DNA of 46,671 nt, taken from contig JABLTJ010000028.1 in assembly GCA_013166775.1 (NCBI GenBank), positions 1 through 46,671 of the forward strand, read 5' to 3'. The first letter of the stretch is position 1, and each line of letters opens with the position of its first letter. The notes under the pieces are model-generated. The model ran no database searches. It worked only from the letters and a program-made list of their open reading frames with translations, and was not told the origin of the DNA. The stretch comes from Promethearchaeati archaeon. GTDB lineage: Archaea; Asgardarchaeota; Heimdallarchaeia; Heimdallarchaeales; Heimdallarchaeaceae. A program made the position numbers and the translations under genes. This document shows positions 1 to 46,671 of this stretch, piece after piece.

Positions 1-123
1 ACAGAGCTTTCAAAGATTAAATACTATTGAGCACTTAAATTGATTGTGTAACATCTTAAATAAACTTGAAAAAACGGTTTGTGGATACTCTTTTTTCTTG
101 TCTTTCTTTATTAATCAATATTC

Positions 124-130
124 TTATAAA
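124..130 (+). promoter_or_regulatory. Candidate archaeal TATA box (TTATAAA) for a probably leaderless transcript of the CBS/HPF-like gene
   Basis: TTATAAA lies 22-28 nt upstream of the ATG at 152, and no SD motif precedes that ATG. Confidence 0.45.
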
Positions 131-151
131 TTTGTAATTTGAGCGCTAGTT

Positions 152-1318
152 ATGAGTGAAGAATATTCATCTATTTTATCTGATTATGAATCTGTAAAAG
201 CTGACGAAAAATTATCCAAAGTTATTAAAGTTCTTAAGAAGAAGCGAGAGATTTTAGTTTTTGATGAAAGAGAGGTTTTCCTTGGTTATCTTACTCAACG
301 CTATCTAACCAGGCAATCCAGAATACAAGCTGATACCAAGGTATCGAATCTCATGAAAAAGGTTACAACAGTGAGTCAAAATAGTTCATTGGATTCAGTT
401 GCTAGTGTAATTTTATCTACTAAAATTCAATCTGCTCCTGTTGAAGAAGACGGAAAAATAATTGGAGTTTTCAAAGACATTGACGTGATTAGATTATCTG
501 CTGAACTCTTTAAGGATCAGAAAGTTAGAGAGGTAATGACTCGAAATCCAATTTGTGTAACCCCTGATACACCAGTTTCAAGGTTAATAGCAATTTCAAG
601 AACCAACAATATTTCCAGAAGTCCAGTAATTGACGAATCAAACAAACTAATTGGAATAGTGAGTCCTCATGATGTTTCCGAATTGTTGCTCACAAAGCTA
701 CCAGGTCAAACTAGAGGTGATAGAGCTGCTGCTCAAATCGATATATTATCCTCACCTGTTAGTGAAATCATGACAAAAAACGTTGTTGTTTGCAAAGGAG
801 ATGAATTAGTCTTAGAAACAATAAGCAAGCTCTATAAAACAGATCATAAAGCTCTTGTTGTTATAGATAACGACAACCACCCTATTGGAATTCTTACAAC
901 AACCGATTTACTTGAAACAGTTAGCAAACCACCTCAGGAAGAAGGATACTATGTTCGAGTAATTGGAGATGTGGATGATGCTGATATGGATTCAGTTATT
1001 GAGATGGGAGTAGATCTTGTAAAGAAATTTGCTAGCGTAATTGGTACATCTGGACTGCTATATATCCACTCAAAAGCTGTCCCCAAGAAGAAATTCAGAG
1101 GTTTTATATTATATCAAATAAGATTGAGGGTTTCAACAGATAAAGGTAATACCTATGTTGCCCATTCTGAAGGTTATGGTGTTTTCAGTGCTTTAGCTGT
1201 TGCAGTAGATAGAATGGAAAGAGAAATTATTACTGAACGCGAACTAGAAATTCAACAAATTCAATCTTCAGAAAGTGAGAGATACATTTTAGAAGATCTA
1301 GAAGAATTGGATCTTTAA
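152..1318 (+). CDS. Four-CBS-domain protein with C-terminal HPF/RaiA-like domain; putative archaeal ribosome hibernation factor (Hib-type architecture)
   Basis: Repeated CBS motifs (VSNLMKKVTTV, VREVMTRNPICV, VSEIMTKNVVV, PVIDESNKLIGIVS, HPIGILTTTDLL). The last ~120 aa have an HPF-like beta-alpha-beta-beta-beta-alpha pattern ending AHSEGYGVFSALAVAVDRMEREI. Confidence 0.75.
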   Translation: MSEEYSSILSDYESVKADEKLSKVIKVLKKKREILVFDEREVFLGYLTQRYLTRQSRIQADTKVSNLMKKVTTVSQNSSLDSVASVILSTKIQSAPVEEDGKIIGVFKDIDVIRLSAELFKDQKVREVMTRNPICVTPDTPVSRLIAISRTNNISRSPVIDESNKLIGIVSPHDVSELLLTKLPGQTRGDRAAAQIDILSSPVSEIMTKNVVVCKGDELVLETISKLYKTDHKALVVIDNDNHPIGILTTTDLLETVSKPPQEEGYYVRVIGDVDDADMDSVIEMGVDLVKKFASVIGTSGLLYIHSKAVPKKKFRGFILYQIRLRVSTDKGNTYVAHSEGYGVFSALAVAVDRMEREIITERELEIQQIQSSESERYILEDLEELDL

Positions 1319-1320
1319 TC

Positions 1321-1338
1321 CTCTCTTTTTTCCTTTTT
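1321..1338 (+). terminator. Pyrimidine/T-tract archaeal terminator candidate
   Basis: CTCTCTTTTTTCCTTTTT immediately follows the stop codon at 1318. Confidence 0.5.
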
Positions 1339-1411
1339 CGATTTATTAATTGCATTTCTAAATTTCCGCTGTCATTCCGTTATTCTTTTTAATACCTCCT
1401 TAAGCTGATTT

Positions 1412-2470
1412 TTGATGAGTGAAGAACCTACTAGAAAACGAAGACGTAATTTTGCTATGTTAAATAGGGAAGTCATAAAACCTGGTTATTGTGTTTCATG
1501 CGGTGGTTGTGAAGCTGTATGTCCTGTTTATGCTATATCAATGGAACAATTGGTTCCCAAGCTTGTTAGTGGTTGTATTAATTGTGGTGCTTGTATAGAT
1601 ATCTGTTTAAGATACAAACAAAGAGTTGAACAACCAGAATATCCTCAAAATGAAATTGGTGAGATTCTCGAGTTATATACTGGTAGAACAAAACTAGAAG
1701 ATATACATGCAAGATCACAAAATGGAGGAATTGTAACAACTTTATTAGTAACAGCAATGAAGAAGAATGAAATAGATGGTGCAATTGTAACAACACATGT
1801 TAGTGATCTCCTAGGACCAGTACCTACTTTAGCATTGAATGAATTAGAAATTCTGAAAGCAGCAAAATCAAAATACACTCTGAATCCAGTCCTAACAAAA
1901 TTACCTTCCATAAAATTAAGCCATAAAAGCAAGGTAGCTGTTGTAGGGTTACCATGTCATAATGAAACTCTTAGCAATATAATTGAGAAGAAAAACCTAG
2001 GTGCTGATTTTAGACATAAATATACAATTGGATTATTCTGTATGAGTAGCTATGAACCTACTGCTTTTCGTGATATCATTTCCCAAAACCTTGGCCTTAG
2101 TATAGCTAATTTAACAAAAACAGATTGCGCTCGTGGAAAATTCTTCTTTGAATCTCCTGATGGCGTTACAGATATTAAAATCAAGGAATGTGGTGGAGCT
2201 AAAGCTAAAGGTTGTAAATATTGTATGGATTTTGCTGCAGAATTTGCAGATATCTCAATTGGTAATATCGGTGTGGGTGATGATAGTAACATAATCATAG
2301 TTCGAAATAAAGAAGGTAAAGAATTACTTGAACTAGCAATAAAAGATAATTTGCTTGATGTTGAAAAAATCCCAGAAGAAAAATGGCCAGAAAAACTTGC
2401 TGCAGCTATAAAATTATCTAATTCCAAAAGAAAAGGTAATGAATCAGTTCCTCCAATTGAAACTAAATAA
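1412..2470 (+). CDS. Coenzyme F420 hydrogenase/dehydrogenase beta-subunit family protein (FrhB/FdhB/FpoF-like) with N-terminal 2x[4Fe-4S] ferredoxin domain
   Basis: Ferredoxin motifs CVSCGGCEAVCP and CINCGACIDIC. FrhB hallmarks SQNGGIVTTLL, AAKSKY, VGLPCH, IGLFC, GCKYCMDFAAEFADISIG. The start may be the ATG at 1415. Confidence 0.88.
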   Translation: MMSEEPTRKRRRNFAMLNREVIKPGYCVSCGGCEAVCPVYAISMEQLVPKLVSGCINCGACIDICLRYKQRVEQPEYPQNEIGEILELYTGRTKLEDIHARSQNGGIVTTLLVTAMKKNEIDGAIVTTHVSDLLGPVPTLALNELEILKAAKSKYTLNPVLTKLPSIKLSHKSKVAVVGLPCHNETLSNIIEKKNLGADFRHKYTIGLFCMSSYEPTAFRDIISQNLGLSIANLTKTDCARGKFFFESPDGVTDIKIKECGGAKAKGCKYCMDFAAEFADISIGNIGVGDDSNIIIVRNKEGKELLELAIKDNLLDVEKIPEEKWPEKLAAAIKLSNSKRKGNESVPPIETK

Positions 2471-2505
2471 TTATATTGTTATCACTTCTGTAAGAAGTGT
2501 GAATC

Positions 2506-3255
2506 ATGAACAGTGTAGAATTAATCCCATTAGTTCTTCCCATAATTAATAGTGGGGACGATATCGGTCTGCAGATAATAGATTCGATAAATGAAATAGG
2601 ATACGAAGTTTGTGAGGGGGATATCTTTGTCATAGCCCATACAATTATTTCTAGAGCTGAAGATAGAGAATTTTACATTCCGTCACTATCTCCCTCGCCA
2701 ACTGCTGAAATTATAGCAAGAAAAACTGGCAAGGATGCTTCTTTAGTAGAATTAATCCTAAGGGAAGCATCACAGATTATTAAGGTTCAAAATAATATAA
2801 TTATAACAAAAACAGTTCATGGATGGATATGTGCAAACTCAGCTGTTGATCAGTCAAATGCTCAACCTAACTGTGCTGTTACTCTCCCAATTGATTCTAA
2901 CAAATCCGCAGAAATAATTGGTAAGAAACTGAGTATCCATTTTGATAAAAATATCTCTGTTATAATATCTGATACTCATGGAAGAGCATTACGAAGAGGA
3001 GCTATTAATGTAGCTATTGGGAGTTATAATTTTTCCGTGCTAGATAATGTCGTAGGAAGAGAAGATATTTTTGGTTATGAGTTGAAATCTACAATGATAG
3101 CTCTAGCTGATGAAGTGTGTTCAGCTGCAGAACTTGTAATGGGGCAGGCGGATGAAATGACCCCCGTTATAATAATAAAGGGACTAGAACAAAGATCACC
3201 AGTAAGCAATATTGAGGAATTGCAATTTGATGATGCTAGAAGGTTATTCAAATAA
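2506..3255 (+). CDS. cofE: Coenzyme F420-0:L-glutamate ligase
   Basis: Motifs LPIINSGDDI, HTIISRAE, CANSAVDQSN, IISDTHGRALRRG, GREDIFGYEL, ADEVCSAAELVMGQADEMTPVIIIKG. Confidence 0.93.
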   Translation: MNSVELIPLVLPIINSGDDIGLQIIDSINEIGYEVCEGDIFVIAHTIISRAEDREFYIPSLSPSPTAEIIARKTGKDASLVELILREASQIIKVQNNIIITKTVHGWICANSAVDQSNAQPNCAVTLPIDSNKSAEIIGKKLSIHFDKNISVIISDTHGRALRRGAINVAIGSYNFSVLDNVVGREDIFGYELKSTMIALADEVCSAAELVMGQADEMTPVIIIKGLEQRSPVSNIEELQFDDARRLFK

Positions 3256-3312
3256 AACTATCAACAAACTTATTATAATCCCAATTTCAATATCAAATAG
3301 TCAACTACTCCA

Positions 3313-4068
3313 ATGTCTGAAGACTTGGAAGGCTGCACAAGGTGTATTCTCTTGTTCAAAGGATTAAAGAAATCTTATGCGGAAAAAGCAAATGAGCATT
3401 TGGGAAAAGCTCGTTTGGCTGCTCAGAAGAAGCAATATAGAGACGCAGCAGAATGTGCAGAAAAAGCAATTGAAGTCTTAAAAGACGATAGCAATAGAAA
3501 ACAGATGGATATAGCTCGAGCTTTATATAATGAGTTTTTGGGTTTGGATTCAATCAAATATGATAAGGCTTTAGAGGCTGCGAATTATTTGGGAAGATCA
3601 GGTGGATATTACCATAGACTTGGAATGGTATCTGAATACCAAAGAGTTTTCGAAAAACAAGCTAAAATCCTCCGGGTTATTGCAAGAACATATATGCTGG
3701 AAAAAAAATTTGTAGATGCAGCTTCCTATTTTGAAAGAGCAGCTATGGCGTACCAACGGCTAAAAAATAAACCAGAAGAACTGGATTGTAAAGCTAAGTC
3801 ATATATTTCTCGAGCTGCTGCAGAAAAAAATATTTCTGGAAGAAAACTGTATCTTAAGAAAGCAGTGGAACTAATAGAAGAAAAAGGATCCGAAGAACCA
3901 ATTATTAAAGCACACCTAGCTTACTATAACGCTCTTTTTGTTGAAGATGAAAAACCTTCTCTCGCGTTAAAATACTATTCCGAAGCTTTACAGAATTATC
4001 AGTTAGCAGGATCAAAAACAAGAATTGAGGAAATAAAAGAAAAGATGCGTATGCTAACTGATAAATAA
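3313..4068 (+). CDS. All-helical TPR-like (alpha-SNAP-like) repeat protein
   Basis: Repeated helical units with Ala/Tyr spacing (YRDAAECAEKA, EAANYLGRSGGYYHRLG, FVDAASYFERAAMAYQRL, ALKYYSEALQNYQLAG) and an N-terminal CxxC. Confidence 0.65.
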   Translation: MSEDLEGCTRCILLFKGLKKSYAEKANEHLGKARLAAQKKQYRDAAECAEKAIEVLKDDSNRKQMDIARALYNEFLGLDSIKYDKALEAANYLGRSGGYYHRLGMVSEYQRVFEKQAKILRVIARTYMLEKKFVDAASYFERAAMAYQRLKNKPEELDCKAKSYISRAAAEKNISGRKLYLKKAVELIEEKGSEEPIIKAHLAYYNALFVEDEKPSLALKYYSEALQNYQLAGSKTRIEEIKEKMRMLTDK

Positions 4069-4177
4069 AATCTGCATTTAGAATATAATTTATTTTCCTT
4101 TTACCCTAGGTCAATAAATAAACATTTAAAAGAATTCAAAAGCTAACGATTGTTAATAGTAGATTGGAGGTTAATGT

Positions 4178-4438
4178 TTGGTAAATATTCTTCAAGCTCT
4201 TAAAGTCTCAATCCTGTTTTTGTTTCTAGGAATAATTCCATTACTAGTATCAGTGCTTTCCATACTTGCTATAAATGCTTTAAGTTTAGATCCTAATGGA
4301 GGATTGAATTTGGGTTTTATTGTATTGGGTGGATCCCCCTATATATGGATAATAGCAACAGCGGGAGGATTTATTATATTCTTTGTAGGGCTATTCAAAG
4401 CAATTGGGGATATTACAGAAGCTGCATTGATTGAGTAA
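4178..4438 (+). CDS. Small two-TM membrane protein, unknown function
   Basis: GGAGG SD upstream of a TTG start; two long hydrophobic segments; fills the intergenic gap cleanly. Confidence 0.7.
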   Translation: MVNILQALKVSILFLFLGIIPLLVSVLSILAINALSLDPNGGLNLGFIVLGGSPYIWIIATAGGFIIFFVGLFKAIGDITEAALIE

Positions 4439-4622
4439 TAAATAGAAAAATTTCTATTTTTATCCTCATTTTTTAGATAACATGATGTAAATTTCTTGAG
4501 AACACATTTTTCTACCAGATTTTCATGATACCCACAATGATTTTAAGTGTATAAAACAAAGAAAACAAAATAAACGACTATTTAACAAAGAAATGGAATA
4601 TCTGTCTTTAGAGTAGTGAAAA

Positions 4623-6338
4623 ATGATTCAATCTTCTCAAGCTAAGGAAAAAAGAGAGTCAACATCCATAATTTTAGCAAGCGAATCATTTTACAAGAAC
4701 ATTCTAAGTTTCTCTACTTTAGCAAAAATTCTTTCTTTAGGTATTCTTGGAATAATTGTTTATTTTCTTTTAACGTATGTCGAGAGATTTGTTAACTCCG
4801 ATTATTTTCCAATTATGATTGTGCTAATCATTGTAATGCAGTTTATTCTTTGGTTATCGGTTGTTTATACTTTCTTTTCCATTACTGCAACAAAATTAGA
4901 ACTTACTGTAGTAAAGAAAGTTTTCACTCTCTTATTAATTATGGGAGCTTTAACAGCATATTTTGCCGTTGTAATAAATAATAAAGCACTTATTTTTGCA
5001 TCAGTTGTTTCAAGTTTTTTGGAGCAGTTTGGAATTGTAACAAATACAATCCCCTATGTTCAATTTAATTTCTATGTCTTTATTATACCAATTCTAGAAG
5101 AAGTAGCAAAAATCTTTCCCATAATCATTCTGTTGGGAAATTATACTCAATTCATATTTGAGAAAGAACGTATTCAAACTAGAGTAACCCCCTCTCTGAG
5201 AACTTTTGTCCTCTATGGCGCATTTTTTGGTGTTTGGTTTGATCTCTTTGAACAGTTTTTCCAATATTCAAATTTATTAACGGATAATGTCTCATCTCAA
5301 TCTATAGTTAATAGCTTGATATATTCTAGAAGTGTATATCCTCTTCATTGTGTTACAACAATGATAGCTTCCTTAGGTTTGGGGATTGTTTTCATTAATA
5401 GGAGAAAATTACGAAAAAGAATTCAAGTTTTCTTATTCAGTACTTTCATACTTTTAGCCGCTTGTCTTCATGGTTTGTGGAATTATTATTCCATTTCTCT
5501 GTTAGATCCTTCAACTCAATTTGCTGCTTTGACAACAATAGGTATCATTTCTATTGGTATTTTTGCTGTCTTCGTGATGTTCTTATTATTGTATAAACCG
5601 AAATTATGTAGTTCGTGCTATACAGAACATGCTTCAGGTAACTGTGTTGAGGTAGATTATAATTTGGAAGAAATTTCAAAAAACCTTTCAAAAAAACGCA
5701 AGATTACTCCCCTCTTACAAAATTCTCACGATATGATTTTATGTTCACAATGCCAAAATAAAACATTTAATGGCTACTTTTGCATGAATTGTTGGTCTTT
5801 TCCAAAACTCCAGTGTAACAACTGTAATCAAGTTTTACCTTCGTATACAAGAATCTGTTGGTCATGTGGTACAGAAGTTCCAACACTTTATGCTAAGATG
5901 ACAACTTCTTCTCCAACGTTTTTTGTTAACTTATCTGTTGGTCTTACAAGAATTCTAGGCGCAGGGATGTTTATTAGTTTCATATTTGCTTTCGCTACAT
6001 TGAGGAAAACCATATTTTCTATAGGGTCTCTATCCTCAATGGGTTATATTATCCTCCTATTAGGGATAATTCTATCACTTTTAGTAACAATAGTTTGGTA
6101 TGCTTACAGAGATAGTAAAGTTAAATCAATGATCAGTTCAATGAACTTAATCTCTATAGCTGCCATCTCTATCATAATTACAGGTTTATATCTTTCTGTT
6201 TTTGCTTTCCTCATGATAATTACTGTTGCACAAATTGTTATGGGTTTTATCGGATTAACTTGTATTTTGTTGATTATTACAGTATCTGTGATTTATCTAT
6301 TGAAAATAGTAAAGGGGGCTAGATTAATTATAATATAG
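4623..6338 (+). CDS. PrsW-family glutamic-type intramembrane metalloprotease with inserted zinc-ribbon domains
   Basis: All four PrsW motifs: EExxK (ILEEVAK), FxxxE (FDLFEQ), His (PLHCVTT), HxxxN (LHGLWN). Cys clusters CSSC..H..C, CSQC..CMNC, CNNC..CWSC. Many TM helices. Confidence 0.85.
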   Translation: MIQSSQAKEKRESTSIILASESFYKNILSFSTLAKILSLGILGIIVYFLLTYVERFVNSDYFPIMIVLIIVMQFILWLSVVYTFFSITATKLELTVVKKVFTLLLIMGALTAYFAVVINNKALIFASVVSSFLEQFGIVTNTIPYVQFNFYVFIIPILEEVAKIFPIIILLGNYTQFIFEKERIQTRVTPSLRTFVLYGAFFGVWFDLFEQFFQYSNLLTDNVSSQSIVNSLIYSRSVYPLHCVTTMIASLGLGIVFINRRKLRKRIQVFLFSTFILLAACLHGLWNYYSISLLDPSTQFAALTTIGIISIGIFAVFVMFLLLYKPKLCSSCYTEHASGNCVEVDYNLEEISKNLSKKRKITPLLQNSHDMILCSQCQNKTFNGYFCMNCWSFPKLQCNNCNQVLPSYTRICWSCGTEVPTLYAKMTTSSPTFFVNLSVGLTRILGAGMFISFIFAFATLRKTIFSIGSLSSMGYIILLLGIILSLLVTIVWYAYRDSKVKSMISSMNLISIAAISIIITGLYLSVFAFLMIITVAQIVMGFIGLTCILLIITVSVIYLLKIVKGARLIII

Positions 6339-6346
6339 GTGATTAA

Positions 6347-7342
6347 ATGGAGAGGCATGAATATATACCACCAAAACCTGATAAAGCAAAAGAAGAACCC
6401 CCATTTAAAATAAGTTATAGACAAATGTTATACAGGCTCTTCTTTCCTCATCTTAAGAATAGGGGAAAAAGAGAATATTTCGGAGTTCTTGTCCTTAGAT
6501 CTTCAATATATCTTGCTATAGGTTATGCTCTGTCAATTCTGTTTGGGATAATAGTATATTTCATATCAGAGTTGAGTGAAATATCATATCTAATATGGTC
6601 ACCAGATCAGATTCTGGTTTTACCATTTGCATTGGTTTTCATGGAAGATGCTATGCTTGGTGAAGATACAGCTCTTTCTTTTGTTACATATTATATTGTA
6701 GTAATTATCATACCGTTTTTAGTAGCAGGTGTGATTTCAGGAATTTTCTGGAGAAATGAAGCTAGGGACTTGATACTAAGTTCTTCGATAATAATATTCA
6801 TTCTTTTCATTCTGCTTCATGCTTCTCAAGAATTACTTTTTACATATTTTTCAAATGCTATGTTAGCAGTGCTAACAAGCTTTGTCTATTTTGCATTTGT
6901 AGTGCTGTACGGAGTAACTTTTATGATTTTTAGTGCTGTTGGGGGTTATATCGGTGTCCTATTTGGAAATTTACTAACAAACATTGTGTTTACAAAGAGG
7001 GGTGCTAAAGTAGCCTATTCTCATCTTATCATGCCACAGATGCCTTTAACTGTGAAAACAATTTTCGATTTAGCACCTCCAGTAAAAAAGGAAGATGCTC
7101 GCTACAGTACCATGTCTTTGATCTATTTAAATAGAAGAATCAAAAGAAATTTGCGACTTTCCCGTCTTAAAACTTGCCCTTATTTTGAAGAAAACCAATG
7201 TGCCTATCTTGGATATATAACTTCATCTCACAAATATCAAATATGTGTAACTGATTATTGGACCTTGTGCAAAATATATGCATTTCTTAGTCAGAGCAAG
7301 AAAATAATTGAAGAAACTGAGGAAGGTGAAAAAGTTGGCTAG
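6347..7342 (+). CDS. Polytopic membrane protein with C-terminal four-Cys putative metal-binding domain
   Basis: GGTGA SD; about 5 hydrophobic segments; C-terminal CPYF..QC..QIC..LCKIY. Confidence 0.7.
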   Translation: MERHEYIPPKPDKAKEEPPFKISYRQMLYRLFFPHLKNRGKREYFGVLVLRSSIYLAIGYALSILFGIIVYFISELSEISYLIWSPDQILVLPFALVFMEDAMLGEDTALSFVTYYIVVIIIPFLVAGVISGIFWRNEARDLILSSSIIIFILFILLHASQELLFTYFSNAMLAVLTSFVYFAFVVLYGVTFMIFSAVGGYIGVLFGNLLTNIVFTKRGAKVAYSHLIMPQMPLTVKTIFDLAPPVKKEDARYSTMSLIYLNRRIKRNLRLSRLKTCPYFEENQCAYLGYITSSHKYQICVTDYWTLCKIYAFLSQSKKIIEETEEGEKVG

Positions 7343-8105
7343 AGGAATCTGGAAATATGTTAATTTCAAGACTCTGATTATTATCATATGTATACTCATA
7401 TTCATTTTAATTAATAGTATACAAGAAGATTATGTTGGTTTGGATGAAGTTTCTGACACTACTTTAATTACAACTAATACGGGAACAACACCTCCAACTC
7501 AACCAACATATCCAACTGATCCAACAGGTCCAAGTTTTCCAACTGATACTTTTAGTCAACCAGAAAACGGAATAGATACAAGTGGAAACCCATTTATTCC
7601 GGCACAGATAATTCCCGCTATAATAGCAGTATTAGTTGGCATCTTGCTTGTAATGCTATTTTTACGTAGAAAAAAAGCAATTTCAGATTATGTATCTCAT
7701 ACTCCTACTTCCCAAGGCGTGCTCAAATCAAGACGAGAAAAATTCAGAACAGAAATTAAAACACTTGTTGAGATACTAAAAGAATACTTGATGCAAGAAA
7801 AGTATAATGAGGGTATAATCTATGGTTTTCATCAACTAGATAAAAACATGAAAAGAATTCTGGGAATACGAAGAGAATCCCATCTTACTCCAAAAGAATT
7901 CTCCAATTCTTTAGATTTACCAGAAATTTTACCTTATTTAGACTTGATTATTGCAACCTTCTATATTGCACGATATAGAAATGAAGAGATGATTTATGAG
8001 AACTTGGAAAGTTTTATAGAAAATCTGCAGAAAATTAAGAACCTCAGTAAAGTAAAAGCAGACATCGAGATTATTGATAGAAAGGTTCAGGGGGATTTTA
8101 ATTGA
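7335..8105 (+). CDS. Membrane protein with Pro/Thr-rich linker and C-terminal DUF4129-like domain
   Basis: Two TM segments flank TTPPTQPTYPTDPTGP. C-terminal YNEGII..LTPKEF..FYIARY pattern. I moved the start from 7308 to the in-frame TTG at 7335 because AGGTGA precedes it. Confidence 0.75.
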   Translation: MARGIWKYVNFKTLIIIICILIFILINSIQEDYVGLDEVSDTTLITTNTGTTPPTQPTYPTDPTGPSFPTDTFSQPENGIDTSGNPFIPAQIIPAIIAVLVGILLVMLFLRRKKAISDYVSHTPTSQGVLKSRREKFRTEIKTLVEILKEYLMQEKYNEGIIYGFHQLDKNMKRILGIRRESHLTPKEFSNSLDLPEILPYLDLIIATFYIARYRNEEMIYENLESFIENLQKIKNLSKVKADIEIIDRKVQGDFN

Positions 8106-9388
8106 GTAAAATAAAGATTCTATTCAATCCTAAGTACCAACCTCTTTTCAAAATGTTAATTCAGTTACTTATAATTTTTATAATTGTCACATTACCTTTA
8201 ACCTTTAATTTTGCTCTATCTTCTCCACCCTATACTATAAACAATTCAAATCCAGGTGGCATGTCCTATTTCAACACTCTACTGGAACAAAATCAGTTCA
8301 ATACTACGAGAACTATTCTTTCAACTGATCCAATACAAGGTTTACCTGAAAACTCAATCTTAGTTATAAGTGGAGGTACTAAGAACTATAGATCATCAGA
8401 AAAATTCGTTATAGACTCTTTTGTTGCTAGAGGAGGATTATTGGTGTTACTAGCAAATGAAGGACCAACCTATGAACTTGCTGAATATTTTGGTGTTTTC
8501 ATTTCAGCCTCAAATATATTAGAAACACAATATTACTACAAATCTCCAGAAATTCTAGTGCTGGAATCACCATTTTATGAAAATGAATCCTTATGTTTTG
8601 TACAAGCTAAAGCAATTTTACAAGTTTCACAAAACGAACAGCAAACAGAATTGTTTGAGTTACGAACAGAAAACACAGCTTTTATTGATTCGAATAGCGA
8701 TAAGAAATGGAATGTAATTCATGAACCTCTTGGAAGATTAAAGGTAGGAACAGCATTTCAGAGAGGATTGGGGGCAGTTATTATTCTAACCTCACCAAGT
8801 TTTCTTACCAATGATTTGTATAGTGAAGGATTTGGTAATATTGACCTTGTATTTGATTTATTACGCTTATATTCTCCGGGAGCTGATAGATTAGTATGCT
8901 TTGAAGAAAGTCACAAAACATGGCCTTTTGCATCAACTGAAGGAATCATTAATCAATCATATGGAACATTAATTCTACTAACTAAAACACCGTTGTTCGT
9001 TTTTGTTATGGTTCTAATTGTACTAGTGCTTTTCTATTTGACACCGAGATTCAGAGAAATTGTAAAATCAAGTGAAACCTACAAGAAATTTCTAACAGAC
9101 AGAATTTGGAGTAGAAAAAGAGAACTCTATGATACTTTTGGATCACCAATAAAACCTACGGTAGAGGAACAATATTTGTCAAATTTATATTTCCAATATG
9201 AACTCTATCCTAAAGAATCTTATAGTTATTATCTTGAAGAAAAATTAAAATTCATATCAATAGATAAATTTTCAGAGAAAGAGAGAGAGCTATTTGAAAA
9301 TGCTCTAAATAAAAAATTAGATGGAAAGACCTTTCTTTCCCTTTTTCTTATGCTAGAAGAAATTCAGAAACGAGGTAAATTATCATGA
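8102..9388 (+). CDS. DUF4350-like membrane-anchored protein (operon A)
   Basis: N-terminal TM, then YTINNSNPGGMSYF, FVARGGLLVLL, GLGAVIILTSPSFLTND, VCFEESH and a second TM. Overlaps both neighbours by 4 nt. Confidence 0.78.
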   Translation: MSKIKILFNPKYQPLFKMLIQLLIIFIIVTLPLTFNFALSSPPYTINNSNPGGMSYFNTLLEQNQFNTTRTILSTDPIQGLPENSILVISGGTKNYRSSEKFVIDSFVARGGLLVLLANEGPTYELAEYFGVFISASNILETQYYYKSPEILVLESPFYENESLCFVQAKAILQVSQNEQQTELFELRTENTAFIDSNSDKKWNVIHEPLGRLKVGTAFQRGLGAVIILTSPSFLTNDLYSEGFGNIDLVFDLLRLYSPGADRLVCFEESHKTWPFASTEGIINQSYGTLILLTKTPLFVFVMVLIVLVLFYLTPRFREIVKSSETYKKFLTDRIWSRKRELYDTFGSPIKPTVEEQYLSNLYFQYELYPKESYSYYLEEKLKFISIDKFSEKERELFENALNKKLDGKTFLSLFLMLEEIQKRGKLS

Positions 9389-10329
9389 CACAAGTACATG
9401 AAACCAAAGAAATATTTGATAAAATAATGAATGAAATGAGTAAAAGAATTGTAGGAAATGAAACTGTTTTAGAATTGATTTTTGCTTCACTGTTAAGTGA
9501 GGGACATGTACTTCTCGAAGGTGTTCCCGGAATTGCAAAAACACTGATGGCAAGCACTCTGGCTGAAGTAGTTAAGATGGATTTTAAGAGAATCCAATTT
9601 ACAAGCGATTTAATGCCTGCCGATATAACAGGAGGAAACATCTATGAGCGAGAAACAAGTTCTTTTACATTTATAGAAGGACCGGTTTTTACTAACATTT
9701 TATTGACTGACGAGATTAATAGGAGTCCTCCAAAAACACAATCAGCACTCTTAGAAGCTATGCAAGAAAAACAAGTATCTGCTGGGAAGAAAACATACAA
9801 ATTGTCAAAACCATTTATGGTAATAGCAACACAAAATCCAATAGAATCTACTGGGGTATACCCTCTGCCTGAAGCGCAGGTTGATAGATTCTTGGTTAAG
9901 ATTCCGGTTTATCCTCCATCCTTGGATGGGGAGATTGATATGCTTAAAATGAAAAGAGAAAAGATGTTCGCAGATGTAGACGCAGTTACTAAAAGAGATA
10001 CAATTCTGAAATTAATAACAGAAATCGAAAAAAGTGTAGTAGTAAGCAATCAAATTTTGGAATATATAGCAAAACTAGTATTAGCAACAAGATCCATTCA
10101 TTCTCTAGCACTGGGAGCTAGTCCTCGAGGATCAATAGCACTTCTTACATTAAGTAGATCAATCGCAGCTATACGAGGACGAGATTATGTTGAACCAGAT
10201 GATATAAAATCAATATTCTTTCCAGTGATGAATCACCGATTAATTCTCTCTCCAGAAGCAGAAATTGAACAAATTAGAATTGGAGAAATTATACAGAATA
10301 TACTATCAGAAGTTGAAGTTGTTATTTAA
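9385..10329 (+). CDS. moxR: MoxR-family AAA+ ATPase (copy A)
   Basis: Walker A GVPGIAKT, RIQFTSDLMPADITG, Walker B LLTDEINR, ATQNPIE, YPLPEAQVDRF, sensor II GASPRG. Confidence 0.96.
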   Translation: MTQVHETKEIFDKIMNEMSKRIVGNETVLELIFASLLSEGHVLLEGVPGIAKTLMASTLAEVVKMDFKRIQFTSDLMPADITGGNIYERETSSFTFIEGPVFTNILLTDEINRSPPKTQSALLEAMQEKQVSAGKKTYKLSKPFMVIATQNPIESTGVYPLPEAQVDRFLVKIPVYPPSLDGEIDMLKMKREKMFADVDAVTKRDTILKLITEIEKSVVVSNQILEYIAKLVLATRSIHSLALGASPRGSIALLTLSRSIAAIRGRDYVEPDDIKSIFFPVMNHRLILSPEAEIEQIRIGEIIQNILSEVEVVI

Positions 10330-10356
10330 GAAGTGCATACAGGAAGATGAAACTAG

Positions 10357-11739
10357 ATGGAAGCAGCTAAGCATTTTGAGCTAACCAAAAATGGAAAAGC
10401 CTTCATCCTTTTTGGAAGCTTGTTCATAGTTCTAGGTTTAGCTATTGATAACTACCTTCTAGTTGTTCCAGGTTTCATCTTCTGGATTGTTGTAACTTCA
10501 ACTTTTATAAGCTACTTCCAGCATCAGAATCTAAATCTTGATCTTAAATTAAGTGTATCAAAAACTTATATGCGAAGTAGAGGATTGTTGGCAGTAGCTA
10601 CTGAAATCAATAATTCTTCATCTAAAGCTGTAAGATTTAAAATTACTTTAGGTATATCTTTTCATTTTAGAAGTATAAAAACACCAGAAACAGTGTATAT
10701 TAAACTTCAACCAAACGAGACGAAGAAGCTAGTATGGTTATTATTAGCAGTTAGAAGAGGAAGTGCAACAATTGGACCTGCTGAAATTTCTGTAGGACCT
10801 TTCCAAAATCTCTTTGAAAACAAAAGAATTCTAAAAGAAAAAATAAATATTAAAGTACTCCCACAAAGACCTAGAGTTAATATTCCATGGAAAACTAAGA
10901 AAGAACTCCTATTGAAAATGGTTCATGAATTTGCAAAAAGGGTGAAAGGAAGAGGGGATGAGTTTTTCGCTCTTCGCGACTATCTTCCTGGTGATGAAGT
11001 AAAACATATTGATTGGTATGCAACAGCTAGACATGATCGATTAATTAGTAAGGAATTTGAAGATGAGAGAAACCTCCATTTTCTTATTTATCTTGATCTT
11101 GGAGGTACGATGTTTGGACCGAAATTTGAATATGCTCTATCATCTGCAGTCGAACTTTCCTCTCTTATAAGAGGAACCAATCATGATTTAGGAGTTATAG
11201 CGTATTCAAACATTGTAAAACGTTTCATCGTTCCTCAATTGGGTAAAAAAGAACTCTCACTGATGCTCAATCTCTATGACTTAGAAGCAACAGGTGTTCA
11301 GAGTAATTTCATCAATGCAGTTAAGTTTACAAAGAATAACCAACTCTTACATTCTATTGCAATAATCTTCTCTGATTTAGAAGGTGATTTACGCAAGAAA
11401 CTACAAGGATTGCATCTCCTTCAAACAATGGGAAGTCGAGTTATTTTTGTAAATTTTTCCACCTTAGATTTCAATATTTTAGCATCACCAGGTTGGTTAT
11501 TGTCTAAATCTCAAGATATGGATTACAGTCTTGTAATTGAACGTGTATTTCCCAGCTTAGTTAAAGATGAGTACAAAAGACGGGAAAAAGAACTACGAAA
11601 GATTCTCTATTCTGTTGGGGGAGATTATATCGAAATAAATGGGTATGAAGATAACATCATTTTATCTCTTTACAGACTTATGAAGAAATATTCACCAACA
11701 CAAAGATTGGTACAAGAGGCATTGGAGCGATGGACATGA
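10357..11739 (+). CDS. DUF58 / vWA-domain MoxR partner (copy A), degenerate MIDAS
   Basis: N-terminal TM hairpin, Ig-like segment, DUF58 signature GRGDEFFALRDYLPGDEVKHIDWYATAR..KEFEDE. The MIDAS position reads DLGGT. Confidence 0.9.
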   Translation: MEAAKHFELTKNGKAFILFGSLFIVLGLAIDNYLLVVPGFIFWIVVTSTFISYFQHQNLNLDLKLSVSKTYMRSRGLLAVATEINNSSSKAVRFKITLGISFHFRSIKTPETVYIKLQPNETKKLVWLLLAVRRGSATIGPAEISVGPFQNLFENKRILKEKINIKVLPQRPRVNIPWKTKKELLLKMVHEFAKRVKGRGDEFFALRDYLPGDEVKHIDWYATARHDRLISKEFEDERNLHFLIYLDLGGTMFGPKFEYALSSAVELSSLIRGTNHDLGVIAYSNIVKRFIVPQLGKKELSLMLNLYDLEATGVQSNFINAVKFTKNNQLLHSIAIIFSDLEGDLRKKLQGLHLLQTMGSRVIFVNFSTLDFNILASPGWLLSKSQDMDYSLVIERVFPSLVKDEYKRREKELRKILYSVGGDYIEINGYEDNIILSLYRLMKKYSPTQRLVQEALERWT

Positions 11740-12569
11740 GAATCAGAGATAGAATTTTCGAAGAAGAGTGGAAAAAAACTGTGATATCTACTCCTGGTTC
11801 CTCGATATTAGTTGTTGCTCATCTTTTGTTTGGTATATTTGCTACTGCGATTATTATAATTCAATCTGCTTTTAGTTTTAACGTATACATCTTCTCTATT
11901 TGGCTAATCTTTGGTTTAATTATTCTTCTTACAGACCTTTTCAGGGGAAGAAATATTAAACTAAGCTCTGAGCTTGGTTTTGGTTTCTTTTTCATATTAG
12001 GTACAATTCTATCTTTGTTACTTGGTAATGTATACTCAATGTTCTTTCCTGAAAATCTTGGACGAATTGATATTCTTATCTTTCAAATTTCTACTGGTAT
12101 TTGTGTATCAATTCGTTTTCTTATTACTTTCTTTTATGAGGAATTCTTTTCTCAAGAGCAAGAATTTATAGCACCAGACAGTAAATATGCTAAAGAGCAA
12201 ATAGAGCAATATATACTTAATTTAGTAAAAACTGATTTCGAATACAGTGAAATAGAACAGATAGGGCTTTTCGAAAAATGGTGGTATACTTTAAAGAAAA
12301 TGATATGGCCCACTATTAGTGTTTCTATTCTTATTACTCTAGCAGCTCTTTATTCTCTTCTAATCTACTATATAATTCCCAACGATGCAATATCTGAATT
12401 AATAATCGTTCCTTCTCTGATTATTGCAGCAATATTGTATTCCATACTTCTTATTAGGTTAAATGACGTTATTCCAAAAATGCAAGAGAAAGAGAAAAAA
12501 ATCCTTGAGTCTGAAGAATGGGAAGAAGATTTATTAGAAGAAATAAATGAGGAGATTGTATCTTCCTAA
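11730..12569 (+). CDS. Polytopic membrane protein with acidic C-terminal tail (last gene of operon A)
   Basis: About 6 hydrophobic segments; tail ESEEWEEDLLEEINEEIVSS; overlaps the upstream stop (start at 11730 or 11736). Confidence 0.72.
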   Translation: MDMRIRDRIFEEEWKKTVISTPGSSILVVAHLLFGIFATAIIIIQSAFSFNVYIFSIWLIFGLIILLTDLFRGRNIKLSSELGFGFFFILGTILSLLLGNVYSMFFPENLGRIDILIFQISTGICVSIRFLITFFYEEFFSQEQEFIAPDSKYAKEQIEQYILNLVKTDFEYSEIEQIGLFEKWWYTLKKMIWPTISVSILITLAALYSLLIYYIIPNDAISELIIVPSLIIAAILYSILLIRLNDVIPKMQEKEKKILESEEWEEDLLEEINEEIVSS

Positions 12570-12577
12570 TTAATATC

Positions 12578-13270
12578 CTATCTCTTTTTGTTTCCTTTTA
12601 ACTCCTCTATAGTAGATGCCTTCCCACAAGATTTATCGTTTTCTGGGCAGTATCCATAAAAATCACAGAATGCTCCTGCTTTCCTAAAGATAATTGGGGA
12701 CACTTTTCTTACTTCTTCAAGCATTCTCTCTGCTAATTCCCTAATTTCCCACTGCGAGCGCTCGCAAATTCTTACTGCTAAGAAATCAATTAATGCATGA
12801 GCATTCATTGAAACTATTAACTGAGTAGACGTAGCATTTGGTAAAATGTAACGAGCATCTTCTCTCTTAATTCCTACTTTTATCATCTTTTGATATAGCA
12901 AATGACTTTGTTTAATCAAATCTTCATATTCTCCCCCATATTTAGATTTCTTAATTGCTTCAGGAGTGATATATACGAAATTATCAGCGTTAACATATCT
13001 TTGAGATTGTTGGGAAAAACTGGCGATTCTTTTTCTTACTAATTGATGTGAGGTTGTTCTGCTGATGCCTGTAACATAAAAAACATACATGTTATGCTCG
13101 ATGATTGATAGATGACCATCTTGAATTATCTTGCTCAAATATTCATCTGTTTTGATTTTTGCTTTGTTTCTTATCTCCCAAAGATTATTTTCAGCTGAAT
13201 AACAAATTAAACCAGCCATTTTAGCAATCATTTCAGATTCGGGAGTATAAGATATAAGTTCAACTTGAAT
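12578..13270 (-). CDS. thyX: FAD-dependent thymidylate synthase ThyX (probable ATT start; first ATG is at 13231)
   Basis: GHLSIIEH, GISRTTSHQLVRKRIASFSQQSQRY, EDARYILPNA, SQWEIRELA. The in-frame upstream codons give IQVELISYTPE, which matches the usual ThyX N-terminus. Confidence 0.93.
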   Translation of the reverse strand: MQVELISYTPESEMIAKMAGLICYSAENNLWEIRNKAKIKTDEYLSKIIQDGHLSIIEHNMYVFYVTGISRTTSHQLVRKRIASFSQQSQRYVNADNFVYITPEAIKKSKYGGEYEDLIKQSHLLYQKMIKVGIKREDARYILPNATSTQLIVSMNAHALIDFLAVRICERSQWEIRELAERMLEEVRKVSPIIFRKAGAFCDFYGYCPENDKSCGKASTIEELKGNKKR

Positions 13271-13556
13271 AAGATCACTACCTTGATTAGCTATCTGAAT
13301 TACTAAGTAATCGTATTTGACTTCTTTTTTAATGAATGTATGACATTGCTTTTTTTACTCTGTAATTTGATTTCAATATTATAACAATATTTCAATATTT
13401 AATCCTAAAAAAATTAAACTAAAGTAGATTTACTATTAAAAATCGATTTCCTTTTTACAAGTATTTATATCACAAAAAGTTTTTGAATAAAGTGGAGCTA
13501 TAGAGTCAATAGGGTAACATCGGGTACTCTGGGTATTGTGTAGTTGAGGTTGCAAG

Positions 13557-16500
13557 ATGTCCACAGAAGAACCAAAACAGTCGAAACAACTTAAAGCTGG
13601 GGTGAAACTAAAGACTAAACCAGCAGTTGTGCCAAAAAAACGCAAAATGAAAACAAAAGGAGATATGTTACCCATAGCTGCTTTGGTTCCAAGAGGTATT
13701 TCTAAGTGGAACATTATTTTTACAGTTTTGTTTTCTGGACTTCTAGCAGCAACTATTGTCAACAGCTATTTCAAAGAATTTTTAGTTATTCCACTTCCAA
13801 ATTTTATATTAAAAATAATAGTCCCCATAATTATTGGCATTGAAGTATTCCTAATTTTAATTGCTTTTGAAACATACAAGGTGAAATTTACTCCAAACAT
13901 TTTGAGAGTAATTATTACTATAATAACCATCCTAGTTCTTTTCCCAATTACATTATTCAAATATCATACAAGACATAGTGTCAAAAGAATAGTGTTCACA
14001 GGATTGATACTTTGGTCACTTGTATTCTCCTTCTTCTCTCCATATTTTGGAATGATTGGTAAAATAAGAGATTTAGAAGATGGGATAGCTGAGCAAAATG
14101 TTGATCAAAGCTGGTTTGAGAATCTTTTCCAAGGATCTGCACCTTTTTACATTGATGGATTATTAGACCTTTTAGATTCTCTTGATCTTAATGATACTTT
14201 AGCCAATCAAGAAATGGCTCAGGTACGAGCAGAAACGGGTTCTTTGGGAAACTATCTTTATCGTTGGGAAATAAATGATTACTACAATCCAACTACGTGG
14301 GAATTTGAAGGAAATAATGCTCAAAGATTCACTTTAGAACCAACAGATTATGGCCAGCCTGGAGCTGCTTCCATTACAGACTTGAATATAACAGAAACAA
14401 TTTATTCTACAACCTCTTTATACTCTCAAGCAATAGATGCAAATCTATTAACAACATGGAGCAGTTATTTTGATCCTCATCTCTATGATGTAACTCCTAC
14501 ATATAGCTGGGATGATTTTCTCAGAGATGAAAATGGAACTGCATCAGCAGAAGCTGGATCCACTAATATTAGATTTAATTCCAGAGATCAACTGACCTTA
14601 GAAAGCATAGCAAACGCAATAGGTTTTCTAGGTACTTATAATTACAAAACATATTTTGCTTTAGACTCAGAAGCTGATAAACAAGCGATAAAGGATAACA
14701 GTCTAAGTTTTACAGATTTGGTAGTAAATGATTCTACCTTTCAAACAGATTTTAGCAATTTCTTACAGAAACCATCCGGTTATGAAACACTCTCACCTAA
14801 TGTGCACAGGAACTCTCTAGATTGGGCAATTGCTGGAGTAAATAATGGTTTCACAATTTATGAACAAATAACTTACATTCTAGATCAAATCTTAATAGCG
14901 GGAGGTTTTCCAACATCAGCAGATTCAGATAATCAGGGACAAGACAGAGCAGAACGTTTCTGGGCAGTAGATGACAGATCCTTCACAGCATTTCTCGCTG
15001 CAACAGTTATGGCATTGAGATGGAATAATATCCCAGCTCGTCCCGTATTTGGGTTTGCAATTGGTGAAGACATAGGGGGAGTTCCTAATCATAGAAGTTT
15101 AACATTATCGCATTTATATGGATGGATTGAAGCCATTATTCCAGTGGGTGCTGGAAATTATCGTTGGGGACAATTCCAGATTGGTCCTTATCCTTCTGGT
15201 GGGGATTTGATTTACTGTGAAAACACCCTATACTCATCTTACAATGTTTCAGTGGAATTTTTATCTGTGATTCCCCAAGATCCTGGAATAGGAGAAGAAG
15301 TATATGTTATCGATAATTATGTTGATTATACTCTCCGTGCGACAGTAACTAGCGAAGGTTCTCCAGTTGTAGGAGCTTCAGTTCAATTTGAAACAATTAG
15401 TACAGCAGATTATCAAGCAGCCCAATCCAATCCTACAGAATTATTATCTCTTACTAGAGGACTTGGAAGTGATGTAACAGATGGTTTTGGATATGCTGCA
15501 ATCACTTATGATTTCGATCATGTAAATTATACGGTGCTTAATTTTGCAGACCAAGAAGCAACGTCCTATATACTTATAGCTTACATTAGTCTAGCATCTA
15601 TAGGTGGGGCAGGATTTGTTGTTATTCCGGAAGGATATTTATCTGCTTTAGCAATGAACACTTCGAAACAAGTTCTTCCAAATCCACAAAATATAACTGA
15701 ATATTATGATTATTATATTGTTCAAAAGGGACGGAGTTATCAAATCTCAACCATACTCTATGAGGATGTCGCTCATACAACGGTTCTAACGGATAGAGTT
15801 GTCTCCTACTATGTTCTAACGCAGGATGATCTCACAGAGCTCTTATTTGGCATCTTAGATCCACAAATTCTACTAGATAACAAAATTGGGGTAGCATTTA
15901 CTGATTGGCAAGGAAACTCTACCCTTCAAACGAATGATACTTTTGACTCTTTACTTACGGGTACAACGTATTTCTTAGCAGCTTCATATGGTGCTAATTA
16001 TACCTACTCTGTAATGTTGATTGTTCAAGCAGAAAAATCTACGATAGATATTAATTCAACAGATTTAGATAATTTCGAATTAGATATTTACTTGTATACT
16101 GAACCTCTTGGAGGATCAGCAGATAAATTAGCAAATGAACCACTGGAAGTGTGGATTGCTCCCGAAAGCGATTATTCATCTTTTGTTGGAACAGAACCAG
16201 ATGATTTGAAATCTCATCTTCTAGCTGCTAATTCAACTGGACCTTTTTGCCAAATTGTTACTCTCCCAGGAGCTACAACCGATTCCAATGGCTTTTACAA
16301 TGATACTTTTACTGTATCATCTTCAAATTATGGTACGGGTTTCTTCGTTGTCATAGTGTTTTATTTATCAACCTGGAACACGACTAGTGCGTTTTTAATA
16401 GGAAGTGGTCCTGTATGGTTAGTAGACCCAATAAGCCCTAATTTTGGAGTATCAATATTTGATGCTTCAGTCATGGTAAACAATTATTCATCTATAAGCA

Positions 16501-16586
16501 ATTTTGATGTTGTTGCAGTGACATTAGTAGTGCATCTGGATTCTTCGATATCCATAAAAATAGTAGAGGTGGAAGAATGGCACTGA
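13557..16586 (+). CDS. Membrane-anchored transglutaminase-like (TGL) domain protein with Ig-like repeats; predicted catalytically inactive
   Basis: About 4 N-terminal TMs; TGL scaffold AFLAATVMALRWNNIPARPVFGFAIG..GWIEA; invasin-like motifs (GSPVVGASVQF..VTDGFG, FTDWQGN, TTDSNGFY); many NxS/T sequons. Confidence 0.78.
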   Translation: MSTEEPKQSKQLKAGVKLKTKPAVVPKKRKMKTKGDMLPIAALVPRGISKWNIIFTVLFSGLLAATIVNSYFKEFLVIPLPNFILKIIVPIIIGIEVFLILIAFETYKVKFTPNILRVIITIITILVLFPITLFKYHTRHSVKRIVFTGLILWSLVFSFFSPYFGMIGKIRDLEDGIAEQNVDQSWFENLFQGSAPFYIDGLLDLLDSLDLNDTLANQEMAQVRAETGSLGNYLYRWEINDYYNPTTWEFEGNNAQRFTLEPTDYGQPGAASITDLNITETIYSTTSLYSQAIDANLLTTWSSYFDPHLYDVTPTYSWDDFLRDENGTASAEAGSTNIRFNSRDQLTLESIANAIGFLGTYNYKTYFALDSEADKQAIKDNSLSFTDLVVNDSTFQTDFSNFLQKPSGYETLSPNVHRNSLDWAIAGVNNGFTIYEQITYILDQILIAGGFPTSADSDNQGQDRAERFWAVDDRSFTAFLAATVMALRWNNIPARPVFGFAIGEDIGGVPNHRSLTLSHLYGWIEAIIPVGAGNYRWGQFQIGPYPSGGDLIYCENTLYSSYNVSVEFLSVIPQDPGIGEEVYVIDNYVDYTLRATVTSEGSPVVGASVQFETISTADYQAAQSNPTELLSLTRGLGSDVTDGFGYAAITYDFDHVNYTVLNFADQEATSYILIAYISLASIGGAGFVVIPEGYLSALAMNTSKQVLPNPQNITEYYDYYIVQKGRSYQISTILYEDVAHTTVLTDRVVSYYVLTQDDLTELLFGILDPQILLDNKIGVAFTDWQGNSTLQTNDTFDSLLTGTTYFLAASYGANYTYSVMLIVQAEKSTIDINSTDLDNFELDIYLYTEPLGGSADKLANEPLEVWIAPESDYSSFVGTEPDDLKSHLLAANSTGPFCQIVTLPGATTDSNGFYNDTFTVSSSNYGTGFFVVIVFYLSTWNTTSAFLIGSGPVWLVDPISPNFGVSIFDASVMVNNYSSISNFDVVAVTLVVHLDSSISIKIVEVEEWH

Positions 16587-19500
16587 CATTTAACAAAATC
16601 TTTACGATTATTTTCGTACTCGGTATTCTAACATCAAATATACTGACCGTACTTCCATCATCTGAAGAATCAGATGAGAAAATAAATTCTTTCAATCAAT
16701 ATTCAGATTTTCTGAATAATCAAGATTTTCTGCTAAGTAATCAAAAAAGTCACAGTCACAGTAATTATTATGCTGCTAATCATTTAACTGATAACTTGGA
16801 AGAAGATATAGAAAAAACCTCAATCAAATGTACATCTCCGATTATGGAAGATTTAATCATAGAAAGACGACAGAGCTTTATTGATCAAGAACCTAGTATT
16901 AAAAAATCTGTTAGTGATCCAACAAATTATACAGAATTTTATCGGGGAGATAATATTGATATTGCAGGAAAGTTATGGGATGGGGTTACATTCTGGGAAG
17001 GTGAAACTGTTGAAATATATTATAACATCACTCAAGCCCAGTTTTTGTCTGATATAACAGGTTATAGAGCTTCTATTTATCGTATTCAAGATGTTGTAAC
17101 TGATTCATTTGGGAACTTTACTTACAGTATCCCAACTTCAGATCTTTCAATTGATATTACTTCAAAAGTTGGAGATATAACAATTTTCACCTGGTTTAAC
17201 GGAAACTATCCAGAAGGAAGATTTGCGGGGAGTCCTGGAGAAGCTATTGTCACCGTGTATGGACAAGTAAGGTTAGATGTTACGCCAACTGTTGGAAACA
17301 GAGATTCTCCTTATTCATTCTATGTAGAACTTAATTTTGAAAATGGTACAAGAGCACCAACTTCTGGAACCAATTTTAATATTAAAGTAGAATGGACTGA
17401 AGCGGGAGAAACACACGTGGATGATATAAGAACTTTTACTGGATCAAATGATTTTCTCTATACAAATACTGCTCCTTTAGCTATTAGCAATGTAACGTGT
17501 GATACATCTTATGCTTTAGCAAACTTGCCCTTTTTCAATTTCAAAGTGTTCGGAGATTCTACGATGAGTGAGACAGTAGTTACTAACACAACCATTAGAG
17601 AAACATATGACAAGGCAGAAGTCAAGGCTTACTATGATACAGGAACTATTCTTGATGATTCTCGAATTGATGTAGCTTTAGATTCTTTCATCATACTATA
17701 TGCGAATGTATCCAACTCAACACAAGCAATGGGTGCAGGTTATACAGTGACTATCGATTTTTATAATAGCTCAGGTCTATATAATAGCACAGATGTTTTT
17801 ACAAATTCAAGTGGTGAGATAACTACAATTCATTATATAGACCATAACAATTTTCCAACTATTACAGGTTTAGACAATTTTTACATAAGATTTAACCTTA
17901 ATCCAAGCGAATTTCCAATACTAATTCAAGGAGATATTCTGAGAGCAGATCTGACGGTAAATATTGGGTCTGTAGAAGTATCAATAGATGATCCTACTAG
18001 CTTCTACACATCAGGTCTTGATATTGATTTTGGCTTAGTTGTTAAAGATGAGTTTGGCAGAATTCTACCTTATGCTGACTTCTCAATAGCATTTCCTGGT
18101 TATGGAGTTTTTTCTGATACTGCAGGTTCATCAGGAATCTATAACACCTCTAATACTATCCCTATTTACATACTTGCTGAACAAACTGATACAAAAACAA
18201 TCATTGTTGATGCTTTAGCAAAAACAGCAACTTACTATAAATATCTTTTACCTGGTGCAACACAAGGATCTGATCTATTTAATATGTACTACTCTCTAAC
18301 TCTTGAACTTCGTGGGGAGTACGATCCAGACACAATTACTGATGGAGAAGATGTTGATTTCTGGAACAATACTTATTACTCAATCTTTAATCCTGGCTCT
18401 TATAATCTAACTGTAACTGATCAATCTGGGAGGAATCCAATTGGAGCACCATTTAGTATCACTTTTGAAGGAAAAACTATTTCAGGTACAGTTACTTCTT
18501 TAAACAATATTATTTTTCTCTCACTTAGTTTTGATATACTAGGATATGAATCTGATTCAGGTGTGGATCTTTCAGTAGCAGGAATCTATGTTCTTCAAGC
18601 AACAGCGGGTGAGGGTGATTATGCTTCAGGTAACACAATTACACAGAATATAAACATTTATGGGCCAGATAATGATGCACCAACAATAACTTTTGTAGGT
18701 TTATCACCTGATCCTTATGATCCAGGAATTCATGATCCTTATTATAATATCACAGTAACAGTAGCTGCATCTGATGTAGGTTCAGGGATAAGATATGTAG
18801 AAATATATTATAGAATTTTAGAAGAAGATAATTCTACTGTATCTGTAGGTTGGACCCCTGTAAAAATGAACTTTATGGGTGGAGATATTTATGAGTTAGT
18901 AATAAATACAACTCTAAGTGATGCACAATATTATGTTCAATATTATATTATAGCAAAAGATTATGCAGGACATGGTCTTGATGATTTAGGTGCAAAACAG
19001 ACTAATCCCATCTATTATTATGATATTGGTTTTGGATTAGAAGATATGGTATACTCACAATCTCTACCTGATTTCTATCAAGTTGGGGATATAGCTAAAC
19101 CTATAGAAGAAGCTGCTCCTACCATAGTTGATTCGCTTGATCCCCTAAATCCTTATCTCAATATCACTGTGTATGTAAATGATACTCAAATATATAGTGG
19201 AATGGCATCTGTAGCTCTAGACGTTTATGTTTTTGATAATGCTACAGGTTTAGAGGTGGATAATTATCAAGTAGATATGGTAAATAATCCTGGAACTAAT
19301 GAATGGTTTTATCAACTTCAAGGAGTTTACAACAGCGATATTATATGGCGCTATGTTGCACGTGATGGTGCATCACCACTCCCTAATAATTTATTTGGAT
19401 CCCAAATGGTTTATTCTGTCGTTGAGTTCACTCCACCAACGATTAGTAATATATTTTTGGATTATAATGGAACAGTTGTTCTACATGATAGTTTGATAAT

Positions 19501-20251
19501 ATTTAATGCAACAGTGATAGATGCAATCACAGGAGTCGAAAATGTAACTCTAGTGATTCTCTACAATGACGTAGAATATACAATCAATATGACACAGGTA
19601 GGAACGACGTCGACATATACTGCAAGTTTCAATCTGGCAAATATACCACTAGACAGTTATGGTACCTATGCATTACAATATCAAATAATTGCTGAGGATG
19701 TGGTTGGAAATAGTGTTTCAACAACAGTGAATAGCTTATCTGTTCTTTACCAAAATCCACAAGGGAGTCCTGGTGGTTTTACGGGAAGTTGGGGTGCTAT
19801 AATTGGAGCTTCAGCAGGCGGTCTTGTAGCTATTATTGCTGTTTTATTCTTGTGGATCAATCGTCATACAATTCAAACATTTGCAAAGAAACAAACCTTC
19901 AGACGAAGACTCAGAGACTATTTAAGGGAAATAATCGAAGACATAAAGAAAGATGGTTTGGAAGGCAGATATAAAGAAGGAATACTAAAAACATGGAGAG
20001 TTGTTGAGGGAATAGGAAGGGAATTCTACAATTTACCAAGATATAGGAGTCAAACTCCTATGGAATTTTCACGATTACTTGCTCAGAAGGGTAAAATTGA
20101 GCGTGAGCTCCTATATACTCTTCTAGAGTATTTCACAAAAGCACGATATGGATATGAAGAAATCACAGAGAATGATTTCAATTCCGGTGTTCGTGCTCTC
20201 TTAAAAATAGTAGATAAAATCGAAGTAGGTGAAATGCAAATTGAGTCATAG
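16577..20251 (+). CDS. Large cell-surface glycoprotein with multiple Ig-like repeats, C-terminal TM and cytoplasmic DUF4129-like domain
   Basis: Signal peptide; repeats of type DxxAPTI..DVGSGI..YYIIAKDYAGH and TPPTIS..DAITGV..YQIIAEDVVGN; TM WGAIIGASAGGLVAIIAVLFLWI; then YKEGIL..QTPMEF..FTKARYG. Confidence 0.8.
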   Translation: MALTFNKIFTIIFVLGILTSNILTVLPSSEESDEKINSFNQYSDFLNNQDFLLSNQKSHSHSNYYAANHLTDNLEEDIEKTSIKCTSPIMEDLIIERRQSFIDQEPSIKKSVSDPTNYTEFYRGDNIDIAGKLWDGVTFWEGETVEIYYNITQAQFLSDITGYRASIYRIQDVVTDSFGNFTYSIPTSDLSIDITSKVGDITIFTWFNGNYPEGRFAGSPGEAIVTVYGQVRLDVTPTVGNRDSPYSFYVELNFENGTRAPTSGTNFNIKVEWTEAGETHVDDIRTFTGSNDFLYTNTAPLAISNVTCDTSYALANLPFFNFKVFGDSTMSETVVTNTTIRETYDKAEVKAYYDTGTILDDSRIDVALDSFIILYANVSNSTQAMGAGYTVTIDFYNSSGLYNSTDVFTNSSGEITTIHYIDHNNFPTITGLDNFYIRFNLNPSEFPILIQGDILRADLTVNIGSVEVSIDDPTSFYTSGLDIDFGLVVKDEFGRILPYADFSIAFPGYGVFSDTAGSSGIYNTSNTIPIYILAEQTDTKTIIVDALAKTATYYKYLLPGATQGSDLFNMYYSLTLELRGEYDPDTITDGEDVDFWNNTYYSIFNPGSYNLTVTDQSGRNPIGAPFSITFEGKTISGTVTSLNNIIFLSLSFDILGYESDSGVDLSVAGIYVLQATAGEGDYASGNTITQNINIYGPDNDAPTITFVGLSPDPYDPGIHDPYYNITVTVAASDVGSGIRYVEIYYRILEEDNSTVSVGWTPVKMNFMGGDIYELVINTTLSDAQYYVQYYIIAKDYAGHGLDDLGAKQTNPIYYYDIGFGLEDMVYSQSLPDFYQVGDIAKPIEEAAPTIVDSLDPLNPYLNITVYVNDTQIYSGMASVALDVYVFDNATGLEVDNYQVDMVNNPGTNEWFYQLQGVYNSDIIWRYVARDGASPLPNNLFGSQMVYSVVEFTPPTISNIFLDYNGTVVLHDSLIIFNATVIDAITGVENVTLVILYNDVEYTINMTQVGTTSTYTASFNLANIPLDSYGTYALQYQIIAEDVVGNSVSTTVNSLSVLYQNPQGSPGGFTGSWGAIIGASAGGLVAIIAVLFLWINRHTIQTFAKKQTFRRRLRDYLREIIEDIKKDGLEGRYKEGILKTWRVVEGIGREFYNLPRYRSQTPMEFSRLLAQKGKIERELLYTLLEYFTKARYGYEEITENDFNSGVRALLKIVDKIEVGEMQIES

Positions 20252-20696
20252 TGGAATCTTTGGATTCTTAAGAAAAAGAAAACAAGTAAAATCTCTAAAT
20301 CAAATGTTTACTTCAGTAATGGCTGATGTGAGAATCTTTGAACAAAGACAAGACTACAAAGGAGCAGTAATTGCTTCTTTTGGAGGATTAGCTAGCATAG
20401 CAGGTGGATTGCTGGAAATGTCCAGATCTCCTTCTCAAACAGGTAGAGAATTTGGTTTTGCTGTTGCTGGTAGAGCTAACATCTCTAATGAAGTAATGGA
20501 TGAATATCTTACATCATTTGAAATTGCTAGATATACTGACGCTGAAATTACTTATGATGACTATCAAGAAGCAATCCAAAGGCTAGATATCTGTTTCCGT
20601 GGAATAAGAGAACAGGGTGTAGAAGTTATTGAGCCAGCAAAGAAATCAACAAAGAAACCAACAAAGAAGAGAAAAACAATCAAGACGAAGACCTAG
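20229..20696 (+). CDS. Stand-alone soluble DUF4129-like protein with Lys-rich tail
   Basis: YKGAVIASF..SQTGREF..FEIARY matches the neighbouring DUF4129-like domains. The start could be the TTG at 20241. Confidence 0.75.
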   Translation: MKCKLSHSGIFGFLRKRKQVKSLNQMFTSVMADVRIFEQRQDYKGAVIASFGGLASIAGGLLEMSRSPSQTGREFGFAVAGRANISNEVMDEYLTSFEIARYTDAEITYDDYQEAIQRLDICFRGIREQGVEVIEPAKKSTKKPTKKRKTIKTKT

Positions 20697-22305
20697 AATA
20701 AAACTATCATTTACGAAATATTCGATAGGGATGTTTATTCTCTTCATGATCATAGTAGTACCTATTTTCCTAGGGATAGTAGGTCTGGGTGGTTATGGTA
20801 CAAAATTCAGTATATATAGTGAAAGTTGGGATGGGCTTTCAAGTTTGCGATTGGCTTTGGAATCAGAAGGCTATACTAATATAACAAATGGAATGTCATC
20901 TCTTGCTGTATTAAATAGAATGACTGAACCAGCTGTAGTAACCATAATAGGTCCTGCTGCAAGCTATGGACAAATTGATACAATATCCGTAGCTACATTC
21001 TTAGCAAGAGGTGGAAGTTTGATTGTTGCTGATGATTATGGTTCAGGTGCCCAAATTTTTCAACCTTTGTTTGATATCCTCAATACTTGGGATGAAGTAT
21101 CACAACTTAGTGGTGGCAGTATTCCCTCTCTGTCTGATCTCTTTTTGGGGAATCAAACTGATTCAGGTAATGTAACTGAAGCAAATCTACTCTTTTCAAT
21201 GATAGGGATGTTGAAAGGGTTTGCTTTTAATGGCTCAATTCTTATGGATGCAGAAAGTTATACAACCAATCCAGCTCAACCATTGTTAAAGAACATGGAA
21301 ACCTCTAATCCTCTAACTGCAGGGATATCTTTAGGATTACAAATGGAATTTGGTACAGTATTAAGCATAGCAGTGAATCATTCAGAGTACGTTGATAGTG
21401 GTCTTACTGAAACAGTAAAAACATATCGAACGGACTGGATGCCATTGCAAGCAGTATCTTTAGAATTATTTGGTCATGAAATACAGGATCAGTTTCTTCC
21501 ATTTCTACCGTTTTATACATCAAAATCTGCTTGGATGGAATCAGATTTTCAATCAGCAAGGAAAGGAATATCTACTCCTGATATTGATGAATGGGGTAAT
21601 GTAATGTTTGCACCAATTATGACCTTACCAATTGGTTTTGGAAAAATAATTATGATTGGTGATCCTGATATCTTTATCAATAAATGGATTGATAAAACCA
21701 CTGAGAACGATAATTTAATTTTTTCAAGAAATCTGTTTGAATACGTAACAGAGAATATGAACGCAACTAATGGACCAAAAAGTGTTCCTATTATATTCGA
21801 TGAAGGGCATTCACATCAAAAATTCTATAGTGCTTCGATTTATTCAATAATATTAATGAAATTAATTACAGAAATGTCAATGTTTCCACTTTATTCACCT
21901 TTTATTCCTCTATTTCTTGCAGTACTTGCTTATCCTCTAATTCCAAAGAAAACTCGATTGTCTCCGATTTTATGGACGAAATATAGAGGGGAAAAAGGTA
22001 AATCAAGATTTGAGAGGGAGATACGAAGAATAGTGGATACGGGAGCGTACAGTGAAGCAGTAGGTTTACTGTATAGAACCTTATTGAGGGGATTAAGAAA
22101 GGTGTCAAAACAATCAATGGCGACACCTGAAGAAATAGTAGACTTTTTCATCACCAGAGATCCAGCTCTGACAACAAAAAATCTACTGCCCGAATTAAGA
22201 AATATTGATGCGTATTTAGCAAGACCACGTATTCTTCCAGAACACGTGTTCATGCGATACATGACGTTCATTAAAAGTTTAATTGACAGATTACCAAGAA
22301 TGTAA
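20629..22305 (+). CDS. DUF4350-like membrane-anchored protein (operon B) with degenerate DUF4129-like C-terminus
   Basis: TM, then FSIYSESWDGLSSL, FLARGGSLIVADDYGSG, GFGKIIMIGDPDIFIN, IIFDEGH, second TM, and C-terminal YSEAVGLLY..ATPEE. Confidence 0.8.
   Translation: MSQQRNQQRNQQRREKQSRRRPRIKLSFTKYSIGMFILFMIIVVPIFLGIVGLGGYGTKFSIYSESWDGLSSLRLALESEGYTNITNGMSSLAVLNRMTEPAVVTIIGPAASYGQIDTISVATFLARGGSLIVADDYGSGAQIFQPLFDILNTWDEVSQLSGGSIPSLSDLFLGNQTDSGNVTEANLLFSMIGMLKGFAFNGSILMDAESYTTNPAQPLLKNMETSNPLTAGISLGLQMEFGTVLSIAVNHSEYVDSGLTETVKTYRTDWMPLQAVSLELFGHEIQDQFLPFLPFYTSKSAWMESDFQSARKGISTPDIDEWGNVMFAPIMTLPIGFGKIIMIGDPDIFINKWIDKTTENDNLIFSRNLFEYVTENMNATNGPKSVPIIFDEGHSHQKFYSASIYSIILMKLITEMSMFPLYSPFIPLFLAVLAYPLIPKKTRLSPILWTKYRGEKGKSRFEREIRRIVDTGAYSEAVGLLYRTLLRGLRKVSKQSMATPEEIVDFFITRDPALTTKNLLPELRNIDAYLARPRILPEHVFMRYMTFIKSLIDRLPRM
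20638..20669 (+). repeat. 12-nt tandem repeat (CAAAGAAAYCAA, about 2.7 copies) inside a gene overlap
   Basis: caaagaaatcaa caaagaaaccaa caaagaag read directly from the sequence. Confidence 0.7.
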
Positions 22306-22316
22306 AAAATGGAAAA

Positions 22317-23333
22317 GTGAAAAAAATGAGTGAAGAAGAAAAAGTTGAACCCAGTCCCAAAGTGAAAACAAAAACAGCTACTGAAGCTGTTGTCACACCA
22401 AAGGATGTCAAAAGAGTATGGGAAGAAATCTATAGCGAGATTAAACGTGTTATAATCGGAAAATTAGATGTTTTAGAAGACATGTTTATTGCTCTTCTTG
22501 CTGGTGGGCACTGCTTACTAGAAGGTGTTCCAGGAATTGCCAAAACTGTAATGGCTAAAACCTTTTCTCAAACACTTGGTTGTGAGTTCAAAAGAGTACA
22601 ATTTACTCCAGATCTTTTGCCTTCAGATGTAGTTGGTACGACCATCTATGATCCTAAAGCAGGAACTTTCAAAATGAGAAAAGGACCAATATTCACTAAC
22701 ATCTTACTAGCAGACGAAATCAACAGAAGTCCTCCAAAGACTCAAGCAGCTTTGCTAGAAGCTATGGCTGAGAAGCAAGTAACAGTAGAAGGAACAACCT
22801 TTAGACTCGAAGATCCATTCCTCGTCATTGCTACACAAAATCCAATCGAACAAGAAGGTACATATCCTCTCCCAGAAGCTCAAGTAGACAGATTTATGTT
22901 TAAGCTTCTAGTAGATTTACCATCGCCTGAAGAAGAAATGGAAATTATAAAACTAAAGCACAAACAAATCAGACAAACTGTTAGAAGAGTAACAACTCCA
23001 ATGACTATTAACAAAATGAAAGAAACAGTTGAAACAAAAATATTCGTTCATGAGGATATCATGGTGTATATTAAAGACATAGTCGTAGCAACCAGAACTG
23101 ATCCCCGCTTGATACTTGGTGGAAGTCCAAGATGCAGTATTGCGCTCTTAAGTGCAGCAAAAGCTGTTGCTTCAATGCGAGGAAGAGATTATGTTATTCC
23201 AGATGATGTTAAGAGAGTCTCAAGAGTTGCCACTGCTCATAGATTACAAATGAAGCCTGAAGCTGAGCTAGAAGGAACAACTGGTACGATTGTGGTTAAT
23301 GAAATCCTTAGAAATCAAGAAGTACCGGTATAA
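22317..23333 (+). CDS. moxR: MoxR-family AAA+ ATPase (copy B)
   Basis: GVPGIAKT, RVQFTPDLLPSDVVG, LLADEINR, ATQNPIEQEGTYPLPEAQVDRF, GGSPR. The likely start is the ATG at 22326. Confidence 0.96.
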   Translation: MKKMSEEEKVEPSPKVKTKTATEAVVTPKDVKRVWEEIYSEIKRVIIGKLDVLEDMFIALLAGGHCLLEGVPGIAKTVMAKTFSQTLGCEFKRVQFTPDLLPSDVVGTTIYDPKAGTFKMRKGPIFTNILLADEINRSPPKTQAALLEAMAEKQVTVEGTTFRLEDPFLVIATQNPIEQEGTYPLPEAQVDRFMFKLLVDLPSPEEEMEIIKLKHKQIRQTVRRVTTPMTINKMKETVETKIFVHEDIMVYIKDIVVATRTDPRLILGGSPRCSIALLSAAKAVASMRGRDYVIPDDVKRVSRVATAHRLQMKPEAELEGTTGTIVVNEILRNQEVPV

Positions 23334-23356
23334 TGAAACTGAATAGGTGAAAAAAT

Positions 23357-24811
23357 TTGTTCACACGCCGTGGTGGTTGGTTAGTCTTTGCTGGAGTGAT
23401 AATGATTAGCGTAGGCTTTGCATTAGCAGGATATCTTTCACTGAATGTTATGTTCGATTCATTTGGTTTTAGTCCATCACCGAATTCGACAGTACCAGGG
23501 GAATCTGAATCCACAGAAGGATTTGGTGTGATGGATTTCTTGCATTTCTATATGGACAGACAAGGGACCTTAATCTGGTTCTTTATAATTGGCGGAGTAA
23601 TGTTAATATTCTCAGTGCTTTTGGGGTTGCCATTTTACAGACTAGGAGCAAATCCTAAATCAATAGAGATTAAGAGAAGAGTTTCAAAGCCTAAAGCCTT
23701 CGCTGGGGACTATATGTATATAGAGGTAACTGCACGAAATAGATCAGTTAACCAGTTACCAACGGTGGAAATATATGATGCTATTCCTGAAGTATTCGAC
23801 TTGGTACTAGGAGAAAACTTCATAGTGGCGCAATTGAATCCGAGACAAACTGTAACTTATGGTTATATTGTCCGCATCCCAATTAGAGGACTGTTTGAAA
23901 TTGGTCCAACAAAAGTAATTATTAGGGATAGAATGGGTTTCTATGCAACAGAAGGGGAAATAAAAACAAAAACAGAAATTTTAGTATACCCAAGCTATGA
24001 AGATGTTAAGAAACTAGAGATGATAGGAAGGAAAAGACAATTAGGAGTATTGTTTGGATTCCACAGGACAAAAATAAAGGGTATGGGTACGGATTTCTGG
24101 GGTATCAGACAGTATCAAACTGGTGATCCTTTCAAATTCATAGATTGGAAAGCATTCTCTAGATCTGGTAAAATGATGGTGCGTGAATATGAATCTGAAG
24201 AAAACATCCGAGTTGTGATTTTACTAGATTCATCAGCAAGTATGGGAGCTGGTCTTCCACGTAATACTAAACTAGAATATGCTATCCGAAGTGCTGTGCT
24301 TCTGATACATCTTGCTTTTGAAAAAAGCGATATAGTTGGTTTGTGTGTTTATGATGATAAAATAAGAAATTGGATAGAGATGACCTCTGTACGATCGCAA
24401 TTGTTCCAATTTCTAGAAGCTCTTGCACATGCAAAACCACAAGGAGAAGCTGATATGGAAGTAGCTATAGACTATGTTCTTCAACGTGTTAAGCGTGCAG
24501 CTTACGTAGTAGTTCTTTCTGATCTTGAATCCAATCCTCAAAAAGTTGTTAATGCTGTTCGAAGAGCTCGTGCAAGAAAACATAATATTACAGTTATATC
24601 CCCATTTGGACCCTGGTTTGAAATCGTTTCACAACAACTTTCACCTGTAGAACAAATGATTGGTCATGCAATGGTTGAGAAACAACTTGGAGAACGACAA
24701 AACATGTTTAAATTACTTCGTCGATACGATTCAACATCGGTTTCTGTAGGACCAGATGATTTCTTGCCCACAATTATGGCTCAATTTAATAGAATGCAAA
24801 GACAAGGGTGA
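23357..24811 (+). CDS. DUF58 / vWA-domain MoxR partner (copy B)
   Basis: Two N-terminal TMs, Ig-like domain, GMGTDFWGIRQYQTGDPFKFIDWKAFSR..REYESE, MIDAS DSSAS, TKLEYA, LSDL; AGGTGA SD before a TTG start. Confidence 0.92.
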   Translation: MFTRRGGWLVFAGVIMISVGFALAGYLSLNVMFDSFGFSPSPNSTVPGESESTEGFGVMDFLHFYMDRQGTLIWFFIIGGVMLIFSVLLGLPFYRLGANPKSIEIKRRVSKPKAFAGDYMYIEVTARNRSVNQLPTVEIYDAIPEVFDLVLGENFIVAQLNPRQTVTYGYIVRIPIRGLFEIGPTKVIIRDRMGFYATEGEIKTKTEILVYPSYEDVKKLEMIGRKRQLGVLFGFHRTKIKGMGTDFWGIRQYQTGDPFKFIDWKAFSRSGKMMVREYESEENIRVVILLDSSASMGAGLPRNTKLEYAIRSAVLLIHLAFEKSDIVGLCVYDDKIRNWIEMTSVRSQLFQFLEALAHAKPQGEADMEVAIDYVLQRVKRAAYVVVLSDLESNPQKVVNAVRRARARKHNITVISPFGPWFEIVSQQLSPVEQMIGHAMVEKQLGERQNMFKLLRRYDSTSVSVGPDDFLPTIMAQFNRMQRQG

Positions 24812-26313
24812 TGATGAATATGGAATCTTTAGCCGATACAAAATTTATTGACCTTGGAATACGAGGTGTTCAACGTCGTATCCGTGGAACAAGATATCAA
24901 TCATTAATAACATATGTAGTGGGGAGACTGGTTGCCTTAGGTATTGTAGCTTGGGTAATCATTCAATTGTATAATCTTATTGATTTTGGAAATATCGAGA
25001 AATTTCCAGAAGGATATCTTTTTGACTCTTTAACATTCGTTTTTGTATTTCTTGAAATCATTGTTATTATATTCTTTTCATTACCTCTGATGCTTCTTCT
25101 ACTTCTTCCCATGAATGATGGTCAATCGGTAATGTTAGGGCTTCGTGCTTTCATATCAGAAGATTTATTTGGTGGAATAAATCCACCTGGAGGAATATCT
25201 CCTTCAGAATTCTTTGGTGGAGGAGCAACAAATCTTTTCGGCCCCTTTGTTAATCTCTTCAATAATGAAACGCTTCAACCATTAAAAGTTGCCAATAGAG
25301 CATCCATTCTCATGTTGGTAATAATTCTTTTTGGGGTATCCATCTTAGCTTTTCTTATACGAGCGGATATGCGTTCTGCAGCTAGTGCATTCATATGTAT
25401 TCAATTTGTTGTATTCTTTGGAAGTGTTCAGTTATTATTGCAAGGAAATTCTTTCTCATTTTCCCCTACAAATAGAATAGGTGATTTGTTCTCAAATCAA
25501 GTTGTTTTAATAGCTCTTGCATCTTATCTATTTCTCGAGGTGGCTTTGCAGATATCCTATATCTCGCAAATTTTGAATCCTGCTCAAAGCAGACAAGAAA
25601 GAGTTTTAAGAGCACTAGATCGCTTGCGAGAATTTAGATTAGGAATAACTGGGGCAGAAGAAGAAACACTACAAACAGTGGAAGACGAGGATGAAGAAAA
25701 GAAAGCCTCTCTCTCAATAGGTGGAGCGGGGAGTAGTATTGCACGAAGATTTGGTTTAGCTGGTATGAGCTACTTCATAGAGAAAGCTTCTGATTCTTTG
25801 TTCGCTAAACCTGGTGGACAAAGAGATAAACTTACATCAAGATTACAGAGATACCATGATGGCTTAGTACATAGCGATGCTCAAGTTGACGACAAGTTGG
25901 TTGGTGCATCAATAGCTGTTAAACCACTAATGACATTAGTTTATGTTTTAGTTTCTGTGATTTTCCGCGTAGGTATAATGCTCGCAGGTTTATACGCTAT
26001 TCTTAATCCTGATATACTACTTTTCGTTTTAAGATATCCACCATCAATTTACAATTCATTGGAAATGCTAGAACCAGAAGGTGTTGTTCTATTATTAATC
26101 CCTATTGTCATTTTCATACTCCTGTTAACCTCTTTGGTAGGATACATCCAAGAGAGATTTTCTTCAAGATTCGAAGAGGAACTAGATCCACTTCTTGAGG
26201 AAATTCAATATGTTGAAGAAGACAGACCTGGAATAATTACAGAAGGTGGACTAACACCTATCACTGAAGAAGATGTATTCTACGAAGAATTAACAGCAGA
26301 ATTCGAAGAATAA
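24808..26313 (+). CDS. Polytopic membrane protein with long acidic C-terminal tail (last gene of operon B)
   Basis: About 7 hydrophobic segments; tail EEELDPLLEEIQYVEED..EEDVFYEELTAEFEE; start overlaps or abuts the DUF58 stop. Confidence 0.75.
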   Translation: MMMNMESLADTKFIDLGIRGVQRRIRGTRYQSLITYVVGRLVALGIVAWVIIQLYNLIDFGNIEKFPEGYLFDSLTFVFVFLEIIVIIFFSLPLMLLLLLPMNDGQSVMLGLRAFISEDLFGGINPPGGISPSEFFGGGATNLFGPFVNLFNNETLQPLKVANRASILMLVIILFGVSILAFLIRADMRSAASAFICIQFVVFFGSVQLLLQGNSFSFSPTNRIGDLFSNQVVLIALASYLFLEVALQISYISQILNPAQSRQERVLRALDRLREFRLGITGAEEETLQTVEDEDEEKKASLSIGGAGSSIARRFGLAGMSYFIEKASDSLFAKPGGQRDKLTSRLQRYHDGLVHSDAQVDDKLVGASIAVKPLMTLVYVLVSVIFRVGIMLAGLYAILNPDILLFVLRYPPSIYNSLEMLEPEGVVLLLIPIVIFILLLTSLVGYIQERFSSRFEEELDPLLEEIQYVEEDRPGIITEGGLTPITEEDVFYEELTAEFEE

Positions 26314-26340
26314 AACGAAGATAAAAAATATCTTCACTCA

Positions 26341-26380
26341 TTTTTTCAAATTAAAGGAATAAAAATAAAAGAAGGAAGAG
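26341..26380. terminator. Candidate bidirectional T-tract terminator region between convergent genes
   Basis: TTTTTT on the + strand at 26341 and an A-rich tract (T-rich on the - strand) at about 26354-26380, between the operon B stop and the EF-2 paralog stop. Confidence 0.4.
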
Positions 26381-26384
26381 AGTT

Positions 26385-28601
26385 TTATGTTCTCTTGTAA
26401 ATGAAACGTTCCCAGTTTGAAACATTTGGTACTTCTGTTGCTAATTCCTTACGAACTCGAATGCTTTCGATTATTTCTCCTTCAAGGTTTTTTGGTACTC
26501 TCTCAAAACCTTTGAAAACATATCCGAAGAAAGCTCTTCCAGAACTGCTTCCTCTTATTTCATCTGCGAGATCTATAGTTTCTGCAGTTGGAATTTTACC
26601 ACGTATTCGTGTATTTTCTCCTTCCTGAATCATTTCTAGAATTATCCCTCTGTGTTGAGTAATAATCTTGGTCATGTTACCAACATAATCTGAAGGAACT
26701 TTGATGTCTATGATGAGCATAGGTTCTAAGAGGTGAGGTTCGCTTGTTAGGAATGTTGTGTGGAAAGCTGCTAAACTCATCTGCATAATCTCTGTATAAC
26801 CTGTGTGTGCTGGATCTACGTGAACTGTAGCATCTGTGATAACAAATTTTGATGCTATTAACGGTTCTTTTGCTAAGGTTGCACCATCACAGAAATTGTG
26901 GAAGATTTGAATTATATATGCTTTAATATTATCCAATCTTTGCACACCAGTAGTTGCATCAACTAAAATATTTGTATCTTTAATATACCAAATTCTTCTT
27001 GCACGTCTAGCTTCCCAACCAGCTTCTTGTTGAAGTGTCATAGCACGTTCTCTTCGATCTTGGTCATTATGCACTTTACCAGATCTAATCAGATTTACTG
27101 TTTCATCGTTTAAAGGTTCGATATTTATAATTAATCTGTTATGACCATTGGGAGATTTGGTGTGCACACTAAGTCCTGTTTTTGAAGGAAGTTCGCGGTA
27201 AACTATAATTGGATCACTTACTTCTATTTCAACTTGTTCACTAATACGTGTAACTAGGATTTCTATTTGCAGAGGGTCTATTCCAGAAAGAACGTATGTT
27301 TTGGATTCTTCATCGTGTCTAAAAGTTGCAGTTGGATCAGCCATAATCCATTTAGAAACAACTTCACCAAGCTTTGCAATTTCTTGTGGATTTTTTGGCT
27401 TAATTGTTCTGCTGACTACCGGTTCAGCAACATAAGAAATGTCTTCGAAGGGTTTTAGTTTCTCTTCATCACCCGCTCTAACGAAAGTTTCCCCTGCTGG
27501 TGTAATAAACCCATAAATTGCAAATAGGTTTCCTGCTGGTACTTCCTCAACATCAAGTATATCCGTAATTTCCATTACTCCAAGTCTCTTGATTCTACTT
27601 GTGGTTTTCTTTCCGATTAAGTAAAGAGTATCAGAATTCTTTAAAGTACCTGAAAAAACTCGACCAATTAATGTAGGTCTTTTAGATTTTGGTTCAATGA
27701 AAATTTTGGTAATCATACCCATTAATGGACCATCTCTGTCACAATTAACTAGTGCTTGTCCTTCTGGGCTATCTAAATCTCCATCCCAAATAGCTGGAAT
27801 CTTTATTTTTTGTCCATCTTCTGGATTTGGTAAATGTTCGATTACCATTTGTAGAATTGGTTCTTCTAATGGTAAATTCTCTTTTAGCCAATCTTTATCG
27901 TCTTCTTCATATTTTGCAAAGATATCTTGTGGCTTTATCTGCAATTTTTGAAGTGTTGACATATTGAATGCCCAACCATCTTTAGCACTTCCTACTGCAA
28001 CAGATCCATCTTTAAAGGAAACTTGCCATTTCTTTCCTAATCCTTCTGGTGCATTATCTCTAATTAGTTTGTTAACACCTGAAATTATTGTGTCTATTCT
28101 TGAGAATACATCTCCTGATGCTAATCTTAATTCAGATATAAGTCTATCAACTTTATTTATGAATAAAACAGGTTTACACATTTCACCTATACTAAGTCTA
28201 ATGTTTGTTTCTGTTTGAGTCATAACTCCTTCAAGGGCATCGACTAATAATACTACTCCATCGCTTCCTCTTAATGCTCTACTTACTTCACCAGTAAAAG
28301 AGATGTGGCCTGGAGTATCGTTTATTTCACATAAATAAGTTTCATCTTCGTACTCATATGAGAGCATTACTACACTTGTGAAGATAGTGATACCTCTTTC
28401 TTGTTCTTCCTCATCACTATCCATCATTACTTTCTTACCTGCATCTGCATCAGACATAAGACCTGCTTTACGTAGCAAGTAATCTGTTGTGGTTGTTTTA
28501 CCATGATCAATGTGAGCAGCAATAGAGAAAACTCTTCTGTGCTTCATTGGGTGATTTTTAATCATATCACGGATTTCATCAGGATTCTTAACTCGAACCA
28601 T
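26385..28601 (-). CDS. Translation elongation factor 2 family GTPase, probably the divergent archaeal paralog (aEF-2p)
   Basis: G-motifs AHIDHGKTT, RGITI, DTPGH, NKVD; EF-2 domain IV/V motifs KSPNGHNR, LLEP, IRGSSSGRA. The diphthamide loop reads HVDPAHTG. I placed the start at ATG 28601 because the GTG at 28610 is part of the GTGA SD. Confidence 0.9.
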   Translation of the reverse strand: MVRVKNPDEIRDMIKNHPMKHRRVFSIAAHIDHGKTTTTDYLLRKAGLMSDADAGKKVMMDSDEEEQERGITIFTSVVMLSYEYEDETYLCEINDTPGHISFTGEVSRALRGSDGVVLLVDALEGVMTQTETNIRLSIGEMCKPVLFINKVDRLISELRLASGDVFSRIDTIISGVNKLIRDNAPEGLGKKWQVSFKDGSVAVGSAKDGWAFNMSTLQKLQIKPQDIFAKYEEDDKDWLKENLPLEEPILQMVIEHLPNPEDGQKIKIPAIWDGDLDSPEGQALVNCDRDGPLMGMITKIFIEPKSKRPTLIGRVFSGTLKNSDTLYLIGKKTTSRIKRLGVMEITDILDVEEVPAGNLFAIYGFITPAGETFVRAGDEEKLKPFEDISYVAEPVVSRTIKPKNPQEIAKLGEVVSKWIMADPTATFRHDEESKTYVLSGIDPLQIEILVTRISEQVEIEVSDPIIVYRELPSKTGLSVHTKSPNGHNRLIINIEPLNDETVNLIRSGKVHNDQDRRERAMTLQQEAGWEARRARRIWYIKDTNILVDATTGVQRLDNIKAYIIQIFHNFCDGATLAKEPLIASKFVITDATVHVDPAHTGYTEIMQMSLAAFHTTFLTSEPHLLEPMLIIDIKVPSDYVGNMTKIITQHRGIILEMIQEGENTRIRGKIPTAETIDLADEIRGSSSGRAFFGYVFKGFERVPKNLEGEIIESIRVRKELATEVPNVSNWERFIYKRT

Positions 28602-28737
28602 TTTTATCACTTAATTCTGCTTTGACGTATTTCAAATGGTGGAATTATAAATCTAATGTTTTTTGCGTTTGTCACAGAATTTTCCTTCGTTCTCCAAAAA
28701 GTCTTAATACATACAAAGGAACACTCTACAGTGAAAA

Positions 28738-29889
28738 ATGGTTACTGTCCGTGCAAATGCCCTGATTGGTCCTGATTTGCAATTGATGCAGGATATTCTC
28801 ATTAAAATAAACGAGAAAGGAGTAATAATTAATATCTCCAAAGAAAAAGAACCTGCAGAATATACCTTACCCTCTTCCTATCTTCTAATTCCAGGATTTG
28901 TTAATGCTCACATTCATGTGGGTGATGCTTTTCTTAAAGATCAAGCTTACAATCTATCTCTTGAGGATAGTGTGGGTCCTGAGGGAATAAAGCATAAAAA
29001 ATTCGTTACTAGCTCAATAGAAGAGAAGATAGATAGTATAAGAAATACTCTGGAAATGCTAGTACAAAATGGTTATACATCCTTTATTGATTTTCGAGAA
29101 GAAGGACTGTTAGGTATCAATTTACTTCGAGAAGAATTATCTAAATTTCCAATTCGAGGGATAATTCTGGGTCGTCCAGCAGGTAATGATTTTCTAACCG
29201 ATGTTTTTAATGAAGGAGATGGATTGGGTTTTGCCGATGTATTTTCGTTCAATCAAGATAATGTAAACATAATAAAAGTCCTAAAAGAAAAGAATCCTGG
29301 AAAAGTAATTTCAATTCATGTTTCAGAATCAGAAGAAGTTGTTGCACGTTCTCTCTCACTATTCGATAAGAGAGATATTGAACTCTGTTCTGCTTACTCG
29401 ATTTTTGATTATCTAGTTCATGGAACCTATGCAAATGATAAAGATTTAGCGATTCTAAAGGAAAATAATATTGGAATAGTTTGTTGTCCTATATCTAACA
29501 TTCATTTTAAGTTGAGATTTCCTGAAATTGAAACAATATTAAAGAAGGATATTTTACTTGGATTAGGTACAGATAATGTTCTAACTAATAATCCGAACCC
29601 ATTCCGTTTGATGTCTCTTACATTATATGCAGCAAAAATAAATAATCAGACTATCTCACCCGTAGATGTTCTTAAAGCTGTAACTGTTAATGCGGGATTA
29701 TTAGCGAAAAAGAAAATAGGACAGATAGATGAGGGTTATGCTGCAGATCTTGTTGGGATAGATATGAATAGCCCCAATTTAAAATTCTCAGAGGATATTT
29801 ATATAGCGATAACTATGCGTGCAGAACCATCTGATATAGGATTTCAAATGCATAATGGGAAGTTAGTGAAATGGAAGGACCAGAAGTAA
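28738..29889 (+). CDS. Metal-dependent amidohydrolase-superfamily deaminase (ATZ/TRZ/SAH-deaminase-like)
   Basis: PGFVNAHIH, IHVSES, LVHGT, CCPISN, GLGTDN, GQIDEGYAADLV. Confidence 0.88.
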   Translation: MVTVRANALIGPDLQLMQDILIKINEKGVIINISKEKEPAEYTLPSSYLLIPGFVNAHIHVGDAFLKDQAYNLSLEDSVGPEGIKHKKFVTSSIEEKIDSIRNTLEMLVQNGYTSFIDFREEGLLGINLLREELSKFPIRGIILGRPAGNDFLTDVFNEGDGLGFADVFSFNQDNVNIIKVLKEKNPGKVISIHVSESEEVVARSLSLFDKRDIELCSAYSIFDYLVHGTYANDKDLAILKENNIGIVCCPISNIHFKLRFPEIETILKKDILLGLGTDNVLTNNPNPFRLMSLTLYAAKINNQTISPVDVLKAVTVNAGLLAKKKIGQIDEGYAADLVGIDMNSPNLKFSEDIYIAITMRAEPSDIGFQMHNGKLVKWKDQK

Positions 29890-30554
29890 TTATTAATGTA
29901 GCGTGCTCCTTGGATGGAGTAATTGCGTCAAATAAAGGCGCACTAATATTTTCTACAACAGAAGATTGGCTTAGAGTACATAAGCTAAGAAATTCAGTTG
30001 ATGCAATACTTGTTGGTGTTAATACTATTATCAAAGATGACTCATTGCTAACTGTAAGATATGTAAAATCCAGAGATCCTCCTCCAATGAGAGTAGTATT
30101 AGATTCAAAATGTAGAACACCATTATCCGCGCAAGTCTTAGAAAAACAAGAATCAATTAAAACAGTGATTTTTACATCGAACAAGTGTCCGGAAGAGAAA
30201 AAGAAGAAACTCACAGATCTAAAAATAGATGTTATTTCAGTTGATACTAAAGATGAAACAAAATACCTTGATTTAGAGCAAATTTTGCTTATCCTAAGAA
30301 AAGATTTCAATATAAAAAAACTGCTTGTAGAAGGAGGTTCAGCAATTATCACCCAATTTATCAAATTTGAATTGTTTGATAAGATGTATATCTTTTATGC
30401 ACCCGTTTTTGCAGGTACTAAAAATGCTAAACTACTCTATGATGAAATTGTTATTGAGGATATTGATAACACAAATACTTTCAATATCACAAAAATGGAA
30501 AAACTTGACGAAGGATTCTTGCTAACAATAAAACCACAAAAAGATGATAAGTGA
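29871..30554 (+). CDS. arfC: 2,5-diamino-6-(ribosylamino)-4(3H)-pyrimidinone 5'-phosphate reductase (RibD C-terminal / Rib7 / ArfC type)
   Basis: ACSLDGVIA, VHKLRNSVDAILVGVNTIIKDDSLLTVR, RVVLDS, LLVEGGS, YAPVFAG; no fused deaminase domain. Confidence 0.85.
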   Translation: MEGPEVIINVACSLDGVIASNKGALIFSTTEDWLRVHKLRNSVDAILVGVNTIIKDDSLLTVRYVKSRDPPPMRVVLDSKCRTPLSAQVLEKQESIKTVIFTSNKCPEEKKKKLTDLKIDVISVDTKDETKYLDLEQILLILRKDFNIKKLLVEGGSAIITQFIKFELFDKMYIFYAPVFAGTKNAKLLYDEIVIEDIDNTNTFNITKMEKLDEGFLLTIKPQKDDK

Positions 30555-31639
30555 TGGATATAGATTATTTTCTTTCTTTACTCAGAGAAGATAAGGAAGA
30601 ATTAGTCAATCAAGCATATGAAAAGAAAAATAAAATATACAATCAAATCGTAACTTACTCTCGAAATATCTTTGTTCCTGTTACTCACCAGTGCAGAAAT
30701 CGATGTGGTTACTGTGGATTTGTATCCGATGATCCAAATAGTTGGATTACCCCTGAAGGTTTTAGAGAGATTCTAATAAAAGCTAAAAATTCGAAAAGCA
30801 ATGAAATTTTAATTACATTGGGAGAAAAACCTGAAGAAAAATACGAGAGTGCTAAAGCTTTTCTTAATAGTATCAAGTTCTCTTCCACTGTTGAATATGT
30901 GAAATATTTATGTAATCTAACGTTGGAAAAAAAACTTCTCCCCCATTCAAATTTAGGTATTTTATCATATGAGGAACTAAGTATATTAAAAGAATGCAAC
31001 GCGAGCTTAGGATTGATGCTGGAAACTAGTAGTTCAAGGCTTTTAAGTATAGATCACCCTCATTTCTTATCCCCTGGAAAAATTCCTGAAACCCGTCTTG
31101 AAGTTATTAAAAATGCTGGAAAGCTAAAAATCCCTTTTACAACAGGCTTACTGATAGGAATTGGGGAAACATGGGAAGAAAGAATTGATTCCTTGCTAAA
31201 GCTTAGTGAGATTGGTAAGAAATACAAGCATATTCAGGAAGTTATTATACAGAATTTTAATCCCCAACCTGGTACTCCAATGGAGAATCATCCTCCTCCC
31301 TCAGCAGAAGAATTTCTATTATCAATCTCTTTATCAAGATTGATTTTACCTCCAGAAGTAAGTATTCAAATTCCTCCAAATCTAAATCGGGACAGGGTTG
31401 TTACCTCATTAAAGTATGGTGCAAATGATTTAGGTGGTATATCTCCTGTTTCTATTGATTACATAAATCCTAAGATGGAATGGCACAATGAATCACAATT
31501 GAAAACGATGCTCAAAAAAGAGTCATATGTTCTCCAGAAAAGGTTGCCTGTTTATCCTCAATATGAAAAGTATTTAAACAGTAGAATACGCGAGATAATT
31601 GAGGATTTCTATCAAAATGAAGAAACTATCTCCACCTAA
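30551..31639 (+). CDS. cofG: FO synthase subunit 1 (radical SAM)
   Basis: TYSRNIFVPVTHQCRNRCGYCGF, LPHSNLG, ASLGLMLE, SPGK, PFTTGLLIGIGE, HIQEVIIQNF, IQIPPNL, GANDLGGISPV..DYINP. Confidence 0.94.
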   Translation: MMDIDYFLSLLREDKEELVNQAYEKKNKIYNQIVTYSRNIFVPVTHQCRNRCGYCGFVSDDPNSWITPEGFREILIKAKNSKSNEILITLGEKPEEKYESAKAFLNSIKFSSTVEYVKYLCNLTLEKKLLPHSNLGILSYEELSILKECNASLGLMLETSSSRLLSIDHPHFLSPGKIPETRLEVIKNAGKLKIPFTTGLLIGIGETWEERIDSLLKLSEIGKKYKHIQEVIIQNFNPQPGTPMENHPPPSAEEFLLSISLSRLILPPEVSIQIPPNLNRDRVVTSLKYGANDLGGISPVSIDYINPKMEWHNESQLKTMLKKESYVLQKRLPVYPQYEKYLNSRIREIIEDFYQNEETIST

Positions 31640-32744
31640 AATCGATGATATGTTTGATTTACATTCTTTTCGCGGTAAACATTCTGCAGATATAAATGAG
31701 TTAAAGCATATGTTAGGTAAAAGGGGGAAGGAATTGTGGATTCAAACTTCTTTAGCAGACGAATTAAGAGCTCAACAAGTTGGAGATTATGTTTCATTTG
31801 TTATTAATCAAAATATTAACTTTACACAATATTGTATTGGTTCATGTAGATTTTGCACTTTTAGAGCTGATCATGATACTTCAAAAGAAAAATCAAGTAG
31901 AATGTCCTTAGATGATATCGCTATTGACGTAGAGAAAGCAATCGCACGAGGTTGCACGGAAATATGTATTCAAGGAGGTTTAGATTCTGATTTAACATTT
32001 GATTATTATCTGGATATGTTAAAAACGATAAAAGGTAAATCTCAACAATTACATATTCATGGTTTCTCTCCTGCAGAAATTGCTTACATGTCACAAATTT
32101 CCGATGAAACTGTTGAAGATGTCCTGAAGGAACTGATCAATTACGGACTTGGGACATTACCTGGAACAGCTGCTGAAATACTAGTAGATGAGGTGAGAAG
32201 AATAATCTGCCCTGAAAAAATATCTACTAAACAGTGGGTAAATATAATCCTCACAGCTCATCAGCTCGGATTAAAAACATCATCTACAATGATGTACGGT
32301 CATGTGGAATCTCTTGAAGATGAAGCAGAACATCTTGTATTATTAAAACACATTCAAGAGATATCTCAAGGTTTCACAGAATTTGTTCCTTTACCGTTTA
32401 TCCATTCAAATACGGTATTATACAGATTCTTAGGTGCTAGGCCAAGTAGTACTGGAATGCACGATTTAGCTCTTTATAGTACCGCAAGACTATATCTAGG
32501 AGAGATTATACCAAATATACAAACTTCTTGGGTAAAACTAGGACCAAAGTTCGCTCAAGTTACTCTTAATTCTGGAGTGAATGATTTGGGAGGGACACTA
32601 TTTTCAGAACAAATAACAAAAAGTGCTGGGGGACAATATGGAGAAGAGAAAACCGTTGAAGAATTTCTAGATATGATCCGAGATGCAAATAGAATCCCAG
32701 CTCAAAGAGATACTGAATATAATTTGATAAAAACATTCGATTAA
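31617..32744 (+). CDS. cofH: FO synthase subunit 2 (radical SAM)
   Basis: NINFTQYCIGSCRFC, EICIQGG, HIHGFSPAEI, PGTAAEIL, STMMYGHVE, GFTEFVPLPF, NIQTSWVKLG, NDLGGTL. The ATG at 31617 follows a GAGGA SD. Confidence 0.93.
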   Translation: MKKLSPPKIDDMFDLHSFRGKHSADINELKHMLGKRGKELWIQTSLADELRAQQVGDYVSFVINQNINFTQYCIGSCRFCTFRADHDTSKEKSSRMSLDDIAIDVEKAIARGCTEICIQGGLDSDLTFDYYLDMLKTIKGKSQQLHIHGFSPAEIAYMSQISDETVEDVLKELINYGLGTLPGTAAEILVDEVRRIICPEKISTKQWVNIILTAHQLGLKTSSTMMYGHVESLEDEAEHLVLLKHIQEISQGFTEFVPLPFIHSNTVLYRFLGARPSSTGMHDLALYSTARLYLGEIIPNIQTSWVKLGPKFAQVTLNSGVNDLGGTLFSEQITKSAGGQYGEEKTVEEFLDMIRDANRIPAQRDTEYNLIKTFD

Positions 32745-32793
32745 GAATAAGCCAAATTTTAAATTTAATGCTGTCAACCTTTGTTATAGTTAC

Positions 32794-33639
32794 ATGAGCT
32801 CAAAAAAACGAACGACACCTGAATTATGGAAAGCTCTTTCTAATGAAATTAGGAGAGAGCTTTTATCTTACATAGGTGAACGGCGTGTTGTTTCCTTTAC
32901 AGAGATTCAAACCAGATTTCAGATGAAGGTAGGAACTCTCTATCATCATATAGATACTTTAGGAGAGCTCATTACACAAGATCAAAGTAAAAGATATCTT
33001 CTAACTGAAAAAGGCAAAAGAGCATACGCATTAATTGAAGATGAATTAGATATTGCAGCACCTGGTATTCAAGCTTATGGTAAATTCTCTTTCTTTCATG
33101 TTTTCTTCTTAAGACCATTATTCCAATTTATTGAAAGAGACGCGATTAGATCGCTTGGTTTTTCCGTTCTAATCTTTATAGGGTTAACAGTAGCTACTTA
33201 CTTTCTTTCAGTCGCTCCTATTTTCATGTTTCCTTCCTTTATTACTCCTCCTTATTTCGCACCTGTCTTCTTTATCCTATCAACAATTCTGACTTATATT
33301 TTATTCGAAATTTTGACGATTCTATTCTTCAGAAGAAAGAACAATAAACTAGCTTTACTACAAGCAGTTGTAGTAGCACAAATACCTCTACTACTACTAT
33401 CTATTTTAGTTTCGTTTATCTCTGATTTTGAATATACCACATCTATTTTACAGATGGAAATTTGGGTAATTATTTTGTTCTTCTTTGTTCAATTAATATA
33501 TGCAGGCCTTCTTATGGAAGCAGTAATTGTGATAAAAGAATTAAGATTAGAAAAAGCAGGTTCTATCTCATTACTCGCAATTTTAGTACTTAATGGATTG
33601 GCGTTCGTAATTATGAATATGTTGGAAGTGGCTATCTAA
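32794..33639 (+). CDS. ArsR-like winged-HTH protein fused to a C-terminal multi-TM domain (membrane-tethered regulator)
   Basis: WKALSNEIRRELLSYI..SFTEIQ..VGTLYHHIDTL..YLLTEKGK, followed by about 5 TM helices. Confidence 0.8.
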   Translation: MSSKKRTTPELWKALSNEIRRELLSYIGERRVVSFTEIQTRFQMKVGTLYHHIDTLGELITQDQSKRYLLTEKGKRAYALIEDELDIAAPGIQAYGKFSFFHVFFLRPLFQFIERDAIRSLGFSVLIFIGLTVATYFLSVAPIFMFPSFITPPYFAPVFFILSTILTYILFEILTILFFRRKNNKLALLQAVVVAQIPLLLLSILVSFISDFEYTTSILQMEIWVIILFFFVQLIYAGLLMEAVIVIKELRLEKAGSISLLAILVLNGLAFVIMNMLEVAI

Positions 33640-33736
33640 TGACATTCGAGAAAATTAGAACTCAAACCTTTAATGTTTTTAGAAATAAATGCTTATCAAT
33701 ATTTATTGAAATAATAGTATATGAGGGGAACGCCAA

Positions 33737-36700
33737 ATGAGTACCCAAAAACTTCTTCCTTTTAAGAATAGAATAGCCCCACAATATCTTAAAACTATAC
33801 TGGTACTCTGTCTGTTCCTCTCTTCCATAGTTTTATCTCCTTTGGGTATTATTTCATCACCTGAAGATCATGAAAGTGTTCATTCTGAGGCTTTAGAAGC
33901 TATATCTAAAGATCTAATAAAACTACCGCTAATAAAGGAAAAAATGGATGTTTTGGTTGGAAAAGAAGATTCCATTCTGGTGTCCATAGATTTAGAGGGA
34001 GGAAATATAGAGGTTCCTTTTGATCTTTCATCTCTTATTTATTCTTCAATCACACAGATTGATTTTATTGTTGCTGAACAATCATCTTTTGCAGAGGTTT
34101 GGACTAATCCATTGTGGCAATTCCCTGATGGTCTCATAGTCCGAATAACTGCTAGAACAATGAATAGAGATGTACTTTATACACTCTCCGCAGAAGTAAA
34201 TTCTCTGATAGAACAGCTGTTTGGAGTAAGTTTGAATATTTACGATGTTCAAAAGATTTCAAGTACCGAAGTTCTAATCTCCTTGATGGCACCACTTGAA
34301 GATTTTAATATTATATCAATTTTTCAAGAAATTTTTGCTCCGTACAATGATTCCCAGTATGGAAATATGGTCTCTTTAATAGGTAGTCTCCTCTCTCAAT
34401 CCCTTCCAATTTACGCTTTTGGATATTCTCTCAAAAAGGGACCAGAAGGAATAAGCAGAATCACAAGAAGAGCAATTGTTGCAATTCAAGATAGTGTTGT
34501 AAGGAATGGGGAATTAAGAACTTTCGACGTTAGTGAAAGCTTAGGTGCAAACATAGAGCCTAATCCATCAGCTATAATATCTAGATTCACTTTCAATCTT
34601 CCATTTTATGCGAATATTACAAACATCTCATTACAACCAGATAATGTTGCACCTCATCTCACAGGTTCATTTGAATGGGTTCTCAAATTCATGTTAAATG
34701 TGAGATTTCCAGCATTTGACTGTGCTCTGTCTTATTATCCATTTTCAGCTAATGATTTTGAATTTCCTCGAGTTTTTATTTCGAATTCATATTCAGATGC
34801 GTTATTAGAAGAATCGGGAATACTGAAAATGACATACAATGTTCAAAACATGGGAACAGCTCCTGCATATAATACTACTGTTGTTTTTCCAATTCCACCA
34901 GAATTAAAAACACTTCAAGAAGATGGGATTGTTATACCGGTTTTGAACGATGATTGGCAAGTCAATGAATCTTTCACATCCTTTGTTGAACTTAAGGTTC
35001 AATATGCAAGTTGGGATTACACCATTCCTATTTTGGACGTTCAGGGGTGGTATGATAACACAATTTCTCTCTCTCCTGCTAGATGGTTGGATAATGAAAC
35101 AATAGAATTAAATGGATACGCAACGATTTATTGCTCTAATGGAATTTCACTTGACTTATATGAAGCAGTTAGTGCAAGAATCCAACCAATTTTAGATGAA
35201 ATTGATATCATTGAATTAACTACTAATTTTACTTACCGTACTTTAGTATTGAATGAGTTAGCTCTAGCAGTTGATCTAGCCGTTGACGATGCTTACAATA
35301 CAGTTTATGGGTATTTTTATCATGAAAAACCCATGTTTAATTTTAGTTCTAATGATTTTGAATCAATAGATTCTTATGATAGCAGTTATTTGGTAGCAAC
35401 AATTTCAGATTTAGATGTCAATGAAACTTGTGAAATCTTCTGGATGATTGAGGATATTCCTACTTCTAATGACAAATTTGGAGCCTTTTCATTTTCAATA
35501 GAAACATCTGGTTCCTATGATTATGCAGTTTTCAAAACAACAGAGAGCGATTACAAGAATCTAATGATTGCTCTTTTTGCAGTAAAGGATTCTGGAGGTA
35601 GATTTCTAAGCAGCTATGATGCTTCGATAAATGCTTTCATCTCTACTGGAAGTATATTTCAATACTCTGATAGCAAAGGTATTGGATATTATGGACTTAC
35701 AAATGGATTGAATCTGCAACTAGGTGATGATGAAGCAGTTTTGGAAAGTTTACTATACTCTGAAGAATCTATTTACAGGGTTGGTGATCAACTTTCTTTT
35801 ACATTGAATATCAGCAACTTTGGAACTATTCCTGCAACAGATATTCATGTTGATATAGCTAATATCAGATTTAATTATCTCTGGCAACCTACTGATGTAG
35901 TTTTTGTAAAATCATTTGATATAGACCAAATAAATGCAAATGAAAATCTATCAAGAGAATTCTCGATAAGTGCTAATAGTTACATTGGATTGAATACCTA
36001 TGTTGCTATTATTAGTTTTATATCAGACAAAGATCAACCGTCTACTGAAGTTGAGAATCCTTGGACTGATACAATCATACCCTGGATTTATGGTGGAGAA
36101 ACAATAAACGTCATAACATCTACGTTATCCTTTGGTATTTTACTTCCACCAGAATCGTTAGAAAATCAGCCAAGACCAGCGTTTCCGCTTCCAGAAATTA
36201 CTATAAATTACGATTATTCTCTTTCTAGCAATAACGAAACTGCTTACATTGAATATGAAATAATCAATGAAGGAATGTCACCCACTAATGTGTCTGTTAA
36301 CCAACTTTTGGATTTAAACGAATACACTCTCGAAGCTGTTAATTGTACATATGTGCATGAAGGTGTCGAAACGACTTTAGTTCCAATAACTTCACCATCG
36401 ATGACATTAACTCGTGTAAGTTTTGCGAATATTACTCTCTATCCTGGAGACTCTCTTGTGATAGAAGAAATTTTTACAGATCTTCCATCAAATTTCACGA
36501 TTCCTCCTCTAATAATCAAATATAATTCCATTTATGAGATAATCACTACAGACTTTGCATCAATAGAAAATTCAGAAGATTCTTCTACTGATAGTAGTGT
36601 ATTATCATTTCTAAAATTATCTCCAGCAACTGTAACTGAACGAGACCAGAATCTCTTTCCTTGGACTTCTTATTCACCTATAATTTATATTCATTTCCCA

Positions 36701-36823
36701 GTTTCTGACGAATATGACAGGATATCCTTCTCTCCATTACCATATGTTTATCCCCTGATCAGCACAGCTGTACTCGCGGGAGTTACTGTAATTGCAATGA
36801 TAATATCGAGATTAAGAAAATAG
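33737..36823 (+). CDS. Large secreted/surface protein with CARDB/DUF11-like beta-sandwich modules and C-terminal membrane anchor
   Basis: Signal-like N-terminus; three NxG modules (YNVQNMGTAPAYN, LNISNFGTIPATDI, YEIINEGMSPTNV); many sequons; C-terminal TM followed by RLRK. Confidence 0.72.
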   Translation: MSTQKLLPFKNRIAPQYLKTILVLCLFLSSIVLSPLGIISSPEDHESVHSEALEAISKDLIKLPLIKEKMDVLVGKEDSILVSIDLEGGNIEVPFDLSSLIYSSITQIDFIVAEQSSFAEVWTNPLWQFPDGLIVRITARTMNRDVLYTLSAEVNSLIEQLFGVSLNIYDVQKISSTEVLISLMAPLEDFNIISIFQEIFAPYNDSQYGNMVSLIGSLLSQSLPIYAFGYSLKKGPEGISRITRRAIVAIQDSVVRNGELRTFDVSESLGANIEPNPSAIISRFTFNLPFYANITNISLQPDNVAPHLTGSFEWVLKFMLNVRFPAFDCALSYYPFSANDFEFPRVFISNSYSDALLEESGILKMTYNVQNMGTAPAYNTTVVFPIPPELKTLQEDGIVIPVLNDDWQVNESFTSFVELKVQYASWDYTIPILDVQGWYDNTISLSPARWLDNETIELNGYATIYCSNGISLDLYEAVSARIQPILDEIDIIELTTNFTYRTLVLNELALAVDLAVDDAYNTVYGYFYHEKPMFNFSSNDFESIDSYDSSYLVATISDLDVNETCEIFWMIEDIPTSNDKFGAFSFSIETSGSYDYAVFKTTESDYKNLMIALFAVKDSGGRFLSSYDASINAFISTGSIFQYSDSKGIGYYGLTNGLNLQLGDDEAVLESLLYSEESIYRVGDQLSFTLNISNFGTIPATDIHVDIANIRFNYLWQPTDVVFVKSFDIDQINANENLSREFSISANSYIGLNTYVAIISFISDKDQPSTEVENPWTDTIIPWIYGGETINVITSTLSFGILLPPESLENQPRPAFPLPEITINYDYSLSSNNETAYIEYEIINEGMSPTNVSVNQLLDLNEYTLEAVNCTYVHEGVETTLVPITSPSMTLTRVSFANITLYPGDSLVIEEIFTDLPSNFTIPPLIIKYNSIYEIITTDFASIENSEDSSTDSSVLSFLKLSPATVTERDQNLFPWTSYSPIIYIHFPVSDEYDRISFSPLPYVYPLISTAVLAGVTVIAMIISRLRK

Positions 36824-36877
36824 ATTGATTTTACCAAAAGAATTGGTGGATTTTATAGTTTTTTGGAGAGAAAGATA

Positions 36878-37135
36878 TTATCTATGATCGAAATCTTCAG
36901 AAGTAAAATTCCTCAGAAATGTCATTATCTCCTCTTGCATGTTTGAGCTCTGTTTCAAACTCATTGTTTGTGTATAGAACAATGAGAAAACATCTCCTAA
37001 CAAACACTGAGTACAAAGATCAGAAGTAAGTTTATCATCTGGATATCTGCAAGGAAAATTAACTTGTTGGACTTTACCTTCTGGATTTCTACCACTTATT
37101 CCTTGCTTCCATTTGCAAAATCTAGGAGTTGACAT
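36878..37135 (-). CDS. Small four-Cys hypothetical protein
   Basis: AGGTAG SD-like motif before the ATG; occupies the intergenic space without overlap; Cys pattern C-x21-C-x11-CxxC. Confidence 0.65.
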   Translation of the reverse strand: MSTPRFCKWKQGISGRNPEGKVQQVNFPCRYPDDKLTSDLCTQCLLGDVFSLFYTQTMSLKQSSNMQEEIMTFLRNFTSEDFDHR

Positions 37136-37263
37136 AATTATCTACCTTTTGTGCAACTCAAAGTTATCTTTTTTTAAATCTATCCATTAGTTATTCTTTA
37201 AACACAAAGCATAGTATTCTGCAACTTTATTAATGATAATCCCAGATTGAGAATTGAAGCATC

Positions 37264-39801
37264 TTGATGAAATGTCCTGACTGCAATAGAGAATTATCTT
37301 CCAAATCAAAAGGGGATTTCTATGTATTTCATTGCAGTTTTTGTGGATTAAATGAACAAATTTATTCGAAGTCAGAAAAGGAAGCATATAACGATCTAAC
37401 AAAGAAAAAAACTATAAGAAAAGAACATCTAAAGATTGAGGAAGAAGAGAAGCCAATTTTACCAAGAAAAACAAAAGAAGAGAATAGGAAATTAATAGAA
37501 GAAGGGGGTTCGAATCCTGATGAACTCCCTATAGCTGTAAAAAGAGTTATTCACAATCCAGATATTGAGTTAGTTTACTATAAATTTTTGGAACAGAAAT
37601 ATCCTGATTTTGCCAAGAAGAATATTGATCTTCCTCATGCGCTGCAAGAGCATTTGCAAAAAATAGGTCTATCCTCGTTATATGAATTTCAATCACAGTC
37701 ATTCAACAAAATAATGGAAGGAAAGGATACCGTAATAGTGGCACCAACTGGAACTGGAAAAACTGAATCTTTTCTATTTCCTTTGCTAACAAGAATCTGG
37801 AATGAAGCAGCACACCCATTACTACGGAGAGGGTTGTCAGCTCTAATTATTTACCCAACAAAAGCCTTAGCTAGGGATCAACAAAAGAAAATTCGGAAAT
37901 ATGGTGGAGTTCTAGGTATTTCATGCGAAACGTATGATGGTGATACTCCAAAGAAGAAAAGGGAAAAGATTTTGGAGTACCCACCTGATATCCTAATTAC
38001 GAATCCTGATATGATTCATTTCCACTTAAGGGATCCTCATTTCAGAGAGGTTTTGAGAACTATCAAAAGCGTGGTTATAGATGAAATACATGTAGCTATT
38101 GGAGCGTTTGGCTCAAATTTGTTTTTCATTCTTAAACGCTTACAAAGACTAGTTAATCATCAAATACAATTTATTGGCTCATCAGCAACAATAGGCAATG
38201 CAAAGGAATTTGCCTCTATGTTGTTTGACAGAGACGTTGTTGAAATTTCAGTTGAAGAAGCAAGAAAAGCTCCAACCCACCTGTTAATTATTTTACCGTG
38301 GGGAGTTAGCCAATATACTGTTACCACAGATATTGCACGACAACTAGTTTCGACTGGACACAAAACTCTTTGTTTTCAAAATAGTCACAAAAATGCGGAG
38401 ATTATTAACCTATTATTACAAAGAGCTCGGATTAAATCATCAGTTCATAGAGCTGGTTTAACGAAAGAATATAGAAGAAGAGTAGAAACTGATTTTCAAG
38501 AGGGTGTATTGAAAGCATTGGTTTCAACTCCCACATTAGAATTAGGGATAGATATAGGAGATGTAGATGGTGTGGTTTCCTCTATTGTTGATATAACAAG
38601 TTTCATACAAAGACTAGGTCGTGCTGGTAGAAAAGGACAAGAGTCAATTGGTGCTCTTATTCTTAGGAATGATGATCCAATAAGTACATTCTACAGTACT
38701 TTTCCAGAAACCTATTTTGAAGATATAAGAAAAGGTTATGTTGAACCTAAAAATCAACTCGTTTCATTTTATCAATTAATCGCTGCAGCTGTTGAGAAAC
38801 CTATTGAAGAAGAAGAATTCCCTGATCAGAAGAACGTATTGGAAAATCTTGTGAATGAAGAATTACTCAAAAGAACTCAAAAGGGTACTTATCGTATTTT
38901 CTCAAAACCAAAAGCTCTAGGTTTGCTTCGATCATATTCGATACGTGGGATAGGAGATACTATGTTAATTAAAAGCCTAGCAGGTCAAAAATTAGGTGAA
39001 AGATCTATGCCCATGTCTGCAAGGGAGTTACATCCAGGGGCAATATATTTACATGGAGGAAAACATTATCGCTCTACTGAATTCAAATATGATTCAAGAT
39101 TTGGTGGAGGAGAAATAGTTGTTAAGGAAGTTAAACCTCAGAACATAAAAACAACCGCAGCAAGATTTGCTATACCTACGATTCTACGCATGAATGAAAG
39201 CAAATCAGTGTTAGGGACTGAAGCTATCTACTGTGATCTCAAAATACAAGAAAATGTTGTAGGATATCGTATCTCCGAAATCTATTCCAACAAAACCCTG
39301 GAAGAGAAAATGCTTGAAGAACCTATAGTTTACTCGTTCAATACAAAGGGTTTTCTCTTTATGATGCCGAAACCAACAAAGCTCCCATTAGATTTTGTAG
39401 ATATATCAGAGAAACTTCTTTTTAGTGGAACTTTTCATGCTGTTGAACATGTTCTGATTGAATCAAGCTCGATGTTAACAGGTAGTGGAAGCGCAGAAAT
39501 TGGAGGTATCTCTATGGGTGAATCTGGAGCTATCTTTGTATATGATGCAGCCAAGGGGGGTAGTGGATTATCAAAACTTCTTTATGATAGACTCGAAGAA
39601 GGTTTCAAACGCTCAATAAAGATATTACAAAATTGTGAATGTACAAGTACAGATGGTTGTCCTCGGTGCACATACTCCTATCAATGTGGAAATAACAATC
39701 AACCCCTGAATAAAATAGGAGCGATTGAATCACTTGAAATTCTAAAAGATGTCAAACTAAAGGTAATAGATGATTTCGAACCATATCAAGCGTTTGTTTA
39801 G
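37264..39801 (+). CDS. SF2 DEAD/DEAH-box helicase with C-terminal DUF1998 (Hrq1/MrfA/SftH-like) and N-terminal zinc ribbon
   Basis: APTGTGKT, IYPTKALARDQ, YDGDTP, TNPDM, DEIH, SATIGN, LELGIDIG, QRLGRAGR, YDAAKGGSG, CEC..GCPRC..CGNNN; N-terminal CPDC..CSFC. The likely start is ATG 37267. Confidence 0.92.
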   Translation: MMKCPDCNRELSSKSKGDFYVFHCSFCGLNEQIYSKSEKEAYNDLTKKKTIRKEHLKIEEEEKPILPRKTKEENRKLIEEGGSNPDELPIAVKRVIHNPDIELVYYKFLEQKYPDFAKKNIDLPHALQEHLQKIGLSSLYEFQSQSFNKIMEGKDTVIVAPTGTGKTESFLFPLLTRIWNEAAHPLLRRGLSALIIYPTKALARDQQKKIRKYGGVLGISCETYDGDTPKKKREKILEYPPDILITNPDMIHFHLRDPHFREVLRTIKSVVIDEIHVAIGAFGSNLFFILKRLQRLVNHQIQFIGSSATIGNAKEFASMLFDRDVVEISVEEARKAPTHLLIILPWGVSQYTVTTDIARQLVSTGHKTLCFQNSHKNAEIINLLLQRARIKSSVHRAGLTKEYRRRVETDFQEGVLKALVSTPTLELGIDIGDVDGVVSSIVDITSFIQRLGRAGRKGQESIGALILRNDDPISTFYSTFPETYFEDIRKGYVEPKNQLVSFYQLIAAAVEKPIEEEEFPDQKNVLENLVNEELLKRTQKGTYRIFSKPKALGLLRSYSIRGIGDTMLIKSLAGQKLGERSMPMSARELHPGAIYLHGGKHYRSTEFKYDSRFGGGEIVVKEVKPQNIKTTAARFAIPTILRMNESKSVLGTEAIYCDLKIQENVVGYRISEIYSNKTLEEKMLEEPIVYSFNTKGFLFMMPKPTKLPLDFVDISEKLLFSGTFHAVEHVLIESSSMLTGSGSAEIGGISMGESGAIFVYDAAKGGSGLSKLLYDRLEEGFKRSIKILQNCECTSTDGCPRCTYSYQCGNNNQPLNKIGAIESLEILKDVKLKVIDDFEPYQAFV

Positions 39802-39931
39802 AATCTGTTTTCTAGTCTATTTTTTTGTAATAAGCAGAATGAAGGAAAAAAAAGTGTAATACCAGAGTTAAGTCTACAATCATATCCCTATCTCATGTGT
39901 CTTTTTGATATAATTTTAGAGCTTATAGTTA

Positions 39932-40342
39932 ATGGCATCTACTGAGTATGATCCTGAAGAATTCATTGACATAGCTTTGAACAGTGTCTTTCCTTCGACA
40001 GAAGAGATTGATTCGGATATATTGAAAGAGATAACTGTTTTTCTCGAAGAAAATGAAAACAAAGTACCTTTAGAAGATGCTGAAATGGTCAGAGGAGAGA
40101 TTAGGAAAGCATTAATTCACTTTAAGAATCGTCCATATTTATTTAAAACTCGTAAAAAAATGGAAGACCTTCTAAAAATAGATGGTAATTGGAAGAGATT
40201 TATTGTTGCTCCACACGATTTGATAAAAGAACTGAAAGAAGCTGGATTGAATAAAGAGGAAATTGATTTACTGAAAGAGTCTCTTCAGTGTGCTGAAAAT
40301 TCATATGATTTGATAAAATCAATTCCTACTCCAAAAAATTGA
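39932..40342 (+). CDS. Hypothetical charged helical protein
   Basis: 136-aa ORF with normal composition that fills the gap; no recognisable motif. Confidence 0.65.
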   Translation: MASTEYDPEEFIDIALNSVFPSTEEIDSDILKEITVFLEENENKVPLEDAEMVRGEIRKALIHFKNRPYLFKTRKKMEDLLKIDGNWKRFIVAPHDLIKELKEAGLNKEEIDLLKESLQCAENSYDLIKSIPTPKN

Positions 40343-40452
40343 TTTAAAAACAGAAATAATTTCTATATCTAGGGAATAAGAAATTTAAATACACTATTTT
40401 ACATAAAATAGAATAAGTATAATTAATTAATGTAAAACTAAACAAGGATGTA

Positions 40453-42045
40453 ATGAAATTGCCTCTTGAATTAAGAAATAAAGTTCAAAAATTCTCAATA
40501 AAAAATATATCAAGAGAAAAACTGAATTCGTTTCTTCTTGTAGTGGCAATCTCAATCGTTATTTTTATCTTATCCCTCTATTTTAAGAACCTTGTATCTG
40601 AATGGTATTGGCGAAATCACGGTACTGGTTTTTACTGGACACGATATGATGGATCTACGATAATATCTACTTGGTATATTGAAGCATACTCTGACGCATC
40701 TTATTATTATGAACCTTACTTAAACAGCTTTAGATATGATAATTGGAATCCATATGCTGGTGGAGAAGGACCACTAAACGGGTATGCTTATGGTCCCATG
40801 TTCATTTATGGACTTTATTTCATTTCTGTTTTTATGGGGTTATTTAATCCTGGTATGGATAAAGATTTAATAACATCTGAATCTGTCAAATGGACACACA
40901 TCACTTTTGATGCTCTTTCAGTTGTTATGCTCTACATTATCATTATTTCATTAAAATCATTTAGAGATCAGAAGAAGAAAAAGCATTTTCTTGGAGTTCT
41001 GGGTAGTTTGGTTTTCCTATTTATGCCTCTCAACTTACTTTATGTTGATAGTATTTTTCTAAATACTCCCCAAATGACTTTCTTTACACTACTGAGTTTC
41101 TTGTTTTTTTTACAAGAGAAGTATAGATCATCTGCTTTCATCCTTTCTGTAGCATGGTTGTCTAAACAAATGCCCCTTTTCCTAGTAATTCCTTGGTTTT
41201 TCATAATTTGGAAAAAAAGAAGTTTGAAAGAAGCACTGGTTGATTTTATTGTGATTTTTATTGTATCCACTTTAATTCTTTCTATACCATGGCTATTTCT
41301 TTCACCAAAAGATTATGTTTGGAGGGTTTTTGGACCAGGAAAGCCATTATCGACAGTTGATTTTGAACACTTATCCAATACAGTCTCTTTAGCTCATAGC
41401 TTCTTATTTTTCGGTAGTGAAAGTTTTGCTAATTTCTATTCCATCATAAATAAATACATGATTCCTTTTATCGTTTTTTACATTTTAGTAGTGCTTTTCG
41501 CCTATTTTAATGGGAAAAAGATAGGAAATGATGAAAATCAATTTACTATTTTTACAACATGGATAATAATAAACACACATCTATTTATCTCGAGGGGAGT
41601 TTACAAATATTATAACGCATTTATCACTCCCTTTGTCGTTATTTCTTTTCTTGTTTTTTCAGATCAACAAGCATCGAATGTGATGAAAAAAATTGAGTCA
41701 CGAGATGTATTAAGGAGGGAAGAGATAGAAGAAAGGACATATCAAAGATTTTCTCTGATAAATCAATGTCTCTTATTTCTTCTTTTCTTTGTTTCCCTAA
41801 GCTCTTTATTCTATTACTATAATCTGGTTCTAATAACTAAATCTAGATTTTTGCATCCTTTCTTGCTCTTAATTTTGTTTCTAGTGATTAGTATTCTCCT
41901 CTCTCAAGATATCTACAGAAGTCTCTTAAAAAAGGAAAATTACAAAATGATTATTAAAGATCTGAAAGACATATTTCAAAATATAGTAAAATATTTCAAA
42001 AAGGTAAAAGATTCTTTCATAGCAAGATTTCGAAAAGAATCCTAG
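40453..42045 (+). CDS. GT-C-fold integral membrane glycosyltransferase (GT87/PIG-M-like)
   Basis: First external loop with YSDASYYY and YAYGPMF, later LSKQMPLFLVIP (K-x-x-P motif), and 10 or more TMs. Confidence 0.68.
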   Translation: MKLPLELRNKVQKFSIKNISREKLNSFLLVVAISIVIFILSLYFKNLVSEWYWRNHGTGFYWTRYDGSTIISTWYIEAYSDASYYYEPYLNSFRYDNWNPYAGGEGPLNGYAYGPMFIYGLYFISVFMGLFNPGMDKDLITSESVKWTHITFDALSVVMLYIIIISLKSFRDQKKKKHFLGVLGSLVFLFMPLNLLYVDSIFLNTPQMTFFTLLSFLFFLQEKYRSSAFILSVAWLSKQMPLFLVIPWFFIIWKKRSLKEALVDFIVIFIVSTLILSIPWLFLSPKDYVWRVFGPGKPLSTVDFEHLSNTVSLAHSFLFFGSESFANFYSIINKYMIPFIVFYILVVLFAYFNGKKIGNDENQFTIFTTWIIINTHLFISRGVYKYYNAFITPFVVISFLVFSDQQASNVMKKIESRDVLRREEIEERTYQRFSLINQCLLFLLFFVSLSSLFYYYNLVLITKSRFLHPFLLLILFLVISILLSQDIYRSLLKKENYKMIIKDLKDIFQNIVKYFKKVKDSFIARFRKES

Positions 42046-42188
42046 TTCTACATGTAATTATACAACCAAATCATGAATTTCCACATTAAATTTGTCGTTA
42101 TCTGGATTGAAACTAGAAAAACACTCAAAAGTTATAAGCAAAATATATAATATAATTAAGAGAAACAAACAATAAGCGAGTGTCATAA

Positions 42189-42761
42189 ATGCCAATAAGT
42201 ATTATTAAATCTAGGAGAGGAGTATCAGAAGTCTTAGCTACTGTTATTATTATAGTGTTAGTAGTAGCTGCAGCATCGATTACAGCGGTTATTTTGGTGA
42301 ATGTAGATGTTGTTACTCTACCTGGAAGCACAGGAACAACTACTACATCAAAAAATGTTACTCTTACCATTTACATTGAAAGTTATAATGACACTGATTT
42401 TGATAACCTGTACGACACAATGGTAATTTATCTCTCATCTGATGTTGATTCACCAAATATCTTTGTCAGAGACATAGATTTGCTCCTACCTACTGGGCAA
42501 ACTATTGATGATTTGGTACCGTGGGTAATTTCGGATACCTCACAAGGATGGAATAGTGAATATGGTGGCTATAATGTTCCTCTTGGGATAATTAATGCTA
42601 CCTTTGTTTTAAATATCAATAGTTTATCAATAAATCAAGGAGAAATAGATAAAGGAGAATCTTTTTACATTGTTGTTTACTATACATATGTTACTGAAGT
42701 TGGTCCTAGGTTTGAAACTGTAACTGATTTTCGTCAAAGTAAACTAATCACTTTGTTATAA
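42189..42761 (+). CDS. Archaeal type IV pilin-like protein (class III signal peptide)
   Basis: KSRRG|VSEVLATVIIIVLVVAAASI: basic leader, Gly at -1, hydrophobic N-terminal helix, beta-rich globular domain with sequons. Confidence 0.85.
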   Translation: MPISIIKSRRGVSEVLATVIIIVLVVAAASITAVILVNVDVVTLPGSTGTTTTSKNVTLTIYIESYNDTDFDNLYDTMVIYLSSDVDSPNIFVRDIDLLLPTGQTIDDLVPWVISDTSQGWNSEYGGYNVPLGIINATFVLNINSLSINQGEIDKGESFYIVVYYTYVTEVGPRFETVTDFRQSKLITLL

Positions 42762-42841
42762 TTATATTACTAGCTGTTAACTATTATTTAATATGTTGTC
42801 AATTTATATAATTTGAATCTATACCTGTTGAAGGTGTTAAA

Positions 42842-44164
42842 ATGAAATCCTATATGGAGATTCTAAAAAAACTTGTTTCATATCAAACAACTAACAATCC
42901 TATGGAACAAATAATTCCTGATCCCGATATTTTAGGATACATAAAAGAAGAGCTGTTCTCTCATCTTGGATATGAGACCATTCTATATGAACGCAACGGA
43001 TATTGGTCCCTTGTTGCATATCTGAAAAGAAAGAAACCTAATGCTCTATTCATAGGACATTGTGATGTAGTTCCCCCTGGTCCCGAATGGGTGACAGATC
43101 CTTTTGAATTAACTATTAAGGAAGATAAGGCATATGGGAGAGGGGCAGCAGATATGAAAGGTTCAGTTGCAGTGATGCTAGATTTGGCAGAAGATTTTCT
43201 AACAAAAACTGAATGCTCAATAATTATTGCAATTAATCTAGATGAAGAATCGGGAGGGAATGATGGTGCAGGTCAATTAATGCCGATTCTTGAAGACTTG
43301 GATTTAGTACCTACTTTTGTGATTAATGGAGATGCGAATGGGTTGCAGATAGTCAATAGAAGAAGAAATCCCTTTGCTATAGTGTTGAGTGTACCAAAAT
43401 CAAAAATCAGAATAAAAGGTAAGAGGGAATCAAGAACTTTCAAGACAGAAATAGCAGGAAACAGAACCATGCATGCAGCATATTTTATGAGAGATGTTGA
43501 TATACATTGTGCAGATAAAGCTTCTTCGTATCTCAAGAAAGGACAATGTAAAGCCTGTAATATGAGTGGTACTTTTGTTAAGAATAATGTTCTCCCTTCA
43601 GAAATTACTATTGAATGCATTATCCCAGATGAGGAGAATGGAAAAATTCTGGATTATGATGAAAATCTGACAAATTTTCTTTATTCAGTAACTGAATTCA
43701 ACAACATAGATGTTCCATCCAATCCAAGTGATTATGGTATTAATCTTACTTTCAATTACTACAAAGAGGAAAGTGAAAACCACTTGTTTCAAATGGATCT
43801 TAGAATAATGAGTAAATCACATGAAGATGTAAGAACATATTTTGAAAAGTTTGTTAGGAAATTTTCTATCCCTGGAAATATAGATGTTAGAGGGAGTATT
43901 GGGCCTGTGAATACACCTGAAGATTCTCTCTTAATAACTAAAGCTGTGGAAATCGCAAAGAATCTACATCTTTCAGAAAATCCTATTGAAATGGGAGGCG
44001 CAACAGATTCTAGATTTTTCAGTGCTCTACAAATACCTGCAATTGAATTTGGTCCTCTTGGAGGTAATGTGCATGGTAGCAATGAGTATGTGGAAATAGG
44101 TTCTTTAGAAATAGTTAGGAATTTTTACCTAAAACTTGTTCAAAATTTAGAAAGAAATGATTAG
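42842..44164 (+). CDS. M20 family metallo-hydrolase (ArgE/DapE-like)
   Basis: GHCDVVPPG, YGRGAADMKG, DEESGG, GGATDSRFF, FGP..NVHGSNEYV. Confidence 0.9.
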   Translation: MKSYMEILKKLVSYQTTNNPMEQIIPDPDILGYIKEELFSHLGYETILYERNGYWSLVAYLKRKKPNALFIGHCDVVPPGPEWVTDPFELTIKEDKAYGRGAADMKGSVAVMLDLAEDFLTKTECSIIIAINLDEESGGNDGAGQLMPILEDLDLVPTFVINGDANGLQIVNRRRNPFAIVLSVPKSKIRIKGKRESRTFKTEIAGNRTMHAAYFMRDVDIHCADKASSYLKKGQCKACNMSGTFVKNNVLPSEITIECIIPDEENGKILDYDENLTNFLYSVTEFNNIDVPSNPSDYGINLTFNYYKEESENHLFQMDLRIMSKSHEDVRTYFEKFVRKFSIPGNIDVRGSIGPVNTPEDSLLITKAVEIAKNLHLSENPIEMGGATDSRFFSALQIPAIEFGPLGGNVHGSNEYVEIGSLEIVRNFYLKLVQNLERND

Positions 44165-44261
44165 GACAAAAGGGAATCTAGATATTTTAGAAAAAGGAAA
44201 CTAGTAAACAGTGCAAAAGAATTAAAACTAAGTATAGAAAATTAAGTTAGGGAAAGATAGA

Positions 44262-44993
44262 ATGTCAATTGAACCTAAAAGAGCTTATAAGATAGTCCTT
44301 ATCGGAGATCCAGAAGTTGGTAAAACATCAATTAGAAGAAAATACATGGGTAAATCTTTCAGAGCTGATTACTTGAAAACTCTGGGAGCAGATTTCGCTG
44401 CAACTAAAGTAAATATTGAAGGGGATACTGTTCTTCTTACAATTTGGGATCTAGCTGGACAATCCATTTTTCATGGTATGCGTTCATCGTTTTATCATGG
44501 ATGTAAATGTGCATTAGTTGTGTGTGATGTTACAAATCCACAATCTCTGGAGAATAGTTTCCAATGGGTAGAGGAAGCTACAAATTACGCAAAAAGTTCG
44601 TTGCAAGACATATATCTGATTGGGAATAAAATAGATTTGTCTGATGACCGTCTAGTTCAAAATAATCAAATGGAGGAAGCAGCAGAAAAATTCAGAGAAA
44701 CCTTTAATTTCTCGGTGAAAGTTTATGAGACTTCGGCTCTAACAGGAGCGAACATAAATGAATTGTTTGAGTATATGAGCAGGAGGTTGATTGTAGGTGA
44801 TGTTTCAGCAGAAGAAAAAGTTGAACCGACTACAACTAAAAGTGATAGTCCCGAAGAAATAGTAATCGAAGAAACTAGTAAGACAGATGATCTATCAAAA
44901 ATACTTAGTCTGGTAGAAGACTTAGATAATCGGGTTAACAACATTCAACAGACTATTGAAGAAGTAAAGAAGCTTATAAGCAACATAAAATGA
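44262..44993 (+). CDS. Rab-like small GTPase (Ras superfamily) with C-terminal coiled coil
   Basis: G1 GDPEVGKT, G2 YLKTLGADF, G3 WDLAGQ, G4 NKID, G5 TSAL; acidic linker, then a heptad-repeat helix. Confidence 0.92.
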   Translation: MSIEPKRAYKIVLIGDPEVGKTSIRRKYMGKSFRADYLKTLGADFAATKVNIEGDTVLLTIWDLAGQSIFHGMRSSFYHGCKCALVVCDVTNPQSLENSFQWVEEATNYAKSSLQDIYLIGNKIDLSDDRLVQNNQMEEAAEKFRETFNFSVKVYETSALTGANINELFEYMSRRLIVGDVSAEEKVEPTTTKSDSPEEIVIEETSKTDDLSKILSLVEDLDNRVNNIQQTIEEVKKLISNIK

Positions 44994-45179
44994 AGTTAAT
45001 GTGCTTGTGTACAAAACTTGATTTTTATGATACAAAAGAATTTTACAAAATAATCATATTTAGTATCGAATTTCTTTTGATAATGAACATATTAAATCAA
45101 ATGAATAAAAGTTTCCAAAAAAAAACACTTCTTTACTTAGAATGCAATGAAATAGCTTGAGAATACAATTTTACTAAAG

Positions 45180-45255
45180 AAGATGCTTGCATCTTGGCAT
45201 AATGTTTTTATATTGCATTTACTTTTAGAAATTGCTTTACATTAATATATGTAAA
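45180..45255 (+). promoter_or_regulatory. Promoter region: TATA-like TTTTTATAT (45205-45213) flanked by two inverted repeats
   Basis: AAGATGC-tt-GCATCTT at 45180-45195 and TTTACAT-n6-ATGTAAA at 45236-45255, followed by an AGGTGA SD and the ATG at 45271. Confidence 0.5.
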
Positions 45256-45270
45256 CAAAGGTGAAAAAAA

Positions 45271-46449
45271 ATGAATAAAAGAGGACTAATTTTAATTTTC
45301 CTTTTTGTAATAGCAAGCGTAGGTGCACTAGCACCTGCTTATGCCGCTGAAAATAGTACTAACACTGTCAATCTAACATTCGACCCACCTCATAATTTAG
45401 TTAAAGGTGAAGTTTTTGTTGAACTTGGAATGGAAAGACATTATGATAGTGATACTGAAACAGATGACATCTCCTTCTGGTTCTACTTTGACTGTGCTAT
45501 ATCCGCATGGAGTGGTTATGCTCCTGGAATTCTTGGATATGGTTGGCAGATGGAGTATTGGTATTGGGATGTACCCAACACAGATCCAGAACTACCACTT
45601 TACAACGAAACCAGATTTGCTGGACAATTGAATGTAATGTTAGATGATTACAGTCTAGGGTTGAGTAATGCTGATTGGAGTGCAGTCGAAATCAATAACT
45701 TTCAAGCTATCACAATAGAACTTGAAACAGGTTGGCACTATCTTACAGTGGTTGCTGGAGAACTTGTCTCTGATAGCGATCATGAAGAATTCGAATATCA
45801 ATTCGCAAAAGATCAAATCAGATTTTACGTAGGCAGGAAAGGCGAAGCTCCCAGTGCATACTTTGAAGAAGCTCCTTATAACACAGCTAACTTTATAGCT
45901 ACACCCACACTAGCAGCAGATATGGGACAAGGCTTTAATTACAGCAATACCGCAGAAATAAGAGTACTAGTTGAACCATCTGCAGTACCAGATGTATCAG
46001 TAGCACTAGGAACGGAAAACAAACCCGTTGTCGTAGATGTGGAAGCATTATATAATTCTTCAACAGGCGACTTAACCATATTCGATAGTAATGGTTATGG
46101 ACCTTTAGATCTATTTGAACCTGGAGCATCAGGACCGTCAAATATTTCATGGATTATTAATGATGGACCACTAATCTTTGGCACTGAAGGAGTGCTTGAT
46201 AAAGGCGTTAACTATGTATACTGTGTAGTATTTGGAATAGCTCCCGATCCATACTCAGTAGGATGGTTGGGTAGCCGAGTGGAAGCAGAATACAGTGGAT
46301 TAGTAGGAATACCAAGTGTGTACATTGACACAGCAATATTCATACTAACTGTAGGAATAGTTGAAGCAGGTCCAAACTTCGGCATATTTATAAGTGTCTC
46401 AATGCTCGGGCTAGTAACCGCATTATTCGTAATGCGAAGAAGAAAATAA
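45271..46449 (+). CDS. Secreted acidic surface protein with C-terminal sorting-signal-like anchor
   Basis: Signal peptide MNKRGLILIFLFVIASVGALAPAYA; C-terminus GPNFG + TM + RRRK. Confidence 0.78.
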   Translation: MNKRGLILIFLFVIASVGALAPAYAAENSTNTVNLTFDPPHNLVKGEVFVELGMERHYDSDTETDDISFWFYFDCAISAWSGYAPGILGYGWQMEYWYWDVPNTDPELPLYNETRFAGQLNVMLDDYSLGLSNADWSAVEINNFQAITIELETGWHYLTVVAGELVSDSDHEEFEYQFAKDQIRFYVGRKGEAPSAYFEEAPYNTANFIATPTLAADMGQGFNYSNTAEIRVLVEPSAVPDVSVALGTENKPVVVDVEALYNSSTGDLTIFDSNGYGPLDLFEPGASGPSNISWIINDGPLIFGTEGVLDKGVNYVYCVVFGIAPDPYSVGWLGSRVEAEYSGLVGIPSVYIDTAIFILTVGIVEAGPNFGIFISVSMLGLVTALFVMRRRK

Positions 46450-46463
46450 TAAGGTGATCTTAA

Positions 46464-46671
46464 ATGAAAAAGAAAACAGCGATTATCGCTCTTCTTATTC
46501 TAACTAGCTTTGTAGTTAGTAGTGCAGTAATGCCTACAACAAAAGGACAAACCGTCTTAGCAAACCTTGTTTTCAAAACCAATGGTGGAGGAACAAGACC
46601 TGACTATGGTCTTTTCGTCGCCCAATATCTTAGAGATATAGGTATTGATCTTGAGGTTAAAGTTGAAGAAT
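46464..46671 (+). CDS. Partial (runs off the window): probable ABC-transporter family-5 (peptide/nickel) substrate-binding protein
   Basis: Not in the ORF track. AGGTGA SD and ATG at 46464 give MKKKTAIIALLILTSFVVSSAVMPTTKGQTVLANLVFKTNGGGTRPDYGLFVAQYLRDIGIDLEVKVEE; the final motif resembles the SBP5 'Q.L..IGI.V.I' segment. Confidence 0.6.
   Translation, partial: MKKKTAIIALLILTSFVVSSAVMPTTKGQTVLANLVFKTNGGGTRPDYGLFVAQYLRDIGIDLEVKVEE

Follow-up and report, generated by a model that had tools for sequence, protein, structure and literature searches.

Two adjacent seven-gene operons

The window (the whole 46,671-nt stretch analyzed) encodes two operons, A (4623-12569) and B (13557-26313), each comprising seven closely packed genes in the same orientation on the + strand (Table 1). 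All 14 ORFs were recovered on that strand at their expected positions, with junctions of +8, -35, -4, -4, +27, and -10 nt in operon A and -10, -23, -68, +11, +23, and -4 nt in operon B, in agreement with the initial annotation of two co-oriented, tightly coupled operons. Because an antisense thyX separates them, A and B form two transcription units, and co-transcription within each is predicted solely from gene spacing. The small ORF upstream of A received no family assignment; it recurs at the same site 5' of PrsW in G001, G012, G004, and G065, with 40-61% identity (tblastn).

Annotation of the 14 genes using Pfam and profile-profile comparisons confirmed the proposed core order of DUF4129-like, DUF4350, MoxR, and DUF58 genes, followed in both operons by a polytopic membrane protein. 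This fifth slot, however, is common by position only: the hhalign probability for A7 versus B7 is 2%, and the two proteins are not detectably homologous in sequence. The front ends differ as originally described, with PrsW, its zinc ribbons, and a Cys4 protein in A and a transglutaminase-like (TGL) protein together with a large beta protein in B.

Table 1. Genes and features of the two operons and their flanks, with the supporting evidence
Feature	Description	Coordinates	Strand	Evidence
Upstream ORF	Small membrane ORF, 86 aa, possible eighth gene of A	4178..4438	+	ORF list, translation
A1	PrsW-family intramembrane protease, 571 aa	4623..6338	+	Pfam PF13367 E 8.9e-17, above cut-off
A2	Polytopic membrane protein, 331 aa, basic C-terminal Cys4 domain	6347..7342	+	TM segments
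A3	Bitopic: TM, ~62-aa acidic outer loop, TM, cytoplasmic DUF4129-like domain (predicted topology)	7308..8105	+	Pfam DUF4129 E 0.007, below cut-off
A4	DUF4350: TM, ~260-aa outer domain, TM, ~114-aa cytoplasmic tail (predicted topology)	8102..9388	+	PF14258 E 5.3e-10
A5	MoxR-proper AAA+ ATPase, 314 aa	9385..10329	+	AAA_3 E 1.5e-63; AAA_lid_2 E 5.9e-22
A6	DUF58 adaptor, N-terminal TM hairpin then predicted cytoplasmic body with vWA-like domain	10357..11739	+	PF01882 E 1.1e-17
A7	6-TM membrane protein, 279 aa, acidic C-terminal tail	11730..12569	+	No family in Pfam, NCBIfam, or PADLOC
thyX	Gene between operons A and B	12578-13231	antisense	
B1	Polytopic transglutaminase-like protein, 1009 aa, sequon-rich C-terminal region	13557..16586	+	Transglut_core E 0.045
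B2	Giant surface protein, 1224 aa: signal peptide, ~1050-aa all-beta glycosylated ectodomain, TM, cytoplasmic DUF4129 tail (predicted topology)	16577..20251	+	DUF4129 E 1.1e-5 at 1152-1208
B3	Small soluble DUF4129 protein, 155 aa	20229..20696	+	PF13559 E 5.3e-5
B4	DUF4350 protein, 558 aa	20629..22305	+	PF14258 E 4e-10
B5	MoxR-proper AAA+ ATPase, 338 aa	22317..23333	+	AAA_3 E 3e-66
B6	DUF58 adaptor: two N-terminal TMs, predicted cytoplasmic body with vWA domain	23357..24811	+	PF01882 E 1.6e-35; VWA_2 E 4.7e-12
B7	Polytopic membrane protein, 501 aa, ~7 TM, conserved cytoplasmic loop motif, acidic tail (predicted topology)	24808..26313	+	No family in Pfam, NCBIfam, or PADLOC

Domain composition and predicted topology

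Topology was derived from crude hydropathy, positive-inside charge counts, and sequon densities. By these measures, the DUF4129 domains, the DUF58 body, and the acidic tails would lie on the cytoplasmic side, with the DUF4350 domain and the B2 ectodomain on the outer side. The earlier reading of both operons as sets that span the membrane, with MoxR and DUF58/vWA as a cytoplasmic pair at their center, is supported.

In operon A, the lead protein A1 carries the motifs EEVAK (159) and HGLWN (283), five CxxC motifs at 329-415, a weak DZR match (Pfam, E 0.002), a zinc-ribbon Cys-rich insert in its center, and additional TM helices at its C-terminus. Relative to PrsW (MEROPS M82) of Bacillus subtilis, a site-1 protease, A1 shares the PrsW domain and keeps EExxK and HxxxN, but differs in the central insert, in roughly four additional TMs, and in its constant position at the head of a MoxR operon. 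To our knowledge, archaea have no sigma/anti-sigma pair, and the literature searched yielded no paper bringing together PrsW and MoxR. A2 has four Cys in its final ~55 residues and belongs to no family in Pfam or NCBIfam; in G030, G032, and G065, the protein in its place has four Cys and a C..YLGY...IC motif, and the one in G167 has four Cys but a different motif. By hhalign, A3 matches the B2 TM-plus-tail family at 98.3% and the B3 family at 93.6%, and it is the A-type counterpart of the B2 tail. The true start of A3 may be the ATG at 7335. A4 matches the B4 family at 99.8% over 385 columns (hhalign). The ATPase motifs of A5 are intact (Walker A GVPGIAKT, with DEI.R and ATQNP kept), and the MIDAS of A6 is degenerate, with DLGGT in place of DxSxS; A6 is 71-73% identical inside the genus and 58-62% identical to other genera of the family. 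A7, which has no family in Pfam, NCBIfam, or PADLOC, was found with one query sequence in 22 of 24 genomes of the genus and in no other genera, and a weak phmmer match was recovered in G027.

In operon B, the initial annotation of B1 as a pseudo-transglutaminase is borne out. B1 orthologs carry PF01841, the window's copy itself having no significant Pfam family. In 19/19 aligned orthologs, the catalytic triad is lost, the Cys, His, and Asp positions being occupied by F/V/S/A, Y/F, and Q, respectively; the B1 homolog of G027 (family f4) keeps only the His. Because all three residues are absent across the family orthologs, B1 is neither a peptidase nor a transglutaminase. Its sequon density rises from 1.17 per 100 residues before the TM at 672-690 to 2.6 after it.

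The AF2 model of B2 is beta throughout, with pLDDT 70-89 in the C-terminal third and poor values in the N-terminal two thirds, and its Foldseek matches are chains of Ig/FN3/macroglobulin domains. The proposed large Ig-repeat protein is therefore supported as Ig-like at the level of fold class only. The notion of large extracellular Ig scaffolds holds for B but not for A, in which the counterpart A3 would expose only its short loop. All 24 B2 sequons fall in the ectodomain, with none in the tail. Inside the genus, the ectodomain is 36% identical against 83-85% for the tail, a level like the 78-90% of MoxR, DUF58, and B3 (B3 78-85%; B5 86-90%). B3 matches the B2 tail family at 99.1% (hhalign). 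The ATPase motifs of B5 are intact, as is the MIDAS of B6 (DSSAS at residue 291), with DxSxS present in 8/9 Asgard B-type sequences. B7 has no family in any library searched (Pfam, NCBIfam, PADLOC). A search of its profile against 1.84 billion representatives returned only 92 matches, the named members of which are all Asgard, and by this sequence criterion B7 represents an Asgard-specific family. It comes after DUF58 or MoxR in all Asgard families examined, except in G041/L047. Its AF2 model is helical (pLDDT 61) and found no fold match in the PDB.

These components bear on the model published by Zhang and Aravind (2012) for MoxR-vWA-TGL operons (PMC3495828), in which vWA recruits substrates, MoxR unfolds them, and a linked peptidase cuts in ATP-dependent, membrane-proximal proteolysis. 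An intact PrsW as the conserved lead gene of operon A fits such a scheme, as does a Chloroflexi MoxR-DUF58 locus with an Rce1-like intramembrane protease directly 3' of DUF58. However, operon B cannot work as a TGL-linked protease because its triad is lost, the A-type adaptor has a degenerate MIDAS, and PrsW cleaves in or near the membrane with no known need for an unfoldase. We regard this reading as improbable for the operons.

Distribution and evolutionary history

A synteny survey across Asgard genomes recovered all 14 genes in unchanged order, the thyX antisense spacer included, in other genera of the family, so the arrangement is far beyond chance. Homologs named Candidatus Heimdallarchaeaceae agree with the earlier attribution to a probable Asgard archaeon. 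Among the genomes searched, the A type is confined to the class Heimdallarchaeia, whereas the B type extends across the Asgard phylum. The A-type operon with a PrsW-like lead gene occurs in families f1, f2, f3, and f5 and in one uncultured archaeon, and a family HMM placed A1 at its head in G025, G030, G032, G065, G167, and L056. The B-type core was found in families f4, f7, f10, f11, f13, and f22, all six with B4 homologs in the matching slot, and in one Promethearchaeia record; giant surface proteins are co-encoded in every B-type operon of the Asgard families examined. In families f2 to f5, A and B lie on separate contigs or far apart on a single contig.

This distribution bears on the original proposal that the operons, with MoxR proteins close in sequence, were duplicated and specialized in the present archaeon. 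A recent lineage duplication would be consistent with the tandem, co-oriented placement, with the 50% identity of A5 and B5 against 23-24% for the partner proteins, and with the best tree, in which A and B MoxRs fall together on one side of a branch; support for that grouping is, however, only 59.9. The 50% value is no higher than the identity of A5 to the MoxRs of Streptomyces, Flavobacterium, and Chloroflexi (42-51%), and since A5 is equally near these bacterial proteins, the closeness of the pair carries no signal of recent duplication. Each MoxR type is recovered as a separate clade with strong support and members from several families (A-type, 11 rows, SH-aLRT 99; B-type, 13 Asgard rows, SH-aLRT 94-99). 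Together with the phylum-wide and class-wide ranges and the separation of the operons in f2 to f5, these clades make a recent duplication very unlikely. A and B are instead old clades that separated anciently, possibly by an old duplication inside Asgard.

A role in anti-phage defense or biological conflict, along the lines of the ternary MoxR-vWA-beta-propeller systems (Kaur et al. 2020), was also considered. In its favor, bpMoxR is a secondary profile match of the MoxR proteins (E 8e-11 and 2e-9), but AAA_3 (MoxR proper) scores ~170-185 bits higher; the operons have no beta-propeller, VMAP domain, or effector domain, and PADLOC gave only a marginal DolB match. Moreover, A and B are vertically conserved core genes with a base composition like that of their surroundings. 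We give this alternative almost no credence.

Relation to known systems and proposed mechanism

The initial annotation had offered the locus as an undescribed system, a claim that does not survive comparison with earlier work. The DUF4350-MoxR-vWA neighborhood was reported with a tentative model in 2015 (PMC5898192) and MoxR-vWA-TGL operons in 2012 (PMC3495828), and a related actinobacterial pathway of the Esr type was tested in 2026. Makarova et al. (2015) tentatively described the arCOG01314 neighborhood as a 'secretion or membrane-remodelling complex', with MoxR and vWA as a remodeling pair (PMC5898192). As in A and B, a predicted operon of this neighborhood unites a TM-anchored DUF4350 protein, whose outer domain is large, with a COG0714 MoxR and a vWA/DUF58 protein, and it also includes Ig-like surface proteins and other membrane proteins. 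Its arCOG02884/PF07760 S-layer-like partners were not found in A or B, and it is described without DUF4129 partners, a PrsW lead, a dead TGL, the B7 family, or tandem paralogous sets. The vWA protein is extracellular in that model, whereas the TM-hairpin topology would make it intracellular here.

In its secretion form, this model (PMC5898192) would make the operons a novel secretion system that exports or assembles large proteins of the surface or S-layer, DUF4350 acting as a GldG-like component. It draws support from the weak ABC_transp_aux/GldG-like match of A4 (Pfam, E 1e-5), from the predominance of membrane and surface components, and from the giant surface protein that accompanies the B type throughout. 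However, Sec can place B2, which carries both a signal peptide and a TM anchor; neither operon has a channel-forming or ABC component, and a large client for export is missing from the A type. The MoxR proteins, the DUF58 body, and the DUF4129 domains are also predicted to face the cytoplasm. A secretion function strikes us as rather improbable.

The core order recurs in Actinobacteria. Kribbella rubisoli has DUF4129-DUF4350-MoxR-DUF58 in the same order, and in Gleimia europaea, DUF4350-MoxR-DUF58 was confirmed, with a 205-aa gene lacking a DUF4129 match in the DUF4129 slot. This cassette resembles A and B in core order, protein sizes, and polytopic membrane proteins on both sides, its MoxRs being 45-47% identical to A5. 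It differs in its flanks, GPDPase_memb-like and RDD proteins rather than PrsW, the Cys4 protein, A7, and B7, and has neither a giant surface protein nor a TGL in the stretch examined. YebA/TgpA-type MoxR-vWA-TGL operons, of which we take Pseudomonas aeruginosa TgpA to be an example, likewise place a polytopic TGL membrane protein beside MoxR and DUF58. The B1 family profile matched the solved protein-glutamine gamma-glutamyltransferase 6g49 in the right region, though weakly and non-significantly (E 3.2). In contrast to these operons, B1 has no triad and is extended at its C-terminus by ~320 aa rich in sequons, and the genes between B1 and MoxR include DUF4350 and DUF4129.

The closest tested analog we found is the actinobacterial Esr surface-sensing pathway, comprising an Ig-filament protein, a TGase, MoxR, and vWA; in Schaalia odontolytica, deletion of the filament gene esrA1 abolished the epibiont response (bioRxiv 10.64898/2026.09.08.750141). 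Like the bifidobacterial PFNA cluster (PMC8430577), it groups a large secreted Ig/FN3-repeat protein, a TGL membrane protein, MoxR, and vWA/DUF58, matching the parts of operon B. By analogy, B2 could act as a sensor filament at the surface, its signal being relayed by MoxR and DUF58 and answered in the cytoplasm. Its fast ectodomain over a conserved tail is as expected of a sensor at a biological interface. However, the Ser/Thr kinase, phosphatase, and FHA outputs of Esr and PFNA are absent from and beside both operons, and the beta-propeller tip of Esr was not seen in the B2 model, which is poor in the N-terminal two thirds. An active TGase has been proposed for Esr; B1, being dead, cannot anchor B2 covalently as suggested for EsrD, and B2 has a TM anchor of its own. 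DUF4350, DUF4129, and B7 are not described for Esr or PFNA as far as the papers go. Gene annotation also revealed no transcription factor in or beside either operon, and with no output component there, a signaling reading of B has no visible downstream step. Outside-in sensing of the Esr kind is unlikely, although it deserves some weight.

We favor, with moderate confidence, the interpretation that the operons are anciently diverged paralogs of a widespread DUF4129-DUF4350-MoxR-DUF58 envelope module, identified with the arCOG01314 neighborhood, in which MoxR and DUF58 would remodel DUF4129 tails. A cytoplasmic MoxR hexamer would be tethered to the membrane through the TM hairpin and vWA domain of the DUF58 adaptor and, driven by ATP, would act on the conserved DUF4129 tails and the C-tails of bitopic partners (B2, B3, A3, DUF4350), leading to assembly, holding, or switching of a trans-membrane complex. 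The idea of docking at these tails is supported by the conservation of the B2 tail, at the level of MoxR, DUF58, and B3, over a divergent ectodomain. The dead TGL domain may serve as a peptide-binding scaffold rather than an enzyme, in keeping with the earlier view of inactive TGL domains as peptide binders and vWA as a substrate recruiter (PMC3495828).

Rather than a new type of system, A and B are lineage variants of the module that genome comparisons had predicted in 2015. B is the local representative of an Asgard-wide version, consisting of a giant surface protein ending in a TM and DUF4129, DUF4350, MoxR, DUF58, and a B7-family protein, with a dead transglutaminase-like lead gene in the order to which the window's organism belongs. 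Given an outer face predicted to combine a fast-evolving glycosylated beta-sandwich stalk with the DUF4350 domain, we propose that B displays or senses at the surface. A is the version without a large ectodomain. At its head are a Cys4 membrane protein and, in first position, an intact PrsW-type intramembrane protease, and the activity coupled to it would be cleavage of a membrane partner by PrsW.

Layout and domain content of the two operons

The source genome measures 3.85 Mb and is 88.7% complete, and homologues of the window's proteins carry the name Candidatus Heimdallarchaeaceae. Between positions 4623 and 26313 lie 14 plus-strand ORFs arranged in two blocks, operons A and B, in which neighboring genes either overlap or are separated by no more than 27 nt. 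The initial annotation had described these as two seven-gene operons sharing a core of DUF4129, DUF4350, MoxR and DUF58 genes, and that observation is borne out: all 14 ORFs are present, their Pfam domains are as claimed, and the weak calls are backed by family profiles. In family-profile comparisons, A3 matched the TM-plus-tail part of B2 at 98.3% probability, B3 matched the B2 tail at 99.1%, and A4 matched B4 at 99.8% over 385 columns. The 10 non-MoxR proteins searched against NCBIfam all went without a family assignment.

Genes of operons A and B and adjoining features, with their best domain assignments
Gene	Location	Strand	Product and domain evidence
ORF	4178-4438	+	86 aa; two TM segments
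A1	operon A	+	Pfam PrsW (PF13367), 61.7 bits vs cut-off 23.5; double zinc ribbon weak
A2	operon A	+	331 aa; Pfam: no family
A3	operon A	+	Pfam DUF4129, weak
A4	operon A	+	DUF4350, PF14258 E 5.3e-10, above cut-off
A5	operon A	+	MoxR, AAA_3 E 1.5e-63
A6	10357-11739	+	DUF58 E 1.1e-17
A7	operon A	+	279 aa; Pfam: no family
thyX	12578-13231	-	PF02511 E 8e-58; antisense, between operons A and B
B1	operon B	+	1009 aa; Pfam: no significant family; Transglut_core E 0.045
B2	operon B	+	1224 aa; DUF4129 at C-terminus
B3	operon B	+	155 aa; DUF4129
B4	operon B	+	DUF4350, PF14258 E 4e-10, above cut-off
B5	operon B	+	MoxR, AAA_3 E 3e-66
B6	23357-24811	+	DUF58 E 1.6e-35 plus VWA_2 E 4.7e-12
B7	24808-26313	+	501 aa; Pfam: no family

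The stop codon of thyX lies 8 nt from that of A7, and this spacer gene is retained in four compared genomes (G001, G012, G004 and G065). Divergent promoters should be expected in the AT-rich 325-nt gap between thyX and B1. At the other end of operon A, the small ORF located 184 nt upstream of the PrsW gene occupies the same place in four other family genomes at 40-61% identity, terminates in a conserved FFVGLFKAIGDI.EAAL.E motif, and may be the eighth gene of the operon.

Topology was read from positive-inside counts, which are crude but consistent. They assign to the inside the DUF4129 domains, the body of DUF58, the DUF4350 cytoplasmic tail and the acidic tails of both A7 and B7, and have the B2 ectodomain and the DUF4350 domain face outward; in both A4 and B4, TM segments stand on either side of an outer domain of ~260 aa. 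The N-glycosylation sequons of B2 (24 in the ectodomain, 0 in the tail) agree with these counts, and those of the DUF4350 proteins number 1.5-1.9 per 100 residues in the outer domains, with none in the C-terminal cytoplasmic tails. Among the DUF58 proteins, the MIDAS motif DxSxS is intact in the B type across Asgard (DSSAS in B6) and degenerate in the A type of the window's family (DLGGT) as well as in actinobacterial DUF58 (DTSRM, DSGRL). Judged by these motifs, the A-type and B-type DUF58 adaptors probably bind their partners in different ways.

Phyletic distribution and the age of the A/B split

The genomes compared are MAGs, in which a gene not found is not equivalent to a gene absent. The synteny survey proposed with the initial annotation showed gene order to be kept: all 14 genes, with thyX between the operons, were recovered as one syntenic block in three genomes of the genus (G001, G012, G004) and one of another genus (G065) by tblastn and phmmer on fetched regions. 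Paired DUF58 coordinates indicate the same A-B tandem in G043, G109 and G120. B7 was recovered from 21 of the genus's 24 genomes and, within the order, from 8 of the 9 genera sampled; A7, searched with a single query, was recovered from the genus only.

Among other Asgard families (numbered with the prefix f), f4 retains the whole B operon, and f3 has its B-type genes rearranged into a DUF58-MoxR-B7 triad at four loci (L026, L028, L030, L036). Searches of the 20-kb stretches fetched around these triads detected no DUF4350, DUF4129 or giant gene, which indicates that the module can be split. All five core genes (a large protein ending in DUF4129, DUF4350, MoxR, DUF58 and a B7-like protein) occur in G076 (f22), G110 (f10) and G173 (f13); the same set minus a detected DUF4129 protein occurs in G046 (f11), G074 (f7) and one Promethearchaeia record, and only DUF4350-MoxR-DUF58 was detected in G041 (f7). 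Asgard genomes outside the Heimdall group mostly carry one DUF58 of this class, which is B-like. Operon A occurs in f2, f3, f4, f5, a Hodarchaeota record and an uncultured archaeon. We regard B, with high confidence, as the Asgard-wide form of the module and A as a Heimdallarchaeia form led by PrsW.

The f4 genome G027 carries two A-type MoxR-DUF58 sets (C283/L043 and C68/L052) besides its B operon; the DUF4129 protein of the second is 384 aa long (PF13559, E 2.6e-9), and a scan of that whole 18-kb stretch with a family HMM turned up no PrsW-like gene. The window's own genome has a third MoxR-DUF58 locus of other build (G000:C38; L001:9079-19999). It begins with an ArsR/TrmB-type HTH gene, a MoxR (AAA_3 E 1e-64) and three family-less proteins (722, 239 and 530 aa), and continues with a short DUF58 of 313 aa that carries VWA_2, a 618-aa protein whose CARDB match is weak and under the Pfam cut-off, and another large ORF; the MoxR of this locus forms a long branch outside the A and B clades. 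In bacteria, the MoxR locus of Kribbella rubisoli reads unknown membrane protein, DUF4129, DUF4350, MoxR, DUF58, and that of Gleimia europaea encodes a GPDPase_memb-like protein, a 205-aa protein, DUF4350, MoxR and DUF58, with an RDD protein further downstream. From these two loci, the core gene order is common to both domains.

How old is the split between A and B? The initial annotation had taken the closeness of the two MoxRs, set against their diverged partners, as a sign of duplication. A5 and B5 are 50% identical, whereas the DUF58 and DUF4350 pairs share 24% and 23%, respectively. However, A5 is 42-51% identical to the MoxRs of Streptomyces, Flavobacterium, Chloroflexi and others, among the matches listed (mostly bacterial). 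Because A5 is equally near bacterial MoxRs, the contrast between MoxR and its partners reflects the slow rate of MoxR rather than a recent copy, and the argument falls. A 65-row MoxR tree resolves two separate, supported clades, one for the A type (11 rows, SH-aLRT 99) and one for the B type (13 rows, 94-99), which excludes a recent duplication in this lineage. The branch that sets the A and B MoxRs together apart from the other rows has a support of only 59.9, and an old A/B duplication inside Asgard is possible. We are highly confident that A and B represent a pair of old paralogous operons belonging to a known module.

The differing front ends

Operon B is headed by B1, whose orthologues at 33-57% identity carry PF01841, the protein's own match to Transglut_core being weak. 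The catalytic triad positions are F476, Y521 and Q541 in B1; across 19 aligned orthologues the nucleophile site is never Cys, the His site is Y/F and the Asp site is Q, and an f4 homologue (G027) retains the His with the rest of the triad gone. The description of B1 as a pseudo-transglutaminase thus stands, and the alignment marks it as a conserved pseudoenzyme rather than a gene in decay. Sequons in the 19 orthologues number 1.17 per 100 residues before the TM segment at 672-690 and 2.6 per 100 beyond that segment; as to which face of the membrane carries the transglutaminase-like (TGL) domain, TM counts, charge and sequons give conflicting answers. Sequence searches of the PDB with B1 and with B2 gave no match, and the B1 family profile gave only non-significant matches.

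The giant surface protein B2 had been annotated as carrying Ig repeats, a claim that holds at the level of fold class. Folded with six orthologues, its ectodomain is modeled as beta throughout, with pLDDT 70-89 in the C-terminal third and poor values elsewhere (residues 1-~670 mostly <60, largely <50); Pfam finds no beta-propeller in B2. Foldseek matched the model to Ig/FN3/macroglobulin chains, including mastigoneme, complement C5, alpha-2-macroglobulin, Robo2 and contactin, at E about 1e-12. The wider proposal of a large extracellular Ig scaffold tied to the motor in both operons applies to B, through B2, and fails for A, where A3, the counterpart of B2, exposes only an acidic loop of ~62 aa. 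Within the genus, B3, MoxR and DUF58 are 78-90% identical and B1 and B2 overall 40-44%. The B2 tail reaches 83-85% against 36% for the ectodomain, a difference that picks out the DUF4129 tail as a candidate docking site.

Unlike the core gene order, the last gene of operon B has an Asgard-only range: a B7 profile search of 1.84 billion representative proteins gave 92 matches, every named member being Asgard. Its AF2 model (pLDDT 61) found nothing in the PDB with E <0.4 by Foldseek. The most conserved stretch of the family, DSLF..PGG....LT.RLQRYH at residues 329-350, lies in a long cytoplasmic loop and does not vary among 12 B7 sequences whose overall identity falls as low as 27%; this motif may be a site of docking or catalysis. 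The initial annotation had likened A7 to B7 as polytopic proteins with acidic tails. Only their position is common, and homology is rejected by hhalign of the two families (2% probability). In the ESM Atlas, both matched only unnamed clusters below 0.9. A SpoIIM-like identity for the A7 slot is likewise unsupported, with no Pfam SpoIIM match in A7 or in the slot proteins of five other genomes.

At the head of operon A, A1 combines a PrsW domain above the curated cut-off with both EExxK/R and HxxxN/D motifs (EEVAK at 159, HGLWN at 283), which we take to be the defining motifs of the PrsW family (PF13367, MEROPS M82), and has five CxxC in its central loop. Bacillus PrsW cuts a membrane-anchored regulator, the anti-sigma factor RsiW; sigma factors are not known from Archaea. 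A family HMM recovered the A-type lead gene in G025, G030, G032, G065, G167 (3e-39) and locus L056 (4e-10), the last being its sole match among 80 mostly bacterial loci. The A2 slot holds a four-cysteine protein in G030, G032, G065 and G167, with a C-terminal motif, C..YLGY...IC, common to the first three. A literature search returned no work joining PrsW and MoxR. In a Chloroflexi bacterium (JACRMH010000003.1), DUF58 is immediately followed, at L107:10465-11283, by a gene for an Rce1-like (CPBP) intramembrane protease (PF02517, E 1.1e-9), a second, unrelated instance of an intramembrane protease tied to a MoxR-DUF58 module.

Relation to known systems and possible function

Makarova, Galperin and Koonin (2015) described an arCOG01314 (DUF4350)-MoxR-vWA neighborhood with Ig-like surface proteins and proposed a secretion or membrane-remodeling complex (PMC5898192). 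Both operons share its hallmarks: A4 and B4 are DUF4350 proteins in which an N-terminal signal/TM and a C-terminal TM bracket a large outer domain, and they are adjoined by a COG0714 MoxR and a vWA protein. However, its S-layer-like arCOG02884/PF07760 partners are replaced here by other surface and membrane proteins, as no Pfam match to them was found in the 14 proteins (E up to 10 for the unknowns). Secretion is a live alternative for parts of the system.

ATP-dependent proteolysis, likewise a current contender for parts, corresponds to the membrane-proximal degradation system that Zhang and Aravind (2012) proposed for the MoxR-vWA-TGL operon (PMC3495828). B1 resembles the polytopic TGL-core protein found beside MoxR and DUF58 in operons of this YebA/TgpA type, but differs in having no catalytic Cys-His-Asp triad; inactive TGL domains were suggested in the same study to be peptide binders (PMC3495828).

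Surface sensing, as in the Esr pathway of Schaalia odontolytica, also competes as an account of parts of the module. There, according to a September 2026 preprint, deletion of esrA1, which encodes an Ig-filament with a beta-propeller, abolishes the epibiont response, EsrA remains cell-bound through the TGase EsrD, and the esr clusters, which encode MoxR and vWA too, signal via a kinase to an FHA protein (bioRxiv 10.64898/2026.09.08.750141); the bifidobacterial PFNA cluster has the order pkb2, fn3, MoxR, duf58, tgm (PMC8430577). Operon B matches their secreted Ig/FN3-repeat filament co-encoded with TGase-like, MoxR and vWA proteins (B2 with its signal peptide and all-beta ectodomain, B1, B5, B6). 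Of the Esr/PFNA output (Ser/Thr kinase, phosphatase, FHA), none was found among the 14 genes or the Pfam-scanned flanking genes.

The MoxR-vWA-beta-propeller conflict system of Kaur et al. (2020) was rejected as a match (bpMoxR 37-42 bits vs AAA_3 213-222 bits; no VMAP, beta-propeller or effector domain), and a role in defense is unsupported, PADLOC having given no meaningful match. A literature search found no relevant work joining Asgard and MoxR.

We favor a mechanism in which DUF58 would tether MoxR, and MoxR would remodel the cytoplasmic tails (DUF4129, DUF4350) of the partner proteins. In operon B, this remodeling would control the surface stalk complex; in operon A, it would gate PrsW proteolysis. 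A more specific proposal, which we consider unlikely, is that operon A encodes a switch based on regulated proteolysis, of a kind new to archaea, in which MoxR and DUF58 would use ATP to expose or hide A2 (the four-cysteine protein) or A3 (DUF4129) to the zinc-ribbon PrsW. If it were true, Heimdallarchaeia would gain a protease-based trans-membrane signaling route beside the surface-stalk system B, and the recurring pairing of MoxR-DUF58 with an intramembrane protease (PrsW here, Rce1-like in Chloroflexi) would supply a first general function for the whole module.

Among prokaryotic proteins, MoxR is regarded as standing closest to the AAA+ domains of dynein and midasin, and ciliary proteins repeatedly contain inactive TGL domains (PMC3495828); given these kinships, the Asgard host may lend the module some further interest. 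The DUF4129-DUF4350-MoxR-DUF58 module is among the commonest conserved membrane operons of bacteria and archaea still without a tested function. Its side-by-side versions in Heimdallarchaeia provide a natural comparison between a fast-evolving giant surface protein with a dead enzyme scaffold and an intact intramembrane protease, one that separates the invariant engine (MoxR, DUF58, DUF4350 and the cytoplasmic DUF4129 domain) from its exchangeable clients.
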